Shown here in pieces: positions 1 to 64,000 of a stretch of DNA of 64,000 nt. The notes under the pieces were generated by a model. That model made no database searches. It was not told the DNA's origin and worked only from the letters and a program-made list of their open reading frames with translations. Source of the DNA: a candidate division FCPU426 bacterium (GTDB lineage Bacteria > Oederibacteriota > PGYV01 > Palsa-1178); contig CAWIXE010000002.1 in the NCBI GenBank assembly GCA_963840035.1, forward strand, positions 864,001 to 928,000. The letters are read 5' to 3'. Numbering within the stretch: position 1 is the first letter of the stretch; each line of letters starts with the position of its first letter. The position numbers and the translations under genes are program-made.

Positions 1-72
1 ACCATATACGGCAGCGCCAGCGGCACAAACCCGGAATACAGGCCGCTGCTTTCGGTTTATTATACGCTGTAA
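1..72 (+). CDS. 3' end of a DNRLRE-like domain protein (partial, runs off window)
   Basis: Hand translation TIYGSASGTNPEYRPLLSVYYTL* matches the C-termini of the paralogs at 19863 (RPKLTVYYTLK) and 39878 (RPKLTIYYSLP). Confidence 0.7.
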   Translation, partial: TIYGSASGTNPEYRPLLSVYYTL

Positions 73-144
73 AAAAAACTAATTTCTGATAAAGTCATAC
101 AATACGCGCAAAGTTCCGTGTGTTGGTTTAAATTGGAAATTGTC

Positions 145-1500
145 TTATTGCACATCCACCGTATTACTCCCCGCCGGCAGTGCCGGAGTTCCCGTGTCCG
201 TCATGTAAACCGTGTGGGTTCCCGTTGCCGAAAACAGCATAATAAAAGAGCCATACCCGTGTGAGACTGACACATTGTGCGGCAGCGGGTATCCGTCAAT
301 TGTGGCTCCTGCGTCAGTGGATGTGACCCTGTATTCTGTTGAAGCCGAATAGACGCTGTGGTCAAAAGAATCCCTCACACTGTAATACACTGATATCTGT
401 TCCCCGAGTGTAATGACAGAAGGCGCAGGCGTTATGTTTAAATGGTCAGCCGCGCCGTATATGCCTATTGGCGGAGTCGTGTGATCTGAGAATCCGGAAC
501 GCGAGGCGGTAAAATCATGATAACCTGCCGCGGTGTTTGTATATAATGCTGCTGCGCTGCCTGTATATGCGCCTGCTGTTACTGTAACATAAACGCCTGA
601 GGAACACAGTACTCCGTCTATAACCGCGAGCGGGTCTGACGACGATATCAGGGGATAATTCACGGCGGAATTTGTAACCCTGTTATAATAGTCGTCAACT
701 AAAAGCAGCGTAAGCCCGAAAAGGCCGCCCTCTTTTTCAGGACGAGGCACGCCGACATAACCATAGTCCGTCATCACCGTGCCCGGGGCGCGGCCCGGCA
801 TGTGCGTCATGCCTTCCACAAGCATGAGCATCTTTGCGGGGTAACCTGAAGTAATTCTAAAACCGTTGCTTACGCCTGTTATAAGGCCATACATTAAATT
901 TATAGTTTCCATATCAGAAGAGGCCCTGTACATTGTGACATTCATCTGCGTGAAACCATTTGTGAAAAAAGTTGTCCTGTCCGGAAAAATACAGTATTCA
1001 GACTGGCTGTAGTCGTTGCTCGCCTGAAGTCCTGCCAAGGCGCCTGTTAAGCCGCAGGCTATGGTTGTCTCCCCTGCGTCAGCCCACGCTGTTATGGAAA
1101 CGGAAAACGGAACACCGGCAACCTGGTCCACAATCCCCGCTCCGCCGGGAGCTTTTATGGTGAAGTGGTCAACAAGTTTTATGGTTGCTGTGGCCGTAGC
1201 GGTGGCCGTAGGTGAAACCGTACAGGTATCCGTAATGGTCCCTGTCGCTGTACGTGTAATGGTTATGGTTTTTGTGGGTGAAGCGGTTGCTGTGTCCGTG
1301 ATTGTCTGCGATGCGGTATATGTCGCGGTAACAGTGGCTGTCGCCTGAGGCGTTTGCGTGGATGTCATGGTGTTTGTGGCTGTGTTTGATAAAACAGGCC
1401 CTGTAGGCACGGCTTTCTTATGGCATCCGTTTAGCACAAGAATCACTGCAGACACCGCCAATAAACCTTTGAATAATCTCAAATACCCCACGTCACACAA
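145..1500 (-). CDS. Lipoprotein with Thr-rich stalk and Ig-like beta-sandwich repeats
   Basis: Lipobox LNGC, a (T-x)n tract, then beta-rich repeats (DHFTI../DHLNI..). The start may be GTG at 1491 given RBS spacing. Confidence 0.75.
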   Translation of the reverse strand: MCDVGYLRLFKGLLAVSAVILVLNGCHKKAVPTGPVLSNTATNTMTSTQTPQATATVTATYTASQTITDTATASPTKTITITRTATGTITDTCTVSPTATATATATIKLVDHFTIKAPGGAGIVDQVAGVPFSVSITAWADAGETTIACGLTGALAGLQASNDYSQSEYCIFPDRTTFFTNGFTQMNVTMYRASSDMETINLMYGLITGVSNGFRITSGYPAKMLMLVEGMTHMPGRAPGTVMTDYGYVGVPRPEKEGGLFGLTLLLVDDYYNRVTNSAVNYPLISSSDPLAVIDGVLCSSGVYVTVTAGAYTGSAAALYTNTAAGYHDFTASRSGFSDHTTPPIGIYGAADHLNITPAPSVITLGEQISVYYSVRDSFDHSVYSASTEYRVTSTDAGATIDGYPLPHNVSVSHGYGSFIMLFSATGTHTVYMTDTGTPALPAGSNTVDVQ

Positions 1501-1530
1501 CTCCTCTAAAACATAATTATATTATATTTT

Positions 1531-1570
1531 GTTCAGGTAGCCGCAGCCATCATGCGGCGGCTACCTGAAC
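1531..1570. terminator. 14-bp perfect hairpin (terminator or REP-like)
   Basis: gttcaggtagccgc...gcggctacctgaac, just downstream of 1600..2784. Confidence 0.6.
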
Positions 1571-1599
1571 GAGTTCAATTAAAAATTTGAAATAAGAAA

Positions 1600-2784
1600 T
1601 TAGAAATAAAAGAGCAGTTTCGGCACTACCATGCACGGCACAAAGTCATAAACAGCCAGTTCCGCCTCGAGCATCAGGTCAAATTGCGTGTCCAGGGAGA
1701 AACGCATGCCCGCGCCGATGTTTGTCATTTTATAAACCTTGAAGAAATTTGCCATCTCGCGCTGGGTGGACATATCCAGGGCAATGCCGAGCCTCGCCAT
1801 TATGTACGGGCTTACGGTACCGTCAAAGAAGTAATAATTCGCCCCTGCGGTGATAGGCACATCTATGCTGCCGATGGATACGCCATTGCCGAAGTCGCTT
1901 GATGGAAATGAGAAAAACTGGGGGCTTACCATTATTCGCGCGCCTATGTCAGCGATGAAGTTCCTGCTGAACTGGTAGCCAAAGCGCGATTCTATGTTAA
2001 TGAACCCGGACGTGCCGTTTAAGGCCACTGAGTATCCCGCGGCAAACGCTTTCCTGACTCCTGAATTAAGGAAATAATCAGCCTCTGTCGGCTGCACGAG
2101 TTCTTTTTCAGGGGCGTCTTTGGCAAGGGCCTTTACAAGGCTTATGCCGTTAAAGTTTTTCTTGAAGTTTTCTTCGGCCTTCTTTAAATTATCAACCACT
2201 TCTATCTTTGTTATTTTGTTGAATTCATCCCTGTATACGGTTATATCGCCTATATATACCGCCCTTCCTGCCGCGCCGGTTTCTATCTTGTAATTTAACG
2301 GCACGTATTCAAATTTAGTGTTCAACTGTTGGGTCGGAGGGGAGGTCTGCATTACCATCTGTCCGCCCATGTTAACCCACGTTGTCGTGCCGGGGACTGT
2401 TATCCAGTAATATTTTGTGCATACTGCGCCTGATAGAAAGTAAACCGGCTCGCCGGCCGTGAATACGGCGTAAAATTGCTCGCCCATTTTCGCGTTGATA
2501 CGGCCTTCCCATTCCCTGCCGGTCAAAGCCTGTGTCTTCGCGCCGTTTACTTTTTTATATATCCTGCCGTTTAACAGGACCATTATATTCCTGTAATCGT
2601 CGGCTCCGGCGCCCGTTAAATCCTGCTCAGCGTCGGTAAAAGGAGGCAATACTGTTATTTTTCCCGTGACTATGACTTCCCCCTGCCCCAGGTCCGCGTT
2701 ACTTGCGGCCATCTTGCGTCCGGGCGAAGCGCACGAACAAAACAAAAAAATGAGTACGGTTAAAGCCGCAAAAGTTCTCTTCAT
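1600..2784 (-). CDS. Lipoprotein with C-terminal outer-membrane beta-barrel-like domain
   Basis: Lipobox FCSC; the last ~150 aa are amphipathic strands (SPYIMARLG, GAGMRF) ending in YF. Confidence 0.7.
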   Translation of the reverse strand: MKRTFAALTVLIFLFCSCASPGRKMAASNADLGQGEVIVTGKITVLPPFTDAEQDLTGAGADDYRNIMVLLNGRIYKKVNGAKTQALTGREWEGRINAKMGEQFYAVFTAGEPVYFLSGAVCTKYYWITVPGTTTWVNMGGQMVMQTSPPTQQLNTKFEYVPLNYKIETGAAGRAVYIGDITVYRDEFNKITKIEVVDNLKKAEENFKKNFNGISLVKALAKDAPEKELVQPTEADYFLNSGVRKAFAAGYSVALNGTSGFINIESRFGYQFSRNFIADIGARIMVSPQFFSFPSSDFGNGVSIGSIDVPITAGANYYFFDGTVSPYIMARLGIALDMSTQREMANFFKVYKMTNIGAGMRFSLDTQFDLMLEAELAVYDFVPCMVVPKLLFYF

Positions 2785-3308
2785 TGGTTTTCCTCCAGAG
2801 TTTTTAGTCTTTCGTTTAATATTTTTTCCCAGCGGCTCCCCTTTGCGAAAAACGCCGCTTTTTTTAATACTTCAGCCTCATCAGGCGCGTCAATTTTCTC
2901 CAGGCTGTACTCTTTATTTATAAATCCTTTGCTTATTACTTTAAAAGAACCCAAAAAATACGCGCCTGGTTTTTCCAGGTGGAAACCCGGGGCAGACCAT
3001 CCCAGGTCCACAGGTTCCATGGAGTTGCCGAAGCTCCCCAGCTGATAAGCGCCTTTGCGCAGGTTGCCCTGTATGAATACGCCGTTTACCGTCCAGCAGG
3101 CGTATGTGTAATGCTGGTCTTTGGGCGTTACCTGAATCAGGTCCACCCATTCCGGCGAGTTTACATTTCCCTGTACGAATCCGTAAGCGAATACATTCTC
3201 TTCAGGATTCCCACGGATGTAATCCTTAAGCGACGAGCATCCGGATGTGGAAAACAGGATTATAAAAAGAAAAAGAAATAACACAATGTTTTTTACGGAG
3301 CTTTTCAC
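2781..3308 (-). CDS. Hypothetical lipoprotein
   Basis: Lipobox TSGC; stop overlaps the next start (ATGA). Confidence 0.75.
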   Translation of the reverse strand: MKSSVKNIVLFLFLFIILFSTSGCSSLKDYIRGNPEENVFAYGFVQGNVNSPEWVDLIQVTPKDQHYTYACWTVNGVFIQGNLRKGAYQLGSFGNSMEPVDLGWSAPGFHLEKPGAYFLGSFKVISKGFINKEYSLEKIDAPDEAEVLKKAAFFAKGSRWEKILNERLKTLEENQ

Positions 3309-3484
3309 GAACCCTCCCAGGTTTGTAATAACCGGAATATTATAACAGAAAAAATGATCAACAGTTATGATATGAACGTTATTTTAGACCGCAGTTTTAC
3401 TTCAAACAACAAAAACATTAATATGATTGTTAATCCGGCATTCATTATAAACTTAATGCGCGGGTATGTAATTATGGAAGAATA

Positions 3485-4399
3485 TTATTTCAAAATATAC
3501 CTGCGCTCATCACATTCGGTATTTAAAGTGCCTGCGGGGTCCGTCCCCGGAAAAATACCCGGTCCGGCGGATCCCAATTGTATCACGTAACACCAGGTAT
3601 TATAGTAACCGCTGAGTGTGTATATGGCCGGGTTGACCGGAAAAGGGCTGGCCGGATTCATGTTCGTTGATGAGTTAAAAACCTGGGCTGACAGCGGGTC
3701 ATAAATGGTAACATCGAGCCTCGGGGTAATGCTTCCTAATACTACAGAAAGCCCGTCATCCTGCATTGCGGGCATGCTGGGCATCTGGTTTGTTCCCGAA
3801 AAAGTCATGTCCCCTATGGTTACATTCACGGTGTAATTTGCTTCAGGCACAAGATTAGTATAGGTAGTCAGGGCGTATTCAGATCCCCAGTAAGAACCTG
3901 AATAACCCAAATAATTTATAGTGTAAGTTTCCACAGGCACATCTGTTTTCACCACAACAACTGTAGCGTCAGGTACCGGGGTTCCATTCTGGGATACATA
4001 TATGGATATATATGAAGCGTCGCCTTTAATATAGCGCAATGAAGCCCCGATCCTGGGTGTACCCAGTGGCGTGGGTGTGATGGTTACAGTGGCGGTTGGG
4101 GTGGCGGTTTGTGTGTGTGTCGGTGAATCCGTAATGGTGCCGGTCATGGTTACGGAAGGAGTTGTGGTAAGGGTTACTGTGTCAGTGGGCGTGCTGGTAT
4201 TTGTGCCGGTAGCAGTCACGGTATTAGTTGCGGTGGCTGTGTTTTCCGGGGTGTCGGTTGATGTGACGGTGCTTGTGGCGGTGCGCGTTGGCGCGGAAGG
4301 CTCCGGCGCTGCCGGCGAATTATTTTTTTTACATCCCGGGACAAATAAAGCGGCAATAAACATCGCGCAAACCGAAACAATTAATAATGCGTTTTTCAT
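3485..4399 (-). CDS. Thr-rich stalk lipoprotein
   Basis: VPGC-KKNNSP lipobox and long (T-x)n tract; GGAGG RBS; TTGCAA-17-TATAAT at 4432-4460. Confidence 0.8.
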   Translation of the reverse strand: MKNALLIVSVCAMFIAALFVPGCKKNNSPAAPEPSAPTRTATSTVTSTDTPENTATATNTVTATGTNTSTPTDTVTLTTTPSVTMTGTITDSPTHTQTATPTATVTITPTPLGTPRIGASLRYIKGDASYISIYVSQNGTPVPDATVVVVKTDVPVETYTINYLGYSGSYWGSEYALTTYTNLVPEANYTVNVTIGDMTFSGTNQMPSMPAMQDDGLSVVLGSITPRLDVTIYDPLSAQVFNSSTNMNPASPFPVNPAIYTLSGYYNTWCYVIQLGSAGPGIFPGTDPAGTLNTECDERRYILK

Positions 4400-4547
4400 A
4401 AACCCTCCACCCGTTAATTTTAACTTGTAGGATTATATTACTTTTGGATTGTTATTGCAATGTATAAATGCCGGATGTTATTGTAAATAATAGTGTGTAA
4501 ACTCACTTTGGCCTTTAAATATCTTTGTTTTCATTAGAAGCGGCTTT

Positions 4548-4638
4548 CACCCCTCTCCTCTTAGGAGAGGGGCAGGGGTGAGGTGAAACCAATTGTCTTA
4601 TTCCCCTCACCCTACCCTCTCCCAAATGGGAGAGGGAT
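4548..4638. repeat. Paired REP-like palindromes (CCCTCTCC..GGAGAGGG family)
   Basis: cccctctcctcttaggagaggggcaggggtgagg ... cccctcaccctaccctctcccaaatgggagaggg. Confidence 0.75.
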
Positions 4639-4784
4639 AAAAGAACAAATCAATTTACACACAATTAATGACAGTATCATGCCGGATCGGGAACAGAACC
4701 TCCCTGAGTCATGTACCGCGACCGACTTGTCTTTATCAGGTTTTAACTGTATGATGTAGCTATAAAATTTTGAAGGTGCAATCA

Positions 4785-5441
4785 ATGTCAAAAAAGTGGA
4801 CTACAGCGCAAAACAGCGTCATTACCCTCACGGTTTCAGGCCGCAACAACGTATATCTGGTTGAATCAAGCCCGGTTATCATGTTGGTTGACGCCGGCAT
4901 GGGATACATGTATGACAACCTTCTTTCAAAGATAAATAAATCCGGGGTGAAGCCTTCAATTATCGCCATAACGCACGCCCACTTTGACCATGCTGAAAAC
5001 ACAGAAAGGCTTAAGGCGTATTTTATGGCGAAAGTACTGGTCCACAAAGCCGAAGCCCCTCATCTTGCGTCGGGTGTCAACCCCGAAGACGAGCCTGTCG
5101 CGGGAACATTTACAATCGAAGGCGAAAATTATCCGCCTGTTACGGCTGATTTGATCGTTGAAGACGGGTACAAACCCGGCGGAGGAATTGTTATATTGCA
5201 TACACCGGGTCATACGCCCGGGTCAATAAGTGTTGTTATTGATAATGAGATAGCCATTGTCGGCGACTCCATGTTCAGCGTCAAGCCTGGCCAGGCTATG
5301 GTGCCTTATGTAATGGACAGAAAGAGGCTGTTAAAAAGCTGGGAAAAATTATTTATGACCGGTTGCTCCCTGTTCCTGCCGGCCCATGGAAGGCCGGTCT
5401 CAAGAAAAACCGCCGAAGAAGAATATGAGAGATATATTTAA
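4785..5441 (+). CDS. MBL-fold metallo-hydrolase (glyoxalase II-like)
   Basis: THAHFDH, HTPGHTPGS, GD and PAHG motifs. The ORF track starts at TTG 4770; ATG 4785 has the better RBS. Confidence 0.9.
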   Translation: MSKKWTTAQNSVITLTVSGRNNVYLVESSPVIMLVDAGMGYMYDNLLSKINKSGVKPSIIAITHAHFDHAENTERLKAYFMAKVLVHKAEAPHLASGVNPEDEPVAGTFTIEGENYPPVTADLIVEDGYKPGGGIVILHTPGHTPGSISVVIDNEIAIVGDSMFSVKPGQAMVPYVMDRKRLLKSWEKLFMTGCSLFLPAHGRPVSRKTAEEEYERYI

Positions 5442-5497
5442 TTCAATTATGCCATGATGATAAATCTGAAATTGACAACAGCGGAATATTTGTAAAT

Positions 5498-5541
5498 AAA
5501 AAAGCGCGGAATTACCGGCAATATGGTAATTCCGCGCTTTT
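5498..5541. terminator. Bidirectional intrinsic terminator
   Basis: aaaaaagcgcggaattacc-ggcaatat-ggtaattccgcgcttttt between convergent genes. Confidence 0.85.
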
Positions 5542-5547
5542 TATATT

Positions 5548-6735
5548 TTAAGCTTTTGTTTCAGGCGCGGGTACAGCCGCTACAGGCTTCTTTAACTTCC
5601 CCAATGCCAGTACAACAACCACGGCTGTCAGAATCAGCGCCACGCCAAGTACGGGCCTGACAACGAGCCAGGCAATGGCGATGGTAACTAAAGTCAGTAC
5701 AAGCGATAAAAGGAAAAGCACAAAGCCTGTTATTGCGCCGAATATGTTCGCCAGGAAAGGCAGTATGGCCAGAAGTGTCCGCAGCGGGTTTACCAGCAGC
5801 TGAAGGCCGAAGAACATGCATAAAAGTCCGGCAAGCCTGAGCACCCATGTCATTATGGCGTTCGCGGTGCGTTCCATGTTTATGATATCGGCGGAGGTGT
5901 GTATGCCGTCTTTTAATATTTCAAATGACTTTCCGCTTTTTGCCGTGTATGCCTCAAAGGTTTTTAAAACCTGCCTCGCCATTACTGTGACCGGCTGTTT
6001 CGGGCCTGTGAGCATGAATGTAAGCTTATAATCCCCTATTTTCGGGCTGTCAAATACAGGCTTATAATTTGTGCCGTAATACAGCGAGCCGGCTTCAAGG
6101 GTGGAGTAGCTGCGTATTTTAGAGGGCATTTTTTTCTTGTCTGCCACATTAAGGGCGACAGCCTGTGCCCCACCGATTTTTGATATAAGCTCCGCCGGCA
6201 GTTTATACGCGCCGAGTTTAACGTTTTCAGCCAGGTATTCCTTGGTCTTATATTTCATGGCGGGGTTTGTGTGGCCTTCAGGGCGCTTGAATTTTGAAGA
6301 GTCATTATACGAAGACGACCACTGTTTTTCATAGCTGTATGTAGTGGTTGTCTCGGATGAACCGCCTGTTTTTTCAGTGGTCTTGCTTTCGGACCTCTCA
6401 ACCCACTGGTACATTTCCGTTTCCCTTGTCAGGCTGATGCCTTTAAAGGATAATTCGACGAGAGTATCTTTAAGCGAGTCGGAAGTTTCGGCATTGCCGT
6501 TTGTGCAGACAAGTTTTCCTTCATTGGCCGTGTTCACGGAGTCAGCGGAAACTGTAATAACGTTCTTTTCCATTTCCGCTATGGCCCTGTAGACCTTTAC
6601 CGAGTTGTCTTCGTTGAAGAAAAGAAGGAAAAAAGAACCGAAAAAGAGCACGAGGCCGAAGAGAACTCCGCCTATAGAATCTTTAAGACGCGAACCATAA
6701 GATTTAGTTGTTGTTTCCGTAAATGTATCAGCCAT
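5548..6735 (-). CDS. TMEM43 / DUF1625 family membrane protein
   Basis: N-terminal TM ending FFNE, NEGKLV, R.TEMYQWVE, YEKQWS, GHTNP, and three C-terminal TMs. Confidence 0.88.
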   Translation of the reverse strand: MADTFTETTTKSYGSRLKDSIGGVLFGLVLFFGSFFLLFFNEDNSVKVYRAIAEMEKNVITVSADSVNTANEGKLVCTNGNAETSDSLKDTLVELSFKGISLTRETEMYQWVERSESKTTEKTGGSSETTTTYSYEKQWSSSYNDSSKFKRPEGHTNPAMKYKTKEYLAENVKLGAYKLPAELISKIGGAQAVALNVADKKKMPSKIRSYSTLEAGSLYYGTNYKPVFDSPKIGDYKLTFMLTGPKQPVTVMARQVLKTFEAYTAKSGKSFEILKDGIHTSADIINMERTANAIMTWVLRLAGLLCMFFGLQLLVNPLRTLLAILPFLANIFGAITGFVLFLLSLVLTLVTIAIAWLVVRPVLGVALILTAVVVVLALGKLKKPVAAVPAPETKA

Positions 6736-6872
6736 GTTTTTACCTCCCGTTTATTAGCGCAAGTTAACCCGATTATGAATTTATATTAACACTTTTTAAG
6801 TTTTTTTCCATACTTTTATGCTAAATATTATATGTACTTGGTTTATAGTGATTATTAGCCGTTCAATACCGG

Positions 6873-7241
6873 CTATATCTTCGTGTACTCTTCAGAACCA
6901 AATAATGAAAGTATGAACATCGCGCCTATCGTTGAAACAACCCCTATCATCACATAATCAAAACCGTCAAGATTGTCCAAGTCAAGGTTTGAATAACTTA
7001 CCCTGGGTGAGCTCCAGGATTTTTCCTCGTCCGCCCTTTGTTTATTCCGCAGGTATGTGTTGTATTCAAAGGTGTTGTTTTTGTCGCATTCATTGCACGA
7101 GCCTACGGCCGCCATCTGCAGCCCTTTCCACGGCTCATATGCGGGTATTGTTACAGCGCCCGCGTACGCGGAAAAAACAAAAGCAGGGACGCAATTCAGC
7201 GTCAATGCCGTTACGCACAGCAAGATGATTATTTTTTTCAT
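6873..7241 (-). CDS. Hypothetical secreted/membrane protein
   Basis: Signal peptide, CxxC, C-terminal TM; RBS AGGAG. Confidence 0.6.
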   Translation of the reverse strand: MKKIIILLCVTALTLNCVPAFVFSAYAGAVTIPAYEPWKGLQMAAVGSCNECDKNNTFEYNTYLRNKQRADEEKSWSSPRVSYSNLDLDNLDGFDYVMIGVVSTIGAMFILSLFGSEEYTKI

Positions 7242-7250
7242 TGGCGTCTC

Positions 7251-7895
7251 CTAGTTCATTATGAAGTAAAGTCCGGCCTTTAATGCCGGCCCGGCGCTTA
7301 AATATGATTCGTTTAGTTTTCCGCCGGACTCCCCGCCGGCGGCGGACCCGTAAGAATTAAACCGCCACAAAAGGTCGGCGGTTAAGGCGAAGCTGGAACC
7401 CATGTTTATAACCGCGCCCGCGCCTATGTCCAGTCCGAACCCTGAAAATACCGCGTCTTTTATTACAAGCCCTTTCCGGGCCCCTCCGGCCACGGTCAGC
7501 CACTGGTAAAAGAGGTTTACCGGGATGGCGGGTTTTATGAAGAAGTCAAAATCGTCAAAAATGAACCGCGAGCCAAAGGAAACGCTGCCGTAGGAAGTAT
7601 TCAGGGCCTCGTTTAAATATTTTCCCTTCTGCTGCGTGGAGCTGAATGCGGTATTGAGCATGGCTCCTTTCATGTTCTTGCCAAGCTCCACATAAAAGCC
7701 GGCGCCCGGGTCAAGTTTTGGGAAGATAACAATCTCGTGGGAAATACCGCTGTACCGCTGCGCGTCGCCGCCGGCCATGTTATAAGCGCCGCCTCCGCCG
7801 AGATATACGCCGGCGCAGCCTGAAAGGAGGATTGCGATAAGGAAAAGTGAAACAGGGGTGAAAAACATTTTTTTAGTCATCATATTCCTGCCCAT
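7251..7895 (-). CDS. Lipoprotein with OmpA-like beta-barrel
   Basis: LSGC lipobox; amphipathic strands (GFGLDIGAG, LKAGLYF). Confidence 0.7.
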   Translation of the reverse strand: MGRNMMTKKMFFTPVSLFLIAILLSGCAGVYLGGGGAYNMAGGDAQRYSGISHEIVIFPKLDPGAGFYVELGKNMKGAMLNTAFSSTQQKGKYLNEALNTSYGSVSFGSRFIFDDFDFFIKPAIPVNLFYQWLTVAGGARKGLVIKDAVFSGFGLDIGAGAVINMGSSFALTADLLWRFNSYGSAAGGESGGKLNESYLSAGPALKAGLYFIMN

Positions 7896-8012
7896 AGTCA
7901 GTATTTAAAAACGGCCTCAGCCGGTGTCCGGCGAATCGGATATTATTATACTGAAAGCAGCGTGTATAAATCAATATTTTTTTTAAAATATTTAAGCGCG
8001 GGACCGGAACGC

Positions 8013-9494
8013 TTATTTTAGCTCCTCTTTATTTATGACGTAGTAATAACCGTCAAGTTCCGCTGCCAGGGCTGTCATTACATTCTGTTTCCAGTCATGT
8101 TTTATAATCTCGCGGGCATATCCGCCGCCGCTTTTGTATTCCCTGCATATCACAAGCGAAGATTTCTCCAGCTTTCTGCCGTCTTTTATCAGGTGTTGTT
8201 CGGTTATGTAAAAGTTCAGTTCTATGTCGCGTTTTTTATCCGCCAGGACGCTGCCGCTTATCGAGGGGCATGGTTCGTAAACCGGCGTAACAGGCTTATA
8301 GGAACTGCTGTCTTTAAAAAGCGGCGGATTTTCATTCCCTGAATATATTACCAGCGGAGTTGATTCCTTTGTTTTTCCGGCCGGCACCCATAGAGTAAAC
8401 ATTCCATAGGCATCTTTAATATATTCCCTGCCGTTTTTCCCGAGATGATAGCCTACGGAAAAAACCGAACGGTCAATTTCCTTGTCCTTATAACCGTACC
8501 GGCTTTCTGTTATCTCCATCATGAGCGTCTGGTCGCCGTACATCTTTTTATCGGAAACATTCAGGTAACCCATGGTGTACGGATTAAAGCGGCCATACCT
8601 GCGCCACCCTTCCTGTATGGGTATGAGTTCCGCGGGTTTGGCTCCGGCCCCGAAGAATACTTTCCACTTTTTAAGGTCGCTTGTTTCGGTGTTTATCAGG
8701 ATTGGAATATAGCTTTTTCCTTTATAAACCGGCTTCAGCCTCAGCCTGAAAAAGCCGTCCGGAGGCACTGTCCATGAACCCAGGGGCTGAAATTCTTCGC
8801 CTGTGCCGAATTCAAAATCTTCGCACGGCGTACCGTCCGCGTTAATAAGTTTTATTATTGCGCCGGGTTCAGCCTTAAAATTCATGCTTTCAGGCATCCG
8901 GCCTTTTGACATATCAAAGCCGTTCAGCATTGATGCCGGCGAAATATTGTTCCCCGGCCCGAAATAATTCACTGTGCCTTTGTCCGCCCTGGCGTAAAAT
9001 TCCGCCTGCGGAGCGTAACCGTGTTCATGCTCCGGCGAATAGAATCCGACGGAATAGACATCGAATTCCTTCCTTGATATGGGGCTGTCATCCTGCTTTA
9101 GGGTTTTTAATACGACCTTCGCTTTTCCAGGGCTTGATACAGGCACAAATCCCTCATACACGAATGTGCCCGCGTACGCGCCCGTCCCCTTTACCAGCAT
9201 CATCATAGAAGGCGAGTAATTTTCAGCCTGCGCGTATACAAAAGGCCGTTTAGGGTCAAAATAAATACCCGCCACTGTGCCTTTGATAAACATCATGGCA
9301 TTTTCGGTATTATACCCGATAATCCAGCCGTCAATGTAACCAAGCTTCTTGTCAATATCCACCACGGGTATCTCATCAGGATAATATATGCCGATTTTCC
9401 CGTTTGCCAAAAAAGAAAATACCGCGCACCCGGAAAAGAGAAAAGATGATATAAATGCCGCTAAAATAAATACTGCAACTTTAGTTTTTGTCAT
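8013..9494 (-). CDS. Hypothetical lipoprotein
   Basis: 493-aa ORF with FSGC lipobox; no family recognised. Confidence 0.7.
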   Translation of the reverse strand: MTKTKVAVFILAAFISSFLFSGCAVFSFLANGKIGIYYPDEIPVVDIDKKLGYIDGWIIGYNTENAMMFIKGTVAGIYFDPKRPFVYAQAENYSPSMMMLVKGTGAYAGTFVYEGFVPVSSPGKAKVVLKTLKQDDSPISRKEFDVYSVGFYSPEHEHGYAPQAEFYARADKGTVNYFGPGNNISPASMLNGFDMSKGRMPESMNFKAEPGAIIKLINADGTPCEDFEFGTGEEFQPLGSWTVPPDGFFRLRLKPVYKGKSYIPILINTETSDLKKWKVFFGAGAKPAELIPIQEGWRRYGRFNPYTMGYLNVSDKKMYGDQTLMMEITESRYGYKDKEIDRSVFSVGYHLGKNGREYIKDAYGMFTLWVPAGKTKESTPLVIYSGNENPPLFKDSSSYKPVTPVYEPCPSISGSVLADKKRDIELNFYITEQHLIKDGRKLEKSSLVICREYKSGGGYAREIIKHDWKQNVMTALAAELDGYYYVINKEELK

Positions 9495-9551
9495 TTTGTC
9501 CCCAGTGCTTTATCCGGCCGTTTTAGCGGCAGTCATTCTCTGCCCGGTTTT

Positions 9552-10250
9552 CTAATCCCACCACAGGTACAGCGTATTCCTGACCGTCATTTCGTTAGCC
9601 AGGGCTTCCAGCGTCTGCGTTCCCTGTTCCACTACATCAGGGCAGAACTTATAGACTTGTTTTGCGAAGGATTTCATATCAGCCGGTTGTTTTATAAACC
9701 TTGCTTCCAACCAGTCCCGGCCTGCGCCGGTTATCTCAAAAGAACATATCTTTTCCCATTCTTTCAGTTTATTTATAAGCATTGGGTTTGTTATGCCGTA
9801 GTTTATCCCGTCGGTACCCATGGCCCGCAGGATGTCGTACTGATCAGATGTTTTCATTACCGCAATTTCATCGGGTTTGCTGCCAAAATTCTGGTCAGAG
9901 ACAAAAATGAGCAGGCCGTTTTTCTTAAGAACCGGACTGTATTTTTTGATTATTGCTTCGGTTTTATTGTGCATTACGGTATACGCGACGGCATTGACAG
10001 CTTTTGTATTGCCGTTCTCATCAATTCCTTCAAGCGGCCTGATGGAGGCGTGAGGGGTGTTTATATAGACAATATTATAAGCATCTTTTTTTATGGATAA
10101 AGCTGTTTCAGCGGGCACACCGGCTTTTGTTATTAGCTCTTTTTCATGAGCAGAGAGATTTAAATCCGCGTTACGGAAGAATATCAGATAAACCGCCAGA
10201 AACGACCCTATTAAAAGCAACAGTTTGAACCTTTTTAACATCACACTCAT
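9552..10250 (-). CDS. DUF4253 domain protein
   Basis: FCPDVVEQG...LYLWWD C-terminus; N-terminal TM. Confidence 0.88.
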   Translation of the reverse strand: MSVMLKRFKLLLLIGSFLAVYLIFFRNADLNLSAHEKELITKAGVPAETALSIKKDAYNIVYINTPHASIRPLEGIDENGNTKAVNAVAYTVMHNKTEAIIKKYSPVLKKNGLLIFVSDQNFGSKPDEIAVMKTSDQYDILRAMGTDGINYGITNPMLINKLKEWEKICSFEITGAGRDWLEARFIKQPADMKSFAKQVYKFCPDVVEQGTQTLEALANEMTVRNTLYLWWD

Positions 10251-10283
10251 CCTTCTTATATGCGCGGCTAAAAACGCATGTAC

Positions 10284-12152
10284 TTAGTAAACAATTTCCA
10301 CATTATGGACGTTCCTTAGCTCGTCCGCGTCAGACTGCCCCTGCGTTGTAAGCGGGTTACCTGTTAAAAATACGCTGTCCATCATTCCAAAGCCGCCATT
10401 ATCCGCGTTTGTTACAAGCGCTGTTATTTCTTCTATTTGATTATTCTGAAGATTCAGCATCCTCAGCGTTGTGAGGGTTGTCAGCGCTGTAAGGTCTGAA
10501 ATATTGTTATCGGAAAGCCATAGGTCTGACAGGCCGCTAATGGCGGACAACACGGTTATGTCAGTAATGTTATTGTTATTCAGCTGCAGGTTTTTCAGCT
10601 TTGTCAGGCTGCCTGCGGGTGTGATAATTGAAATATTGTTATTGCGGAGGTCGAGCCTGGTTAAGTTTGTCAGAACGCCAAGGCCTGCCATGGATGTTAA
10701 TCCGCAATTGCTCATAACAAGCATATCCAGGCCGGTCAGGGCGCTTAGATCGCCGATGGTTGTAATACTGTTATATGATAAGTAAAGATCTTTTAGCGCG
10801 GACATTCCTGTAAGCGGGCTTATATCTGTTATGAGATTGACGCCAAGGTTGAGGGCGGTCAGTCCTGTCAAACCGGCCAATGGTGTGATATCAGCAACAT
10901 TGTTTCCGCCCAGATAAAGCAATGTAAGTGATGTTAAACCTGCCAGCGGGGCAACGGAATTTACGTCATTTCCATCGAGTTTAAGGTTTTTTAATTTTGT
11001 CATGGCGCTAATGCTGGTAATAGTTGCTATGTTATTGAAGGACAGGTCAAGATATTCCAGGTTAATTAAGCCGCTTAAACCGCCAATATCAGATATCCCG
11101 CAGTTATAAATTGTCAGTTCTTTTAATCCTGTCATACCGGAAATAAAATTAAGGTTTGTTATGGGAGATATGGTTTCGATGAAAAGGCGCGTCAGTTTTG
11201 TAAGAGAACCAAGCGGCGCAAAGTTTGATACAGGGCAGTTGCCTATATACAGGTCTGTCAGGTTTTCAATCAAACCGACCGCGGTTAAGTCGCTTAAACT
11301 TGCATTATATGATAATGTCAGTTTTGTCAGATTAGTACAGTACTGTATTCCGCTTAAATCAGATACGGCGGTGGATGAAAAATCCAGCTCTGTTATGGTT
11401 TCAAGCTCGTACAGGCATATATCCCCGGTTGGCTTCCCCAGCGCTTCCCTTATCTTATCCATAAGGACGCTGTCATGGAAAAGAGCCGGCGTGCACCCGC
11501 GTGTGGCTGTTTGCGTTGCCGTGGCCGTAGCTGTCGCGGTATCTGTGGCTGTATTCGACATTGTGGCTGTCATGGTTCCGGTTGCTGTCTGTGTCACGGT
11601 ATAAGTACAGGTTGCAGTACCTGAGGCAGTGCGCGTCGGCGAGGCTGACGCTGTTTCCGTGGCAGTGCGCGTGGCCGTGGGCGTATAAACGCACAGCATC
11701 AGGTTTATATTGACGCCCGTTGCCGGCACCAGCACATTAGCGGCTCCGGGTGTGTTCGGGTAAATGGCGCCGTAGTAACCGGCGAGGTCTCCGGAATTCC
11801 ATCCCGAGAGCATGCCTGAACCGTTTACATCCACAAAAGCGTAGACAAAATATGTCCCCGGAGCGACATAAGCGCTAAAAGCTATAGTTGATGACGCGCC
11901 GCACATGCCGAAGATCTCTTTTACATCGCCGTTTGAAAATATCAGGTCATTGTCGACGACTATTATGTAATTTTTTCCGCTTTGCGGCGATGACAGTATC
12001 ATGGAACCCGATATGTTTGAAATGTCCTGCGTCGCGGTGATTGTGGCGGTGGGCGTATTGGCGGTAATGTCAGGTCCGGCCGGATTTCTTTTATTATTAC
12101 AGGAAGAAAGCAGTAATGCCAAAGATAAAAAGATTATTATATGCCGTTTCAC
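10284..12152 (-). CDS. Internalin-like leucine-rich-repeat lipoprotein with Thr-rich linker
   Basis: LSSC lipobox, beta domain, (T-x)n tract, then about 15 22-aa LxxLxLxxNxIxDIxxL repeats. Confidence 0.9.
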   Translation of the reverse strand: MKRHIIIFLSLALLLSSCNNKRNPAGPDITANTPTATITATQDISNISGSMILSSPQSGKNYIIVVDNDLIFSNGDVKEIFGMCGASSTIAFSAYVAPGTYFVYAFVDVNGSGMLSGWNSGDLAGYYGAIYPNTPGAANVLVPATGVNINLMLCVYTPTATRTATETASASPTRTASGTATCTYTVTQTATGTMTATMSNTATDTATATATATQTATRGCTPALFHDSVLMDKIREALGKPTGDICLYELETITELDFSSTAVSDLSGIQYCTNLTKLTLSYNASLSDLTAVGLIENLTDLYIGNCPVSNFAPLGSLTKLTRLFIETISPITNLNFISGMTGLKELTIYNCGISDIGGLSGLINLEYLDLSFNNIATITSISAMTKLKNLKLDGNDVNSVAPLAGLTSLTLLYLGGNNVADITPLAGLTGLTALNLGVNLITDISPLTGMSALKDLYLSYNSITTIGDLSALTGLDMLVMSNCGLTSMAGLGVLTNLTRLDLRNNNISIITPAGSLTKLKNLQLNNNNITDITVLSAISGLSDLWLSDNNISDLTALTTLTTLRMLNLQNNQIEEITALVTNADNGGFGMMDSVFLTGNPLTTQGQSDADELRNVHNVEIVY

Positions 12153-12277
12153 GCGCGCCCCCGTAAATATCCCGTTTTTTTATACCCTGTTTATATATCG
12201 AAAATAAGATTACACCCTTGTATAAATTACGTCAAGGCAATAATCGGACGGGGACGCGTGCCGGCAGGATAGGCTAC

Positions 12278-12727
12278 CTACCTGCAGCTTAATACGGCTT
12301 CTTTTCCATAAGTGAGTATGGCTATGCTGTTTTTCAGCTCTCCGTATGACCTGAACGAATACATCTTCATGCCTGGCCCGCTTATCTTTACTTCGCGGCC
12401 AATTTCCCCGGATATTGTCTTTTCAATATCGGCCAGCGTGCATTTATCCGCGTCAAAAGATATTTTTTTCATGTCTTTGAGTTCCATGCTGCCGAACCCG
12501 CCGGGCAGGTATATGGCGCCGTTGGCGTAATCCACTATGAAAGCCACTACACCCGGTAATACAAAAAGCAGCAGGCAAAGCCCGTCCATGGCCACAACGC
12601 CCATGTCGACATTCCCTCCGCGCTGTCCCACGCGGTGAGGGTACATTATGGTCCCGCACCCCGCAAGCAGGATAACCAACACAACGCAGACCGCTCCCCT
12701 TAAAAATACCGTTAACTTCCCGGACAT
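12278..12727 (-). CDS. Conserved membrane lipoprotein
   Basis: LAGC-GTIMYP.R.GQ..G..D...DG..LL....PG..AF.VD...GAIYLP pattern. Start trimmed to ATG 12727 because the longer ORF overlaps the upstream gene. Confidence 0.75.
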   Translation of the reverse strand: MSGKLTVFLRGAVCVVLVILLAGCGTIMYPHRVGQRGGNVDMGVVAMDGLCLLLFVLPGVVAFIVDYANGAIYLPGGFGSMELKDMKKISFDADKCTLADIEKTISGEIGREVKISGPGMKMYSFRSYGELKNSIAILTYGKEAVLSCR

Positions 12728-12738
12728 AAAACACCCCC

Positions 12739-12888
12739 TTAAAGTATTTTTTTCCCCTGTATGACGCGTATGAGCACCGCTATGATAGCGATGATAAGCA
12801 AAAGATGAATGAATCCGTGCAATGTATATCCGCTGACAAGCCCCAATATCCACAGGACAATCAGGATTACTGCCGCTGTCCAAAGCAT
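12739..12888 (-). CDS. lmo0937 family (DUF5670) small membrane protein
   Basis: MLWTAAVILIVLWILGLVSGYTLHGFIHLLLIIAIIAVLIRVIQG; AGGAGG RBS before ATG 12888. Confidence 0.88.
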   Translation of the reverse strand: MLWTAAVILIVLWILGLVSGYTLHGFIHLLLIIAIIAVLIRVIQGKKIL

Positions 12889-13137
12889 AAGGCCTCCTTT
12901 CTGTTTTAATGAAAAAACATTGTGATAACGTAAAATGTCATGGAACTGATACGAAGGGATTGATTTATGGGCGGTATACACAAATTCAGTTCGGAGTGTT
13001 TATCTTTTTAGAGTCCCCTTTAAGCCTCAAAAACAAGGGCGTGTTTACATTCCCTTATATAATATATATCAGCACATCAGGTGAAAGTCAATTCCACGCC
13101 TGTTTTTCATTGATTTTTAAAAGTAAAATTACAGTTA

Positions 13138-13260
13138 TTATTTATTTATACCCCTTATGATAAGCATTACAAGCGCTATTACCACAAGGATGCCCGCTAT
13201 GGTCCATATGTCCCCGTGTCCGGCGCTTATCCCGTTAAACCATCCGCGTATATAATCCAT
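13138..13260 (-). CDS. 40-aa single-TM small protein (absent from ORF track)
   Basis: MDYIRGWFNGISAGHGDIWTIAGILVVIALVMLIIRGINK*; GGAAGG RBS; 37 bp downstream of 13298..13612. Confidence 0.6.
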   Translation of the reverse strand: MDYIRGWFNGISAGHGDIWTIAGILVVIALVMLIIRGINK

Positions 13261-13297
13261 CACACGTTCCTTCCCCGGATAATGTCCGGTAATAATT

Positions 13298-13612
13298 CTA
13301 TTTTGTAAGTTTTGCCGCTTCCAGTTCCTTTATCTCGGCTTCAAGCTTTTTGATCTTGGCCACGTTGGTATTGACAAAAGCGTCCGGGGTAAAATCCGGG
13401 TTTTCCAGCACAAGCGCGTAAACCCTGGCGCCGAGTTCGGCCATTTCGTCCTTGACCAGGTTCTTCAGGCTGAATATTTTGTATCTTTTCCTGCCCTCGT
13501 CCGAAAGTTCAGACGCCTTTTCCTTGACCTTTTCCGCGCCTGATATCAAAGCCGCTTTTCCTTCTTCCACGCCGAGCTTAAGGTCTTCCTTTAATTTGTC
13601 CCAAAAAGTCAT
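13298..13612 (-). CDS. Small helical/coiled-coil hypothetical protein
   Basis: GGAGG RBS; helical, Lys/Glu-rich. Confidence 0.75.
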   Translation of the reverse strand: MTFWDKLKEDLKLGVEEGKAALISGAEKVKEKASELSDEGRKRYKIFSLKNLVKDEMAELGARVYALVLENPDFTPDAFVNTNVAKIKKLEAEIKELEAAKLTK

Positions 13613-13788
13613 TGCACACCTCCGTTTTGCGTCCCCTGCTTTATGCCTGAGGTACGTTATGGACTAATACTACACGAACCGCGCATAATCCGTTATGCCC
13701 GGTTTCCACTTTTGATAGACTTATATCGGAGTTAAAAAGGATGCTGTTTCCGGTGATTAAAAACGGGAGGATTTTAGCCGCTAAATGC

Positions 13789-13884
13789 GAGACACAGCAA
13801 GCTGTGTCTCTACAAAAACCATATAAAATATTAAAGATTTGGCATTTTTAGATTTCTGTAGAGACGCAGACTTGCTGCGTCTCT
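13789..13884. repeat. Pair of GTAG-footed REP-like hairpins
   Basis: gagacacagcaagctgtgtctctac and gtagagacgcagacttgctgcgtctct. Confidence 0.75.
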
Positions 13885-13952
13885 GTTTATGCTCGGTGAC
13901 TTCTTGCCATACGTCCTTATATAATAACAAGTGCCACAGCACTCAATAATTG

Positions 13953-15527
13953 TTAATTGCCCTTCCGCGCCACCCTGAAAGTGTTCAGTATCGAGCAAAC
14001 CAGCGCGTACTCCCGTATCCTGTAACCCAGGCTTACTGTAAACGTGTTAGGGTCTACGGCTGATTTTTCAGTGTAACCTCCATGAAGCACGTTGGGGCTG
14101 CCCGCGGGGGTATCTGCCGGCTCAACACCCCTGTAATCAATAAAAACCGGAGCGGGCTTGCCCGCCGAAGCTTTCTTGTCCGAAGTAGCTTCAGCGTAGT
14201 CGGAAGCGGAGGCGGGATAATCAGCGTAAAAGTCCCACAGCCATTCATTGAGCCTGTTTGGAATATAGACAAACCCGGATTTGTTTTCTTCGTTTTTTAG
14301 CGCTGCCGGGTCAGCCCATTTCTGCCCGTCTATATATGAGGCGGAATAAAGCCACTCGCCTTCCGTGGGCAGCCTGTAGCCGTCCGCGGCCCAGTTTACA
14401 TACGGGTTGTCAAAACTTCCCTTTGCCTTGTTTTCTGAGCTTGGAAAATCCCCGAATTCCGATGTCCTTATGGGATTCTTAAAGGCCGCGTCAGAACAAT
14501 ACACCGGCTTTAGTTTGGTCATTTCGCTGTAAGCATTGCACCACACAATCACGTCGCGGCGGCTGATTCCTATTACCGGCAGTAAAGAGTCCTTGTCCGG
14601 CAGTATCTTGTCACGGAAACGGTCGCCAAAAGCCCTGCCCTCAATATTGAATTTATATCCGTTTCTTCCGGCCCATTCCCTCACTACATACCAGAGTTCA
14701 TAGGTAACTGTGTTTTTGCCGATTTTGAACGGGGAAAGGATATTTTTAAAGGACTTTGTCCCGTCAGACTGCGTGAATTCCCCGCCTTTCATGCTGATGA
14801 GTTCCGTATTCTTCAGTTGCTCAGGTTTTTTATACACGTAAGGCGGAACCGGAGTGGGGGTGTAATTCGCCACGACTTCCGCGGTCTTTTGCTCAGCCAC
14901 TGCTGTTTTCTCTTGGCTTATGGCAACCATGGTTTCATCAGGCACCGGCTCTATCTTCCCTTCACTCATGTAGTAATTTACGTCGAACATATCCAGGTTT
15001 ATCAGGCCGAAGTCCGCCGGGACGTAATGTTTTTCTTCAACGTCGTTCTCAAGGTTATAATTTGCGTCGTCAAACTTTACCAGCTGCCAATTTTTGTCCC
15101 TGCGCGAATAACCGAACTCGGAGTTGTTTGACCATTTGAAATTAGAGCCGCCAAAATGGTCCACCCCGAACTTCTTTTTTTCTGCCCATATCCTTACAAA
15201 AGGGTCTCCATATACCCCTCCGCATTCTTTGCACAGTATGGCGCGTTTGCTTCTTGCGGCTATAGAGTACTTTTTACCCTGGTTAATGACAACCAGAAGC
15301 TCCCTTTCCGCGTTTAAATATTCAAAAGCCACAAGATAATCGTCCTTGCCATCGCCGTTTAAGTCGGCTTTGACCGAGGCTATGACATCACCGCTGTCCG
15401 GCAACACCTTTGCCGCGGCCTCAGGCAGATCCACGGTGGACCTGTCAGGGTCGTCGCCCATCATGGCAAAACAGAGAACCCCGGGAAAAAGCAGGATAAC
15501 AGCGGATAACAATAAAATTTTTCTCAT
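13953..15527 (-). CDS. Secreted protein: CxxC N-terminal domain plus FGE-sulfatase/SUMF1-like domain
   Basis: MKGGEF, VTYELW, DVIVWCNAYSE, GYRLPTEGEW, EWLWD; C-terminus degenerate. Confidence 0.85.
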   Translation of the reverse strand: MRKILLLSAVILLFPGVLCFAMMGDDPDRSTVDLPEAAAKVLPDSGDVIASVKADLNGDGKDDYLVAFEYLNAERELLVVINQGKKYSIAARSKRAILCKECGGVYGDPFVRIWAEKKKFGVDHFGGSNFKWSNNSEFGYSRRDKNWQLVKFDDANYNLENDVEEKHYVPADFGLINLDMFDVNYYMSEGKIEPVPDETMVAISQEKTAVAEQKTAEVVANYTPTPVPPYVYKKPEQLKNTELISMKGGEFTQSDGTKSFKNILSPFKIGKNTVTYELWYVVREWAGRNGYKFNIEGRAFGDRFRDKILPDKDSLLPVIGISRRDVIVWCNAYSEMTKLKPVYCSDAAFKNPIRTSEFGDFPSSENKAKGSFDNPYVNWAADGYRLPTEGEWLYSASYIDGQKWADPAALKNEENKSGFVYIPNRLNEWLWDFYADYPASASDYAEATSDKKASAGKPAPVFIDYRGVEPADTPAGSPNVLHGGYTEKSAVDPNTFTVSLGYRIREYALVCSILNTFRVARKGN

Positions 15528-15632
15528 TATAAATCCTCCTTAAAATATTCCGGCATTTACCCGGTAGTTCATGAACCGCCCGGAACACCTGTAAACATAT
15601 ATGATACAGTCGGAATTGTAGTCATTCTTGTC

Positions 15633-15747
15633 TGTCATTGCGAGGAGGCGTTTTTGTTACTTGCCGACGAAGCAATCTCGCTGTTCCAGAAGGAAAAAAC
15701 GAGATTGCTTCGTCGCCATAAACCAACGGCGGCTCCTCGCAATGACA
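15633..15747. repeat. Long palindromic element (GTCATTGCGAG...CTCGCAATGAC family)
   Basis: tgtcattgcgaggag..cgacgaagcaatctcg..cgagattgcttcgtcg..ctcctcgcaatgaca. Confidence 0.8.
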
Positions 15748-15794
15748 ACAAAAAAACACAACTACAAGAACCGGGCATTCCTACAGCATCTATA

Positions 15795-17660
15795 TTAGTG
15801 CCATGAAGGGCTGTCCACATCGTACATGGTAGACGCGCTGCTTCGGTCCATATCCTCTGCGTTTGCGCAGTCTGCATCCATTATAAAGATCCCTTTATTC
15901 CTGCTTAAAGGTTTGAAGGCTATATGCTTGCCATCAGGCGACCACACAGCCTGCTTGCCTGATTGTTTACAGTACATTTGTTTTTCATCCGTGCCATCTG
16001 CGTTTATGGTATAGAACATTGTGTCCCTTGAAAAAAGTATTTTCCTGCCGTCAGGCGACCAGCACGGTGTTTCGTCCTTTTTATCCCCGGAGTATTTTGT
16101 AAGCTGAATTTCATTTTTGCCGTCAGCGTCCATGATAAAAATACTTGTGCGCCCGGCGCGCGTGCTTTGAAACACTATTTTTTTGCCGTCAGGCGACCAG
16201 GACGGGCTTTCGTTATGAAACTTATTGTCTGTCAGGGCCGCGAGCCCGGTTCCGTCAGGGTTAATCACGCATATGTCATTGTTGTTGCCGGCGCTGAAGC
16301 GTATAAAGACAATCTTCCGGCTGTCCGGGGACCATTTTGGCTGCAGTTTGGCCATTGGGCCGTCTGTAATCTGTTTTTTATCCGTGCCGTCCGGGTTCAT
16401 GACATATAGCTGGTCTGTCTGAGCGTCCTTTCCCGTACCGTAGTCAGCGTAGGTTATTTTAGCGCGGTCTTTTGAAAGGCACGGTTCCTTCGCGGTATTG
16501 CTGTCCGTTAACTTTTTCTGGTTTGTGCCGTCCGTGCCTGCTATGAACACATTGCTCCCGCCATCGCGGCCGGAAGCGTAAGCAATCAGCCCCTGCAATC
16601 CCCTGTCCGGTTTTTCCCATTTGACAGTCTTATCCGCTGAAGCGGAAATTACGCACGGTTCATAATTACTTTCATCAGAATAATCAATTATAGAAAACGG
16701 TTTATACACGGGGTTGAGCACATAGAGGCTGCGGCCTGATCCGTTGTCTTCGTACTTGATTGGAAATATCATGCTCTTCCCGCCATTTACCCATACAGCC
16801 GAACTTTCCGGGGTGTTATCCGGCAGCCCCATCCATGTTTCTTTGTTTTTTCCTTCAACATCCATGCAGCTTATGGATGACTGTCTTGTCATGCTGTCCC
16901 TTATATAAACGGAAAAATAGAATATTTTCCTGCCGTCAGGCGACCAAAACGGCCTTGTGTGAGGGCCTTCCTGATTTGTCAGCCGTTTCCTGTTTTTTCC
17001 GTCGGCGTCCATTATGTATATTTTGGTCCGGCCGTCGTTATTATATGCAACGCGCCTGCCGTCAGGCACGCTGTATTCGTCAAATTCCTCCTCGTCATCC
17101 CCGCCGCTATCCGCGTCCTGCGGTTTGTTTAATTCCGCCTTATCGCTTTCAAAGACGATTTTTTTGCCGTCCGGGGATACTGCCGGATTTAAGTCGTTAA
17201 ATTTTCCGCCGGTGAGTTTTTTAACATCTTTCCCATCCGCGCCGGAGGTGTATATCCCGAAGCGGCCGGATTCATTTGAGGCATATATTATCCTGCGCGA
17301 TGAGGGAAACCAGCCCGGCCCGTCTTTTATAAACTTATTGTCCGTTATTTTGCGCAGGTTATTTCCGGAGGAGTCCATGATATAGAGGTCGTCTTTTTCC
17401 ATGACGCGGTCAGAGTTTGTCAAAGGCCCTGCCGCGGCGAGGATATTATTCCCGTCCGGGGACGCGCTGATGCGGAAGAAAACTATTTCTTTATTGTCTG
17501 TAATCCTTTTTATCTCTTTTGTATTCATGTTCACAACATAAACCTGTCCGATTTCCTCCGTGCTGTCCGATATGAATGCCAGTTTCTGCGCGCTATCCGC
17601 CGCATACGCCGGAACAAATGTAACAAAAAAAAGCAACGCAAGTATTTTATAAATCCTCAT
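15795..17660 (-). CDS. TolB-like protein with two PD40 beta-propellers
   Basis: Signal peptide; many P.WSPDG.KI.F and IYIMDADG repeats. Confidence 0.9.
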   Translation of the reverse strand: MRIYKILALLFFVTFVPAYAADSAQKLAFISDSTEEIGQVYVVNMNTKEIKRITDNKEIVFFRISASPDGNNILAAAGPLTNSDRVMEKDDLYIMDSSGNNLRKITDNKFIKDGPGWFPSSRRIIYASNESGRFGIYTSGADGKDVKKLTGGKFNDLNPAVSPDGKKIVFESDKAELNKPQDADSGGDDEEEFDEYSVPDGRRVAYNNDGRTKIYIMDADGKNRKRLTNQEGPHTRPFWSPDGRKIFYFSVYIRDSMTRQSSISCMDVEGKNKETWMGLPDNTPESSAVWVNGGKSMIFPIKYEDNGSGRSLYVLNPVYKPFSIIDYSDESNYEPCVISASADKTVKWEKPDRGLQGLIAYASGRDGGSNVFIAGTDGTNQKKLTDSNTAKEPCLSKDRAKITYADYGTGKDAQTDQLYVMNPDGTDKKQITDGPMAKLQPKWSPDSRKIVFIRFSAGNNNDICVINPDGTGLAALTDNKFHNESPSWSPDGKKIVFQSTRAGRTSIFIMDADGKNEIQLTKYSGDKKDETPCWSPDGRKILFSRDTMFYTINADGTDEKQMYCKQSGKQAVWSPDGKHIAFKPLSRNKGIFIMDADCANAEDMDRSSASTMYDVDSPSWH

Positions 17661-17679
17661 TGATACACCTCAATTAATT

Positions 17680-19101
17680 TTACCATGACAAGCCGTCCAC
17701 CAGCCCATTATCCCCGCCAATCACGATACGTGACTTTCCGCCTTCCTCAACCGGCGCAATAAAGATGTAATCTGATGTATATGAAAGCCCGTACTTTTCA
17801 TCTTTAGACCAGAATATCGATCCATAACCCGACCACGCCTCGCACTTTAAAACCCTTATGCTGCCGTTTCCTGCGTCAACTATTCCGTAGCCGCCTTTGA
17901 CCAGGGTCAGCAGCCTGTTCCCGTCCTGCGACCAGGCAATACCGGACTTTCCGGCCCCGGCAAGAAGAGGCTTTTCATTGCCTGAATTTAAGTCCAGGAC
18001 CGTGAGCGTTCCGCTCCGGTAATATGCCAGTCTTGATGAATCCGGAGCCCAGCAAAGCGAGCCTATACTGTCGTTTTTGCCTAATTCTTTCACGGTCTTT
18101 GTCACGCCGTCGGCCGACCTTATGTAAAAGCAGCTGTGGTTGTAGTCGCTGTTGCTCCTTAGCCCCGTTATCGCAAAATATTTTCCGTCAGGCGACCACT
18201 TCATGTCATATATAGTTCCGTCCTTTTCATAATCATATCTGAATATTTTTATTACATCTTTGAAAAGCAGCTTTTCGCCGCGGCCGTCCGCGCCTGTCAC
18301 GTACATATCATTATTTCGTATAAAGGCAATTTGTTTTCTGTCAGCTGACCAGTTCGGATGGCCGACCTTGCGGTAAAACCTGTCGCCGGTTATGTATCTG
18401 ATATTTGTCCCGTCAGGCCTGATCACATAGGCCGCGCCGTCGACAGTGTAGAGTATGTCGTCAGGGAACATTTCAGTTTTTATCCCGGCAGCCGGCCACG
18501 ACTCTATCTTTTTATTGCTCATATAATGCGCTATATCGAAATCTTCAAGGTTTATAAGTCCAAAATTCTCAGGTTTCAGTTCTGTGTTCTCAGCTCCGGA
18601 AAAGTATGTCAGCTGCCATTTGTTATCGCGTTTGGAATAGCCGAATTTCGCGGCTATGCCCCATGGCTCGCCGTACCGGTCTTCGAATTTATGGAGTATG
18701 GTAAAAGACTTTGCCACAGCTTTAATGTTAAGAAAAGGGTCATTATCAGGCGCGCCGCATTCAGAGCAAAGCACGGCCCGTGTCGACCTGGAAGCCACAG
18801 TGAAACCTTTATCCGCGGCAATAATTATCAGCAGTTCGCGGAAGCGCCTGCCCTCTTTTTCTTTGGCTTTCATCAGTGCGTCATTGTCGTCAGCAGGGTC
18901 TTTGTATTGGATTATCACGGCATAGTCGTTTTGTTTGTCGCCGTTTAAATCCGCTGACGCGGACGCCAGAATGTCCGGGTTTTCAGGCAGAAGTTTTTTT
19001 ACGCCGTCAGGCAGGACCGCAAGGCTTCCGTAGTTGTAGGAAAAGCAAAATACCGGCAATAACATAACGCAAAGCAAAAATAATTTTGACCTGTTTTTCA
19101 T
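17680..19101 (-). CDS. Secreted protein: CxxC N-terminal domain plus PD40 propeller
   Basis: N-terminal domain homologous to that of 13953..15527; WSxDG repeats. Confidence 0.85.
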   Translation of the reverse strand: MKNRSKLFLLCVMLLPVFCFSYNYGSLAVLPDGVKKLLPENPDILASASADLNGDKQNDYAVIIQYKDPADDNDALMKAKEKEGRRFRELLIIIAADKGFTVASRSTRAVLCSECGAPDNDPFLNIKAVAKSFTILHKFEDRYGEPWGIAAKFGYSKRDNKWQLTYFSGAENTELKPENFGLINLEDFDIAHYMSNKKIESWPAAGIKTEMFPDDILYTVDGAAYVIRPDGTNIRYITGDRFYRKVGHPNWSADRKQIAFIRNNDMYVTGADGRGEKLLFKDVIKIFRYDYEKDGTIYDMKWSPDGKYFAITGLRSNSDYNHSCFYIRSADGVTKTVKELGKNDSIGSLCWAPDSSRLAYYRSGTLTVLDLNSGNEKPLLAGAGKSGIAWSQDGNRLLTLVKGGYGIVDAGNGSIRVLKCEAWSGYGSIFWSKDEKYGLSYTSDYIFIAPVEEGGKSRIVIGGDNGLVDGLSW

Positions 19102-19285
19102 CCCTGTCTCCCGTGGTTGTTTTTGACATCCGGTATATATTATAATAACCCAACTGGCATACCTATCTCAACCATTTTATTTGACGTGCGGGAGTTATTT
19201 TAGTTTACACACTTATAAATATCTCAATAAATGCCGGAATTCGATTATCCCGGCGTAAAAGCGCCCGGTTTGTATTGTCCGGCGG

Positions 19286-19702
19286 TTATAAAAGAGTAAG
19301 CTTTCCCTTGTTTTTTCTGATTTCATTATAATTATATATTACCGTCTTTGACTCTTCTATCCAGTTTCTGAGCGGTTTTTTGTCAATGTCGGAAATTGTT
19401 TTGTATTTGACTTCCGCGGCCATAAATGAGCCTTCGGGGGTTAATCCGGGGGTCTTAAAGCCCCTGCCTGACCAGAAAAGCAGCGTCACATGGTCTTTAT
19501 TTTTGGAAACAGAATATCCCACTGCCGGGTTATCCTCCACAAACCAGACCGGCATCTCATAGTAAATTTTTCCCGAGTTCTTCGGCATGATGCCGCTTAT
19601 GGTCTTTCTTAAGACTTCGCAAAGCGGCCCGAACTCTTTGCCCGCTTTTGCCGAATACTCCACCGCGTCATTGAACTTCGCCCGCGTATGCTGTTTTTTC
19701 AT
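19286..19702 (-). CDS. DUF1801 (YdhG-like) protein
   Basis: KIYY.MPVWF...PAVGY...VTLLFWSG..F...L..EGSF.AAE. Confidence 0.85.
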   Translation of the reverse strand: MKKQHTRAKFNDAVEYSAKAGKEFGPLCEVLRKTISGIMPKNSGKIYYEMPVWFVEDNPAVGYSVSKNKDHVTLLFWSGRGFKTPGLTPEGSFMAAEVKYKTISDIDKKPLRNWIEESKTVIYNYNEIRKNKGKLTLL

Positions 19703-19766
19703 AAAACCTCCGTATTAATATTCATTTACAGGAAACCGATGAAACACTCAGCCCCGCGTCCAAATT

Positions 19767-19800
19767 AAAAACCCCGCCTTTTTATCCGGCAGGGTTTTTA
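19767..19800 (-). terminator. Probable intrinsic terminator
   Basis: aaaaaccccgcc...ggcagggttttt downstream of 19863..20564. Confidence 0.55.
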
Positions 19801-19862
19801 TGTTTAAAGTATACTCTAAAAAATGATTTAATAGAAGCGTTATTACCGCCGGCGCAGCACGG

Positions 19863-20564
19863 CTATTTTAGGGTGTAATAAACCGTCAGCTTAGGCCTTA
19901 CGACCGTGTCCGCGGCCTCTGACGAATCCAGCGCGATTTTACCGTAGGATGTTGTGCCTTCATTCGTGCTTTTCAGTATGACGCCATAATTTGTCACCGA
20001 TTCTTTTATCCAGCCCTCGACCATGGCTTTATCAAGTGAGAGCGTTATCTCAGTACTGTTCATGTTTACGCTCACGGTATCGCTTGCAGCTGTTGCCGTG
20101 TAGCTCCCCTCCGCGCCTCCGCCAAGCCACGCGTAGGTGCCTACCGAATATGACCAGCATGCGCCGTCATCCCAGTATCTGTTCATCTTATAAGCCTTAA
20201 AGCCCGGGACAGTGCCGCTGTACGCGCCGTAATTAAAGGTCAGGTACGCGCCCAAGACAGTCACATTATCCGGGTCCACAGCGCTTAAGTCAAACTTGAT
20301 AAGCGGCCTGCCTGTATATGACGCGGTTGATGCCATTTCTATCTCGGCGGCGTTCTCATATAAAGTGGTTGGATTAACAGTGGAAAGCCAGGTGTCCATC
20401 ACGCCGGCATAACCGGCGTAAGGCTGTGTGCCCTGCTGAAATACCATTTTAATGACGCCAAGCGAAGGATCCCCCGATGGCCCCTGAGGACCTGTATCGC
20501 CTTTGCATGAAATCATAACGCAGGCGGCAACAACAAGCAGCACAAACAAAGTAATTTTTTTCAT
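19863..20564 (-). CDS. DNRLRE-like domain lipoprotein
   Basis: MISC lipobox, short GPxG motif, FQQG..YAG..DT, LIKFDLS, NYGVILK, RPKLTVYY. Confidence 0.8.
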   Translation of the reverse strand: MKKITLFVLLVVAACVMISCKGDTGPQGPSGDPSLGVIKMVFQQGTQPYAGYAGVMDTWLSTVNPTTLYENAAEIEMASTASYTGRPLIKFDLSAVDPDNVTVLGAYLTFNYGAYSGTVPGFKAYKMNRYWDDGACWSYSVGTYAWLGGGAEGSYTATAASDTVSVNMNSTEITLSLDKAMVEGWIKESVTNYGVILKSTNEGTTSYGKIALDSSEAADTVVRPKLTVYYTLK

Positions 20565-20685
20565 AGAACCTCCAGAAACGAAGTATTTTTTCCCCTTTAA
20601 ATCATGTTTATGAGATTATTATAAATAAATCTTATTGTCAATATTTATAAAAATCACATTATAGCCGAACACACTTTTGCCTTTC

Positions 20686-20799
20686 GAAGAGCCGCCGCTT
20701 GCCGCGGCTCAAGGCAGGCATGTAATTATTGTACCACTGGTTTGGGCTCAGCCCGAAATACCGGATCCAACCCTGAGCCGCAGCAAGCGGCGGCTCTAC
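20686..20799. repeat. Inverted pair of GTAG-type REP-like hairpins
   Basis: gagccgccgcttgccgcggctc ... gagccgcagcaagcggcggctctac. Confidence 0.7.
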
Positions 20800-20818
20800 A
20801 ATTGCTTAAAATTTTTTG

Positions 20819-21505
20819 TTAAATCATGCCAAAATCAAATGTCGCTATAAGCCTTTTATCGTCCATGTTTTTTGCCGTGTTTAAAGGAGGGTAAAATTCG
20901 TGGACATCAAGATTTGTATCCGTATAACGGAGCTGCAGTCCGTAGCCGACCGGCTCATTGCCATCTTTACCGGCGGCGTAAACACCCGCGCACCAGTAAT
21001 AACCCAGTCCTGACGCGGTACGCACGCTGTAATTTTCAACGTTGCTTAAACCTGTTTCCGAAGATGTATTAAGGTATCCGCCGCCGCCCGCTGTAATAAT
21101 AATCCGGGTAGAAGGTACCTGATAATAGAATTTCAGCCCAAAAGGCATGGCCAGCGCCATACCTCCTTCGCTTGTCTGCGAGCCGGCCAGCCCGCTCCCC
21201 GAATAAATACCGGTTACAGTCACTTTTTTATCGCTTGCAATCCCCGTAAACCCGGCAAGACCGCATAACTCGACGCCAAGCCACGGTATAAATCTGTATG
21301 TGGCTGAAAAGTCCAGTTCAAATCCGCCTGTATTCCACACCGATGTTATATCGCCAAGGGTGGCCATATAACCAATACCCATGCGAAATCCGAATCCCGG
21401 ATTTACAATCATGTCCCCCACAGGCCCGCCGTCAGTTTCGGCGTGGATTGCCAAAGAAGAAAAGATAAACAGCGATAAAATAAAAACAAACAGTTTTTTA
21501 TTCAT
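20819..21505 (-). CDS. Outer-membrane beta-barrel protein
   Basis: Signal peptide; Gly/aromatic-rich amphipathic strands. Confidence 0.7.
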   Translation of the reverse strand: MNKKLFVFILSLFIFSSLAIHAETDGGPVGDMIVNPGFGFRMGIGYMATLGDITSVWNTGGFELDFSATYRFIPWLGVELCGLAGFTGIASDKKVTVTGIYSGSGLAGSQTSEGGMALAMPFGLKFYYQVPSTRIIITAGGGGYLNTSSETGLSNVENYSVRTASGLGYYWCAGVYAAGKDGNEPVGYGLQLRYTDTNLDVHEFYPPLNTAKNMDDKRLIATFDFGMI

Positions 21506-21693
21506 TTGTCCCCCTAATACTTAATTACACATGCAATTACATTATTATATCGATTATTCTTTGTCAACGCTTAAATGTTACGGCTATCTTTAAGCGTGGA
21601 CCCCCGCATATATTAAAATATCCTAAGCCAAAAACATCCGCACCCAAAGCCCTTCTATAATAAAAGCAACCCACACCCTTCTCCTGTCTACTA

Positions 21694-23499
21694 TCACCTT
21701 TCTGAATCTTTTGAAGTTGCCTTCAAAGTAAACTTCACTGCCAGGCCGCCTTTTTCCGACCGTTGAGCCCACATTTTACCGCCGTGTATCTCCGCTATTT
21801 TTCTGCATATGGCCAGCCCCATTCCGTTTCCGGGGTAGTTTTCCCTGTCAAGCAGCCTTTCAAAGACGCCAAATATGGTTTCCAGATAAGTTTCTGCGAC
21901 CCCGGCACCGTCATCCTCAAAAGTAAACTCAACTTCCTGGCCGCGGGATACCGCGGAGACCCATATATTAACCGGGATCCTGCCTGAGAACATTATGGAA
22001 TTGTCAATGAGCCTTCTGAAGATGTCGTTTAATAGCACCTGCGGGCAGTATACCTGCGGCAAATCCGTGGAGACGATAACAGCTTTGTTTTCCAGGCCGC
22101 GCGACTCTTCCTTAAGCGCCGCGGACGGGTTTCCCGGCAGATTCTCACCGGAGAGATAATCAACGTTAATATATTCCCTCATATCCCTTATGAGAAGGTG
22201 CAGCCTTTTCGCGTAATTCACGGCTGTCTCAATATCGGAGTTTGACTCCTTATCCAGCTGGTCCTTTTTACGCAGCAGCACGCGCTGCAGCACGTTTACT
22301 ATGCCCAGCACCGGCTCCATTAAATCGTGGTGCGAAGCCTTGTTAAACTCGGTGGCTGTCCTGGCTTTTTGTGTGAGTTTGATATTGGCGTTGTCGAGTT
22401 CCATGGTCCGTTCCTTTACCATGGCTTCCAGCGTATCCCTGTATTTTTTAAGCTCGTTTTGCGTGATACTCAGCTCGGTAATGTCGGTTAACACAGCCAC
22501 CGCGCCGGCCTGTATATTGCTGCGTTTTAGAAGTGCCACAGCCACGTGGCAGTACATCCATTCGCCCGCGGCCTTAACCTTCATCTGCGCGGACGCGGTA
22601 TTTTCTTTTTTAGCCTTTTCCATGATGGAGTCATACGCGGCTTTTCCGCCTTCAAGTATGGAGCTGAATTCCATCATTTCAACCTGGCTTTCATTTAACC
22701 CCATCTTTAAAACAAACGACCTGTTCGCCTTTGCTATCTTTCCTGCGGGCTCGACTAAGAGCATCATTTCCGAAGAGGTGTTAAATACGGCTGAAGCGGC
22801 AAATGCGGGGGTTAGTTCGATAAAGCCATAGAGGCGGATGGCGGCTGCCATGCCGAGCGTCACGATAAGTATGATTACGTTTGTGGGGATGTTGACATCT
22901 TTAAATGGCCCTATCAGCTTTGAGGCGTAAACTAAAAATACGGAAATTGCCGCGGTTGTGAGTATTATTATGCCCTGCCTGCGCTTTAACCCCGGAGCTT
23001 CGTGGTATGTCTGTGAAGCAAGTATGAAAACAGTGCCGATTACCAGGAAGTCATCCAGCCGCGAATAAATAAAGCCGTCAAGGCCTGAGACCACGATCTT
23101 CCACTCCTGCCCCGCCCTTACAAGGTGCTGTATCATCCCCGACCATGTCAGGGCTGTAAAGACGGCCGCGTATAGGGCCATGACCAGGTAAAGATAAGGG
23201 CTGTTGGAGAGTTTGTTTTTTTCATTAAAGCCAAGGCAGAGCAAAAATGCCAGGGCTGAATTGGATATCATGAGGGGTATGGTTATAAAGAAACCGACCC
23301 CGGCCAGCTGAGCGTCCGCACAGGTATTAAAAAAAACAGCCCGGTTAAAACTGATGATGCCAAAGGCCACAAGAAACAAAAACAGCAGCATCCGGAGCCG
23401 CATGTTCATGACGCCGCCGGAAAAAACCGCAACGGCGAAAATCATGTAGAAAAGAAAACAGGTGAAATGAATTATTGTAATTGCGTCGATGCAAATCAT
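21694..23499 (-). CDS. Multi-TM PAS-domain sensor histidine kinase
   Basis: About 7 TMs, PAS, H-box SHHDLMEP, N-box LIDNS, DDGAG, GNGMGLAIC. Start moved to ATG 23499 (GGAG RBS); the ORF track gives 23589. Confidence 0.9.
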   Translation of the reverse strand: MICIDAITIIHFTCFLFYMIFAVAVFSGGVMNMRLRMLLFLFLVAFGIISFNRAVFFNTCADAQLAGVGFFITIPLMISNSALAFLLCLGFNEKNKLSNSPYLYLVMALYAAVFTALTWSGMIQHLVRAGQEWKIVVSGLDGFIYSRLDDFLVIGTVFILASQTYHEAPGLKRRQGIIILTTAAISVFLVYASKLIGPFKDVNIPTNVIILIVTLGMAAAIRLYGFIELTPAFAASAVFNTSSEMMLLVEPAGKIAKANRSFVLKMGLNESQVEMMEFSSILEGGKAAYDSIMEKAKKENTASAQMKVKAAGEWMYCHVAVALLKRSNIQAGAVAVLTDITELSITQNELKKYRDTLEAMVKERTMELDNANIKLTQKARTATEFNKASHHDLMEPVLGIVNVLQRVLLRKKDQLDKESNSDIETAVNYAKRLHLLIRDMREYINVDYLSGENLPGNPSAALKEESRGLENKAVIVSTDLPQVYCPQVLLNDIFRRLIDNSIMFSGRIPVNIWVSAVSRGQEVEFTFEDDGAGVAETYLETIFGVFERLLDRENYPGNGMGLAICRKIAEIHGGKMWAQRSEKGGLAVKFTLKATSKDSER

Positions 23500-23591
23500 G
23501 ATATCTCCATGCGCCTTAAGGCGTTTATAAGATAATAATACATCAGATACGGGTTTCGTGCAAGGGTGTCTGTTTTGTAGCGGCCGCATAT

Positions 23592-23642
23592 CCTTCGATA
23601 TACTAAGGCTTCATTAATAATGATTCCCGAGCCTGCCGAAGG
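23592..23642. repeat. CCTTCGAC..CTCAGG / CCTGAGCCTGTCGAAGG palindromic family (also ~27725-27775, ~35388-35404, ~42205-42220)
   Basis: ccttcgatatactaagg...ccgagcctgccgaagg plus related copies. Confidence 0.6.
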
Positions 23643-23671
23643 AACATGTGTCCGGCCGATTATGCCCCGGA

Positions 23672-24031
23672 CTACTGTGCGGCGCCAAATCTTGACATGG
23701 CTTCCCTGAGGGTTGGAAAAGATACTATTATATGATGTAATTCAAGGAGTTCAAATACTTCCTTTACGCGGTCGTTCATGCCGCATAAATAAATATCGCC
23801 TTTTTTAATGCGGGCAGACTTTACATTTGATATAAATACCGACCAGCCCGCGCTGCTTATGTATTCGGTTTTACTGAGCTCAACCACTATTTTAGACCTG
23901 TTTTCGACAAGGAGCCCGGTTATCGCCGCCATCAGGTCATCATGGGTGGTTGAATCGAGCCTTCCCTGGACGCTTACAAGGGATATGTCATCGCTGTTTT
24001 TAATGTTGTATTCCATATCCATGATATTCAC
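23672..24031 (-). CDS. STAS domain anti-sigma factor antagonist
   Basis: GRLDS, ELSKTEYISSAG, VKEVFELL. Confidence 0.9.
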   Translation of the reverse strand: MNIMDMEYNIKNSDDISLVSVQGRLDSTTHDDLMAAITGLLVENRSKIVVELSKTEYISSAGWSVFISNVKSARIKKGDIYLCGMNDRVKEVFELLELHHIIVSFPTLREAMSRFGAAQ

Positions 24032-24107
24032 CCCGTTTACATCTTATAACAATTATAGTCATGGAACCCGTATAAGTCAATTTTTGTCCGGCTATGATTT
24101 ATTATAA

Positions 24108-24135
24108 TATTGCCCGGGCGAAAGCCCGGGCAATA
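24108..24135. terminator. 12-bp hairpin with GAAA loop
   Basis: tattgcccgggc-gaaa-gcccgggcaata downstream of 24174..24884. Confidence 0.6.
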
Positions 24136-24173
24136 GACATTGATCAGTTTTCAATTTTCGATTTTCGGGTATT

Positions 24174-24884
24174 TCAGTCCTCCCGCCACAGCGTTACATC
24201 GCGCATCTGCTTTTTTACGGCCTTCCACTCCGGCAAATACCTGCCCAGCAGCGCCTTAAAAACCTTCCCGTGGCCGCGTTCTTTTAAATGCAGTATCTCG
24301 TGCAGCACCACATAATCCAGCCATTCTTCCGGCCATTTTACCAGTTCCAGGTTCAGCCATATCCTCGCGGCCCGCGTATTGCAGGTGCCCCAGCGCGTTT
24401 TCATTGATTTAATTCCCCAGCTGTTTACCTTAAGCCCTGTAATGTTTTGCCATTTCAGGATGTATTCCGGGGTCCTGTCCTTCATGACTTTCCTGTACCA
24501 TTTATCCATTGCGTCCGCTTTCTTCTTCCTGCTGATGCCTTTGCGGGCTTTAAACTCCAGGACCCCGTCATTACGCAGATAAACGCCTCCTGAACCGGAT
24601 GAGTCAATCACCTGAAGAGGATATTTTTTGCCGAAGAGAGGGTGGGTTTCGCCGTTTACGTACTGCTTTTTGACCGGCGGTTTTTGCCCGGCGTATTTTG
24701 CCAGGTGTTTTTTTATCCAGGATATTTTTGACGCAACAAACCCGCGTATTTTTTCTTCGGACATAAGCCATGGCGCCGTAACGCGGACACCCGTCCCCGG
24801 GGACACGACAAGCCGCATGTTCTTAACCGGCTTATTTGTTACCTTAATTATCACGCCCGCCACTTCTATTTCATACACACTCAA
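24174..24884 (-). CDS. YgjP/DUF45 (M48-like) zinc metallopeptidase-fold protein
   Basis: MKTRWGTC, LNLEL, DYVVLHEILHL...H. Confidence 0.9.
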   Translation of the reverse strand: MSVYEIEVAGVIIKVTNKPVKNMRLVVSPGTGVRVTAPWLMSEEKIRGFVASKISWIKKHLAKYAGQKPPVKKQYVNGETHPLFGKKYPLQVIDSSGSGGVYLRNDGVLEFKARKGISRKKKADAMDKWYRKVMKDRTPEYILKWQNITGLKVNSWGIKSMKTRWGTCNTRAARIWLNLELVKWPEEWLDYVVLHEILHLKERGHGKVFKALLGRYLPEWKAVKKQMRDVTLWRED

Positions 24885-25017
24885 CGCTCCTGTGCGTCCG
24901 GAAATTACCGCCTGTAATTAATTCATACACGATCCTCGGAGGCCGCGATCCTGACGCGTATATGATTATATCAAATATCAGGGCGCATTCGCCAGGAATT
25001 ATAATAAGGCACGGCGG

Positions 25018-25452
25018 CTATTTATTTTTTCCGCCCTTTTGCCAGCGGGCCGGCTTTTCCCCGGTAAAATATTCCCTGATTTTCGCCACTATCTGCGCGT
25101 CCGTCATCTTATCTTTTGCCTCGACTGACTCCACTTTCATCCTGAATTTTTCTTTATTCATGGCTTTTATCAGTTCGCCCTTAGCCGGGCCGGGCCCCAT
25201 GATAAAGACGGACTGCGCGGCGTCCAATGATTCCATTATATTTTTATAAAAATTCTCCAGGTGCATTTCATAATCCCTTTTTTGTTTGTCATCGGCTCCT
25301 GCCATATGGGTTTCGTTTGGCGCTTTTATCCTCCCCCGTATTAGCGTATTTTCCGCGTCAGAAAGCACAACCATCACATTTTCCACATTGTCGGTGCGCA
25401 TTACGATAAAAGCCCTCCTGTGGTCAATCCATAAACCAGCGTTTTTTTTCAT
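25018..25452 (-). CDS. eRF1-domain-like (baeRF-related) protein
   Basis: GLWIDHRRA, IMGPGPAK.EL, DKMTD.QIVAK.REYF; ATG 25452 with GGGGAG RBS. Confidence 0.7.
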   Translation of the reverse strand: MKKNAGLWIDHRRAFIVMRTDNVENVMVVLSDAENTLIRGRIKAPNETHMAGADDKQKRDYEMHLENFYKNIMESLDAAQSVFIMGPGPAKGELIKAMNKEKFRMKVESVEAKDKMTDAQIVAKIREYFTGEKPARWQKGGKNK

Positions 25453-25943
25453 GCTCCCCCGCCTTTTCGGACATAAAACGCGCAAATAAAAAACGCGGTT
25501 TAATCCGTTATTTTTGGGCTTTGAGAAAGACTGTGCCCTGAAAGTATCCCTACTAAATAGATACTATGTAATTTTGAAATAATCAAGTTTTTAGGGTGTT
25601 TTTTTTAATGAAACTGCCTTATCCCGAGTAATCGCGGCTGCCTGTTTGCCTGTATTGAATTATTTTATGCCGTTATTTCTCCAGCAGAGCCGAGAGCGTC
25701 TCAAAGTCTTTTATCATTTCCTTAGTCGTTGGAGGGTTTGACGGCTCTGATATGGAGACATTGCCGGATCCTCCGCTTGTATAAAAGATAAAGGCAAGTT
25801 TTCCGTTGTAGTTGTCTATCCTGTCGGATATTTCCGTTAAAACTCTTTTCTTTTCCCCGTCAGCCCCGGCCCTTATATTATACTGGAAAACAAATTATTT
25901 TATCAAGAGGATATTCAAAGGAAAAAAGAAGTTATGAATCCAA

Positions 25944-26100
25944 CCCTGCGGGCCGCCACATAGGGCGGCCCCTACAGGGACGGTTTTGGTGTATGTTTTA
26001 ATTTTTTAAATTTCTGTAGGGGCGACCCCATGTGGTCGCCCGCCACGTTGGTTCTGTTTTAGATCCTGCCCTGCGGCCCGATACGCAGGTCGACACTACA
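25944..26100. repeat. Cluster of GTAG-type REP-like hairpins
   Basis: gggccgcc..ggcggcccctac; gtaggggcgacc..ggtcgccc; a degenerate third copy. Confidence 0.7.
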
Positions 26101-26152
26101 AGATCCGTAATTGTCTGCCACCCACTACGCACTACCCACTACCCACAACTCA

Positions 26153-26587
26153 CTACCTTCCCGACCGCTTCACAATCACCTTCCCGTACATGGACGCAAT
26201 CTCAGTAAGCTTTTTATACTCAGGCCCGCCTTTGTTAAGCGAACAGCCGCCCTTAATTATAACCGTACCTTTCTCCATCAGGAAAGGATATTCCCTGCAG
26301 CTTACAGGCCTGCTGTCATAGATTTGGCATTTGCGCTTTTCAGGGTCAAACTGCCTGCAGAAGCTTTTGCTTTCAATACTGTAAAATCCCTTAGTGCCGG
26401 CAGGCTTTATCCCCAGTTCCTTATAATCTTCAGGTTTTATATTCCCGCCAAATATCGTTATCAGCTCATCGCCGTCCACATGCAAAGAAACATTCAGCAT
26501 ATCGCAGCATGTCTTATCGCATTTTGTCATGCAAAAATGGCCGAAGTATTCCCGTTTCCACTTGGCAAAATCGCGCTCAAATCCCAT
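26153..26587 (-). CDS. YkgJ family cysteine-cluster (Fe-S) protein, paralog 1
   Basis: CxxxCxxxCC ... C ... CxIYxxRPxxCRxYPF. Confidence 0.88.
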   Translation of the reverse strand: MGFERDFAKWKREYFGHFCMTKCDKTCCDMLNVSLHVDGDELITIFGGNIKPEDYKELGIKPAGTKGFYSIESKSFCRQFDPEKRKCQIYDSRPVSCREYPFLMEKGTVIIKGGCSLNKGGPEYKKLTEIASMYGKVIVKRSGR

Positions 26588-26676
26588 TTGATAACACCAC
26601 CTTAATTATTTACTTCACTGTTTAAAAAACCCTGAAACCCACTGCCTTATACTTTTATGATTTGTGTGTTGTTTTT

Positions 26677-26751
26677 GTAGGGGCAAGCCGGTGGCTCGCC
26701 CGGCCTTCGATCTTGGATCTAAACCCGGGCGAGCCACCGGCTCGCCCCTAC
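26677..26751. repeat. Inverted REP-like pair (REPIN-like)
   Basis: gtaggggcaagccggtggctcgcccgg...ccgggcgagccaccggctcgcccctac. Confidence 0.8.
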
Positions 26752-26787
26752 GAAATCAAAATAATCGCGTTAACGGACAATTAACCG

Positions 26788-27576
26788 CTAATAATTACAG
26801 TAATGAAGACTCACCCTGTTCTGATACCCTGATTGATAATTCCACGAAGAGCCTCCTGGAGGAGGCGTGCCTGCTATTATTGTGTCATAGCTGTAGCTGT
26901 AAATAAAGTGTCCGTATGAAGCGTTTGCATCATCCTGTATGTTCGCGCTCTTTGATTTGACCAGCAGATGGTAACGCGTCCCGGCTGTCAATATGGTATC
27001 CGCAATCGGCGCGATATATGTCCCGGCTGCCGGCGCGTACTGCGCCCCGGTTGAAACAATCATTGTTCCGGGATAATTGCCGCCGTTATCAGTATATATG
27101 GCCGCCCAGTAATTTGTCGCGTTTGCCAGGCCGACGGATATGTAATTGACTGTTATTGTCCCTGCCGGAGTGTACGGTTCAGCGTATACCCATGCTGAGG
27201 TGGCTGAGCCTGATGCCGCGCCGGTATTGGCGTTTCCCAGCAAAAACACGCATGTCGGCGCCGGCGTAGACGTGGGTGTGGCTGTCGGGGATATATCGTT
27301 AGTGGATGTAGGCGTTGCAGTGACAGATGCGGTTGCGGTCCCTGTCATAGTGGCTGTCTTTGTATATGTGCGCGAAGATGTGGCAGAAGGCGTTGATGTC
27401 ATGGTCCTGGTTTTTGTGGCGGTTATGGTCGTGGATTTAGTGCGTGTGGCAGTAACCGTGCATGTGTTTGTATTTGAAATTGTCCCCGGCCCTGTGGAAG
27501 GGTTATTTTTTTTACAACCTGCCGATAATGTTAATGCGATAATCACCGTAAGAACCGTAAATGTTTTTATTCTCAT
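26788..27576 (-). CDS. Thr-rich stalk lipoprotein with C-terminal beta-sandwich
   Basis: SAGC-KKNNP lipobox and (T-x)n tract; C-terminal domain homologous to that of 45772..46695. Confidence 0.8.
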   Translation of the reverse strand: MRIKTFTVLTVIIALTLSAGCKKNNPSTGPGTISNTNTCTVTATRTKSTTITATKTRTMTSTPSATSSRTYTKTATMTGTATASVTATPTSTNDISPTATPTSTPAPTCVFLLGNANTGAASGSATSAWVYAEPYTPAGTITVNYISVGLANATNYWAAIYTDNGGNYPGTMIVSTGAQYAPAAGTYIAPIADTILTAGTRYHLLVKSKSANIQDDANASYGHFIYSYSYDTIIAGTPPPGGSSWNYQSGYQNRVSLHYCNY

Positions 27577-27884
27577 GTATCCAACCCCGCGCTTTAGTCT
27601 GAATTACTTTTACAGTATGGGATTATAAATTATACAGGGGGAAATGACAATGACTATTTTCGGAATTATAGTCGGATTGGATTCATTGGAAACAAGCACG
27701 AATGCTCTGCGCGCCGGGCGAATATCCTTCGACATACTCAGGATTCATTGCAATAATAATTCCTGAACCTGCCGAAAATTAATGCGCACAGGCCCTTGCG
27801 CCAAGCATCAAAATAACGCCCGGCCTTTACAGCTTGCTGACCAACCGCAACCCGGCACAAAACCTTGAGCGTTTGAGACACCCG

Positions 27885-28781
27885 CTACCACACATTCTCC
27901 CCCGGCTCCGCCTTCAACTCCACCGTCTCTCCGCTCACCGGCATCACAAACCCGACCTTAAAAGCATGCAGCCTCTGCCCCGGCTGTGGATCCTCCGGTC
28001 CAGCCAGCTTTATGTCCAGTTCCAGGTCTCCGTAAATCTTGTCCCCCACCACCGGATGCCCCATATGCTTCATGTGTACCCGTATCTGATGAGTCCGCCC
28101 TGTTTTGAGAATTATTTTAAGCAGGGTTGTGGTTTTGTTTTGGGTTACGGGTTCATAAAGCGTATGCGCGCTCTGGCCCCCTGTTAAAACAACTGTGCGC
28201 ACATTTTCCCCGCGCCGGGTTTCTGAAAGGCGCGCGGTTATTTCCCCGGCCTTTGTAACCCTGCCATGCACCAGGCACAGGTATTCTTTATGAATATCGC
28301 GGCTTTCCATAACCTTTACCAGGGCGGAGGCCGCCGCCTTATTAAGCGCGACTAAAACAATACCGGACGTTTCCCTGTCCAATCGGTTTATGACATGGAT
28401 TGTATTATCAGGATAAAGCGCCTTTACCCCGTTTGCCAGGGTATTGGATTCCCTGTGGGCGGTAGGATGCACCAGCATGCCCGCCTCTTTATTCACGGCG
28501 ATGAAATCTTTATGCGTGTATATGATTTTAAGCGGGATATCGCAAGGTATGACTTCCACAGGGTTCCTGTCGTAGTACATATAGCGCACATCATCAGAGG
28601 CCTTCACGACACGGTGATATTTCTTCTGTACCCGCATGTTAACCCAGACAAACCCCTGGTCTATCATTTCCCGGGCCTGTTGCCTGGTAACGGAAGCGGC
28701 GGTCTTTATAAACATATCCAGCCGCACACCCCTGCCGTCCATGCCCGCGATTAAAAGCCGTGATTGTAAGTTTTTATCCAT
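27885..28781 (-). CDS. rluD: RluA-family pseudouridine synthase with S4 domain (RluD-like)
   Basis: RLD S4 start, NKEAGMLVHP, NRLDRETSG, GRTHQIRVH, GDKIYG, LHA. Confidence 0.88.
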   Translation of the reverse strand: MDKNLQSRLLIAGMDGRGVRLDMFIKTAASVTRQQAREMIDQGFVWVNMRVQKKYHRVVKASDDVRYMYYDRNPVEVIPCDIPLKIIYTHKDFIAVNKEAGMLVHPTAHRESNTLANGVKALYPDNTIHVINRLDRETSGIVLVALNKAAASALVKVMESRDIHKEYLCLVHGRVTKAGEITARLSETRRGENVRTVVLTGGQSAHTLYEPVTQNKTTTLLKIILKTGRTHQIRVHMKHMGHPVVGDKIYGDLELDIKLAGPEDPQPGQRLHAFKVGFVMPVSGETVELKAEPGENVW

Positions 28782-28964
28782 GGAAATATGATAACACTAT
28801 TGGGGGCATTAGGCAAACCGGTTACACGATCTGATAAGTCTTATACTGTCCTATATCGTCCTATTAGCATTTATGATTTTCCCTGGTTTACGCCAAGCAA
28901 CAGCAAATACCGTCGAATGACGAATCGCCCGCCGTTATGGATTATTGCGAAAGACAGGATTATG

Positions 28965-29393
28965 TCAGCGCCGTTTAACAGTTGCCTTCCCATACAAAGA
29001 AGCGATTCCAACAAGCTTCTTATACTCCGGCCCGCCCCTTGCAAGACAGCATCCGCTTTTTATCACAAGGGTGTCCTTTTCCACCAGGAAAGGATATTCC
29101 CTGCAGCTTAAAGGCCTGCTCTCATATATAAGGCATTTACGCGTACTGTCGTCGAATTTTTTGCAGATGCATTTGCTTTCTATGCTGTATATCCATTTTG
29201 CGTTGGATGTTTTAATGCCCAGTTCCTTATAATTTTCAGGGTCAATATTATCGCCAAATATCCTTGTCAGTTCCGCATAGTTGACATACAAAGAAACCTT
29301 CCGCGAATCGCAGCAGGTTTTAACGCACTTTGTCATGCAATAGTTTCCGAAATACTCGGTTTTCCAGTTTTCAAAATCCGTTTCAAACCCCAT
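28965..29393 (-). CDS. YkgJ family cysteine-cluster protein, paralog 2
   Basis: Same motifs as, and colinear with, 26153..26587. Confidence 0.88.
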   Translation of the reverse strand: MGFETDFENWKTEYFGNYCMTKCVKTCCDSRKVSLYVNYAELTRIFGDNIDPENYKELGIKTSNAKWIYSIESKCICKKFDDSTRKCLIYESRPLSCREYPFLVEKDTLVIKSGCCLARGGPEYKKLVGIASLYGKATVKRR

Positions 29394-29518
29394 CGATTTA
29401 CCCCGATATGGCCATAAGTCAGGCCATGCTTATTACTTTTTGTACTTTTACATTTTTCGGCGCCATTGATTTATTCACTCAGGTATCAGATAAAAGCCTT
29501 ACCCTTCTTTACCCGTTT

Positions 29519-30709
29519 CTACCCGCCGTTTTTTATCACATTTGTGATTACATTTATCATTGTTTCCTTTTCCTTCGGGCTGCTCACAGCCGCGAGCAGA
29601 GTAAGCGCGGCAAGCGCCCCGTCACTGACCCGCTTTTCGCCGGTTTTCAGGTAAAGTATGGAGTTTTTTGACATGTAGTGGAGGAAGAGTATAGCGGCCA
29701 GCCTTTTGTTGCCGTCAGTAAAAGGATGGTCCTTTACGGCGAAGTATAGAAGGTGGGCAGCCTTTTCTTCCACTGTGGGATACAGTTCCCTGCCGTCAAA
29801 AGTCTGGTTTATCGCGCCGATTAAGGACTTCAGTTTTCCCGTGTGCCCCGCACCGAAAAGCGCCGAACCCTTTTTATATTCTTTTTTGGCTTTTTCCACA
29901 ACGCTTAAAGCGTCTTCCACGGTAAGTTCATATGCCGGCCTGGACAAACCGCCTGCTTTAAGCGCCATATCGTCATAGTCCTGAAGTATTTCCAGTGAAC
30001 CCGAATAATCCGAGATTAAGTTTATGAGCTCTGTTTCCATTCCTTTAGAGCCGGGCAGTTTTACCGCTTCGTTTAATGCTTTTACCGCGGCTTTCAGGTT
30101 CTTCAGGCTTTTGAGTTCACGGCTTACCCTTTTTTCATTTATCGCGAAACCTTCGATCATGTATTTTTTTAATACGCTGCTTGCCCATATCCTGAACCTC
30201 GTGGCTTTCCTGGAATTCACCCTGTAACCAACCGAGAGCACCGCGTCCAGGTTATAGGCATCCACCGCCCTTTTTACTTTCCTGCGTCCTTCATCCTGAA
30301 CTATTTCCATTTTGGAAAAAGTTGCCTCGTGACGCAATTCGCCTTCCCTGTAAATGTTACCCAGATGCTTTGAAACAGCCGGCACTTTAACGCCAAACAA
30401 CCCGGCTATCTGAGCCTGAGTCATCCAGATAGTGCCGTCCACAAGCCTGCCTTCAATGCCGGGGCCTGAGTCCTCAGCCCTGTAAATGACTATATGCCCG
30501 GGCCCGGCCGGTTCTTCCCCGAGTAAGTATTCGCTGTCTATGGAAGACTCCGCCACAACATAAGCCCTGCCTGAACGCTCGGCCTTAATAACGCCATTTT
30601 TTACCTTTTTAAACACAGCAACCCTGCTGATCCCCATAAGCTTTGCCAGCTCAGGTATGCTGTAGTATGCCTTCTTTTCCACACATCCTCCAGAGTTAAC
30701 CATTAACAT
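29519..30709 (-). CDS. HTH + RhuM-like + Fic/Doc domain protein
   Basis: SIPELAKLMGISRVAV HTH; YNLDAVLSVGYRVNS..AT.FR.WA (RhuM); HPFTDGNKR (Fic). Likely start GTG 30682. Confidence 0.9.
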   Translation of the reverse strand: MLMVNSGGCVEKKAYYSIPELAKLMGISRVAVFKKVKNGVIKAERSGRAYVVAESSIDSEYLLGEEPAGPGHIVIYRAEDSGPGIEGRLVDGTIWMTQAQIAGLFGVKVPAVSKHLGNIYREGELRHEATFSKMEIVQDEGRRKVKRAVDAYNLDAVLSVGYRVNSRKATRFRIWASSVLKKYMIEGFAINEKRVSRELKSLKNLKAAVKALNEAVKLPGSKGMETELINLISDYSGSLEILQDYDDMALKAGGLSRPAYELTVEDALSVVEKAKKEYKKGSALFGAGHTGKLKSLIGAINQTFDGRELYPTVEEKAAHLLYFAVKDHPFTDGNKRLAAILFLHYMSKNSILYLKTGEKRVSDGALAALTLLAAVSSPKEKETMINVITNVIKNGG

Positions 30710-30721
30710 GCATTCGCGGTG

Positions 30722-30745
30722 GTTAACTTACGCTTAAAGTTAACA
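30722..30745. promoter_or_regulatory. Palindromic putative operator upstream of the RhuM-Fic gene
   Basis: gttaacttta-cgct-taaagttaac. Confidence 0.55.
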
Positions 30746-30865
30746 TAAGCAGGCAAAATAAGCAATATTATTATAAAGTGTTATCGTGGTCCACAGGTGA
30801 GAATCTTAAGGTTTATTATATGGTGTTATATACTAATCATCAGCCGGGCGATTCACTTCATCGTC

Positions 30866-31225
30866 TCACGCTTTATCAAGCGCGTCTAATGCCTGTTCTT
30901 TCGTCTCAAACAGCAGCATGTTTTTCCTTCCGGTAAAAAACAAAACAGCCCTGTACACAACCGCCTGGACACCGCTTACATTATATAACGCGGACCGTTT
31001 AACGTATGGGGTATTATCACGCACATATTCCTTAAATGCCTGGACAACCCTGGAGTCAAACCTGGAATTTTTGAAGTTTGCGAGCACCAGTGCGGAACCC
31101 GCCGGCTGGGCAGCCACAAGGGCTTTGGCCTCTTTTATTAATTCCAGTATCGTGTCCGGGTCCTGGCCCGAATAGTCTGTGACAACAATCTTTTTCCCCT
31201 TATACTCGCCCATCTCAACAGCCAT
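30866..31225 (-). CDS. STAS/SEC14-like (SpoIIAA-like) small protein
   Basis: YKGK.I...DYS, KRSALY.VSG, FETKEQALD pattern. Confidence 0.7.
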   Translation of the reverse strand: MAVEMGEYKGKKIVVTDYSGQDPDTILELIKEAKALVAAQPAGSALVLANFKNSRFDSRVVQAFKEYVRDNTPYVKRSALYNVSGVQAVVYRAVLFFTGRKNMLLFETKEQALDALDKA

Positions 31226-31388
31226 TTTTCACCGCCTTTAAGTTTTATTCCCCCATTGAGCCGTATAAATATTTTCACAGACAATTTTATGATCTGATTG
31301 TTTTTCGTAGGGACGAGCCCAGCTTCGCCGGACATGGCCGGCGGCTCGCCCGGCATATATGAGGTTAAGGTCTGTTGCCTTTTTTGAT

Positions 31389-34307
31389 TTATTTCAGGAT
31401 TATAAGCCCTGAGATGCCGCTTTTTGCAGTTTCTTTATTTTGGCCTTCCGCCGTAATAACATAAAAATAGCATCCATTTGCCAGGCCTGTAAACACAGTA
31501 GCCTGCAGGGGCATGGTTCTTGTGCCCGCCCACGCCGAATCAGGTAATTTGCACTCTCTTACGAGCCGCATGGCGGAAGAATATATCCTCAGCACCACGT
31601 TTCTGTGGCTCTGGCTGAATTCAGCCTTTAAGCGCAGAGGAGTTCCAAATCCCGGATTATACGGGTTGGGATAAATGATCTCGCCTGTAATCTTAAATGT
31701 TTCAGAATCCGCGGCCGCGGGCGTCTGTGTGGGTGTTATGGTATTAACCGGGGTGGCCGTGGCTGTGGGCATAATTGTATGCGTGTATGTCGCTGTGCGC
31801 GACGCGGTAGCCGCGGGTGTATTTACAGCTGTATTCGTGGCTGTCCATACGGCTGTATTAACCTGCGTAGGAATTGCCGTGGCTGTATTTGCAGGCGTGT
31901 CCACAGGCGTATTTACCGGAGTATTTGCGGGCGTCTCAGAGGGAATTTCAGTAGCCGTACCTGTCGGCACAGCTGTGGCTGTATATGTAAATGTAGCCAT
32001 CCCTGTCGGAAATTCAGTGGGCGTATCCGCGGCTGTGGCTGTCTTCGTAGCCGTTGCCGTGGAAGTGCGCGTGGATGTCGGGGTATCAGCGGGCGTTTGC
32101 GTGGCTGTGGGCGGCGGGGTCAGCGTCCGCGTTATCGTCGGCGTATGAGTGGCTGTGGGAGGCGTGCCTGTTTCCGTGAGCGTTATGGTGGGCGACGCGG
32201 TATGCGAGAGGGTTGCTGTGCGTGTTTGTGTGGCCGTCTTAGAACTCTGCACTGAGCTTGTCGAAGTAAACGTTGGTATGATAGTGTACGTGCCGGTCAC
32301 GGTTAAAGTCGGGCTGTTATAAGGCGTATTAGTGCGCGTCGCGCTCCATGTGGCCGTCTGCATGGCCGTGTATGTATTTGTGGGCGTGTTTGCCGGGGTA
32401 TTTGTATATGAAGCCATCGCCGTATTAGTCCTCGTGGCAGTCCCGGTCGCTGTCCGCGTCGCGGTCGATGTCGCGGTCGACGTGGCGGTCCTGGTGGCCG
32501 TCATAGTTTTTGAAGGAGTAAAAGTCAGGGTGGTTGCCGGCGTGTTTGTGGATGTCATCGCGGGCGGCATGCAACCTATGGCTGCTATGGTTTTCTGCGC
32601 GGCGGGCGCGTTAATGAGCACTACATCGTCCACCCACAGGTCATATGTATAAGGCGCGCCTGTCTGACCCTGCGTCTGCCACTGTATGGCGTTTACTGCC
32701 GAGAGGGCCATGGTCCGCGTAACCGTGGTATCGCCCCATCCCTCCTGGGAGAATAAAACACTCGCGAAATCCACAGTCACTTTTGTCCATGCCGTGGTGG
32801 CGGAAAATACATAGCCGTACATATCTTCGTCTTCCTTGCCTCCGAAAGCCGCCGGCGAATTAATCTTGAGCCTGAAAGACATGGGTATGGCGCTCTTACA
32901 CCAGAAGCTTAAGCCTGTGGCAGTGCTTATGTTAACCGGGGCCTGGGGTTCTTTCAGCGGGAAGCCCAGCCCGGCAAAACCGTATAAAAAAGTGGTCGTT
33001 ACCACGCCGGATATGTGAGCCGCGTAATCAGTACCGCCGCCGCGGCCCGGGCTCTGCATGTAAAAAGGCATAATTGGCTGGCCGGTATCTTCAAAGCGGT
33101 CCCTTGACCACGGCACTATGAGTGAAGTGCCTTTGGGATTCTTGACGCAGTCCTTGTCAGTGCAGTCATTGCTGTCGTCGTATGTATACCAGTCAGTGCA
33201 GATACTGCTCATGTAGTTGCCGTCGGTCATATTGTCCAGGAACATGTTTGCCGGCCCTACTGTCTCGGTCGGAGCAGGCACGTTTGGCGTGTTTGTGACT
33301 GTCGCGATAGTACATGCCCCGAAGTTATCAGGGGGATTGTTTATCTTGCCCACCACATAACTCCCTGTCGGCTTATAGCTGTTCCAAGTACCCGCGTCGC
33401 ACGAGCCCGGGTTAAGCATGCCGGATGTTTCCGGTGCCTCGGACCATGACCACGCGCACCAGCTGATTTTATTTGTGGCCATTATGCTTATGAACTGGTC
33501 TGCACGTGTATAATTAGTGCCTCCGGCGCCGCTGGCCTCTGTGGGCGCCCACTCAGTGACAAATATCGGGAGCTGCCCCACGAAGTTTGTAAGCATGCTT
33601 GTATCGTGGGTGGCGGCGTAAAAGTGGAAGGTGTACATAATGTTGGAAAATGACAGTTTGTTGCTTACCACTTCCGAACCCAGCTGTGACCAGTTCGGGG
33701 TGCCCACTATGATGACCGCGTCAGGGTCTATGGCGCGGATTCTCGGTATTATGTCATTGGCATATGTCCTGACCTGGGTCCAGGAAACGCCGTTGGGTTC
33801 ATTGCATATTTCATAAATTACATTTCTCCTGTCCTTATGCGCTGTGGCCATGGATTCCCAGAAGGTCCTCGCGTAAATAATATTAGTATTAGGGTCGCCG
33901 TCGGTCAGGTTATGCCAGTCTATAAGCGCGTATATGCCCTTTTGCTCGCACATAGCGACGACGCTATTTACCTGTGCGGTAAAGCCGCTGGGATTTGACG
34001 TGTAGCCGTTTTGAGTGGAGTAGCAGGCGATCCTGAATATGTCTATGCCGACAGTATTGATCAGATAATCTAACCCGGTGTTTGTGATACAGCAGTAATC
34101 CATGCAGGGCTGCGGAGACCCAGTCCCATACCACTGCAAGCCGTGGCTGGATACACCACGGAGCTGAATCGCGGTGCCGCATTCGTTTACAAGGTTATTG
34201 CCCACAACGCGAAGCTGGCCATTGCTTGATAAAGGAGACGCAGAGGTAAATGAATATAGGAGGATAAAAAGGAATAAGTAAGCCAATGTTTGGGTCTTAA
34301 ACTTCAC
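31389..34307 (-). CDS. GH5 endoglucanase + CBM11/CIA30-like domain + Thr/Pro stalk + C-terminal sorting-type domain
   Basis: QLRGVSSHGLQW, IDWH, YEICNEP (acid/base), HFYAA, FVTEW (nucleophile); WYTYDD..DD domain; YPNPYNP..IYS..G.YFYVI C-terminus. Confidence 0.92.
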   Translation of the reverse strand: MKFKTQTLAYLFLFILLYSFTSASPLSSNGQLRVVGNNLVNECGTAIQLRGVSSHGLQWYGTGSPQPCMDYCCITNTGLDYLINTVGIDIFRIACYSTQNGYTSNPSGFTAQVNSVVAMCEQKGIYALIDWHNLTDGDPNTNIIYARTFWESMATAHKDRRNVIYEICNEPNGVSWTQVRTYANDIIPRIRAIDPDAVIIVGTPNWSQLGSEVVSNKLSFSNIMYTFHFYAATHDTSMLTNFVGQLPIFVTEWAPTEASGAGGTNYTRADQFISIMATNKISWCAWSWSEAPETSGMLNPGSCDAGTWNSYKPTGSYVVGKINNPPDNFGACTIATVTNTPNVPAPTETVGPANMFLDNMTDGNYMSSICTDWYTYDDSNDCTDKDCVKNPKGTSLIVPWSRDRFEDTGQPIMPFYMQSPGRGGGTDYAAHISGVVTTTFLYGFAGLGFPLKEPQAPVNISTATGLSFWCKSAIPMSFRLKINSPAAFGGKEDEDMYGYVFSATTAWTKVTVDFASVLFSQEGWGDTTVTRTMALSAVNAIQWQTQGQTGAPYTYDLWVDDVVLINAPAAQKTIAAIGCMPPAMTSTNTPATTLTFTPSKTMTATRTATSTATSTATRTATGTATRTNTAMASYTNTPANTPTNTYTAMQTATWSATRTNTPYNSPTLTVTGTYTIIPTFTSTSSVQSSKTATQTRTATLSHTASPTITLTETGTPPTATHTPTITRTLTPPPTATQTPADTPTSTRTSTATATKTATAADTPTEFPTGMATFTYTATAVPTGTATEIPSETPANTPVNTPVDTPANTATAIPTQVNTAVWTATNTAVNTPAATASRTATYTHTIMPTATATPVNTITPTQTPAAADSETFKITGEIIYPNPYNPGFGTPLRLKAEFSQSHRNVVLRIYSSAMRLVRECKLPDSAWAGTRTMPLQATVFTGLANGCYFYVITAEGQNKETAKSGISGLIILK

Positions 34308-34400
34308 TGAGCAGATTTTTTTGATAATCTCACCATTTTTTTGTCAGTTTTTTTAAGCGTTTAAACTGATGCTCAAAAAAAAACTTTTCCCGTCCAAGTT

Positions 34401-34429
34401 ATTATAATCCCTAACCCCGGCACTGTCAA
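34401..34429 (-). promoter_or_regulatory. Consensus sigma70 promoter for the GH5 gene
   Basis: TTGACA-17 bp-TATAAT on the minus strand. Confidence 0.75.
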
Positions 34430-34516
34430 TAACTAAAACAGAACACGATTTCCCATATCAAAACCGGGTAGCGAAACTTAACACCACCAAAGGTCAAATC
34501 CCCAAACAGGCGTTCC

Positions 34517-34661
34517 GTAGAGACGGGACCCGTGCCCGTCTCAAGGCAGGACATCCCTGAGACGCCCACAGGTGGCGTCTCTACAGAATTATTTCTTTTT
34601 TGTCCTCGTAGGGGCGATTCAGTTTCTCATGAGCTTGTCGAATGACGAATCGCCCAAACCC
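34517..34661 (+). repeat. Mosaic GTAG-REP cluster related to the 121-bp unit
   Basis: gtagagacgggacccgtgcccgtctc / gagacgccc..ggcgtctctac / gtaggggcgattc..gaatcgccc. Confidence 0.85.
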
Positions 34662-34726
34662 CGGCAATTCAAATAATAATTGGGACCAGCTATTAACCAG
34701 ATGTCAGTACTATTTTCATGACCTTA

Positions 34727-35293
34727 TTAAATTTTACAATAAAACAGCCCCACAAACCCGGACCTAAAAACTTTTGTCCCGGCCAGCTGCAGATTTACAG
34801 GTTTCCCCTGAGTTCCAAATACAGGCAACCCCGACCCCAGCAGTATAGGGTTTACAAAAAGTTTGTACTCATCTATCAGCCCCGCCGCGGTCAGAGTCCT
34901 GGCTGATTCCGCGCTGGCGAGCATCAGTATGTCCTTCCCGGGTTTGTTCTTAAGTTCCCTGATCTGCCCCGCAACATCGCCCCCCACAAACCTGGTAAGC
35001 GCATCCCCGCCTGCCTTCATGGTATTTGAAATCACAACCTTCTCCACCGAGTTATACCATGCCGAGTGCTGCCTGTCATGTTTAGAAGCCTTAGGAGCTT
35101 TCCCCGCGTCGGGCCAGTAAGCCTGCATGATCTCATAAGTCTTCCTGCCGTATAAGGCAGTATCCGAGCGTGAGGTCATTTTAGCCACATAATCAAACAT
35201 CTCCGGATCCACCTTTACCCAGCTGATATCCCTGTCAGCTGTCGCCGAGAACATATCCAGTGAAACATGGATAAATAATATTATTTTTCTCAT
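34727..35293 (-). CDS. Dihydrofolate reductase family (RibD C-terminal) protein
   Basis: MRKII..HVSLD, LYGRKTYE, LIDEY.LFVNPILLGSG. Confidence 0.9.
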   Translation of the reverse strand: MRKIILFIHVSLDMFSATADRDISWVKVDPEMFDYVAKMTSRSDTALYGRKTYEIMQAYWPDAGKAPKASKHDRQHSAWYNSVEKVVISNTMKAGGDALTRFVGGDVAGQIRELKNKPGKDILMLASAESARTLTAAGLIDEYKLFVNPILLGSGLPVFGTQGKPVNLQLAGTKVFRSGFVGLFYCKI

Positions 35294-35705
35294 TTTGCCC
35301 CCCTTTATTATTCACGCATAACAAGCATATCAAAAATCCCGTGAAAAAGCAAAAACGTAAACCAGGGTTGCAGTGTCGATTCGCCGTACTGAGCCTGTCG
35401 AAGGACGAATCGCCCGCCTTCCCCTAAGAGCCTTTATAAAAATACTCCCCGGCACCAATGAGCGTATATTGCTCTAGTAATAAGCCGCAAATTCAAATAT
35501 GAATAACAGAGTTATGAATACAATGTCCTTGCTAATCATCGTCAGCTCCTGAGCTGTATATATTTGTTCCGATAAAGGATACGGATCCGTTTGCGTCCTA
35601 AGTTTCGTTTTTCACCCCGGCCCCATTCCCGCCAAAATCAAACACTCTTTGAGCTTTGAGCCCATTGAGCGTTTGAGCTTCCCCATTACCCACCACTTCC
35701 CGTTC

Positions 35706-36902
35706 CTACAACAAGTCCTCCGGTTTTAACTTCAGAAAATCCTCTATAGGGATTCCGCCCGTACCGGCCAGGTATTTCTTTGCCTTTCCAAACTCATTTG
35801 TAAAAGCCTGCATACCGTCCGCGCCCTGTTTTTTGATGCCGCTTTTTACTTCTATAGCTGCCAGTTTTCCGCCGCCGGAAAGAACAAAATCAACTTCCCT
35901 GCCGCCGGATGCCCAGTAAAAAAGCTCCACACCTGTGCCTTTGACAGCGTTTGCCAGATGCGCGCCCACGCATGATTCTACGGATCTGCCGCGGACTTCA
36001 GGGTCAGCGCTTGCGGTTTTAAGGTCAAGCCCTGATTGCGCAGACAAAAGCCCGTTATTTAATACCTGGAATTTAGGGCTTGATCCCCTCTGTCTGACTT
36101 TCTGGCCGGCGTATTTCTGCAAACCCGTGAGCATACCCGCCCCGGAAAGCAGGTCCAGATAATGCGCGAGCGTGGTTGTATTACCGGCGTCCTGCAGCTG
36201 TCCGAGTATCTTCTGGTATGAAAGTACCTGTCCGGAATATAAGCAGCCAAGCTGAAACAGCCTTCTGAGCAATGCCGGCTTATCCACGCGTGTCATCTGT
36301 AAAATATCACGGGAAATAGCCGGTTCAATTATAGAACCGGTTATGTATTCAGCCCACCTTCGCTGGTCCTTTATCAGCGCGGCCCCGCCGGGATAACCGC
36401 CAAAATATATGAATTCATCAGGGCTGAATCCGAAGGCTTTGGACATTTCCGCGTATGACCAGTGTGTAATATGCACTGTTTCAAAACGGCCTGCCAGGCT
36501 TTCCCCAAGGCCTTTATTTATCAGTATGGGCGAAGACCCAAGCAGCATGAGGTATATTTTTCTGCCGGCAGATGTGTCCTCGTCCCAGAGCCTTTTTACA
36601 GTCTCAGACCAGCCGGGTATTTTCTGTATTTCATCAATAACAAGCAGCGCTTTTCCGGCGCTTTTTGGCGCTTTAAGCCGGGCCGTCTCCCATTGCTGCT
36701 CAATCCAAGAGCGGCTTTTTAAATCAGGCTCATCCGCCACCGAGTACTGAGTTTCCATTTTTAAAGCCCCAAGTACCTGCTTGGCCAGAGTGGTTTTCCC
36801 CACCTGCCGCGGCCCGTATAATGCCTGTATAAACCGCCTTGGCTCCTCAAACCTTTTTACAATAAGTGAAAAATTCGCTCTTTTGAACATAACCGCCTCC
36901 AT
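35706..36902 (-). CDS. AAA+ ATPase (AAA_14 + DUF4143 with EVDF..AIEVK end)
   Basis: GPRQVGKTT, IDEIQK, LGSS, ESLAGRF, GGYP, EVDFV, AIEVKS. Confidence 0.92.
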   Translation of the reverse strand: MEAVMFKRANFSLIVKRFEEPRRFIQALYGPRQVGKTTLAKQVLGALKMETQYSVADEPDLKSRSWIEQQWETARLKAPKSAGKALLVIDEIQKIPGWSETVKRLWDEDTSAGRKIYLMLLGSSPILINKGLGESLAGRFETVHITHWSYAEMSKAFGFSPDEFIYFGGYPGGAALIKDQRRWAEYITGSIIEPAISRDILQMTRVDKPALLRRLFQLGCLYSGQVLSYQKILGQLQDAGNTTTLAHYLDLLSGAGMLTGLQKYAGQKVRQRGSSPKFQVLNNGLLSAQSGLDLKTASADPEVRGRSVESCVGAHLANAVKGTGVELFYWASGGREVDFVLSGGGKLAAIEVKSGIKKQGADGMQAFTNEFGKAKKYLAGTGGIPIEDFLKLKPEDLL

Positions 36903-36904
36903 CT

Positions 36905-36946
36905 TTACTCAACGTCATGAGTAATTTTACTCAATACATTGAGTAA
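36905..36946. promoter_or_regulatory. Tandem palindromic operators TTACTCA-N6-TGAGTAA
   Basis: Two copies 22 bp apart (36905-36924, 36927-36946), next to a TTGACT -35 upstream of the ATPase. Confidence 0.65.
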
Positions 36947-37005
36947 AGTCAAGCCAATTCACAGGGTGTTCCGGGACGCACAGTTTTGAATTTATATTAA
37001 ACACC

Positions 37006-37138
37006 GTAGAGACGGGACCCGTGCCCGTCTCAAGGCAGGTAGTTGTATTTTATTAGTTTGCCTTCGTAGGGGCGATTCACGAATCGCCCAAACCGATGCA
37101 CCCCGTAGAGACGGGACCCGTGCCCGTCTCAAGGCAGG
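37006..37138 (+). repeat. Mosaic GTAG-REP cluster
   Basis: Two gtagagacgggacccgtgcccgtctcaaggcagg copies around gtaggggcgattcacgaatcgccc; abuts the stop codon at 37139. Confidence 0.85.
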
Positions 37139-37876
37139 CTACGGTTTTCTCAAAATATAAAAAACATAATCATAATACTCTGAGTACTTTTCGTATATAT
37201 CAAACTCATCCTTCGTATCCTGTATCAGCTGTAACGCGTCCCCATTCCTGTATTTCTTCGAAAACTCTTCGAGATTTTTTTTAAGAGGCCCATAAAAATC
37301 CACCCACCCCTGCCTGCCAAGCTGAAAATCCGCAACAACCTCATACCCCTGCCGTACAGCAGCCTCTCTATTCGACCCGGCAGTCCCCATGCCGCCGTAA
37401 GCGTTATTCCAGTAACGCACAAGTTCCGCCGGCAGGTCCGGCTTTATGAATACCGCATCAGAAACCACAAGATATCCCCCGCTCTTCAAATATTTTTTCC
37501 ACTCTTTCAGCCCGTTCTCAAACCCCATTATGTATATAGCCCCTTCGCTCCATATGGCGTCAAACTTAACATCCGGTAAATCCAGAGTATTCATATCCCC
37601 CCTGAGAGTCTTCAGCCGCCCCTTAAAACCGGCCGCGGTGGAGGTTTGATACAGGGTATCAAGAAAACCCTGGAACACATCAAGGGCCGTTATAGAAGCG
37701 CTAGTATTTTTCAAAAGCACCATAGTCTGCGCCCCGGTGCCGCAGCCTATGTCGAGAATCTTGCCGTTTGAGGGGATTTTTATATATGACAGGGCTTTCA
37801 GCGTAGCCGCATCAGTCCCCGGCCCCTGCCTGTTAGTGCCTTTAAAAAGTATCTGTATGTAGTCCATGTAATTCAT
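37139..37876 (-). CDS. Class I SAM-dependent methyltransferase
   Basis: RQGPG, LDIGCGTGAQT, FDAIWSEGAIY..GF. Confidence 0.92.
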   Translation of the reverse strand: MNYMDYIQILFKGTNRQGPGTDAATLKALSYIKIPSNGKILDIGCGTGAQTMVLLKNTSASITALDVFQGFLDTLYQTSTAAGFKGRLKTLRGDMNTLDLPDVKFDAIWSEGAIYIMGFENGLKEWKKYLKSGGYLVVSDAVFIKPDLPAELVRYWNNAYGGMGTAGSNREAAVRQGYEVVADFQLGRQGWVDFYGPLKKNLEEFSKKYRNGDALQLIQDTKDEFDIYEKYSEYYDYVFYILRKP

Positions 37877-37902
37877 AAGTTTCCTTTCAGCCGATATGGC
37901 GC

Positions 37903-39000
37903 TTATTTCCGGTATTTCATCAACCCTTTTACAGCGGCCTTTACCGCGTTTATCGCGTCTTCCGCGTCCTTCTTTTTTATTCCTGTCATTTCAGCCGCCT
38001 GCATCATGTGTTTTCCCTCCGGCAGACCCTGGCCTAAAAGCGTTGTAGTGTGCTGCCCGTTAAAACCGGAGCTGTATGTCAGGTCATACGCCGGTGAAAA
38101 CGACCACTTTCCATTGTCGTAAATGAATGAAAAATTCTTGGCATGGTCATCCCTGTTATGCGAGAAGATATTAAACACCATGAGGCGGAATACTTTCACC
38201 ACTTCCCTCATGTCCCCGGTTAATTTCATGGTTGCTTTCATGAGGCCGGTATAGTCGAGCGACGGCGCCCTGAAGTCGGCGTTTAAAAGGCCGGCTGCCG
38301 TGTGCGTGTGCAGTTTCTTCCTTCCGCGCCTGTCAAAGCGCTTTATGGCAAAATACTTCTTTTCCAGCAGCTTTGTCTCCGGCATTATTATTCCGCATTT
38401 TTTTGCGGCCTGCGAGTACTCATACTCCATCACGCCGGAATCAGCCTTATCAGATGAATTCGGAAATTTCACTATCCATGGCTCGCCTTTTATCTGTATC
38501 ATGGCTTTAGGCCTTGCCCCTCCTGAAGACCCGCCTTTTTTCGCGAGTGTCTCCAGGTGCCCCGTGTAGTTTTCATTTAAAACCTTTTTTACCTCTTTAG
38601 CCAGCTCATTTACGCCGGCCCTGACGCTTCCTTTAAAAAAATCATTTTGCGGCCTGTATTCCAGCGCGCCCATGCCGTTTTTGCCCACTATGCTTAAGCG
38701 TTCCACGAGGGAGACTCCCGCGGGGTCTATCCTGTTTTTTAACAGCAGCCTGTCTATTAAGAGCCTTCCCCAGCCGTCCGGCAGGCTGTCGTTAAATATA
38801 CCGAACATACCTGAGTAAGGCTGCGCCGCGGCGGTAAAAACCCCGGCCTGTAGAGGCAGGTGAAACGGGGATATGGAAAAACCCGTTTCAAGAAATGACG
38901 GGTCATATTCAAATACATACGCGTCCGCCCCGGCCGCTCCAAGCCTGCCGGCTTTTTTTCCGTATATGTAAACATCCAGCACCCTTGTTTTTTTAATCAT
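37903..39000 (-). CDS. hipA: HipA-family kinase toxin
   Basis: DSLPDGWG, GALEY, SSGGARPK, KRFDR, NRDDHAKNFSF, SPAYD. Confidence 0.92.
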   Translation of the reverse strand: MIKKTRVLDVYIYGKKAGRLGAAGADAYVFEYDPSFLETGFSISPFHLPLQAGVFTAAAQPYSGMFGIFNDSLPDGWGRLLIDRLLLKNRIDPAGVSLVERLSIVGKNGMGALEYRPQNDFFKGSVRAGVNELAKEVKKVLNENYTGHLETLAKKGGSSGGARPKAMIQIKGEPWIVKFPNSSDKADSGVMEYEYSQAAKKCGIIMPETKLLEKKYFAIKRFDRRGRKKLHTHTAAGLLNADFRAPSLDYTGLMKATMKLTGDMREVVKVFRLMVFNIFSHNRDDHAKNFSFIYDNGKWSFSPAYDLTYSSGFNGQHTTTLLGQGLPEGKHMMQAAEMTGIKKKDAEDAINAVKAAVKGLMKYRK

Positions 39001-39340
39001 TTATACGCCCTCTTTTTCTTTTTTTTGGGTTTTTCTGGCTGACGGCTTCGTCAAAAGAGGCATAGTTTCTGGATGTAAAAAGCAGGTTAAAGCCGTCTGT
39101 GGATTTCAGGGCCATAGCGAGCATAATGATATGTTTTAATGATATCTCCCCCGAGCTTTCAAACCGTTTTAAAGTCCCCATGCTGACCCCGGAGCGGGAA
39201 GCAAGCGCCGCCTGCGTTAAGTTAAGCTCCAGCCGACGCATCCGAACCCGGGAAGCAATCCCCCTGCTTAAATCCGAAGGGCTGAAGTCCGTAAAATCCA
39301 TATTAGTGGATAACATATTATCTTTTATCATATATTTCAC
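38993..39340 (-). CDS. XRE-family HTH antitoxin (HipB-like)
   Basis: LTQAALASRSGVSMGTLKRFE..G; overlaps the hipA start. Confidence 0.88.
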   Translation of the reverse strand: MKYMIKDNMLSTNMDFTDFSPSDLSRGIASRVRMRRLELNLTQAALASRSGVSMGTLKRFESSGEISLKHIIMLAMALKSTDGFNLLFTSRNYASFDEAVSQKNPKKRKRGRIND

Positions 39341-39351
39341 CTCGTACAGAT

Positions 39352-39380
39352 ATTATAATAGCCATTATATGGATTGTCAA
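39352..39380 (-). promoter_or_regulatory. Consensus sigma70 promoter of the hipBA-like operon
   Basis: TTGACA-17 bp-TATAAT. Confidence 0.75.
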
Positions 39381-39429
39381 GGCGAATATTTGTATTCTGT
39401 ATTCAGGTAAGGTACATTACTTTACTATA

Positions 39430-39762
39430 TTCACGAATCGCCCAACCTATGGCATTCTGTAGAGACGGGACCCGTGCCCGTCTCGCCTTAAACACCGAGA
39501 CGCCCGCGAGGGGCGTCTCTACAGGTTTGTTTGTGTCGTTGTATGGGCGATTCACGAATCGCCAATACCAATAATTTTCGTAGAGACGGGGCTCGTCCCC
39601 GTCTCGCCTTAAACACCGAGACGCCCGCGAGGGGCGTCTCTACAGGTTTGTTTTATTCTTGCCTTCGTAGGGGCGATTCAGTTTCTCATGAGCCTGTCGA
39701 ATGACGAAACGCCCAAACCGTGGCATTCCGTAGAGACGGGACCCGTGCCCGTCTCAAGGCAG
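39430..39762 (+). repeat. GTAG-REP mosaic containing about two 121-bp units
   Basis: Unit starts at 39459 and 39580 (121-bp period), further hairpin at 39730; near-identical to the array at 43798. Confidence 0.9.
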
Positions 39763-39877
39763 CATCTTTAGTTCTAAAATAATAACCACGTTCGTACAGC
39801 ACACCACAATTGTTAATTATTAATTGTTAATTGCCCTTCCAGTTGGATTCATGATTCCGGTCCTGACACCTGTATTT

Positions 39878-40594
39878 CTACGGGAGGCTGTAATATATCG
39901 TGAGTTTCGGCCTTTGCGACGGGACCGCGTAGATGGCTGTGTACATATTCGCGTATGCTCCGCTGGCCTCATCCACAGCCTTCAGGATCAGCCCGTAGTT
40001 TGCCGCTGGCGATGATATCCAGGAACCCACCAGTGACGGGTTTAAGGCAAAGGTCAGTGTGGTAGAGTTGGCTGTTTTTGAGTCCATGGCAGCGCCAAAA
40101 TCCCCTCCAGGGGCAGCCCAAAGCAGCGAGTTCGCGTAGTTCATCCAGTTGGTCTGATTGCTTATCCATGGGGCTGTTACGGGATAAACAGTTATAGTAT
40201 TATCCATGGCGCCGCTTAACGTTATGGTAAGGTACGCTTTGTGTACAATCACGCCCGTAGGGACCACGGCCGAAGACAGGTCAAATTTAATCAGAGAGCG
40301 GTATTTATATCCGCCCGCGCTGCCGAGGGTGACATTATCATTTGTGTAGTATATGGTGTATTCGTATAAGCCCGATATGATGTTGTTGACCGTTGTCCCC
40401 GCATAAGCGTTTGAGGGATACATGCCATCCTGGAAGTTCATGGTGACATAGCCGGCATCGCCCAGAGGCCCCGCAGGCCCTGCCGCGCCCTTGCATGATG
40501 TCAGAACCACCGCGATAAAAAGGAAAACCGGGAGCAGAACCGCTGTTACAAATCTTTTGTTTTTCAAGTTTTTCATAAAACATCTCCTTTTCAA
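39878..40594 (-). CDS. DNRLRE-like domain lipoprotein
   Basis: LTSC lipobox, GPAGP, FQDG..YAG, LIKFDLS, NYGLILK, RPKLTIYY. Confidence 0.8.
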   Translation of the reverse strand: MKRRCFMKNLKNKRFVTAVLLPVFLFIAVVLTSCKGAAGPAGPLGDAGYVTMNFQDGMYPSNAYAGTTVNNIISGLYEYTIYYTNDNVTLGSAGGYKYRSLIKFDLSSAVVPTGVIVHKAYLTITLSGAMDNTITVYPVTAPWISNQTNWMNYANSLLWAAPGGDFGAAMDSKTANSTTLTFALNPSLVGSWISSPAANYGLILKAVDEASGAYANMYTAIYAVPSQRPKLTIYYSLP

Positions 40595-41192
40595 TCAGAT
40601 TTTAATTCCATACGCAGCCATGAAGTTCGGGTACTTAAGTTATCTCCCTATTTCAGTTTTTTTATATCCTTTTTCGGCGGCAGCGCAGTTTTAAAGAGTT
40701 GCCGCGGCGCTGCTGTCAGTCGCGGCCGGAGTTTTGAACATGGTCCCCGAATAAATCCAAAACTGAAAGAACAGATGCCGGTAAAAATAACTTTTCAATC
40801 TGCCGCCTTCTTATATAATATATACACTATTAATTGTATAAAAAATAGACATGAAACAAAAGTACGGATTTCCACTATTTATGGACATATTTCAGCGGGT
40901 ATATATGTGTTTTCGCGGAAGTTTTGAAAAAGCGCGTATACTGATGACCACGCCTTCACACAGCATGCGTTTTATCAGCCTTTAAAACTCTTATACTAAC
41001 GGCAATGAAAATTGGCGTAAGAACCCGATTCATAAACTAAATACTATTGTATAAAAACCATAATCGTTAGATTCATGATTTCGGTTCTGACACCTTTCAC
41101 ATTTTTAAAGTTTTAACCAAATTTCAACCCGAAAACTCAAATACCCCCTTGAGCGTTTGAGCCTCTTGAACCTTGAGCCAAATCCCCCATAA

Positions 41193-42137
41193 CTACCGTC
41201 CCTCCACCCACCCAAAAACTTCCCTGTCCCAGGTCTTTTCATCGTCCTTCATATACGACAGGTGCCCGGCGTCCGGGAAGACCACCATCTTTTTCTCTCC
41301 TGCCAGGTTCTCATATATCTTTTCCCCCTGGCTGACAGATACCCTCTTGTCTTTTCCGCCCTGTAAAAGAAGCGTAGGTATTCTTATATCCTTTGCGTAC
41401 TGCCATGGGTTGTAGTTAAAAGCATTATATCCTTCTATGACACTGCCCCAGAAGACCAGTATTTCGGCAAAGGGCCATGACGGGGCTTTGAGGAGGTCAA
41501 ATCTGCGCCTGACAGTGTCCAAAAGCCCGGCAAATGGACTCTCTATGATTAGACATGATGGTTTAATCCCATAAGCGCTTATAGCCCGCATAGAAGCCGC
41601 GCTGCCCATGGATACCGCGTATATGATTATATTCTTGTACCCGAGCTCTACAGCTTTATCATAAGCCGCCTTCACATCTACAGCCTCATGATACCCCACC
41701 CCGGTGCTATTTCCCCCGGACCCGCCGCTGCCGTAAAAATCAACCAGCATGACCCCGTATCCGCGTGAAAGAAACTTCACAGCCTCGGGTATGAGCTGTG
41801 TTTTACTTTCAGTGTAGCCGTGAAAAAGAAGCAATATCGTATCCTTCTTACTGCCGTTAGCCAGCCAGCATTCCAAAGGTATGCCTTTAAAACCAGGAAA
41901 ATTTAAGACTTCGTATTTAAAAGAGGGTTTTATGGATTTGGATTCAGGTTTGGGGACTGTGACTCCGGTGAAAAGTGCGGTTGCTTTCTGGGTAAATGAA
42001 AGCTGCTCGGGTTTTAAGGGCTTGGGGCCTGATGAGGTGAAGTGGGTCATTTTGTAGGCGTGCATGAAGGCAATTAGGTTTAGAAGGATAAATAGAGTTA
42101 AAAGGGTTATGAGTATTCGTTTAATAGGTTTTTTCAC
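41193..42137 (-). CDS. Membrane-anchored alpha/beta hydrolase
   Basis: FHGY, AVSMG nucleophile elbow, D.RV, AGH. Start moved to GTG 42137 (GGAG RBS); the ORF track gives 42203. Confidence 0.88.
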   Translation of the reverse strand: MKKPIKRILITLLTLFILLNLIAFMHAYKMTHFTSSGPKPLKPEQLSFTQKATALFTGVTVPKPESKSIKPSFKYEVLNFPGFKGIPLECWLANGSKKDTILLLFHGYTESKTQLIPEAVKFLSRGYGVMLVDFYGSGGSGGNSTGVGYHEAVDVKAAYDKAVELGYKNIIIYAVSMGSAASMRAISAYGIKPSCLIIESPFAGLLDTVRRRFDLLKAPSWPFAEILVFWGSVIEGYNAFNYNPWQYAKDIRIPTLLLQGGKDKRVSVSQGEKIYENLAGEKKMVVFPDAGHLSYMKDDEKTWDREVFGWVEGR

Positions 42138-42310
42138 ACAGTCTCCAATTCTATTTATTTCCAATCTCAACTTTCCAGCGAAGCGCGTTATTACCCCATT
42201 CATCCCGAGCCTGTCGAAGGATATGCGCCCGGCTTGTCAGGTATTAAGTCAAGACCTGACCCCAATAATAATTAATTAATTTAATTTCATCCTTCCTTTT
42301 AATATTTGTG

Positions 42311-43144
42311 TTATTTCAAACCGATCTGCTTCCTTTGCAAAGGTAAAAAATTTTCTTTTGATACTACTTTTTTACCTGTTCTTCGTTCAATGTCTCTTCT
42401 TGTTCTGCCCGCAACAGCTCCGCCGTCGGCCGCATCCTTTTTTAGCGGGTTAAATCCTCTGGAATTTCTGTCCTGCGTAATTTTTGTCGTTGTGGCTTCA
42501 GCAAGCATTGTCAGGATCAATTCCAGGTCAGTCATGTGGTCTCTTAAGTTTTCGCGCTGCAAATTTTTTATCTTTTTATATTCAGCCACAGGCAGTTCAA
42601 ACGTTCCCTTCATTATTTCATTGGTCAGTATTGCGTATTCCCGTTCTGTTTCAACGTCTCTTTGCGCCCATTCATCAGTCAGGCTGTGCCTTACTGCTAT
42701 ACCCCTCATCCGCTTATCCACCCAGGATCTCGGGTACCCTTTCTTTTCGTAAAGTTCTTTCATCCTGGACATTGATAATTCAGGGTCCTCGATTTCATCT
42801 ATTCTTTCTTTCCCGACTTTTGCCAGCCATCTTTTTAATGGTTCAACTTTTTTTGATGGAATAGACTGTATAATCCTGAACATCGTTTCGGTATTTGCGC
42901 AGTCTGTTTCGTAATACTTACCATCGGAGGATTGGACTTTCAGTTGTCCGATTTTTTCGGACAACTCGGCATATCCCTCTGTTTTCAGCTTCTTTTTTAA
43001 GTCATTCCAGTATTTACGGGGTCTCTGGCTGTCTGTCAGCACATAAACCACATCTATGATTGAAAACCACCATTCCCCATTATTCATAATTTTTCTGACG
43101 GTTTTACCGTGAAATAGGTCTAACTTTTTGGTTTCTTTTTTCAA
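42311..43144 (-). CDS. Bro-N domain (phage antirepressor-like) protein
   Basis: WWFSIIDV, YWNDLK, RIIQSIPS.K.EP.K.WLA.VG.ERIDEI.DPE, NLRDHMT.LEL. Confidence 0.88.
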   Translation of the reverse strand: MKKETKKLDLFHGKTVRKIMNNGEWWFSIIDVVYVLTDSQRPRKYWNDLKKKLKTEGYAELSEKIGQLKVQSSDGKYYETDCANTETMFRIIQSIPSKKVEPLKRWLAKVGKERIDEIEDPELSMSRMKELYEKKGYPRSWVDKRMRGIAVRHSLTDEWAQRDVETEREYAILTNEIMKGTFELPVAEYKKIKNLQRENLRDHMTDLELILTMLAEATTTKITQDRNSRGFNPLKKDAADGGAVAGRTRRDIERRTGKKVVSKENFLPLQRKQIGLK

Positions 43145-43211
43145 GTAACACCTCGATCCAATATTCTAGTCAGCCTGGACTGGAGCCGCCAAGTGTGTTT
43201 TAATCTAAATA

Positions 43212-43241
43212 AAGTATACGCTTTGTATACTTGTATGTCAA
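43212..43241 (-). promoter_or_regulatory. Sigma70 promoter with overlapping palindrome
   Basis: TTGACA-17-TATACT; aagtatac-N5-gtatactt. Confidence 0.65.
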
Positions 43242-43357
43242 TAATATTTTGGTTTTGTGATAAATATCAACTATCAACCGGGGACTGGTACTATTTTTTG
43301 CTATAATAAACACGTGAGTACATCACAACACAATTGTTCATTGTTAATTATTAATTG

Positions 43358-43516
43358 TTAATTGCCCCTTTCCGCCTTTCGTATCTTATTCCACCTATCC
43401 CCCACATACGGCCAGTGTTCCCAACCTTGCTCATTATATCTAAAATCCCCATCCCACGCAACGCATGCCCAGTCAAGTTCAAGGCCTTGGACGTGGAATT
43501 CAGTGGCTACGTCTTG
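43358..43516 (-). pseudogene. Internal fragment of a DUF2075 (Schlafen-group-3-like helicase) gene
   Basis: Hand translation QDVATEFHVQGLELDWACVAWDGDFRYNEQGWEHWPYVGDRWNKIRKAERGN*; no start codon. Confidence 0.75.
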
Positions 43517-43585
43517 TCAACTATTAACTCGCCTTGCCAGCCGGAGCAGTACTATCGCGGAGGCTGGAGGTCTGGTACCATTTTT
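43517..43585 (+). repeat. 69-bp element, copy 1
   Basis: 68/69 identical to 45680-45748. Confidence 0.9.
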
Positions 43586-43797
43586 ACTGGTATGAAAGTA
43601 CCTGTCCGGAATATCGGCAATAAATACCTCCATCAATTTTAACAAAGACACCGGAAAACACGTCCCACAATCCCACATATTCTTATAACGCTTATGCTGA
43701 ATTTGTCAAGATTATAGATTGAGGATTCCGGCCCCGAAACATTTATTAGTTTGTCATTTTAGTGCCGATTTAAGAATCGCTCAACCTATGGAATCTT

Positions 43798-44751
43798 GTA
43801 GAGACGGGGCTCGTCCCCGTCTCGCCTTAAACACCGAGACGCCCGCGAGGGGCGTCTCTACAGGTTTGTTTGTGTCGTTGTATGGGCGATTCATGAATCG
43901 CCAATACAAATAAATTTCGTAGAGACGGGGCTCGTCCCCGTCTCGTCTTAAACACCGAGACGCCCACAAGGGGCGTCTCTACAGGTTTGTTTGTGTCGTT
44001 GTATGGGCGATTCATGAATCGCCAATACAAATAAATTTCGTAGAGACGGGGCTCGTCCCCGTCTCGTCTTAAACACCGAGACGCCCACGAGGGGCGTCTC
44101 TACAGGTTTGTTTGTGTCGTTGTATGGGCGATTCATGAATCGCCAATACAAATAAATTTCGTAGAGACGGGGCTCGTCCCCGTCTCGTCTTAAACACCGA
44201 GACGCCCACGAGGGGCGTCTCTACAGGTTTGTTTGTGTCGTTGTATGGGCGATTCATGAATCGCCAATACAAATAAATTTCGTAGAGACGGGGCTCGTCC
44301 CCGTCTCGTCTTAAACACCGAGACGCCCACAAGGGGCGTCTCTACAGGTTTGTTTGTGTCGTTGTATGGGCGATTCATGAATCGCCAATACAAATAAATT
44401 TCGTAGAGACGGGGCTCGTCCCCGTCTCGTCTTAAACACCGAGACGCCCACGAGGGGCGTCTCTACAGGTTTGTTTGTGTCGTTGTATGGGCGATTCATG
44501 AATCGCCAATACAAATAAATTTCGTAGAGACGGGGCTCGTCCCCGTCTCGCCTTAAACACCGAGACGCCCACGAGGGGCGTCTCTACAGGTTTGTTTGTG
44601 TCGTTGTATGGGCGATTCATGAATCGCCAATACAAATAAATTTCGTAGAGACGGGGCTCGTCCCCGTCTCGTCTTAAACACCGAGACGCCCACAAGGGGC
44701 GTCTCTACAGGTTTGTTTGTGTTGTTGTATGGATAATTCACGAATCGCCAA
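43798..44751 (+). repeat. Tandem array of eight 121-bp units, each with three hairpins (BIME-like)
   Basis: Units start at 43798, 43919, 44040, 44161, 44282, 44403, 44524 and 44645 (last truncated). Confidence 0.97.
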
Positions 44752-44885
44752 AACCGGGTACAGCCTGTCCCTTGTTCCTTGCCGCTGTACTGACCAACAC
44801 AAACAGCGTACTTGTCACGTCTCAGGTAAGGACCTGCCCCATTCTTTGGCTAAAATCAACGTGTACAGGTTATAAGATACAGGTA

Positions 44886-45584
44886 TCACATCCTGTCGAG
44901 CTTGACGTCATCTATAAACACGGCTACGTTGGCGCTGTCATCGAGCACTGTCGAAGAGTGGGTAATTGTGATTGAAATGTCGTTTAACGACGAGAGTATC
45001 TGCTGCCTGGTGGAGCCGAGCTCCTCAAAATCCGTAAAGTTGAGGGTAAAAGTCTGCCATGTCCCCGGAGTGGGTGTGAGCACGTATTTCAGCCCGTTTC
45101 CAAGGTTGTCATTAAGCCTGATTTCGTAACTTAAGCTGCCGGTTCCGGCGCTGATAACATCAAATTTTATCCTGAATTTTATGTAGGTCTGATATGAAGC
45201 GTCCAAAAAATCCGTATTGGATGTCATCAGGTACGTGCCTATTACCAGGGTCCCCAGGAAACTGGATGTGCCGTAATGTGCCTGCGCGGTCCCGGTCACA
45301 GCAAGGCAGGCGCTGTTTTCATCAGAAGTTGAAATGGACAGCCCTGTATGAGTACTTCCTGTAGAGCCGGTGACAAACCAGTAGTTAGTTGAGACGGCGG
45401 CAGATACGGAGTTATTCAGGTCGCCGTCGGTAAAATCATCCACATAAACCGGCGGGGGCGTCGGAGTCGGTGAAGGAGTTGGGCCGGAGTCATTTTTTTT
45501 GCATGAGACCGAAAAGAACATCGTAACGACGAATACCACTGCCAGTGCCTGTATCATTTTCTTATTGAACATAAACCCTCCCAT
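44886..45584 (-). CDS. Lipoprotein with CIA30/CBM11-like domain
   Basis: SVSC-KKND lipobox, PT linker, VDDF..WQTFTLNF.DF..FIDDVKL; likely start 45572. Confidence 0.75.
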   Translation of the reverse strand: MGGFMFNKKMIQALAVVFVVTMFFSVSCKKNDSGPTPSPTPTPPPVYVDDFTDGDLNNSVSAAVSTNYWFVTGSTGSTHTGLSISTSDENSACLAVTGTAQAHYGTSSFLGTLVIGTYLMTSNTDFLDASYQTYIKFRIKFDVISAGTGSLSYEIRLNDNLGNGLKYVLTPTPGTWQTFTLNFTDFEELGSTRQQILSSLNDISITITHSSTVLDDSANVAVFIDDVKLDRM

Positions 45585-45679
45585 AGTATTGCGGCCATGC
45601 CGCAGTTGTAATTAATTACTAAAACCCCGATCCAAATTACCGCCCATCAAACCATAGAAGCGCAGTAAAATCAAATTTA

Positions 45680-45748
45680 TCAACTATTAACTCGCCTTGC
45701 CAGACGGAGCAGTACTATCGCGGAGGCTGGAGGTCTGGTACCATTTTT
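45680..45748 (+). repeat. 69-bp element, copy 2
   Basis: Direct repeat of 43517-43585. Confidence 0.9.
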
Positions 45749-45771
45749 TTAATCCCATTATGCCCGTTAGC

Positions 45772-46695
45772 CTAATAACAATTCATAAAATATAAAGCCG
45801 GTGAATATGAAGTTGTGCTAAGTGTCCCCGGTGACGCCGGCATGTTTATATCAGGGTCTGCGGTAACATCCATATATCGCCCTCCGGCTACCGGGTAATG
45901 AGCATATATCGTACTACTTCCCACAAGTCCGATCCAGTAGTCCCCTGCTAAAAGGACAGTGTCAGGAAATGAGTAATTTGCCCATCCCGCAGTTCCGTTC
46001 TGTAACGCGCTTTGCGCGATTAGCGCGCCCGGTTCGCCGCCGCTGTCGCCATATATGCCGGCCCTTAAATAGCCTCCGGAGCTATAACATTTTGCCGCGT
46101 ATGCGTTGACCGTAATCGTTGAAGAAACAGTGTATTTGAAAAAAACTATATATCCGCCGGCCCATGTCGTGGCAGTGTCGGTAAAATCACCCAGCATGTT
46201 GGTACAGCCGGTGGTCGAAACCGGAGTCAGGGTGCAGGTGGCTGTAGCTGTAACGGTAGCTGTTGGCGTGGTTGTCGGGCTCACAATCGGGTTTCCGGAA
46301 CAGTCCAGTCCGGTAGCACTAAGCCCTGAGCACATCAAGTTACCGGAGACGCACATTAAATTACCGGCGTAACGCTGCCCGTCCTGGCAGTCATAACAGA
46401 CACCTCCGGTGTCTGTCAGGTGGTTGTCTGTTACACCGTCGCAGTCATCGTCTATGCCGTTACAGACTTCGGCGGAAGGTTTTGTATTGCAGCTGCAGTT
46501 TCCAAAAGGATAAGTTGACGGGTCGTCATTTATGCATGTAGTTGTGGGCGTGGCCGTGGAACTGGCCCCGGGCGTAATAGTGGCCGTGTATGTCGCCGCA
46601 TTCTGGTTTGTAGGCGAAGATGGCGCTTTACTTGCGCATTGAGATAAAACAACCAGCGCTGAAAATACAAAGATAACAGCCATAATTTTTCTCAT
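45772..46695 (-). CDS. Lipoprotein with Cys-rich MopE-like metal-binding motif, Thr linkers and beta-sandwich
   Basis: LSQC lipobox; AEVCNGIDDDCDG motif. Confidence 0.8.
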   Translation of the reverse strand: MRKIMAVIFVFSALVVLSQCASKAPSSPTNQNAATYTATITPGASSTATPTTTCINDDPSTYPFGNCSCNTKPSAEVCNGIDDDCDGVTDNHLTDTGGVCYDCQDGQRYAGNLMCVSGNLMCSGLSATGLDCSGNPIVSPTTTPTATVTATATCTLTPVSTTGCTNMLGDFTDTATTWAGGYIVFFKYTVSSTITVNAYAAKCYSSGGYLRAGIYGDSGGEPGALIAQSALQNGTAGWANYSFPDTVLLAGDYWIGLVGSSTIYAHYPVAGGRYMDVTADPDINMPASPGTLSTTSYSPALYFMNCY

Positions 46696-46805
46696 GTAAA
46701 CCGCCTCCGATTATTCCGTGTAATTGTAAACTGATTTATTTATTATATATGATTTTCAGGGCGAGTCAACGCCATAAAATTTGACCCCATCACCTCAACT
46801 TTTTA

Positions 46806-47060
46806 TTACTCATGTCTGTCCCGGTTTTTAACGCTCTTGCCGGAGACGGATTCAAGATACATCCGCTCGACCTTGATTCTTGCCCAGTTATTTTTCCGCA
46901 GAAATTTCAGACTCGAGCTGACGCTCGGATTGGAGAAAAAACAGTTAATCTTTACCCGGCGGTTCATTTCTATCCATCCGAATTTTTCCACGAGATAATT
47001 CAGTATCTGCTCAAGGGTGATGCCATGAAGCGGATTATTAACTTGAGAATCGCCGGCCAT
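46806..47060 (-). CDS. VF530 family (DUF2132) DNA-binding protein
   Basis: NPLHGITLE.I...LV...GW..INCF..NPS..SSLKFLRK..WAR.KVE..YL. Confidence 0.92.
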   Translation of the reverse strand: MAGDSQVNNPLHGITLEQILNYLVEKFGWIEMNRRVKINCFFSNPSVSSSLKFLRKNNWARIKVERMYLESVSGKSVKNRDRHE

Positions 47061-47184
47061 TAAAAACCTCCTGCATCAATGCATTGAAAATTTCGCATAT
47101 TATCATACCAAAGAGTATAACATAAAACCGGCCGGTTACACTAAAGCCTTACACCGGCCCTTGACTTAAGACATGAAACGTCCC

Positions 47185-47263
47185 GGTTCAGACCTTGCTT
47201 ATAGCATTCAAACCATATCCCATTAGTTTGACTTTATCAATGCTCTAAGCAAGGCCTGCCCCC
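47185..47263. repeat. Small inverted-repeat element (CAGnCCTTGC..GCATT / AATGC..GCAAGGnCTG)
   Basis: cagaccttgcttatagcatt ... aatgctctaagcaaggcctg. Confidence 0.65.
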
Positions 47264-47517
47264 GATCCATGCTTAACCATATAATAATCGCGCCCCAGCG
47301 CAATAGACGACAATTGTTAATTCTTAATTGTTAATTGCCTTTTTGCCGTTTCTTTGTCAATTCCGCCCTGCTCTTATTGTATATAGTTTAATCATTTAAA
47401 AAGGTTTTTCCAAAACCCCGCCCCACCCCGTGAAACCAACCGTCTCCCCACCATTGCTTTTCCACGGTTATTATATTATATGTTAACTAAGATGACTTCC
47501 AAACAGGAGGTGCGCTC

Positions 47518-48063
47518 ATGATTATTGGATACTTGTTTCCTGCCGCGATTTATACCTTTTTCTACCTCCAGCACTATAACTTCATCAAAGCTCACCCGCA
47601 CGACCAGGCTGCCATCTGGATGAACATCATTTTAGCCGTAGTACTTGTCATTACAGCCATAGTATTCATTTACGCGGCCATAAAAGAAGCGCTTGATGCC
47701 GCGGATATGGAAAAGGCTGAAAAAGAGTGGCAGGTAAGGCGTGAAAAAGAAGCGGCTGAAAGAGATGAAGCGGCGCGAAAGGACAAGAAACTATGGGAAG
47801 AAAATATGAAAAAACTGCGAGAAGAAAGGTCCAGCAAAATCGAGGAAGAAAAAACAGCCTTCTCAGTCAAGGCATACAACGAAAGATACTACGGAGCCCC
47901 CGGCTACCGTGAAAAGATGTGCCCGGAAGAAATCCTGAAAGCATTTAAATCCACAAACGGCCCCATGCTCCCCGAAATCCCCGGAGAGGTCAGGGTGAAG
48001 ACTGCGGAGTATACCAGGATGGTTAGGGAGACTTGTGATAGGTTGGGTGAAAGGTTTAATTGA
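47518..48063 (+). CDS. Hypothetical protein with two TMs and a coiled coil
   Basis: AGGAGG RBS; hydrophobic N-terminus, E/K-rich helix. Confidence 0.75.
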   Translation: MIIGYLFPAAIYTFFYLQHYNFIKAHPHDQAAIWMNIILAVVLVITAIVFIYAAIKEALDAADMEKAEKEWQVRREKEAAERDEAARKDKKLWEENMKKLREERSSKIEEEKTAFSVKAYNERYYGAPGYREKMCPEEILKAFKSTNGPMLPEIPGEVRVKTAEYTRMVRETCDRLGERFN

Positions 48064-48142
48064 AAATCTTAATTAGAGTCATGAATCAGGCTCTGGAACC
48101 TTGATTCACTCCGGTTATTGCTTCCTGGCGTCCATAATTTTA

Positions 48143-51100
48143 TTAAACATTCAAAAGCGCCTTAAATCTATCCCCATAAACAATCGATTCTCTTAATTGT
48201 TTAAATATTTCCGGATTTTGTCTGGCTATTTCCTTGACCGTCTTTTTTTTGTCTAATTTAACCGCCATCTCAAGCAGCCCCATCGCTTCAGACAAATATG
48301 AATCTTTTGATATTTTAGGATTTTTTCGCGCTATAAAGCAAAGAGTCCTGGCCTTTCCGTAAAGCGCGTCAGGATAGTCATGCCTTATTTCTATTGCGGC
48401 TGAATACGCTTTAAGGGCTTCATTATCCCTGTAAAGCTGGCCCAAAAGGAATCCGGACTCCTTAAAAGCCTCCGCATAATTGGGTTTTAAGCGGATGGCC
48501 TCCTCATATTCCTTTAATGCGTCGCCTCTTTTTTCTTTGCCAAATTTCGTAAGTATATAGCCTCTTGTATAGTGTGCAAACGCGTTATTGGCGAGCACAT
48601 CTTTTGCGCCATCTATTACTTCAAGAGCCCTGCCAAAATCGCCTAAATTCGCTAAAATTGCCGCGTGTTCGCATATCGCGTCAGGCATTGCAGGATTCAG
48701 TTCAAGCGCTTTTTTAATAATATCAAGGGCAAGTTCATGTTTTGAATCAGTGGTATATGCCCTGGCAAGCTGGCAATACGACATGATATTTGACGGGTCC
48801 AGGTCTATGGCCTTTTTATAGTCACTTATGGCGTCATTTAAGCGGCCTTTTGTGCGGATCACAGTTTTTGCCCTATTGACGTATAATTCTGCCTCAAAAG
48901 GATACAAATATATCATGGTGTTAAATTCTTTTTCAGCGTCCGCTAATTTGCCGTTACGCGCAAGTGAAATCGCCCGCATGAAGCGCCTGAAGTCAACCTG
49001 ATATCCGAGGCTAACAGCTTTATTCCAGTCGTTTTTCGCCGCCTCTTCATGGCCCGAACCCAGTTCATGGTAAATTTCAGACCTGAATGCGTATAACTCC
49101 GCGAAATCAGGGTTTAACTTGATGGCTTTATCAATTTCACTTATTGCTTCTTTGAGTCTTGAAAGCTTTACCAGCGCAATGCTTTTTAAATGGTAATAGC
49201 TTGGTTTCTTCCCATTTATTAAAATTGCCTTGTCATACTCGGCAACAGCCTTCTCATAATCATTCATTTTAGCGTATACTATTCCTTTATTGGAATAAGC
49301 TCCGTCATATTTTCTTCGTATTACTATCGCCTTATCGAACGCCTGCAGAGCCGTGTCATAATACCCCTGCTGTGAAAGCGCCATACCAAGCCTCAAATAC
49401 GCGTACGCGTTGTTGGAATCATATTCCAGGGCGTTGTTTAATGCTGTAATAGCATCCGGCAGCCGCCTCATTAGGCCCAGGATTATTGCTTTATTTACGT
49501 ACGCATCTGAAAACTCCGGCCGTAAAGCCAGCGCGTTTTCAACCGCGGTGAGCGCTTCAGGAAAATCACCTTTGCGCCCAAGTATATAACAGCGGTTATT
49601 CCAAGCGTCGGCAAATTCCGGATTTAACTCTATTGCTTTTGAGTTTTCTTCTAGGGCTTTTTCTATCTGGTCCGAACGGGCGTAATTATATCCAAGCCCA
49701 TAATGAGCGTATGCGTTATCGGGATTAATTTTCAGGATTAACTCAAATAAGCGCTGTGAACGCTCAAAGTCTATCTGGTGCGAATAATACCGGCTCAGAT
49801 ATTCGAGCCCTTCCTGATCAAGCGATTTTTCCATGGATTGTGCTGTCTTTTCAAACCGGTCGTCCTCAGATAACAGGTCTTCCGGGTATTTTACGATTTT
49901 GATTAAAAATCCCGGGTGAGGTTTTACTTTTCCTTCTGATAAAGGCTCAAGCATGAAGTATCGTTTTTCAAGTTCACACAGGTCTTTTTCCAGGCTTACC
50001 CTGTCAGAGCCGCAGCCAAAAACATTTTCTAAAATATGCTGTATTCGGACAACAGCCTGCGGTATGCCGACGGAATCCAGCAGTTTCATAGCCTGAAGCA
50101 GCCGTTTGCCGTGCGGATCAAGGTTTTCATATTGTGCCGTCATATTTTCGTACTGCAAATACTGAGTTATGTCGCCGGGCAGCGGATAGTTGCGCTCCTG
50201 GGTTTCATCCCATTCTAACCCGACTTTTTTCGATAATTCTTCACGCTGCGAAACGGTCATAGGGACAAGCCTGTATTTTTGCAGATAATCTTCGCAGAAA
50301 CGGACGACTGTATTGCCTGCACTTTCCAGAAGCAGAGAATAATTCGCCCCTTTACGGCAGGTTGCGGCTACAGCATAATTCCCGCCCGTAGCTTCACCAG
50401 TCAATTTGGCAAATGAGATAATATCGTAATTCTCACGCGCCAACTGATCTATATCATCCAGCAGTATTATAACCTTTCTATTCTTTAAAAATGAAAAAGC
50501 ATTTCTGTCCGGCACCGGTTTTTTTGCGGCCGGGGAAATAACCACATAATCCTTTAAACCTATAAGTATATTCAGCATGGCAAGTGTTTTTCCGGCATTA
50601 AATGTATCTACCATCAGCAATCCGCGGCCGCCGCCTTCCCGCAGCTTCTTCCTGAGTGCTTTTTCTGTAAACTTACGGCCTTCGTCCGCTTCCGGATCAT
50701 AATCGCTTTTATCCCATACAAACTCTCTATGTATATAAGATTTTTCAAAAAACGGCCTTGTCCCGTCTTTAAAGTCCTTTTTTTCACCCGATTTTACTTT
50801 TTCAAATCTCAGGTCAGCAAGAGTTAGTTCATTAGTATTTTTGCAAAGCGCAAAAGACTCAATACGGCGCATCGTTTTAAGCCTTAATTTATTTATTATA
50901 AAACCGGATAACCAAATGATAAAATTTAAAGTAATAAAAACCATAATGGACGACATTATTACAGGATGCCTGTTTGCGAATTCAACTATCGCCACAGACG
51001 CGGGGTCCCTGTTAAGAAAACTTATAACGATGCTGATAATTAGCGCAAGTAATGACAAAGAATTAAAAACTATAAACGCTATGGATTTAGACATCAAAGT

Positions 51101-51157
51101 GACAAAATCTTCAATAAACAAGATCAGTTTTTTCATTAACATTGTACCCCACAACAA
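48143..51157 (-). CDS. 2TM + P-loop NTPase-like domain + TPR array
   Basis: Two TMs; DTFNAGKT (atypical Walker A), IILLDDID (Walker B), AATCR; over 12 TPR-like repeats. Confidence 0.8.
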   Translation of the reverse strand: MLWGTMLMKKLILFIEDFVTLMSKSIAFIVFNSLSLLALIISIVISFLNRDPASVAIVEFANRHPVIMSSIMVFITLNFIIWLSGFIINKLRLKTMRRIESFALCKNTNELTLADLRFEKVKSGEKKDFKDGTRPFFEKSYIHREFVWDKSDYDPEADEGRKFTEKALRKKLREGGGRGLLMVDTFNAGKTLAMLNILIGLKDYVVISPAAKKPVPDRNAFSFLKNRKVIILLDDIDQLARENYDIISFAKLTGEATGGNYAVAATCRKGANYSLLLESAGNTVVRFCEDYLQKYRLVPMTVSQREELSKKVGLEWDETQERNYPLPGDITQYLQYENMTAQYENLDPHGKRLLQAMKLLDSVGIPQAVVRIQHILENVFGCGSDRVSLEKDLCELEKRYFMLEPLSEGKVKPHPGFLIKIVKYPEDLLSEDDRFEKTAQSMEKSLDQEGLEYLSRYYSHQIDFERSQRLFELILKINPDNAYAHYGLGYNYARSDQIEKALEENSKAIELNPEFADAWNNRCYILGRKGDFPEALTAVENALALRPEFSDAYVNKAIILGLMRRLPDAITALNNALEYDSNNAYAYLRLGMALSQQGYYDTALQAFDKAIVIRRKYDGAYSNKGIVYAKMNDYEKAVAEYDKAILINGKKPSYYHLKSIALVKLSRLKEAISEIDKAIKLNPDFAELYAFRSEIYHELGSGHEEAAKNDWNKAVSLGYQVDFRRFMRAISLARNGKLADAEKEFNTMIYLYPFEAELYVNRAKTVIRTKGRLNDAISDYKKAIDLDPSNIMSYCQLARAYTTDSKHELALDIIKKALELNPAMPDAICEHAAILANLGDFGRALEVIDGAKDVLANNAFAHYTRGYILTKFGKEKRGDALKEYEEAIRLKPNYAEAFKESGFLLGQLYRDNEALKAYSAAIEIRHDYPDALYGKARTLCFIARKNPKISKDSYLSEAMGLLEMAVKLDKKKTVKEIARQNPEIFKQLRESIVYGDRFKALLNV

Positions 51158-51206
51158 TTTTATATGAATAGATTATATCTTTTATGGCTCCCTATCATAA
51201 GTAATT

Positions 51207-51296
51207 GTACCAGACCCCGAGTTAATAAACAACTTTATTAACATTCAACAGCCCCTTCTATTATCAACTATTAACTCGAGGTCTGGTATCATTTTT
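51207..51296. repeat. Inverted pair of the 'empty' form of the 69-bp element
   Basis: gtaccagaccccgagttaata (51207-51227) versus tattaactcgaggtctggtat (51269-51289). Confidence 0.75.
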
Positions 51297-51330
51297 TGTA
51301 TTTGATTAGCCTTTAAATATTTGAACAGAC

Positions 51331-52806
51331 CTACTGACCCTGCCTCTTCAACCACCCCATAACTTCCCACGTAGCTTGCAAATCCTCTTCATTATACACT
51401 AAAATCGTCTTCATAAGTTCTTCCCGTTTTAAAGAATCCTTCGTCTCCATAGCCTTTATGTACTGCGCCATGGACCAAGACCCTCCATACTCTTCCTGCG
51501 ACCGCTTAAATCCCGCCAACTTCTCTAAGACCTTCAAAGAGTAACTCGGCGCAGCCAAAATCACCGATGTCCTTGCCTCCGGGTACAGGTCGAAAAGATT
51601 GGATTTCACCCTCTCCGCTATGGCTATGTCGTCGCCGTATCTTGATAAGTACAAGTCGAGTTTGGTTTTTTCGTAGCTGGAGTAGTGGACGAAAGGTATG
51701 TCTCCGTATTCGTCCAGTATGGCCTTGCTAAGCCGCAGGAACTCCAGCCACCCCTGTTTATCCCCCTCAGAGCCCATAGGAGCCACCGCAGGCGTGTATG
51801 TGGATGGTTTTGCGCCGTATACCTTCAACCCCCACAGATAGACGGTATCTATCTCATCCAGGTAAGGCGGCATGCCTTCGAGGTCGAACATTACGTAGTT
51901 GTTAAAAAAAGGTATCTTGATAGGCTGAACCCACATATGCTCCCCGCTCTTCAAAGCCCGCGCCTGGTCAAATATCCGATAAGCCCGAACCCCCACTTTC
52001 ACCATCTGCTCCCCGCGCGCCTTTTTTAAAGCCTTCAAACTGGATACATCATAGTTATCCAGCAGTTCATCCACAGTATTTATCCCGACATCCCGAAGAG
52101 CGAAAGCCGTACCCTTATCTACATCAGATAGCACAGCCACATTCATCCCATCCATAGCCGCCTTCCAGCACCCATCCCCAAACCCACACCCATTACACCT
52201 GGTCCACCCCACAGGCATATAAGGCTCCGCACCAAGCGTCTTTATATGTAATATTTTCCCCACCTCCGCCTCAGCGCTCCCCCCGCCATCATAACCAAAC
52301 TCCAGCACTGCCCCAGTCCCGCTAACCACCTGCAACCCCGCAGGCAGAGTGCCTGTGGCTTTCTGAAAAAGATACCCATAAAACTGCAACTGCTTCACCA
52401 CTTCCGTATGATGTTCCACTTCATCCACCTTCCGCGCCATCTTGGCATCGCGGATGATGTAGGAGCTGCCTGAGAGGATGAGAAAATCCGGGTTGCCGAA
52501 TATGGAGTGTTTGATACCGCTGATCGTGATTTCAGCCTGAAAGGCGGGCTGATAGATGATAGAAGTTTTAGAAGCCATAAACTTTTTTGTTTGAGTTATC
52601 TTTTCTTCCATAGTCATAGCTGATAAGTCAACATGCGGGCCTATGGATTTCAGGTGGTCGAGTTCGTGGCGTTTGCCTAGGTCGAAGAGGACTTCCTGGT
52701 ATGGGTCGAGGGGTTTTTCGGGGGTTTGGAGGGAGCGGAGGAAGAGGCGCTTCGCGCACTCTTCGGGGATGTATAGGTCGTAAATGTTGGGTGCCGATAT
52801 ATTCAT
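51331..52806 (-). CDS. TM0106 family RecB-like nuclease (PD-(D/E)xK + RNase H-like domain)
   Basis: GNPDFL..RDAK..QLQFY; C...CxxCxxxxxC; FDLEG, HYSSYE, SYSLK, YNEED. Confidence 0.88.
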   Translation of the reverse strand: MNISAPNIYDLYIPEECAKRLFLRSLQTPEKPLDPYQEVLFDLGKRHELDHLKSIGPHVDLSAMTMEEKITQTKKFMASKTSIIYQPAFQAEITISGIKHSIFGNPDFLILSGSSYIIRDAKMARKVDEVEHHTEVVKQLQFYGYLFQKATGTLPAGLQVVSGTGAVLEFGYDGGGSAEAEVGKILHIKTLGAEPYMPVGWTRCNGCGFGDGCWKAAMDGMNVAVLSDVDKGTAFALRDVGINTVDELLDNYDVSSLKALKKARGEQMVKVGVRAYRIFDQARALKSGEHMWVQPIKIPFFNNYVMFDLEGMPPYLDEIDTVYLWGLKVYGAKPSTYTPAVAPMGSEGDKQGWLEFLRLSKAILDEYGDIPFVHYSSYEKTKLDLYLSRYGDDIAIAERVKSNLFDLYPEARTSVILAAPSYSLKVLEKLAGFKRSQEEYGGSWSMAQYIKAMETKDSLKREELMKTILVYNEEDLQATWEVMGWLKRQGQ

Positions 52807-52849
52807 TATGTCTCCTTAAAGTAGATTCATACTTCCGGTCTCTGTAATA

Positions 52850-53938
52850 TTATTTGTACTTGATTCTTGGATGTGGTAACCTACCTTTTGTTATTCGTGA
52901 ATAATATTGCGAATAATTTACAAGTTCCAAATCACGAATTAAAGGCACTTTCCCTTGATCTCTCAACATCTTTGCTTTATCGACTTCAAAACAAAAACTA
53001 AGTCCTAAATCAATACTTAGACACTTTTGCTCAATTCCAACACAACATCCGTTTTCAGTTATTACAGAATAACCACCAAGACTTTTCACCCGTTTACTCT
53101 TTTTTTCTATCAATCTAATATATTCTTCTTTAATATGTCCATTGAAATATATTTGGTTGTTAGCATTTAAAAACTGCAAGACGTTAAGTTGATCAACATC
53201 ATTTTGTTCCTTAATAACCACAATATCAGAATTTTTTTTGCCCACATTGTAAACTTTTGAATCATAAAGCATTATTGCTCTTGTCGGCGAAATCGGCAAA
53301 AACATTTGAAGTCCGGGAGTTTGAAATCCGGCATTGCCCGATGGAGAATTGTAGTTCTCAAGAAATTGATTATACCTAACGACCGGATGATCGGAAGTAA
53401 TAAAACATTTAGGCGTTTTATTGACCAATATCTTTAACTTAAGATCAAATATTTGTACCGCCGAAGTAAGCATAAAATTCATGTAATCTTTTGCCGGTTC
53501 ATCTGAACGCAATTCGTAATCATTACAGAACTGTATATATTGCAATTCAGTAAAACCTAGTAGACCTTTTATATATTTCTTGAAATATTCATCGAGCAAT
53601 CTTTCGTGATCGTTTACAGCTTTTAAAGTACGAGTTGTAAGTGTAAAAATATAGCATAGAAAATAACCATATTCTTCCGTATCGAAACTGATAACAGTAT
53701 TATTTTCAAATTGTTCAATAACTTTGCCAGCTTGACTTTCAAGCTTAGCCAACATTTTCTCAACATGCGAATCTTTACCATAAAAATAATCTTCATAAGC
53801 CTGATTATTCAGATCGGCTTCAGCAATAATTTTATTTGTTTTTTTTATATAAGTTCCAATGTGTGCTTTCCCCGCAGTAACAGCAAACATTCTAAGATGG
53901 GATTTATTAACATAATGCTGTTTTTTATTTTTGGGCAT
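52850..53938 (-). CDS. DUF4238 domain protein
   Basis: KQHYV...L..F, FITSDHPV, FLPISP. Confidence 0.85.
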   Translation of the reverse strand: MPKNKKQHYVNKSHLRMFAVTAGKAHIGTYIKKTNKIIAEADLNNQAYEDYFYGKDSHVEKMLAKLESQAGKVIEQFENNTVISFDTEEYGYFLCYIFTLTTRTLKAVNDHERLLDEYFKKYIKGLLGFTELQYIQFCNDYELRSDEPAKDYMNFMLTSAVQIFDLKLKILVNKTPKCFITSDHPVVRYNQFLENYNSPSGNAGFQTPGLQMFLPISPTRAIMLYDSKVYNVGKKNSDIVVIKEQNDVDQLNVLQFLNANNQIYFNGHIKEEYIRLIEKKSKRVKSLGGYSVITENGCCVGIEQKCLSIDLGLSFCFEVDKAKMLRDQGKVPLIRDLELVNYSQYYSRITKGRLPHPRIKYK

Positions 53939-54295
53939 ACTTTATTTTCCTGATAAGTCTATAATCAAACGTTTTTTTGAAGGAAAAATACACAAAACAA
54001 CAGGTATTATAATCAAAATAAAGGATCTGCTTTTCAACATAAATGTATCCTATCTCTTTGATGCATCTTTTGATTTACCTTTTTTCACGTTTTCGTCATC
54101 ATTTCCTTATATGACATGCTTCTGAGCGTCTTTCAATAACTGCACAAATTTGTATCTGAGCTATTCTTCGCCATTGTACAAAGCTACATTTTGTTATCTT
54201 AATCGTTTATTTTTTTAAAATAGAATCATGAATCAGGATCTGACACATTCTATTCTTCTATTCCCTCCTCTAATTTTAAAATTAATAAAAACCAA

Positions 54296-55216
54296 CTATT
54301 TCATAACGAATTTTGATGGGTCTTTTGGATTTTGACATATTTTACTATTTATATTTAGATATCTATTTAATAAACCAATCAATCTAATTAATTCACTATT
54401 TTCAATAGAATCTAGAGCAAAAAGCTTATAAATTTTTGATCCTAGCGTTGTTATTTTGACCAAAGTTGGATTAATGGTATCAGGACTATTAAATGGATTC
54501 CCTTGATAACCACAGACTACACCGTATTGACAAAGTTCAAATAATTCGGCGTATAACGAGACGACTTCGGAATCAATGACAAAATGACCATCCCGCTGAT
54601 AGCTTAATGCTGAAAAAATACCATTGCCTTCTTCAAGTCGATCTATTAATTTGCTTTTAAACAAAGCAATTAAACAAAATTCGCTGAACGTAAATTCATC
54701 AAACATTTTAATAAAACGATAGACTTCGTTTTGATTGGAAATTGACATGTCATTAGAGATATTGATAAACAATTTTTCAAGCAAAGTATACTTTCTGCTG
54801 TCAGTTGCACGCTTAATTCTGTCATAAAAAATATCAATGATACCAATAGCAGCGCTTTGCTCGCTGAAGATAGGGTTTACTTTTTCATTTTTGTTAGACT
54901 TCATTTGTTTTAAAACTTGTTCATTAAAAGCTGAAATTCTTTCTTTTTCTTGTACATTAATCAATTGCTTGAAATAATTCGTTTTCGCCTCAATCATGCA
55001 CTGAATTAAATCATTACCAAAAATAATTACATTTATCGCAGTTTTCATTTTACTTTCCGGCATAAATTCTAATGCATCTTTAAGTCTTTCTACTAAAAGA
55101 TCAATATTTCGTTTTATAACTCCAACTGAAAGCAATTTTTTTAACAATACAACAAACGCATAACACAAAAGAAGTAAAATATAAGTATCTAAATAATTCG
55201 AATTTATCAAACCCAA
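54296..55216 (-). CDS. Hypothetical protein, last gene of the RM operon (weak Abi-alpha/DUF4393-like resemblance)
   Basis: Low GC, 36 bp after res; N-terminal hydrophobic helix; ITTLG near the C-terminus. Confidence 0.6.
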   Translation of the reverse strand: MGLINSNYLDTYILLLLCYAFVVLLKKLLSVGVIKRNIDLLVERLKDALEFMPESKMKTAINVIIFGNDLIQCMIEAKTNYFKQLINVQEKERISAFNEQVLKQMKSNKNEKVNPIFSEQSAAIGIIDIFYDRIKRATDSRKYTLLEKLFINISNDMSISNQNEVYRFIKMFDEFTFSEFCLIALFKSKLIDRLEEGNGIFSALSYQRDGHFVIDSEVVSLYAELFELCQYGVVCGYQGNPFNSPDTINPTLVKITTLGSKIYKLFALDSIENSELIRLIGLLNRYLNINSKICQNPKDPSKFVMK

Positions 55217-55252
55217 ATATCTCCAGTATAAATTTAATATTATTAAGTGTTG

Positions 55253-58200
55253 TTATCTGTTTATAGTTTCTACAAATTCAGCAATGATAGCAAACTCATT
55301 TTCTTCAGCATTAGGTATAATAATTGATGCATATGCTGGATTTATAGGTTCTAAAATGATCTCTTTGTGTTCCCAAGTCTCATCCGCTTTTTCGACTTTT
55401 TTTCTTGTGTATTTTTTTACAGTATATGTTCCACCTGTTTCAGGATCAGAAATACTATTATGTTGGACTAATACTATTTTACCTTGCCTGCTTCCAATGA
55501 CATTAGATCTAAACAGACAGTAATCTCCGTCGTGAATTCTGGGCTCCATTGAATGACCTAGTACTTTAGAAACAAACATTGTTTTATCTATTGTTTTAGA
55601 AACAATCTTTGTCCATCCTTTGGGTTCAGCAGGTACACTGTTGCCAAATAATCCACAAGCTGCTTCCAATTCATAAACAGGCACAAACTGAGTGTATTGC
55701 AATTCAGCACTTACTTCCGGCAAGATAACAAAATTTTCCTTAGACTCAGTTATATATTCAGTACCAACAATTGAAAAATCACCTTCTCTTTCCATTTGTT
55801 CGATAGTGTACTCTTTCGTGCTTTGGTTTATAGGAGTAAGATTTATTTGATATTCTGGCAGAAGCGTATTCTTGCTTTTTTTCTCTTGCATTTCAAATTT
55901 ACGGATTGTACAACAAGGATCATATTCATTGTCATCAAATTTAACTTTTTTGCTATAGACTAAGCATACTTGATTTTTTATATTTTCTGTATCAAAAGAT
56001 GAATCAAATATTATCCAGTCATTATTAGATTTCAAGGGATAAAGTGCTTCACCTTTAATTTGTATTGCAAAAACAGTTTCTGGGTATTTCTCGGTTTTTT
56101 CTGGAACCGATAGCCACGAATCACTTTTAGCAGTTTTATTTTCTTTAATAAACTTTTTATACGCGTTTATGGGTGAGTACACAGGAATATATTTAACAAA
56201 ACGCAATTCTTCCGGTGCATCCTCCAATAAATACTGCTTGTCATGTTGTTTTTTTAATGATTTTTCAGCTTGACTAATCAATTTTGCAAAATCCCATTTT
56301 TCTCTTTGAGCTATATCCATTTGTTGTGAATAGACCAATGCACTTTTATATCCTGGTATCTGATCCAATCTTTGAAGCAGAACACTTTTTTTAGTATCAG
56401 AAAATATCTCACCTTTTGTTTCAACAACATATATAACATCATTAAAGCCAATAATAAAATCAGGATAATATTTTTTGGATCCATAACTGAAATGTATTTG
56501 TCTTTGATTTCTAATCCAGAATAAATTAGCATTATCTTTTTCTTTATAAAGATAATCATTAACTATGTCTGCTAATTGTTTTTCAGGAAAAGAATCAAAA
56601 CTATTATAATCATATATAGCTTTCTCGTAGCCAAAAAAACTGTAGCCCGAACTAACTAAATTCAATATTTTGGCACTGTCAAACTTCTTCCATTTTTCAT
56701 TATTAATCTGATCTTCTGGAATTTTCATTTCATATTCTCTAAAAGTATTAATTAAATTATAAGCCTCGTCACTTTTGACCTCTCTAAAATCAATACTAAA
56801 ATAATTTTTTTCAATGTGATTTCTATAAAAGTGACTGAACGAATCAACAAATAAATTCATAGCAAGTTTGTCATCCGAATCTGTTAACTTATAGTATTGC
56901 AGTCCAATTCCATTTAATTTTTCTAAATACAAACTAAAAGCATTTTTAGTATACGCAGTGTCTGGTAAACAATGCAAATTTTTCATCGCCCTACCATAAA
57001 CTTGTTTTAATTCTTTATCAGCAAACTTCAAAATACCTATAGTTCCTCCACTTTGTTGCAACTGTTTGTGGAATTCCTTTTCATCTGCAAAAATATCAAC
57101 TTCTAAGAAAAATGTATCCGGTTTATACTTAATAAACTTTTTTATATCCGATTTTTGATCATGAAAACAATTTTCTTCTAAAAAAGAATTCGTAATTGTT
57201 TCAACATCGTTAACAAGCGGTAACAAAGCAATATTTTCTTTAACTTTAAAATCAGCTCGTATATGCGGTATGTATTTTTGATTGAGTAATTCTTTCTTAA
57301 CTTTATTAGTAATGCTTTTTCTCGGTTTGTCAGAACTAATATATTTATCCGTTAAACCGAATTCTTTTTGAATTGCAAGTATCTGTTCTTCGAAATTTTT
57401 CCCTTGATCACAGACGATATGTAACATTTCTGTTTGCTTTAAAATTGAATTTTCTGATTCATCAAATTCCCTAACGTTTTTGCTTAGTCGAACACCTCTG
57501 CCAATAATTTGTTTTACAGAAGTTTTAAAGTCGGAAGCCGTGTCTTTAATTACAGCCATTGTATAAATATTTGGGATATCGATGCCTTCATCTAATCGTT
57601 GCATATATACAACAATTTCTGTATCGTTGTATTTTATTTCTCTAAATTTCTTTTCAGTTTCTTTATCCGACTCGCCATAATAGAATATTGTTGTTTGTGC
57701 AATATGATTAATTTCTTGCCTGAGTTTCGAAATACTAGAATTAAAATCACCTTTGAACATTTGAATTAGCAACTCAGTAATATTTAACTCTTGATCTTTC
57801 AATTTATCCAAAATTATTTCGATATTTTCAATATCTGCAGATAACTCATTAATAATATATTTATATATTTTCTCAGTGAATATTGTATCGTCTTTAACTT
57901 TTATAAACGAGATAGGTTTCAAATTTGCAATTTTGTTATCCATAGCGATCGCTTTCTTCTTCAAAATATGAATTAGAAATAGTGTGATTATTTTGAACTT
58001 TTCCGATTGAGCAATTTCTTCATTTTTTCTTTTCTTTTCTTCAGGCATTAAGGCAACAGCTCTAACGAGTTTTCCATAACCATCTTCCAGGAAATGTTTA
58101 ATATCGTATTTATATACCACGGTTTGATTTCTTTTTTCATCTCCGGAATCATCTTCAATTGCTGTAGCGGTATATTCCAAAACTAGATCCGGGTGAAAAC

Positions 58201-58972
58201 TCATGATGATTTCCTTAGATTTTCTATTCTGCGCATGATGTGCTTCATCCGTTATAATTACAAGTTTCTTATTTTTCAAATATTGTTTAATACTAATATT
58301 ATTCCCGTCTTCATCTTTCCACTTAGCAGATTCCCATGTTTTAGAGGTGTTAGTTGCATTAGTTCCAAATTTTGATATATTAAAAATGAAAACATTAGCG
58401 TCCTTATCTTCATTAAAAAACAGATCTTGCGAATAGTTATCGCCTGTTACTAAATTAAATGTAAACGGAGTGTCATCAGCCCAAACAGAATCATAATTCC
58501 CTATTTGAAAATTTCTTATTGTCTTTTCATAAATATCCGTTGATGCTGGTGTAATAATAAGAAAATTCTTAATATTATATTTTTTATTTAATAGGTATAT
58601 TGCCGCTCCCATAAGCATTGTTTTTCCAGAACCTGTTGCCATTTCGAATCCCAAAAACGGTGACATTTTTTTTGAATCGATATCAACAATTTCCAACAAA
58701 TGATTAATATGTTCAATTATTCGATGATTTGGAATGTTTGTTTTAAAAAACATTTCAGCCTGAGATGTAGCAAATATATAATCCAAAATATACAATGCAT
58801 CTTTTTGATACTGTCTAAGTGGATGTTTTGTGATACCTGTTTCTAGCGTATTAAAAATAGAATATGTATTTTGGGAAAACAATTCCGTTTGTGCATTATT
58901 ATATCCGCCCAAAATTTCCACTAATTTGTCTTTATATCTTTCATAATACGTATACTTATTTTTATTTTTCAT
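55253..58972 (-). CDS. res: Type III restriction endonuclease Res subunit with two C-terminal S24/LexA-like domains
   Basis: MATGSGKT, DEAHH, TAT, EGIDIP, QIIGRGVR, YYPDF..VETKG; then IPVY..GEALYP..TIRK and VPVY..AACG..GHSMEP..TVKK. Confidence 0.88.
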   Translation of the reverse strand: MKNKNKYTYYERYKDKLVEILGGYNNAQTELFSQNTYSIFNTLETGITKHPLRQYQKDALYILDYIFATSQAEMFFKTNIPNHRIIEHINHLLEIVDIDSKKMSPFLGFEMATGSGKTMLMGAAIYLLNKKYNIKNFLIITPASTDIYEKTIRNFQIGNYDSVWADDTPFTFNLVTGDNYSQDLFFNEDKDANVFIFNISKFGTNATNTSKTWESAKWKDEDGNNISIKQYLKNKKLVIITDEAHHAQNRKSKEIIMSFHPDLVLEYTATAIEDDSGDEKRNQTVVYKYDIKHFLEDGYGKLVRAVALMPEEKKRKNEEIAQSEKFKIITLFLIHILKKKAIAMDNKIANLKPISFIKVKDDTIFTEKIYKYIINELSADIENIEIILDKLKDQELNITELLIQMFKGDFNSSISKLRQEINHIAQTTIFYYGESDKETEKKFREIKYNDTEIVVYMQRLDEGIDIPNIYTMAVIKDTASDFKTSVKQIIGRGVRLSKNVREFDESENSILKQTEMLHIVCDQGKNFEEQILAIQKEFGLTDKYISSDKPRKSITNKVKKELLNQKYIPHIRADFKVKENIALLPLVNDVETITNSFLEENCFHDQKSDIKKFIKYKPDTFFLEVDIFADEKEFHKQLQQSGGTIGILKFADKELKQVYGRAMKNLHCLPDTAYTKNAFSLYLEKLNGIGLQYYKLTDSDDKLAMNLFVDSFSHFYRNHIEKNYFSIDFREVKSDEAYNLINTFREYEMKIPEDQINNEKWKKFDSAKILNLVSSGYSFFGYEKAIYDYNSFDSFPEKQLADIVNDYLYKEKDNANLFWIRNQRQIHFSYGSKKYYPDFIIGFNDVIYVVETKGEIFSDTKKSVLLQRLDQIPGYKSALVYSQQMDIAQREKWDFAKLISQAEKSLKKQHDKQYLLEDAPEELRFVKYIPVYSPINAYKKFIKENKTAKSDSWLSVPEKTEKYPETVFAIQIKGEALYPLKSNNDWIIFDSSFDTENIKNQVCLVYSKKVKFDDNEYDPCCTIRKFEMQEKKSKNTLLPEYQINLTPINQSTKEYTIEQMEREGDFSIVGTEYITESKENFVILPEVSAELQYTQFVPVYELEAACGLFGNSVPAEPKGWTKIVSKTIDKTMFVSKVLGHSMEPRIHDGDYCLFRSNVIGSRQGKIVLVQHNSISDPETGGTYTVKKYTRKKVEKADETWEHKEIILEPINPAYASIIIPNAEENEFAIIAEFVETINR

Positions 58973-60904
58973 TTATTTTTCCAACTCCACCATAATAGCA
59001 TGTGGTACTTTAATTATTTCAAGATAATCTGGTTTAGATTCAAAAGCAATATCAACACCTCGGTTAGTAAAAATATCTATCGAATCCGGATTGAATTTAC
59101 TCTTTATTCTAGTAATAATGTCTTGTATATATTCATACTTAATCGTCTCAAGATTCTCATCTTTTTCTACAATACTGACCAAAGCTATCCTCGATCGCGC
59201 ACCTATGTGCTGAATTCCTATTTTAAAATCCATTTCACAATCTTTAAATAGATCTGTATGTTCTAAATTAGAAACATCGAGTAACTGATAGTCATAAGAT
59301 GTTAATAGTGATTCTTCTATGTGCGATGTACTTAAATTCCAATTAAAATCAATTTGCGAATTTTTGTTAAATCTAATGATCGATTCGCCTAGCGCATAGT
59401 AACTAAATCCTCCACCCCCATTCCACTTTACATTTTCTGTTATACCAGTGTCATCGGATCCATCTATAACAGATTTTAATCTTGGTATAATGTGTGTATC
59501 TGCGTGATCTCCAATCTCAACCCCGATCCAATTCATATTCATTTTATGCGCAACTGCAAGTGTAGTACCTGATCCAGCAAAACAATCTAAAACAATCTCG
59601 CCTTTTTTTGCCCCCGAAATTTCTATAATCCTTTTAACGAGCTTTTCAGGTTTCTTACTTTCCTTGAATTTAACTCCACCTTCATTTGATATGCCGTTGT
59701 ATGGAATATCCGTCCAAATATTAGTAAGCTGTTTTGTTGGCACTTGCTTTCCATCAATAGACTTAACCTTGCTGGAATAAAAATATATCTGTCTTCCATT
59801 CATTACATAAATTTCTTTATCTGTTCTATCGACCTTGAATATTTCCATCTCTTTTTCTTTTGACTTTTCTCTTGTTTCCACTATCTTTACTCCGGCATCA
59901 TCAGCAATTGCTGTAAGTTGAAACACCGACCTTGAATTCTTAAGTGCAAATTCTGCAATTTCAGACATAAAGTCAAGTTTCCCTATTTTTCCTACTGCAT
60001 CTTTAACTGAATTAAAACCTTTCAACTTTGCATAATATTCTTTAACGGGTTCTATTTTCCACTTTTTGTAATCGGAATCAATATTTACTACAATTTTACT
60101 ATAGCCTTCATCGTAATCACATTCTATATAACTTGTTTCATATTTATAGCATGTCTTATCTTTCGCATACATTAAAATATACTCAGCAGAGTCATATGGT
60201 GAAGGATTTACAGTTTTCAGACCAGACGGATCTGATGTTTTCACTGTGAAGATGTTAACAAAATTGTTTTTTCCAAATAGTTCATCTAGTAAGACTTTTA
60301 TATGAAATAAATTTTTTTGATCTAATTGAATACACAATGTACCTTCTTTTTTTAACAATTCATGCAAAATTACTAAACGGTCTCGCATTAGTGTCAACCA
60401 TTCTGATTGTGCTAAGTTGTCATCATAATGCTCGAAAGCTTGTCCCGTATTATAAGGCGGATCAATATAGATGCATTTTACTTTTTCTTGTTCATCTAAA
60501 TTTGAAAACTTCTTCTTCAAAGAATTCAGCGCTAATAAATTATCGCCTTTAATAAGAATATTTTTTTGTAGAGAATCTTCCTTTTTTTCTTCTACAACTT
60601 TATATACATTATTTTTGCCTATTGAACCATTTTTACTGCTAGTATAAACAAAGTATGTTTTATTATGAATTAATGGTCTTGCCTCTTTAATTCTTATGTC
60701 GCTTCTATTAACCCAATAAGGTGTTCTGCCCTTTCCAATTTCAGAATTGATTTCATAAAAAAGCGATTCATCTTTATTTACCCAATCAATCACAGGCGCT
60801 TGAACATCAGATTTTATCAGCTCATCTTTCTGTTTACTCAACATTATAGCTTTTTGTTTATTGTACCATTCTAACGAAAGAGATCCTTTATAACTTTTAG
60901 ACAT
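58973..60904 (-). CDS. mod: Type III RM DNA adenine methyltransferase Mod subunit
   Basis: GDNLLAL, IYIDPPYNTG, KPEKL, LDCFAGSGTT..AHKM (beta-class order); abuts res. Confidence 0.92.
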   Translation of the reverse strand: MSKSYKGSLSLEWYNKQKAIMLSKQKDELIKSDVQAPVIDWVNKDESLFYEINSEIGKGRTPYWVNRSDIRIKEARPLIHNKTYFVYTSSKNGSIGKNNVYKVVEEKKEDSLQKNILIKGDNLLALNSLKKKFSNLDEQEKVKCIYIDPPYNTGQAFEHYDDNLAQSEWLTLMRDRLVILHELLKKEGTLCIQLDQKNLFHIKVLLDELFGKNNFVNIFTVKTSDPSGLKTVNPSPYDSAEYILMYAKDKTCYKYETSYIECDYDEGYSKIVVNIDSDYKKWKIEPVKEYYAKLKGFNSVKDAVGKIGKLDFMSEIAEFALKNSRSVFQLTAIADDAGVKIVETREKSKEKEMEIFKVDRTDKEIYVMNGRQIYFYSSKVKSIDGKQVPTKQLTNIWTDIPYNGISNEGGVKFKESKKPEKLVKRIIEISGAKKGEIVLDCFAGSGTTLAVAHKMNMNWIGVEIGDHADTHIIPRLKSVIDGSDDTGITENVKWNGGGGFSYYALGESIIRFNKNSQIDFNWNLSTSHIEESLLTSYDYQLLDVSNLEHTDLFKDCEMDFKIGIQHIGARSRIALVSIVEKDENLETIKYEYIQDIITRIKSKFNPDSIDIFTNRGVDIAFESKPDYLEIIKVPHAIMVELEK

Positions 60905-60914
60905 TTTTTCACTC

Positions 60915-63635
60915 CTATTTGTTTTTAAACCTACAAACGCAATCCGGCTTGTTACACGAATGGTCTAATTCGTTCTTTCGTATTGCATTTGCAGCATCAA
61001 TAATTTTCACTTTCATCTTATTAAGATCTTTTGATGTTAATTCGTTTTTAAAAGGCTCATTTTTATCCAAATTATATATTTCTAAAAAATCTGCATTTTC
61101 TCCGGTTAATTCTTTATAACCCAGAGCATATAACTGTAGCTGATCTATTGATGCATTATATGCCTGGGCATCTTCAGTTGATTTAAAATCAATAATTGTC
61201 TTTTCAAATGTGCCATCAACATTTTTACGCTTTATTAAGTCCATTTTACCATTAACTAGAATTCCATCTCCCAAATCAACCTGTATCTCTTTTTCTGCAA
61301 ACTCAATATGCTGAAATTCTTTCGAATTCTTGTCAAAATATATCTTTAACGATTCTTCGGCTCTTTGTGACATTTCTGCAATCATTTTATCCGTGGCGTA
61401 TGGAAAGTTCTTATGCCTATTCAATAATTCCGATAATTGATCTTTACTAATAACCTTCCCTGCAAGTGTTTCTTTGTGAAGTTCCATTAACGAGTTATGA
61501 ATAGCTGAACCGAAGCCCATTCTGGCGCCTCTTGGTGGCTGAAAACCGTAAAAAGTCCAGAATTTAAAACTATATGGACAATCAAAATATGACTTTAACA
61601 ACGAAAAATTTAAAGCAATATTTGCAGTCTCTATCGATGGTCTCGGTATAGTTTTTTCTCTTTCTGACCAGTTCCTTTCCAGGGATTGCATTACAAAGTC
61701 TGAAGTTCTTATTTCCGACCCAAAGATTGATTCTTTTTGTTGTTGTTTCCCGTCAGGTGCTCTAGAAACAATCAAAAACTTTTTGGATCTAGTAATTGCA
61801 ACATACATCAATCTACGCTCATCTTCTACATGAGGAAAATATCTGTCATAGTCCCGGATCAATGCCTTATCAATGAAGTGCCAGACTTGCTTTCCAGTCG
61901 GTTGACTAGTTGGAAGATAGTTCTTATTTAATCCAGGAATAAAAACAACAGGAAATTCAAGCCCTTTTGCCTGATACACAGTCATTATCTGTACCGCATT
62001 AGGCGTTTTATATGAATTATTCATCCAGCCTTCTGGATAGTAATCTTCAGCAGAGTATTTTAAAAAATTTAAGAAGGTATCTAGTTTATACGCAGGATTT
62101 GACGTTTTAAAATATACAGTTTCAAAATCATTAATTATCTGGCTAAACATTCCCAAATTATAGAATACGATTTCGTTGTTTCCATATCCACTTGCAGTAT
62201 GCGAATCAACAACAAAAGCCTCTTCACGTACCCCTGCTTTATCCAAAAAATCCATATATATTTCTTGAATATTGAACCGTTCATAATATGTGTCTCTATT
62301 TGGCACTTTTTTATTAAGCTGATTAATTGCTTGATCCAGGTCAGCATCTTGAATCCTATCCGATAATTCCTTCCAATGATGTTTTAATACTTCTTTATCA
62401 ATTTCTTCATTCAGATATTGAAAGATTGCTTTTGCAGCCCTGGCTTCAGGCCTCTGGAACAAATTATTTACTCCAGTGACGATAAAAGGTATGTTTTCGT
62501 GTTGTAATGTTTCTATAATTGCCTCAGCTTTCTTCCATTTACGAAGCAAGATTACAAAATCCGAATAGTCTAACCCTCGCTCTTCAGAATCTTCTTTATC
62601 ATTGAATTTAGTTCCTCTTAAATTTCTTATCGATTTAACAATAAAATCATTTTCACTTGCCACATCATTAAACTGGTTATAAATAATATCGCCTCTTTCA
62701 TATTTTTGAAAACCCTCTGCATTCATTGTTTTTGCAAGGCGATTAGTGTTATTTGTAATTACTTTTAATGCAACATCCACAATAGCGCCAGAGCTTCTGA
62801 AATTATCCTGCAATGGAACATAATCTACATTTTTATAACGATCTCTAAAATTTCTTATAAATTCAATATGCGATCCACGCCACTGAAAAATTGTTTGATC
62901 ATCATCTCCGACAACGCAAACATTAGCCCCCATCAGGTACAGCTGTTCAACAATCTGCTCCTGAACGGGATTTACATCCTGATATTCATCAACAATCAGA
63001 TATCCAATATTCTCGGCGATTTTTTGTTTGAACACATCATCATTCTTGATGTGCTCCAGAGCTTTAGTCATAATCATTGTAAAATCCATGTATGCATGAT
63101 CCATTAAAACTTTTTCATATTTTTCTTTTGAATCAAGAATATTTTGCGGTATAACTGCCCCCGGAACAAAATCAGATTCACGTACGATTCCCATCAATTG
63201 AATGAAATGACCGGTATCTTTAAAACGCTCCATATTTAGATCTTTCATGCCAATATTTCCAAAACTCCTATCAACAAAAAGTTTAAGTTTTACCTCATCT
63301 AAAACAGAAAATTTCTGGAACTCGTACTTATTTTGCTGAAGAATATTTAGACACCAGGAATGGATCGTTCCAACGTACATTTCAGCGATACCTGCAATTT
63401 CAGGTGCTTGTTCTCTACAAAGCTTCAAAATTCTTGCTTGTAGTTCTCCCGCTGCTTTTTCTGTATAGGTAAACGCGATAATTTTTGATGGACTAATTCC
63501 GCTTTTCAAAATGCTTATAATTCGCTGCGAAATAACCTGCGTTTTTCCCGAACCAGCGCAGGCAATTATTTGAAGCGCTTTATCAATAGTGTTGTAAGCT
63601 CGCTCTTGATCTTTAGTGTATTTTGGAATGGACAT
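60915..63635 (-). CDS. UvrD/REP-like SF1 helicase fused to a PD-(D/E)xK nuclease
   Basis: AGSGKT, VDEYQD, VGDDDQ.IF.WRG, NFRS, QAKGLEF, YVAITR; CPY..GKMDLI..IIDFK..QLQLY..CxxxxCxC. Confidence 0.92.
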   Translation of the reverse strand: MSIPKYTKDQERAYNTIDKALQIIACAGSGKTQVISQRIISILKSGISPSKIIAFTYTEKAAGELQARILKLCREQAPEIAGIAEMYVGTIHSWCLNILQQNKYEFQKFSVLDEVKLKLFVDRSFGNIGMKDLNMERFKDTGHFIQLMGIVRESDFVPGAVIPQNILDSKEKYEKVLMDHAYMDFTMIMTKALEHIKNDDVFKQKIAENIGYLIVDEYQDVNPVQEQIVEQLYLMGANVCVVGDDDQTIFQWRGSHIEFIRNFRDRYKNVDYVPLQDNFRSSGAIVDVALKVITNNTNRLAKTMNAEGFQKYERGDIIYNQFNDVASENDFIVKSIRNLRGTKFNDKEDSEERGLDYSDFVILLRKWKKAEAIIETLQHENIPFIVTGVNNLFQRPEARAAKAIFQYLNEEIDKEVLKHHWKELSDRIQDADLDQAINQLNKKVPNRDTYYERFNIQEIYMDFLDKAGVREEAFVVDSHTASGYGNNEIVFYNLGMFSQIINDFETVYFKTSNPAYKLDTFLNFLKYSAEDYYPEGWMNNSYKTPNAVQIMTVYQAKGLEFPVVFIPGLNKNYLPTSQPTGKQVWHFIDKALIRDYDRYFPHVEDERRLMYVAITRSKKFLIVSRAPDGKQQQKESIFGSEIRTSDFVMQSLERNWSEREKTIPRPSIETANIALNFSLLKSYFDCPYSFKFWTFYGFQPPRGARMGFGSAIHNSLMELHKETLAGKVISKDQLSELLNRHKNFPYATDKMIAEMSQRAEESLKIYFDKNSKEFQHIEFAEKEIQVDLGDGILVNGKMDLIKRKNVDGTFEKTIIDFKSTEDAQAYNASIDQLQLYALGYKELTGENADFLEIYNLDKNEPFKNELTSKDLNKMKVKIIDAANAIRKNELDHSCNKPDCVCRFKNK

Positions 63636-63859
63636 CTTACTCCCTGGGTATTTACCCCTACGCCTAAAATAAGACTTTAATGAACAGAATTATTACCTTT
63701 TACATTATCAAACAATTAACTTTAACATACCTTTTCAAATAGTTCTAGTACTTGTTCAAATTCCCAACACCGTGCCTTGACTCAAGACATTATACTAAAT
63801 TTCATTATATTTTATTAGTATTATATTTATAATTGCATAAATAACGCACATTTATTACT

Positions 63860-64000
63860 TTAAATTCGTTCTGTCACCCATTTTATTATTTCGTCTGTTG
63901 CGTCAACAACAAACTCCTGCCCCTTATCAGCGGCTTTAAAGTAACCTTTCTGCCAATTCTTATCCGTATGGTAGCTCATGCCCTTGAAATATTCCGGCAG
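63860..64000 (-). CDS. 3' end of an unidentified CDS (partial)
   Basis: Open frame ..LPEYFKGMSYHTDKNWQKGYFKAADKGQEFVVDATDEIIKWVTERI*; GC returns to background. Confidence 0.6.
   Translation of the reverse strand: MPEYFKGMSYHTDKNWQKGYFKAADKGQEFVVDATDEIIKWVTERI

Follow-up and report, generated by a model that had tools for sequence, protein, structure and literature searches.

In a 64,000-nucleotide stretch of the genome of a candidate division FCPU426 bacterium (the window), sequences that we read as terminal ends of TIRYT elements are arranged in two arms facing an AT-rich restriction block. We lean towards the view that these ends are the joining points for incoming genes, that the joining is done by a transposase encoded elsewhere, and that the island grows from its middle. 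An earlier note on this DNA had described genes separated by two sets of repeats, GTAG mosaics (set a) and short motifs (set b), and had proposed that both are junctions of gene gain and loss. The proposal fares well for set (b), at whose tips cargo is swapped in relatives, but not for set (a).

Two unrelated kinds of repeat

Both sets are where they had been placed: all eight listed set (b) motifs on the plus strand, and the mosaics at 34517, 37006, about 39430-39757 and 43798-44750. They are two unrelated kinds of repeat, and set (b) is not one family but at least three (b1, b3 and b4), whose common feature is the tip only. Set (a) is ordinary GTAG REP DNA. Its units have a GTAG foot on a hairpin, form inverted pairs or clusters, and flank a RAYT gene elsewhere in the source genome (G000:C1:7047-7568). 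The mosaic at 34517..34659 combines an inverted hairpin pair, both of whose families also flank that RAYT gene, with other small repeats, as in REP/BIME DNA; further mosaics lie at 37006..37135 (plus strand) and 39428..39757, and 43798..44750 is a BIME-like tandem array of eight 121-bp GTAG units (units 1-7 are 0-3 nt from the second unit). Hairpins of both orientations occur in every mosaic but that at 37006. The genome holds 267 GTAG loci, dispersed and in both orientations; one family of 22 loci has four within 10 kb in the window. REPs alone separate the accessory genes that precede the array of ends (34727..39340, minus strand), which encode RibD_C, AAA_14/DUF4143 (PDC-S01), a methyltransferase, and HipA with an HTH partner.

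As judged from their sequences, the set (b) repeats are terminal ends of TIRYT/TIRtron elements, which move by an HUH Y1 transposase, and belong to several families. Shuffled sequences fold as well as solo b1 and b3 ends do (z of -0.8 and 0.4), and these ends lack a GTAG foot on a stable hairpin. The description of TIRtrons (PMC3733652) gives the motif GGGGWSAS for only some terminal inverted repeats; read from our end alignments, its fit is 8/8 in b4, 7/8 in b1, 5/8 in b3 and nil in b5. A b1 matrix trained on only four copies, all from outside the window, scored above 20 bits at 17 sites of the genome and at none of the reversed genome, and recovered the window copies with tips at 39870, 41094, 48100 and 54247. 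Pattern scans gave two loci in genomes and four in metagenomes, two of these four repeating known loci and not treated as independent; the b1 pattern had no match in viral contigs. Rfam had no match over 33000-64000.

The ends of the left arm, on the minus strand unless stated otherwise, begin with a solo b1 end at 39844..39870, whose tip (39870) lies 8 nt past the stop of gene 39878-40594; it shares 24 of 27 nt with the right end of an intact TIRYT in the relative G007 and 22 of 27 with that of the TIRYT at G000:C3:278k. The motif copies at 41070 and 51280 are halves of two-ended miniature elements of 81-85 bp, with opposite-facing partners at 41014 and 51206. The 81-bp b1 miniature TIRtron (41014..41094) has a well-preserved centre-facing end (41068-41094) and a decayed outward end, and the right end of the 85-bp b3 miniature (51206..51290) is identical at 25 of 30 nt to that of an intact TIRYT in G002. 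A solo TIRYT-type b4 end at 42244..42263 has a tip that matches the published GGGGWSAS consensus exactly, and two-ended b4 elements also occur in G012 and G022. Two solo b3 ends with a 38-nt insert, 97% identical, lie at 43514..43585 and 45677..45748, the latter with its tip 30 nt past the stop of gene 45772-46695. A further solo b1 end lies at 48074..48100 (tip 43 nt past the stop of a TPR gene), and the innermost b1 end of the arm (54221..54247) matches the right end of an intact TIRYT of the source genome at 25 of 27 nt.

Many set (b) ends are decayed. Those absent from the earlier note include a b1 end at 43715..43741, followed by a promoter-like -35/-10 pair, and a b4 end at 44822..44841 (18 bits). 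There is also a weak decayed b3 end at 43264..43293 (16.7 bits, the top null match scoring 15.8). The earlier note also lacks an 82-bp two-ended b8 miniature TIRtron (47183..47264, folding z -6.9) and, beside it, a decayed, counter-oriented solo b5 end (47148..47175, plus strand).

Many motifs had been said to sit just past a stop codon, and this is borne out: in six of eight cases the tip lies 8-49 nt past the stop of the adjacent gene on the minus strand and in one case 99 nt past it, the remaining tip having no adjoining gene. Of the gene scraps said to lie between the motifs, one clear case was confirmed, along with a short copy. A piece of a DUF2075/SLFN-g3 helicase gene (43361..43516, minus strand, profile positions about 264-319) is truncated at the inner edge of a b3 end, the remainder of the gene being absent from the genome; and 43587..43614 (plus strand) is an exact 28-nt copy of 36213-36240, within the AAA/DUF4143 gene, which begins 7 nt outside the b3 tip core. 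The other nine of the 11 intergenic frames scanned had no Pfam match or were a whole small gene. The cargo of the left arm (39878..53938) is on the minus strand but for one plus-strand gene, and comprises a Disaggr-repeat protein, an alpha/beta hydrolase, Bro-N (PADLOC PDC-S13), two proteins of unknown kind, VF530, a TPR protein, a TM0106-family RecB-like nuclease and DUF4238.

Tips-inward arms around an AT-rich centre

Set (b) ends are limited to accessory islands. They fill 18 of the 26 gaps of the 48-kb island, which extends past the window edge, against none of 30 gaps at 1-39 kb of the window, and they occur in 51 of 1766 gaps genome-wide. The earlier note had named equal abundance in core regions as a refutation; set (b) does not show it, and set (a) is spread over the genome. 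At least five families of ends are interleaved within this one island, and 20 of its 21 solo ends, the exception being that at 47148, have tips that point to the AT-rich type III restriction block in the middle (permutation p 2e-4, which is overstated since copies are not independent and the right arm is mostly one family). The centre (54248..63763, minus strand, GC 0.314) encodes a 306-aa protein of unknown kind, a type III restriction enzyme with its methyltransferase, and a UvrD-PD-(D/E)XK helicase-nuclease, with tips at both borders.

The single orientation attributed to the repeats is thus half of the layout. The same-orientation run of set (b) stops at 54247; from 63764 on, ends face the opposite way, as do the partner ends and the solo end at 47148, and the GTAG mosaics are mixed. 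Likewise, the likeness to attC sites, with one polarity as in integrons, suits one half of an island that has two arms. The right arm opens with a b5 end at 63764..63791 (plus strand) and extends past the window as far as about G000:C2:947-949 kb; its solo ends that point at the centre number 13. It is mostly b5 whereas the left arm is b1, b3 and b4; the innermost pair, b1 against b5, is unmatched. We considered that the arms might be nested matched pairs, with genes split across the centre. This was rejected: the 5' part of the DUF2075 gene is absent from the genome, Pfam and tblastn scans gave no split partner, and the end families are not mirrored.

The same flip is seen at G000:C1:218-226k, C1:743-748k, C1:1157-1166k and C2:582.9-583.8k, with both replichores represented. 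All multi-end islands seen with solo ends on both sides are tips-inward (G000 C2:903-951k, C1:211-229k and C1:742-750k; G002:C14; G007:C26), counting once the two minus ends at C1:742-743k, which are a single end split by IS30. The flip was also predicted in another genus: in G002:C14 the right arm alone was seen first, and four opposite-facing ends were then found left of an AT-rich block. One-sided arrays exist among relatives as well (G012:C2, G012:C15 and G002:C10). The two largest flips hold 13 of the genome's 20 3-kb windows with GC below 0.37, and GC climbs with distance from the centre (Spearman coefficients of 0.68 for 47 bins and 0.72 for 18 bins, the bins being autocorrelated). The 1.2 kb on the tip side is more AT-rich at 34 of 56 ends only (p 0.14, not significant). 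A literature search found no account of a tips-inward layout.

Cargo exchange, candidate enzyme and alternatives

We mapped breakpoints between same-genus pairs of other relatives (genus g9). Ten of 17 block boundaries within arrays lie at most 40 nt from a tip (3.7 expected, p about 7e-4), a count in which a gutted element accounts for two boundaries, its edges, two others belong to one event, and shared end sequence can draw BLAST blocks toward tips. In these relatives, the clustering foreseen in the earlier note was seen at set (b) tips and not at GTAG REPs. Ten more boundaries lie outside array spans, none near a tip; hence genes also turn over without TIRYT ends. In g9, different cargo is found on the same end, with divergence starting 6 nt outside the tip, and two species carry one unit of cargo plus end at different loci. 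Several breakpoints fall just outside a tip, by 6-18 nt, in one of two genomes only, without homology there. In the source genome, a 4.8-kb module (C1:906-911k) lies between two copies of an end unit some 180 nt long; the copies differ at one position as counted by eye and start 7 nt outside the tip. The genes rpoN and hpf, adjacent in seven of seven family relatives, are 9.5 kb apart in the source genome, and within this gap an 8.9-kb Rhs block has a tip at each border. The best relatives of the RluA gene (74-75% identity, in other genera) have different neighbours and thus offer no orthologous locus, and the GH5 gene adjoins end arrays in relatives at non-orthologous sites.

The genome has eight Y1_Tnp genes, none of them in the window, and we infer catalysis in trans. 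Three encode proteins of 321-332 aa, all with intact HUH and YxxxNP motifs; they score above the PF01797 cut-off and at 74, 86 and 67 bits with NF047646 (cut-off 80). All three have a weak C-terminal match to Bac_DnaA_C (E 7e-5 to 3e-3, under the curated cut-off) along with other DnaA C-terminal matches. The suggestion that such genes might be flanked by the island's own repeats proved right: an inverted b1 pair flanks the TIRYT at G000:C3:278k, an inverted b5 pair flanks one at C2:584k, and the TIRYTs of G007 and G002 bear the window's b1 and b3 variants respectively. The source genome lacks a TIRYT cognate to b3, b4 or b8, and no flanked transposase gene was seen for b4 and b8. These sequences make the TIRYT subclass with a DnaA-HTH tail the candidate enzyme, rather than a GTAG-REP RAYT. 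One partial TIRYT match (E 1e-30) was found among 72,556 plasmid records, the sole PDB match was E. coli TnpA-REP (4ER8, E 0.007), and a literature search returned no biochemical study of any TIRYT.

We propose that a TIRYT binds an end, probably by its DnaA-like helix-turn-helix, and that it nicks DNA in single-stranded form at the tip or a few bases outside it. After strand transfer and copying, new DNA would lie between the tips of two ends or miniature elements in direct repeat. Tip-to-tip units of cargo and one end could later be excised and re-inserted at other tips, which would strip partner ends and yield one-sided runs. If new DNA enters at the innermost tips, older and more ameliorated modules should lie further out. 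The GTAG REPs would be bystanders, spread by short RAYTs.

Alternatively, TIRtrons and miniatures may be passive relics that gather in tolerant accessory DNA, where host homologous or homology-aided recombination on ends of 30-220 bp swaps cargo without a transposase. The many decayed ends, the three families without a local enzyme and the ten of 27 boundaries outside arrays agree with this; homology-driven exchange would also put breakpoints in or beside shared ends, and geometry alone gives tip-bounded DNA between any two neighbouring elements. Yet, this reading does not account for the breakpoints outside the tip in one genome only, the duplications that start at tips, the selective loss of outward-facing partners, or the match of the flip with the most AT-rich DNA, and we consider it rather unlikely. 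It seems improbable to us that two independent one-sided integron-like arrays, each growing at one end, ended up back to back on opposite sides of a defence island unrelated to them. Such arrays are known in G012 and G002, and the two arms do differ in their families, but chance fusion should also yield tips-outward islands, and all five two-sided islands seen are tips-inward. The sole difference from our preferred explanation is whether the two arms act together.

It is very improbable that the junctions are the work of GTAG REPs and their RAYTs. Cognate RAYTs are present, the one family is locally concentrated, and a REP mosaic sits at the far edge of one variable g9 block; but GTAG loci are dispersed in both orientations, and a hairpin lies at most 40 nt from only two of 27 boundaries in relatives (1.5 expected), i.e. 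there is no enrichment. Finally, co-orientation through replication-strand bias or chance is barely credible. Of 2719 called genes 2424 are on the leading strand, the window belongs to a single replichore, and IS200/IS605 enzymes prefer the lagging-strand template. However, the motifs are far above the null, and replichore bias is ruled out for the polarity by its reversal inside one replichore at 54247/63764 and by the recurrence of the tips-inward flip on the other.

Growth from the middle through TIRYT ends, if it occurs, would bear on the question of how defence islands might gain genes without an integrase. From the tips-inward layout follow a defined substrate, a cut expected at most about 20 nt from the tip, and an expected order of ages; with these in hand, the role of the enzyme is directly testable in vitro and by strain comparison. 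A survey of these HUH proteins (10.1101/279083) places subclass 2.1 as their second-largest group, in 14.9% of strains, and our literature search found no function assigned to it. We suggest, more tentatively, that TIRYTs might perform an undescribed, integrase-free gene capture: acting in trans on minimal ends, they would load foreign, often defence, DNA between inward tips and reshuffle cassettes tip-to-tip, so that islands would grow from the centre and record the order of acquisition outward both ways.

Comparison with known systems

TIRtron and TIRYT elements were described by Di Nocera, De Gregorio and Rocco in 2013 (PMC3733652); to the same closest match belong subclass 2.1 of TnpA-Y1 (Quentin et al. 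2018, 10.1101/279083) and group 1 of the RAYTs (Bertels et al. 2017, 10.1101/119735), which 10.1101/2020.03.09.984088 equates with that subclass. As in a TIRYT, an HUH/Y1 gene (about 320-335 aa) encodes a DnaA-like HTH at its C terminus and has terminal inverted repeats at its flanks; as in TIRtrons, tips of some families fit or resemble GGGGWSAS, and modest families occur as singles, dimers and clusters. A link to cargo junctions, polar arrays, a tips-inward flip around AT-rich DNA and a mechanism are not described in the available portions of these accounts. Between set (a), with its foot, hairpin, inverted pairs, tandem arrays and flanked short RAYT, and GTAG REPs, BIMEs/REPINs and RAYTs (PMC3733652; 10.1101/279083), no difference was found.

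The island resembles integrons and CALINs in having about one site per module, tight trimming beside start or stop codons and tip-to-tip units, but has two opposed arms instead of one. All four PF00589 matches in the genome, catalytic-domain pieces, score higher as Xer-type than as IntI; a simple consensus scan, run with no positive control, gave no attC-like site in C2:897-951k; and of four dif-like (Xer/pdif) sites genome-wide none is in the island. IS26 encodes a DDE enzyme and places full-length copies between genes, whereas the enzyme proposed for the island is HUH, its spacers are solo ends or miniatures of 80-220 bp, and its polarity reverses at the centre. The island proteins scanned include no IS6-family DDE transposase; IS30 is the only IS found. 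In outline, cargo between direct element copies and arrays built beside existing ends recall IS26 clusters and pseudo-compound transposons, as the available text has them (PMC7885326).

IS91 and ISCR elements mobilise DNA from one end, have oriIS and terIS, and use a different transposase family; the enzyme of the island ends, unlike theirs, is a Y1_Tnp with inverted ends, and no IS91-family transposase is among the island proteins scanned. They do share, in the accessible text, HUH enzymes tied to the movement of neighbouring genes (PMC13181058, PMC13393415). The prochlorosin case, as given in the available part of 10.1101/2020.03.09.984088, places the same enzyme subclass amid a variable gene set: subclass 2.1 TnpA-REP genes are interspersed with prochlorosin clusters and diversifying recombination was proposed, the authors later reporting that strong evidence was lacking either way on causation. 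A single gene family is involved there, whereas the cargo of the island consists of unrelated genes and breakpoints, in relatives, have been mapped to the ends.

Identity of the two sets of repeats

The earlier note had placed eight motifs with a CTGnnnCC-like core, set (b), between the accessory genes of the window, and all eight are there. A score matrix built from four copies outside the window gave 17 sites above 20 bits and none in reversed DNA. The motifs were also said to lie just beyond stop codons: for six of the eight, the tip (the outer end of the terminal repeat) is less than 50 nt from one. The positions thus stand, but the list mixes families, counts halves of two-ended miniature elements (41014-41094 and 51206-51290) and leaves out several ends, one of which, at 47148, faces the opposite way.

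The genome (G000, 3.46 Mb on three contigs, the window being C2:864001-928000) has eight Y1_Tnp genes, none of them in the window. Three of the eight proteins are 321-332 aa long; they have the HUH and YxxxNP motifs and, at the C terminus, a weak DnaA-like HTH. The search that the earlier note had proposed, for Y1_Tnp genes flanked by the window's repeats, found an inverted pair of b1 ends, the main motif of the note, around one of these long genes and of b5 ends around another (the family labels b1-b9 are ours). The third long TIRYT gene is flanked by two hairpin repeats. At this locus (C3:318.3-322.5k) the 45-bp repeats have the same loop orientation and there are no inverted ends; further copies lie at C1:906k, 911k, 1028k, 1105-1106k and C3:322k. 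The b1 and b3 variants of the window are carried by TIRYTs of two relatives, G007 (24-25/27 identities) and G002 (25/30). Judged by sequence, set (b) consists of TIRYT ends.

The four GTAG REP mosaics, set (a), are likewise in place. Their two hairpin families flank a 173-aa RAYT gene at C1:7047-7568. A scan with eight GTAG patterns gave 267 loci in the genome after merging; the family noted earlier has 22 (7 leading, 15 lagging), four of them clustered locally in this 10-kb part of the window. The idea that set (a) belongs to a junction system finds no support: a GTAG hairpin lay within 40 nt of only 2 of 27 block boundaries in relatives, against 1.5 expected. Set (a) is ordinary REP DNA.

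A two-armed island

The window lies ~85 kb beyond the maximum of GC skew and a dif-like site at C2:776.5k. Hence the minus strand is its leading strand, and most genes can be expected to share one orientation there; genome-wide, 2424 of 2719 genes found with a simple gene caller are on the leading strand. The genes at 34.5-54 kb are of accessory types and mutually unrelated. Ends are present in 18 of the 26 gaps of the accessory island (C2:903-951k); the figures are 0 of 30 for window 1-39 kb and 51 of 1766 for the whole genome.

The repeats had been described as co-oriented. This holds for the solo ends of the left arm, 47148 excepted, but the direction is reversed from 63764 on: outer tips of solo ends point right in the window, then left for ~20 kb past it. 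A single flip fits 20 of 21 solo ends (p 2e-4 by permutation, which is overstated as right-arm ends are mostly of one family). The innermost tips are separated by 9.5 kb with a GC of 0.314, where the genes for a type III restriction-modification pair and for a UvrD helicase-nuclease lie. Further tips-inward flips occur at C1:218-226k, C1:743-748k, C1:1157-1166k and C2:582.9-583.8k. Since they recur on both replichores, strand bias is ruled out as the source of the polarity. The two largest flips hold 13 of the 20 3-kb windows with GC below 0.37, and GC increases with distance from their centres; a per-end GC test was not significant (34/56 ends). Left-arm tips are faced by stop codons and, in several right-arm genes, a ribosome-site-like word lies 12-43 nt from the tip, so that cargo is closely trimmed on the tip side.

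The region has other features. Two CxxCxxCC-family paralogues (26153-26587 and 28965-29393), 2.8 kb apart, share 73% DNA identity over 300 nt. AT-rich repeats of 7-base units lie between genes (13947-13971, 39779-39833, 43303-43357, 47283-47337), and the genome holds numerous other repeat families. The small VF530 (DUF2132) gene at 46809-47060 looks like a scrap, yet spans the whole profile. The GH5 gene at 31389-34307 may itself be old cargo, because homologues adjoin end arrays at differing core positions in G012, G022 and G002.

Junctions and footprints at tips

The window locus has no synteny in the nearest genera, and all comparative evidence comes from other loci. The genes rpoN and hpf, adjacent in 7/7 family relatives, are 9.5 kb apart here; the intervening DNA holds an Rhs block with a b5 tip on either side, and the stop codon of the last frame touches the tip. 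The insert (L018:5490-14416) comprises four genes with Rhs repeats and their small AT-rich partner frames. In G002:C14, a right arm was seen first next to an AT-rich block; the predicted opposite-facing ends (n=4) were later found left of it. Facing tips flank cargo in G007:C26, G012:C6, G022:C41 and G023:C79. In the one-sided arrays of G012:C2, G012:C15 and G002:C10, the most AT-rich genes are at or near the tip-facing end. Homologues of the island's HipA, Bro-N, RhuM/Fic and Nmad3 adjoin such ends in other genera. At G002:C81, an AT-rich gene sits at a b8-end tip where G000:C3:278k has an intact b1 TIRYT.

In genus g9 (three species, five locus pairs), 31 block boundaries were reduced to 27 by dropping four small collinear gaps. 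Seventeen lie in or near arrays, ten of these within 40 nt of a tip against 3.7 expected (p about 7e-4); the ten outside arrays are never near a tip. Two of the tip-near boundaries belong to the edges of one gutted element and another two reflect one event, leaving ~7 independent events. They include the same end with different cargo starting 6 nt outside, a 1.5-kb unit that reaches from one tip to another, and a unit of cargo plus end whose loci differ between two species.

Tips also carry footprints. At 43579, a 28-nt stretch identical to a piece of the AAA gene begins 7 nt outside the core of the tip. The gene scraps reported earlier are represented by a DUF2075 scrap, cut at the inner edge of this same end. 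At C1:906-911k, a 4.8-kb module lies between two copies of an end unit of ~180 nt, with the duplication beginning 7 nt outside the tip. In G000, G001 and G002 there are also short duplications that span a tip or repeat it: a 15-bp tandem duplication spans a b5 tip at C1:1157.5k (L018:5476-5505), G001 has a 47-bp tandem end duplication (L042), and tips are repeated in L033 and L061. Separately, one IS30-family element sits inside a b1 end, splitting it (C1:742054-743280), and a second lies ~250 bp from another (C2:940191-941512), as if drawn to b1 ends.

Mechanism and known systems

The arrangement is best explained by a TIRYT that joins DNA at tips, after which cargo moves together with one end. 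The enzyme would attach foreign DNA at a tip, so that cargo comes to lie between repeated ends, and units of cargo plus one end would afterwards relocate. The main rival is passive: ends pile up in tolerant DNA and act as homology anchors. This accounts for breakpoints within shared ends, but leaves unexplained both the polarity and the breakpoints just outside a tip present in one genome only. Quentin et al. 2018 (10.1101/279083) give single-strand nicking and strand transfer as established for the HUH/Y core of the family; we infer their use on set-(b) ends, action in trans and growth from the centre first. Set (b) does mark junctions, as the earlier note held, and a role of the enzyme there is plausible and open to direct test.

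The island yielded neither IntI nor any attC-like or dif-like site. A Xer-type tyrosine recombinase lies at C3:15002-15552; the match to its catalytic domain falls into two parts in separate frames. Polar arrays of TIRYT ends at cargo junctions did not turn up in a literature search that covered few subscription journals. The TIRYT/TIRtron element itself is already known, and our families may already stand among the TIRs of Di Nocera et al. 2013 (PMC3733652) or Quentin et al. 2018. Bertels et al. 2017 (10.1101/119735) found RAYT group 1 to be one of the groups that most resemble ISs. Set-(b) ends and their genes fit what Di Nocera et al. define as TIRtrons and TIRYTs, and what Quentin et al. 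class as subclass 2.1.

Follow-up and report, generated by a model that had tools for sequence, protein, structure and literature searches.

Silent C gives way to G in gene tails ahead of hairpin repeats in a candidate division FCPU426 bacterium

In the available portions of work on Escherichia coli, rut sites and an excess of C over G are placed downstream of protective stem-loops and REPs (PMC6061677, Dar and Sorek 2018). The available part of a second report indicates that avoidance of Rho is able to constrain codon use (PMC13323073). Here we describe a silent-site asymmetry on the other side of such hairpins: tails in which G stands for C before hairpin repeats are common to this bacterium (genome G000), a relative from a second genus (G002) and E. 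coli. Transcription-associated C>T mutation of the non-template strand and the GC skew of R-loops are also known. The repeats of the window (the whole 64,000-nt stretch of DNA that was analysed, Table 1) belong to what we take to be known kinds, namely REP/RAYT, GIY-YIG-linked palindromes and seven-base inverted arrays; the repeats are alike, whereas here the effect on the flank is independent of the family. In this genome, repeats occupy more than half of the intergenic gaps (974 of 1881, with at least 10 hits).

Table 1. Features of the window, with positions counted along its 64,000 nt.
Feature	Position	Strand	Remark
RluD-like pseudouridine synthase gene, G-rich 3' end	27879..27960	-	fourfold A3 C1 G14 T2 from codon 240
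Methyltransferase gene, stop abutting GTAG REP	37139..37876	-	G-rich across 3' half
Hairpin elements 3' of hydrolase stop	41050..41190	-	inverted seven-base array and RAYT-type tag, family D10
Alpha/beta hydrolase gene	41193..42203	-	sense 3' end G-rich (41191-41250); sense 5' part C/A-rich (~41945-42130)
Two small repeat elements, BRO gene/hydrolase gap	42190..42270	.	no fold beyond shuffles (42150-42290)
D11 element, arm of a seven-base repeat and + strand scrap rich in C (25 C / 5 G at 43398-43457)	43334..43585	.	
121-bp tandem array, GTAG-tagged REP-like palindromes	43790..44750	.	
Gene without Pfam family, lagging-strand	47518..48063	+	sense 3' end G-rich (47994-48063)
Long hairpin, inverted D11-type arms	51200..51290	-	~45 nt past TM0106 stop
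TM0106-family nuclease gene	51331..52806	-	TIGR03491 above cut-off

The starting point was a sequence-only reading of the window, whose 60-bp counts are exact: on the + strand, 41191-41250 holds 27 C/5 G and 42001-42060 holds 25 G/8 C within one gene, 52141-52200 has 30 C/3 G and 52681-52740 has 29 G/7 C, and 48001-48060 has 22 G/5 C. The codon runs that it quoted, with third positions of C/A type and G/T type, are present in the sequence. In the hydrolase, whose start is called at 42065, the first 40 codons have a fourfold composition of A7 C13 G0 T3. The within-gene skew range of this gene is equalled by 5 of 2000 synonymous shuffles, and that of the lagging-strand gene, which has a D10-type element directly beyond its G-rich tail (48066-48125), by 8 of 2000, both genes having been chosen after the fact. 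The predicted RNA fold of the elements beyond the hydrolase is -34.6 kcal/mol (z -2.46) and that of the long hairpin beyond TM0106 is -39.5 kcal/mol (z -5.71, matched by 0 of 200 shuffles); 42150-42290 folds no better than shuffles (z -0.19). The single ORF scanned in the putative DUF2075 scrap (+ strand, 43355-43642) has no NCBIfam match.

The TM0106 gene is the genome extreme in silent-site skew. Its reported multiple flips are real, since its within-gene range is the widest among 2646 genes and is equalled by none of 2000 synonymous shuffles. Codons 0-40 are C-rich (C14 G2), codons 120-280 are G/T-rich (A5 C8 G46 T22), codons ~350-380 are C-rich again and the 3' end is G-rich. The pattern is not a family trait, as two homologues (45% and 40% identity) are without it.

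The G-rich, C-poor silent sites seen at 3' ends beside repeats proved to be genome-wide and far above chance. Over the last 15 codons, the G-over-C skew at fourfold sites increases by +0.52 [0.48, 0.56] in the 859 genes with an intergenic repeat at most 40 nt beyond, where repeats are defined by a self-BLAST coverage of at least 3 (rare families, including the hairpin beyond the hydrolase, are missed) and genes by a custom hexamer model whose stops are firm and starts less so (several low-GC genes are missed at 52850-63635). The gradient is much smaller at 624 repeat-free ends (+0.14 [0.07, 0.19]), a control akin to the repeat-free genes that the sequence-only reading had proposed, and at 802 operon junctions the increase is +0.05 [-0.01, 0.09]. 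Toward the tail, fourfold C falls from 0.32 to 0.12 and G rises from 0.32 to 0.46. The joint rise of G and T read from the window is not general, as fourfold T moves only from 0.17 to 0.21 and A stays at 0.20-0.21.

The proposed link to repeats stands, as the skew is 0.61 within 0-5 nt of a repeat, drops to 0.38 at 50-80 nt and to 0.06 at 80-150 nt, and at orthologous sites it mostly tracks the genome that carries the repeat. All ten unrelated repeat families examined show the tail shift (+0.50 to +0.89, last 10 codons). The shift follows gene direction and not replication (+0.50 in 755 leading genes, +0.61 in 104 lagging genes), and it is strongest where the next gene has the same direction and the gap is short (+0.59, 312 genes) and in convergent pairs (+0.60, 132), long gaps having less of it (+0.40, 195). 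The C/A-rich 5' ends, in contrast, did not generalise: when 5' ends are read on the strand that points toward the repeat, they shift by +0.05 [0.00, 0.09] in 469 leading genes and +0.07 [-0.07, 0.19] in 42 lagging genes. Amino-acid composition as the cause is ruled out because every fourfold codon family (8 of 8) shows the shift. An assembly artefact was rejected because the reading frames are intact and the pattern recurs both in G002 and in the K-12 reference, and a general terminator effect because an intrinsic terminator predicted at a repeat-free end brings the shift only to +0.26 (last 10 codons) and the genome G012 is flat.

We give a probability of about 0.5 to the reading that C is exchanged for G at silent sites of the last 10-30 codons before an untranslated hairpin repeat through selection at the RNA level, which would control the loading of the termination factor Rho, a reading built on sequence comparison. 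The hairpin would pause RNA polymerase and protect the mRNA 3' end, and the gene tail, once the ribosome has gone, would be the sole unstructured RNA near the paused polymerase. A C-poor, G-rich tail would then stop Rho from ending transcription ahead of the hairpin or of the next gene in the operon; a convergent or antisense transcript, reading the opposite strand, would meet the tail as a rut site with C over G immediately past the hairpin, as is reported for E. coli REPs. The enzymes of the repeats themselves would have no direct part. The rho gene (TIGR00767) is above cut-off in all five genomes searched (G000 and 4 of 4 relatives), and an asymmetry of C and G that goes with transcription orientation is as expected for a rut/anti-rut signal. 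The Rho footprint is 60-90 nt, and the tails are ~90 nt long in G000 and G002 and ~30 nt in E. coli.

Several results count against Rho loading as the cause. E. coli Rho binds UC/CC dinucleotides, and no such preference appears in the tails: the C-versus-T shift is -0.77 after T, -0.86 after C, -0.98 after G (the largest) and -0.52 after A (the smallest). In this genome, sequence past the repeats has little excess of C over G (+0.01, versus +0.10 in repeat-free gaps), and 21 genes with a unique 22-30 bp stem but no repeat lack a clear halo. In the Escherichia sample there is no clear selection signature, with T>C not reduced near REPs (14/327 versus 417/12917) and G conserved as at control ends. 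To our knowledge, Rho is absent from cyanobacteria. On a Gloeothece plasmid, 32 repeat-adjacent ends show the opposite shift (-0.27 [-0.46, -0.06]), which would fit the Rho reading; this cyanobacterial control is noisy, as 51 repeat-free ends of Nostoc plasmids, which hold only 2 repeat ends, reach +0.38 [0.15, 0.60]. Plasmid searches for a Rho-less host with the window repeats or LeuC as query returned none that was usable.

Transcription-linked local mutation, in which a polymerase stall or an R-loop upstream of the hairpin exposes the non-template strand and C is lost, is a version of the sequence-only idea in which transcription sets the polarity; it is a serious contender that we nevertheless consider somewhat unlikely. 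It would account for the smooth decay of the skew from the repeat edge, for the shift of twofold pyrimidine sites toward T in tails (0.43 to 0.62), for a tail effect that is larger in genes ranked higher by a proxy of codon optimality (from +0.42 up to +0.59) and for an interior tract in TM0106 that is both G- and T-rich. The repair genes also point this way: neither G000 nor 21 of 23 further members of the order have a UDG-superfamily match, which 7 of 7 genomes from other orders do have, endonuclease V was not found in any of 31 genomes, and in this assembly RNase HI has a broken reading frame. However, the RNase H frame of G002 is intact and the halo is there too, and G012, G003 and G010 lack a UDG match as well but have a 3' gradient that is small or absent (samples of 120-200 kb). 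E. coli possesses Ung, and its REP-adjacent tails have a halo of similar height (+0.60). Deamination of single-stranded DNA, whose signature the sequence-only reading saw in the skew, expects T up and A down, whereas fourfold A and T are nearly flat in three genomes; in equilibrium fits to these, an exchange of C for G leaves an rmse of 0.000-0.013 (0.012, 0.008 and 0.000 for the three genomes in a two-parameter model of C loss and G gain), compared with 0.03-0.06 for two-parameter deamination (C>T, A>G). Non-coding spacers before repeats barely change (C 0.15-0.18, versus 0.18 in repeat-free gaps), with the caveat that they may be young or contain missed repeat units; the coding tail descends to a C level (0.13) like that of these already C-poor spacers, which favours the involvement of Rho. 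Enzymatic, APOBEC-like deamination expects a single context such as TC, and all 16 contexts shift in one direction (-0.24 to -1.46). Among Escherichia relatives, a proxy genus with few sites, no excess of C>T is seen at 20 REP ends (derived T at 13/32 C sites near, 861/1877 far), and the fourfold difference to K-12 is 0.151 near REPs, 0.199 far from them and 0.147 at control ends. The polarity by gene direction likewise leaves single-strand deamination unsupported as the main cause. Closer material for polarising changes was limited: no sequencing run is listed for 43500-53000, the 687 orthologue pairs of G000 and G002, with a fourfold identity of ~0.40, are too near saturation, the 77 within-genome paralogue pairs are identical IS copies or too diverged, and a metagenome scan for close strains gave at best 90% amino-acid identity (one 8.5-kb contig; the other 79 at 57-70%). 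We regard as speculative and rather unlikely the broader picture in which each transcribed hairpin repeat is a one-way mutator of the gene tail ahead, polymerase queues or R-loops exposing the non-template strand and an order apparently without uracil-DNA glycosylase recording the damage; ~1/3 of gene ends would then be rewritten, with TM0106 a longer-range version in RAYT islands.

The opposite order of events, with repeats inserting or persisting at ends that are already G-rich, such as Rho-type ends that need a protective hairpin, is improbable. Genes beside a repeat in G000 whose G002 orthologues have no detected repeat and a gap of at least 30 nt are still G-rich in G002 (+0.34; G167 C83, 357 sites), versus +0.17 where neither genome has a repeat; repeat detection covered half of the G002 genome, and some of these ends may hide missed copies. 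The smaller shift at repeat-free ends fits this order too. Orthologous sites nevertheless mostly track the carrier of the repeat: 230 sites with a repeat in G000 and a tight operon junction in G002 have G105 C30 in G000 versus G77 C56 in G002, and the 105 sites of the reciprocal class, with a repeat in G002 only, have G27 C26 versus G49 C17. Enzymes that belong to the repeats (RAYT, small GIY-YIG or those associated with a four-helix bundle) could expose or rewrite the flank when they nick or copy DNA, perhaps in island genes such as TM0106 only, and we hold this to be very improbable. The genome has 8 Y1/RAYT, 2 short GIY-YIG and 7 four-helix-bundle matches above cut-off, its most variable 25-kb bin lies inside the window (sd 1.69, median 1.08), and extreme interior windows are commoner in genes at most 1.5 kb from RAYT-type tags (17/396 versus 210/27128, the window excluded). 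Against such enzymes, the ten repeat families behave alike, polarity tracks the gene and not motif orientation, and other D10 copies lack the 5' mirror, which also dismisses a family-specific mirror for D10. The excess near tags becomes small once gene means are removed (sd 1.07 versus 0.98); acquired genes that keep the codon bias of their donor may therefore account for much of this excess. Least credible of all are post-replication gaps caused by hairpins on the lagging-strand template. RRS hairpins of E. coli trigger neighbouring single-stranded gaps, in the available part of PMC10287960, where these gaps span 1.4-2.5 kb and not 90 nt. Such gaps predict halos at leading 3' and lagging 5' ends only, and the lagging genes show the reverse.

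Control of Rho loading leaves out the 5' and interior tracts of TM0106 and the hydrolase, except that transcripts reading through from upstream may find a rut site in a C-rich stretch past a hairpin. If the Rho reading is true, each arrival of a hairpin repeat, operon interiors included, would leave termination control encoded in silent sites of the gene tail before it, codon-usage and dS estimates would be biased at 3' ends, and uncultured bacteria would offer a sequence-only marker for Rho-type transcript ends. The tail is also found before E. coli REPs, so the choice between mutation and selection can be tested in a laboratory strain, where the halo is larger in convergent (+0.52, 58 genes) than in tandem arrangement (+0.18, 33 genes, interval spanning 0). 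A literature search turned up no account of such a halo on the coding strand upstream of repeats, part of which may be covered by Espeli et al. 2001 and by Peters et al. 2012, the latter cited in PMC6061677.

Transcription-associated C>T mutation and R-loop skew share with the tails a polarity set by transcription and a loss of C from the sense strand; the tails differ in lacking the expected gain of T at fourfold sites and, in Escherichia, a raised substitution rate. RRS, as described in the portion of PMC10287960 available, are likewise hairpin-forming repeats that affect one flank, but they act on the lagging strand across kilobases, whereas gene direction and ~90 nt apply here. There is also a likeness to the rut sites of E. 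coli, as far as the available text of PMC6061677 describes them: an asymmetry of C and G is anchored on a hairpin without a U-tract or on a REP, and in convergent pairs the G-rich sense tail mirrors the C-rich site downstream of the hairpin. Unlike there, the main signal here lies upstream, on the sense strand and within coding sequence, same-direction operon junctions are as strong as convergent pairs, and the downstream excess is weak. The purine bias of Bacilli, in the available part of PMC13323073, is similar in that selection against Rho acts on synonymous codons of the sense strand; that bias is gene-wide and directed against C and U, whereas the tails described here are local and tied to repeats, with T unchanged or raised.

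Genes that run into a hairpin repeat carry G in place of C at the fourfold silent sites of their last codons, and this tail is real and general. The sequence-only reading had described a polar synonymous-site skew near repeats, and a genome-wide analysis of fourfold skew against repeat distance bore it out as a 3' tail anchored on the repeats. In the 859 genes whose stop codon has a repeat no more than 40 nt away, G-C skew is 0.57, 0.35, 0.16, 0.08 and 0.00 at 0-10, 10-20, 20-30, 30-40 and 40-60 codons from the end, a near-minus-far shift of +0.52 (0.48 to 0.56), against +0.14 at 624 repeat-free ends and +0.05 at 802 operon junctions. Within the last 20 codons, G exceeds C in 629 of the repeat-adjacent genes and falls below it in 111; at operon junctions the counts are 374 and 266 of 802. 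The effect declines with growing stop-to-repeat distance and is present in all 10 repeat families tested and all 8 codon families.

Hairpin repeats occupy over half of the intergenic gaps of this genome (3.46 Mb, 3 contigs, 98% complete), those with at least 10 self-hits being found in 974 of the 1881 gaps of at least 30 nt. They comprise inverted seven-base arrays of many sequences, GTAG-tagged palindromes and others, and start mostly at the stop codon, as many of the arrays do. One array pattern has 230 copies here, 31 and 25 in two relatives and at most 8 elsewhere. Since a RAYT gene on contig C3 lies between inverted tags of the D10 repeat family, the D10 elements clustered in the window are suggested to be its cognate repeats.

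The polarity is set by gene direction. Measured on whichever strand points toward the repeat, the shift is +0.50 (leading) and +0.61 (lagging) at 3' ends versus +0.05 and +0.07 at 5' ends; neither fork direction nor motif orientation sets it. The leading strand carries 89% of the 2794 called genes. Given such small 5' shifts, the C/A-rich 5' ends of the sequence-only reading are exceptions; copies of the adjoining D10 tag elsewhere lack them. Downstream of GC-rich REP types, though not of AT-rich arrays, there is a weak mirror of about -0.1 to -0.2. Genome-wide, the sense strand at 5' ends is rich in T and poor in A at those fourfold sites that lie 60-180 nt downstream of a repeat (T-A skew about +0.2, larger than after repeat-free gaps).

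G002, which belongs to a different genus, was sampled over 1.72 of 3.4 Mb; in 208 genes there, skew before repeats is +0.44, +0.32 and +0.15 versus +0.07 in gene bodies, and repeat-free ends also reach +0.33 over the final 10 codons. Where orthologous sites are compared, the skew for the most part tracks repeat presence: with a repeat in the genome under study only, at operon junctions, we counted G105:C30 there versus G77:C56 in G002, and in the reciprocal class G27:C26 versus G49:C17. A point against is that G002 orthologues remain G-rich (+0.34) even where the gap is open and no repeat was detected. Samples of 120-200 kb from three relatives poor in repeats (G012, G003 and G010) reveal hardly any gradient or none. 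In Escherichia coli K-12 (91 genes from 800 kb, in windows picked mostly for REP content), skew is +0.60 over the final 10 codons ahead of a repeat versus +0.20 in gene bodies, a shift of +0.43 (0.32 to 0.54) compared with +0.14 at repeat-free ends; convergent ends give +0.52, and tandem ends +0.18 (interval includes zero). The shift is -0.27 at 32 repeat-adjacent ends of a Gloeothece plasmid, a control that is just suggestive because repeat-free ends in Nostoc shift by +0.38.

The mechanism of the tail is unsettled but testable. In the genome under study, G002 and E. coli alike, C goes down and G up at fourfold sites, with A and T nearly flat. Single-strand deamination, the explanation originally proposed, was modelled at equilibrium with C>T and A>G raised under three assumed spectra, and gives too much T and too little A (rmse 0.03-0.06). 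With two coefficients instead, one disfavouring C and one favouring G, rmse is 0.000-0.013, a fit that would be consistent with selection or C>G transversion bias alike. Twofold pyrimidine sites move toward T (0.43 to 0.62), twofold purine sites move little (0.50 to 0.53; control ends drop), and no sequence context stands out. C stays at 0.15-0.18 in non-coding spacers before repeats; the drop to a nearby 0.13 in the coding tail is expected if the target is low C content of the RNA. The deamination fit required an increase of about 2.5-fold, and no excess C>T was found at Escherichia REP ends (up to ten genomes, three near-identical to K-12 removed; 20 of 23 ends with data), where derived T was seen at 13 of the 32 C sites close to the repeat versus 861 of 1877 far from it. 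This sample holds no clear selection signature either.

Deamination is kept plausible by repair genes for which no match was found. UDG-superfamily proteins (PF03167) had no match in this genome (13 of 14 controls positive) or in 21 of the 23 others of its order, while all 7 genomes outside the order were positive; the two positive genomes within it are fragmented assemblies. Endonuclease V was found in none of 31 genomes and NucS not in this one; the order may be without known uracil excision. The single HhH-GPD protein is nearest endonuclease III, and homologues of E. coli Mfd, MutS and DinB are present. Against deamination, repeat-poor relatives without a UDG match show little or no tail, and E. 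coli has one.

We favour selection on Rho loading, at a probability of about 50%, with steps from composition to Rho that we infer. PMC6061677 places the ends of Rho-dependent transcripts at protective stem-loops, in many cases REPs, and reports C in excess of G downstream; codon use can be shaped by Rho avoidance (PMC13323073). In a convergent pair, the C-over-G site downstream of the hairpin would be the G-rich tail of the facing gene. Same-direction gaps predominate here (short ones +0.59); in these, the tail would deny Rho a loading site ahead of a long untranslated hairpin. Transcription-linked mutation, the main rival, seems rather unlikely.

The window lies just beyond a replication terminus, in an accessory region chiefly of single minus-strand genes. 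The five 60-bp C/G counts first reported proved exact, and the cited codon runs are in the sequence; as both main genes (TM0106 and hydrolase) are on the minus strand, C-rich plus-strand windows are G-rich sense sequence, and vice versa. In 30-codon keto scores relative to the codon usage of the genome, the TM0106 gene takes both the lowest (-6.3) and the third-highest (+5.3) value among all genes, and its within-gene range is the widest of 2646, matched by none of 2000 synonymous shuffles; the ranges of the hydrolase and 47518 genes are reached in 5 and 8 of 2000. With their 25-kb bin the most variable of the genome, the sequence-only reading had hit its extreme region. The interior and 5' tracts of TM0106 (G+T versus C+A), distant from detected repeats and missing from the two homologues compared, may reflect another process that acts over a longer range, or the history of a donor, outside the favoured explanation.

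Features of the window and of the rest of the genome (C1-C3, contigs)
Feature	Location	Remarks
Hydrolase gene	window 41193..42203 (-)	
47518 gene	window 47518..48063 (+)	
TM0106 gene	window 51331..52806 (-)	
Low-GC island (about 0.30)	window 52850-63635	Immediately upstream of TM0106; DUF4238, type III restriction-like helicase, DNA methylase, UvrD-PD-(D/E)XK protein
CxxCxxCC paralogues	window 26153-26587, 28965-29393	73% identity; repeat-followed copy has the G-richer tail (small counts)
D10 tag cluster	C2 900-950 kb	14 of 34 tags
RAYT gene	C3:277991-279082	Between inverted D10 tags
Second RAYT-type-tag island	C1:220152-229279	Genes with extreme silent-site scores (+5.5, -5.6)
RNase HI gene	C2:116337-116760	Frameshifted in assembly, could be an assembly error; adjoins RAYT gene; full-length in 12 relatives searched
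GC-rich, foreign-looking stretches	C3:1-11300, C2 near 1676000-1691000	Possible contamination or islands
Actinobacterial-type RNase H	C3:10575-10988	Inside C3:1-11300

No description of the upstream silent-site tail, which E. coli shares, was found in the literature searched. The repeats themselves belong to known kinds, and the rut signal on their downstream side has already been published (PMC6061677).

Follow-up and report, generated by a model that had tools for sequence, protein, structure and literature searches.

What use could a restriction enzyme have for two LexA-like domains, one of which has apparently lost its catalytic residues? The question is raised by a Type III-like Res gene in the stretch of 64,000 nucleotides of bacterial DNA analysed here, the window. 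The product of this gene ends in a tandem of S24 peptidase-like domains, one dead and one intact. The initial annotation read the tandem as an intramolecular pseudo-dimer that may couple restriction to the sensing of DNA damage or single-stranded DNA (ssDNA). Judged from its sequence, the locus is a real feature of a Type III-like system, and the function that we assign to it is a proposal.

The Res locus and its neighbours

A Pfam scan of Res finds ResIII (E 3.9e-22), and the PADLOC REase_III profile matches it over partial stretches only (E 1.8e-16). The SF2 helicase core is followed by a PD-(D/E)xK nuclease, the domain order expected of a Type III Res. A search for Res homologues gave 227 matches among 7994 scored candidates, and 120 of the 227 were listed and analysed. 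Distant Res loci (L044-L076), mostly from Helicobacter and 23-37% identical over part of the protein, are excluded from all counts. Across the 120 listed homologues the helicase motifs are near-invariant, and the P-D and E-x-K motifs of the nuclease are kept in 119. We know of no S24 domain in the Res of EcoP15I. The profile of the present Res family leaves EcoP15I Res unmatched at E 0.01, and the kinship between the two appears to be distant.

The three genes of the unit, uvrD-nuclease, mod and res, lie on one strand with tight spacing, all inside a low-GC island (Table 1). The mod gene directly abuts res (60904-58973, then 58972-55253). In Mod, DPPY at residue 148 precedes FAGSGTT at residue 442, which is the β-class order, and the protein matches EcoP15I Mod (PDB 4zcf) with E 3.9e-18. 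EcoP15I is described as a Mod2Res1 complex (PDB 4zcf), in which Res consists of RecA1, RecA2, a helical spacer and an endonuclease domain (PMC4490356). The window's system is like EcoP15I in its adjacent mod and res genes, its homologous β-class Mod, and a Res with a tandem RecA-like SF2 core and a C-terminal endonuclease. Unlike EcoP15I as described (PMC4490356), the window's Res has S24 domains after the nuclease, and its unit travels with a UvrD-nuclease gene.

The UvrD-nuclease gene, a conserved third gene, is missing from the initial annotation. Pfam recognizes UvrD-helicase (E 3e-53) and PDDEXK_1 (E 2.9e-15) in its product, the helicase and nuclease motifs of which are kept in 47 full-length copies. 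At an identity of at least 45%, the UvrD-nuclease is found at 38 of the 38 assessable loci with an S24-bearing Res; six further loci are too short. Among S24-less relatives of Res, a distant UvrD is found in 10 and none in 13, and 22 are too short. The 38 UvrD-bearing loci are kin, so they amount to one linkage and not to 38 independent ones. The cluster itself has been known since 2017, when Hudaiberdiev et al. reported that a UvrD-Cas4 fusion most often lies beside Type III mod and res (PMC5704561). The window has the same three genes, with mod and res beside an SF1 UvrD that is fused to a PF12705 nuclease (PMC5704561). The main text of that paper makes no mention of S24 or LexA; on the cluster it gives genomic context only, and the S24 states and the re-capping are not described there (PMC5704561).

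A gene of 306 aa lies downstream. A full-length Res match is absent from all 60 relatives searched, and a search for tRNAs in contig positions 915000-946999 found none. A search for sequencing runs listed no RNA run and one DNA run, with a share of 0.06.

Table 1. Features of the restriction locus, in coordinates of the window.
Feature	Position	Strand	Details
Low-GC island	52850..64000	.	about 29-36% GC against 47% for the genome; extends past the window to about C2:931000
UvrD-like SF1 helicase fused to PD-(D/E)xK (Cas4-like, PF12705) nuclease	60915..63635	-	906 aa; conserved first gene of the unit
Type III Mod, β-class adenine methyltransferase	58973..60904	-	643 aa; PADLOC MTase_III E 3.8e-104
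Type III-like Res (SF2 helicase, PD-(D/E)xK, dead S24, intact S24)	58972..55253	-	1239 aa; Pfam, PADLOC
SF2 helicase core of Res, aa 50-540	57353..58825	-	GSGKT, DEAH and QIIGRG intact
PD-(D/E)xK nuclease of Res, aa 781-900	56273..56632	-	D838, E851, K853
Repeat 1, family-standard dead S24 domain, aa 920-1075	55748..56215	-	Ala976 for Ser (56047-56045), Arg1024 for Lys (55903-55901); basic helix-loop replaces the cleavage site
Short linker between the S24 domains	55709..55747	-	only low-confidence segment of the model
Repeat 2, intact, probably later-acquired S24 cap, aa 1089-1239	55256..55708	-	Ser1141 (55552-55550), Lys1186 (55417-55415)
Predicted scissile bond, Cys1106-Gly1107	55652..55657	-	Ala/Cys-Gly in 120/120 listed modules; cleavage predicted

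An intact and a dead S24 domain

The two S24 domains make up the final 320 residues of the Res ORF. After the nuclease residues (PD838...E851-x-K853) come, in order, GEALYP (974-979), TIRK (1022-1025), AACG (1104-1107), GHSMEP (1139-1144) and TVKK (1184-1187). Thus, all of the motifs quoted in the initial annotation are found in the order given, and Pfam Peptidase_S24 matches Res in two stretches (E 1e-14). The repeats are 22% identical, with a z of 12.3 against 1000 shuffles, and a profile-profile alignment (hhalign) of the dead and intact clades gives 99.75%. In register, Ala976 takes the place of Ser1141, Arg1024 that of Lys1186, and Tyr938-Lys939 that of Cys1106-Gly1107.

An AlphaFold2 model of residues 920-1239, made from 83 rows, has a pLDDT of 91.5 and a pTM of 0.63, and its two halves have the same order of strands and helices. 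The predicted repeat 2 matches LexA (1jhc) with Z 13.3 and rmsd 2.8 over 120 aligned residues, the cleavage-site region included. The predicted fold of repeat 2 is that of an S24 peptidase. In the model, a helix occupies the cut-site position in both repeats. In repeat 2, for which only five distinct sequences gave coverage, this helix (model 183-192) lies over the scissile bond, so that it would have to unfold for cleavage. A model built from the single sequence (pLDDT 32) was discarded, as was alignment A3, in which every single domain fell on repeat 2. A phmmer search of the PDB with the tandem gave two chance matches only (E 0.015-0.018).

Repeat 2, here called the cap, was taken to be intact, and AACG, Ser1141 and Lys1186 are indeed all present. 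As modelled, it is an S24 fold with a Ser-Lys dyad and an Ala/Cys-Gly site. When longer proteins were searched with repeat 2, 226 matches were obtained among 394 candidates, and 120 of the 226 were listed. In these 120 modules Ser is kept in 119 and Lys in all; the cut site is Ala-Gly in 65 and Cys-Gly in 55; and 119 modules retain both dyad and site. Of the 119 other carriers listed, 118 have the module at the C-terminus, and none has it twice. By manual reading of the match table, DUF2075/SLFN-g3 helicases account for 88 of these 119, and the further listed carriers include HsdR, HsdS, other Type III Res, Type IIG and SNF2 proteins. Six carriers were rescanned for domain content; AbiO/Nhi-like DUF2075 proteins carry the same module. 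Viral contigs searched with six exact patterns contain no relative of the cap.

Repeat 2 is like LexA, UmuD and lambda CI in its predicted fold, dyad and Ala/Cys-Gly site, and in that a cut would release the N-terminal part from the S24 domain. It is unlike them in that this N-terminal part is a helicase-nuclease of 1100 aa rather than a HTH domain or a polymerase accessory, and in having an inserted acidic loop and a longer hairpin. A further difference is the presence of repeat 1, a putative pseudo-enzyme with a basic loop at the cleavage site. Our literature search turned up no S24 domain reported on a restriction enzyme, though one may be described in subscription papers or supplements. 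S24 fusions are not described in the available text of Millman 2022, the Druantia III preprint or the His-Me review.

Repeat 1 was described as apparently dead and devoid of an AxG loop, and this reading stands, as Ala976 replaces Ser and Tyr938-Lys939 occupies the scissile pair. The TIRK motif is present as reported, but its Lys is not the catalytic one, the corresponding position being held by Arg1024. It follows that repeat 1 has lost both catalytic residues, and it is most simply seen as a pseudo-peptidase without dyad or cut site. Its identity as an S24 domain comes mainly from sequence. Repeat 1 alone matches Pfam S24 with E 1e-4 and 22.4 bits, slightly below the cut-off of 23.3. Family copies of repeat 1 give S24 matches at E up to 1 in 28 of 41 cases, and the first ESM Atlas match (0.96) is to an S24 cluster. 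Fold searches are dominated by repeat 2; repeat 1, modelled as part of the tandem, is the aligned part in few rows only, and these include signal peptidase SpsB (Z 6.0-6.4). A dead-domain profile finds nothing among PDB sequences at E 10 and gives 1.7% against the host LexA. A homodimer prediction for the dead domain scored 0.15 against a mark of 0.42, in a run in which the controls did not fold.

The dead domain is a standard part of the family. It is present in 116 of the 120 listed Res homologues. Of the four exceptions, P0116 shows an apparently clean loss, one sequence breaks off within the domain, and two seem to be in the wrong frame at the tail. Ser and Lys occur together in none of the 116 (Ser in 13, Lys in 2, Arg in 109), and Gly is at the scissile position in three. 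The loop carries a conserved basic segment, with a mean charge of +4.0 in dead domains versus -2.4 in intact modules. Among 14 locus pairs, omega of the dead domain was estimable in eight, with dS near saturation: seven of these give 0.08-0.15 and the eighth 0.54. In every one of the 14 pairs, the helicase has changed more slowly than the domain. By these sequence comparisons, the dead domain is under purifying selection.

A profile search of 1.84 billion representatives with the domain gave 486 matches. The 150 that were listed comprise 39 dead-like, 110 intact-like and one spurious match. Dead-like matches longer than 215 aa have Res upstream in 18 of 18 cases, one tandem fragment aside, and the remaining 20, of at most 215 aa, have no Res match. 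Among the matches listed, the dead form is specific to the Res family.

Distribution and history of the S24 domains

The tandem architecture singled out in the initial annotation recurs in the family. A second S24 domain is found in five of the 120 listed Res homologues, and a single dead domain with no second S24 in 111. A larger collection of 219 Res sequences, made up of the 120 proteins and, overlapping with them, 99 ORFs from the loci with a length of 850 aa or more, was scored by script as 153 single dead, seven single intact, five tandem, one partial and 53 without S24. One locus scored as dead (L131) retains Ser, Lys and AACG, and manual inspection shows it to be intact. None of the 53 S24-less Res reaches 1000 aa.

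Where did the caps come from? In a tree of 148 domains, for which dead and DUF2075 copies were subsampled, the 72 dead copies form one clade (FastTree 0.979), and the window's cap groups among the DUF2075 modules, being 60% identical to the best one. Its identity to the other four caps is 31-44%, and these are 19-23% identical to their own repeat 1. On a 38-row tree of the Res core (LG+G4, quick tree), the five tandems fall in four separate places, and a single tandem clade is rejected (AU p 1.0e-7). This argues for about four separate gains of a cap and against duplication. Internal duplication was also considered for the window's tandem and rejected, the cap being 21% identical to its own repeat 1 versus 60% to a DUF2075 module. 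An assembly artefact or a lost stop codon is judged unlikely, on account of the four further full-length tandems and the one tandem fragment. The dead and intact repeats, as their sequences indicate, are not a co-evolved pair.

When the tree is rooted with an S24-less outgroup, a five-row clade of single-intact Res is sister to the rest. The sequences suggest an order of events, as follows. An intact module was gained, catalysis was lost, and some members of the family were then re-capped. Two single-intact Res (L008 and L009) change place between trees, from near the base to within the dead clade, so the intact-then-dead order is likely, though not settled.

A proposed SOS switch and its alternatives

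LexA, UmuD and CI cleave themselves when RecA filaments stabilise the cleavage region (PMC9926225). RecA F203 enters a LexA pocket made of F111, L113 and V153, and LexA D150-E152 meet a basic patch (PMC9926225). In LexA-like proteins, C-degrons for ClpXP are hidden beside the cut site (PMC5742171). Damage-induced relief of Type IA/IB restriction is described as degradation of HsdR by ClpXP (PMC12707154).

Our leading, still tentative, proposal is that the cap is an SOS off-switch. That is, self-cleavage on RecA filaments (RecA*) would expose a LexA-like degron, while the dead domain would keep a non-catalytic binding role. The parts of this proposal differ in strength: RecA*-dependent cleavage of the cap is probable, and an off outcome by degron exposure, given cleavage, is somewhat favoured. 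RecA filaments would trigger self-cleavage at Cys1106-Gly1107, which would free 133 residues and leave a Res that ends in LEAAC, with the dead domain intact. The new Ala-Ala-Cys end is a candidate degron that would likely send Res to ClpXP, and the chromosome would thereby be spared while repair creates unmethylated sites. The dead domain would be a former switch turned into a standing non-catalytic module. Its job would most likely be the binding of DNA or of the RecA-ssDNA filament via the basic loop, or else complex assembly. Such a standing job would explain both the loss of cleavage and why a second domain was added and the first not replaced.

We favour the off-switch because the predicted new C-termini are Ala-rich (nearly all xAAA or xAAC across the 120 modules), because LexA-type proteins carry degrons of this sort, because HsdR offers a ClpXP precedent, and because the host genome encodes recA with lexA beside it as well as clpP and clpX. 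The cleavage site of the host LexA is AC|G, like that of the cap. The coupling to RecA* and SOS first suggested in the initial annotation is thus plausible for the intact repeat, in view of the joint preservation of dyad and site in the modules and of the host recA and adjacent lexA; its pseudo-dimer basis fares less well, as set out below. The proposed removal of a restriction subunit by proteolysis after DNA damage would be like the alleviation known from EcoKI and Type IA/IB enzymes (PMC12707154). It would be unlike EcoKI in that ClpXP there attacks a translocating HsdR that has no built-in protease (PMC12707154), whereas the window's Res would cut itself via RecA*. In the literature searched, so far as its text was available, we found no account of a Type III counterpart of ClpXP restriction alleviation.

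The opposite outcome has also to be weighed. The cap could be an inhibitory lid, such that RecA*-triggered, UmuD-like cleavage activates Res in infection or DNA damage and restores the family-standard form. Apart from about 30 additional residues, the cleaved product would match the dead-domain form of 111 of the 120 listed relatives, and the module also sits on AbiO/Nhi-like DUF2075 proteins, where infection-triggered activation would make sense. We nevertheless regard this outcome as unlikely. It is hard to see why a system protected by methylation should be off by default, and to activate Res during chromosome repair would be risky. In addition, the strongly Ala-rich new ends resemble LexA-type degrons, and the single-intact relatives would lose their sole S24 domain on cleavage.

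Contacts to RecA were mapped by residue offset from the catalytic residues, not by structure. By this mapping, the cap has aromatic residues at the LexA F111 and V153 offsets in 120 of 120 modules each and a small residue (Ala, Val or Ser) at the L113 offset. At least two acidic residues, shifted by an insertion, precede the Lys strand in 118 of 120. In 110 of 116 dead domains the F111 offset holds Phe or Tyr, and in 108 of 116 the TIR strand is preceded by two or more acidic residues. The dead domain may therefore still dock on RecA-ssDNA or DNA, although this is a weak lead and the aromatic residue is possibly just structural.

The residues kept by the dead domain would also suit a model in which both domains are mainly non-cleaving binding modules (for the RecA groove, ssDNA or dimerisation) that bring Res and the UvrD-nuclease to recombination intermediates, cleavage being secondary. 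The same can be said of the purifying selection on a domain without catalysis, of the helix modelled at the site in both repeats, and of two tandem caps (P0021 and the fragment P0250) in which Ser and Lys are kept and the cut site is Ala-Thr, so that not every cap need cleave. We consider pure binding quite unlikely, since it would make needless the dyad and Ala/Cys-Gly site that are jointly intact in 119 of 120 listed modules.

The reading with which the initial annotation organised the tandem, in which the dead and intact repeats sense RecA* or ssDNA as one pseudo-dimeric unit, was not upheld and is improbable. It has a model in LexA and UmuD, which bind RecA filaments as dimers with protomers of unequal role (PMC9926225), and the linkers are alike, at 25-31 residues between matched anchors, in five tandems of several origins. 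Against it, 111 of the 120 listed relatives have a dead domain with no second S24 domain in the chain to pair with, the tandems are not one clade, and the caps come from different donors, the window's being far closer to a DUF2075 module than to its own repeat 1. A partner domain is not needed, since the monomer of lambda CI suffices for binding RecA (PMC9926225), and the pTM of the model (0.63 at a pLDDT of 91.5) does not show a fixed arrangement of the two repeats. As a last model, the cap could be a mobile domain that becomes fused to defence genes in its vicinity and persists as a tolerated, neutral passenger until its loss. This would suit its presence on only five of 120 listed homologues, its absence from P0119 beside the capped neighbours P0081 and P0094, and the abundance of the donor module on other defence genes. 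The model is very improbable all the same, as the fusions in several lineages are in frame and at one position, their linkers are similar, and Ser and Lys are kept in all five tandem caps and Ala/Cys-Gly in four of the five.

The SOS off-switch could be extended beyond the window, in a form that is possible but doubtful. Restriction enzymes would carry a portable LexA-type cassette that is wired directly to RecA filaments and whose built-in degron destroys or resets the enzyme. One Type III lineage would have turned its cassette into a non-catalytic module that binds RecA or ssDNA and works with the UvrD-nuclease, and several descendants would have regained SOS control via a fresh cassette.

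The Res family offers a natural series on one scaffold: no S24 domain, a single intact one, a single dead one, and dead plus intact. The question is therefore testable by domain deletions and point mutants within one enzyme. That the dead domain is conserved suggests a second use for the S24 fold, one without proteolysis. The sparing of the cell's own chromosome by restriction during repair has been described for some Type I enzymes, through ClpXP. If the off-switch proposal is true, the LexA-type cap would tie restriction to the SOS signal by a direct connection that is encoded in the gene. Through such a connection, phages or DNA-damaging stress could give foreign DNA a temporary opening.

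C-terminal variation of the Res relatives

The inactive S24 domain of Res (the dead domain) carries a conserved Leu-Phe pair at its hairpin tip, with Leu in 96 and Phe in 100 of the 120 homologues. P0116 seems to be the sole homologue without this domain; its final residues are QLSLI, an end that may resemble a sliding-clamp motif. In the relative P0112, the dead domain is followed by a different 200-residue extension (residues about 1090–1293) having no Pfam match; the same position takes other add-ons too.

Surroundings of the operon

The features on either side of, and within, the uvrD-mod-res operon are collected in the table. The 306-aa ORF behind res found no match in Pfam, PADLOC or NCBIfam and did not turn up in the 43 related loci checked. 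At the other end, the gene for Nmad3 (nucleotide modification associated domain 3) is within the low-GC island, just past the window end. The Cas4/AddB-like cysteines of the UvrD-nuclease family occur in two spacings, C-x4-C-x-C in the subgroup of the window's protein and C-x2-C-x5-C in most other members.

Positions of features in and around the operon
Feature	Position	Strand	Remark
TM0106-family RecB-like nuclease/RNase H gene	window 51331-52806	-	after DUF4238 gene; GC host-like
DUF4238 gene	window 52850-53938	-	on island edge
306-aa ORF	window 54296-55216	-	immediately 3′ of res; GC island-like
Leu-Phe of dead-domain hairpin tip	window 55859-55864	-	Res 1037-1038
Cas4/AddB-like cysteines, UvrD-nuclease C-terminus	window 60918-60960	-	
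Nmad3 gene	L078:861-1646	-	upstream of UvrD gene

Elsewhere in the window, two near-identical 87-codon frames lie 363 bases apart (44069-44332 and 44432-44695), suggesting a direct repeat. In a Maribacter locus, res has two neighbours immediately 3′ of it (L007:13197-14926), one umuC-like and the other an S24-like gene of 149 aa.

Genes inserted between uvrD, mod and res

In six related loci (L004, L008, L010, L022, L023 and L040), extra genes sit between uvrD, mod and res. Across this set the inserts are a nucleotidyltransferase with Cap15, DarT with Macro, and GmrSD with AAA/DUF3696; further inserts are PIN, a ClpP-like SDH protease and an IS200 transposase. The operon appears to be a hotspot for insertions, chiefly among those relatives whose Res has one S24 domain with its catalytic residues kept.
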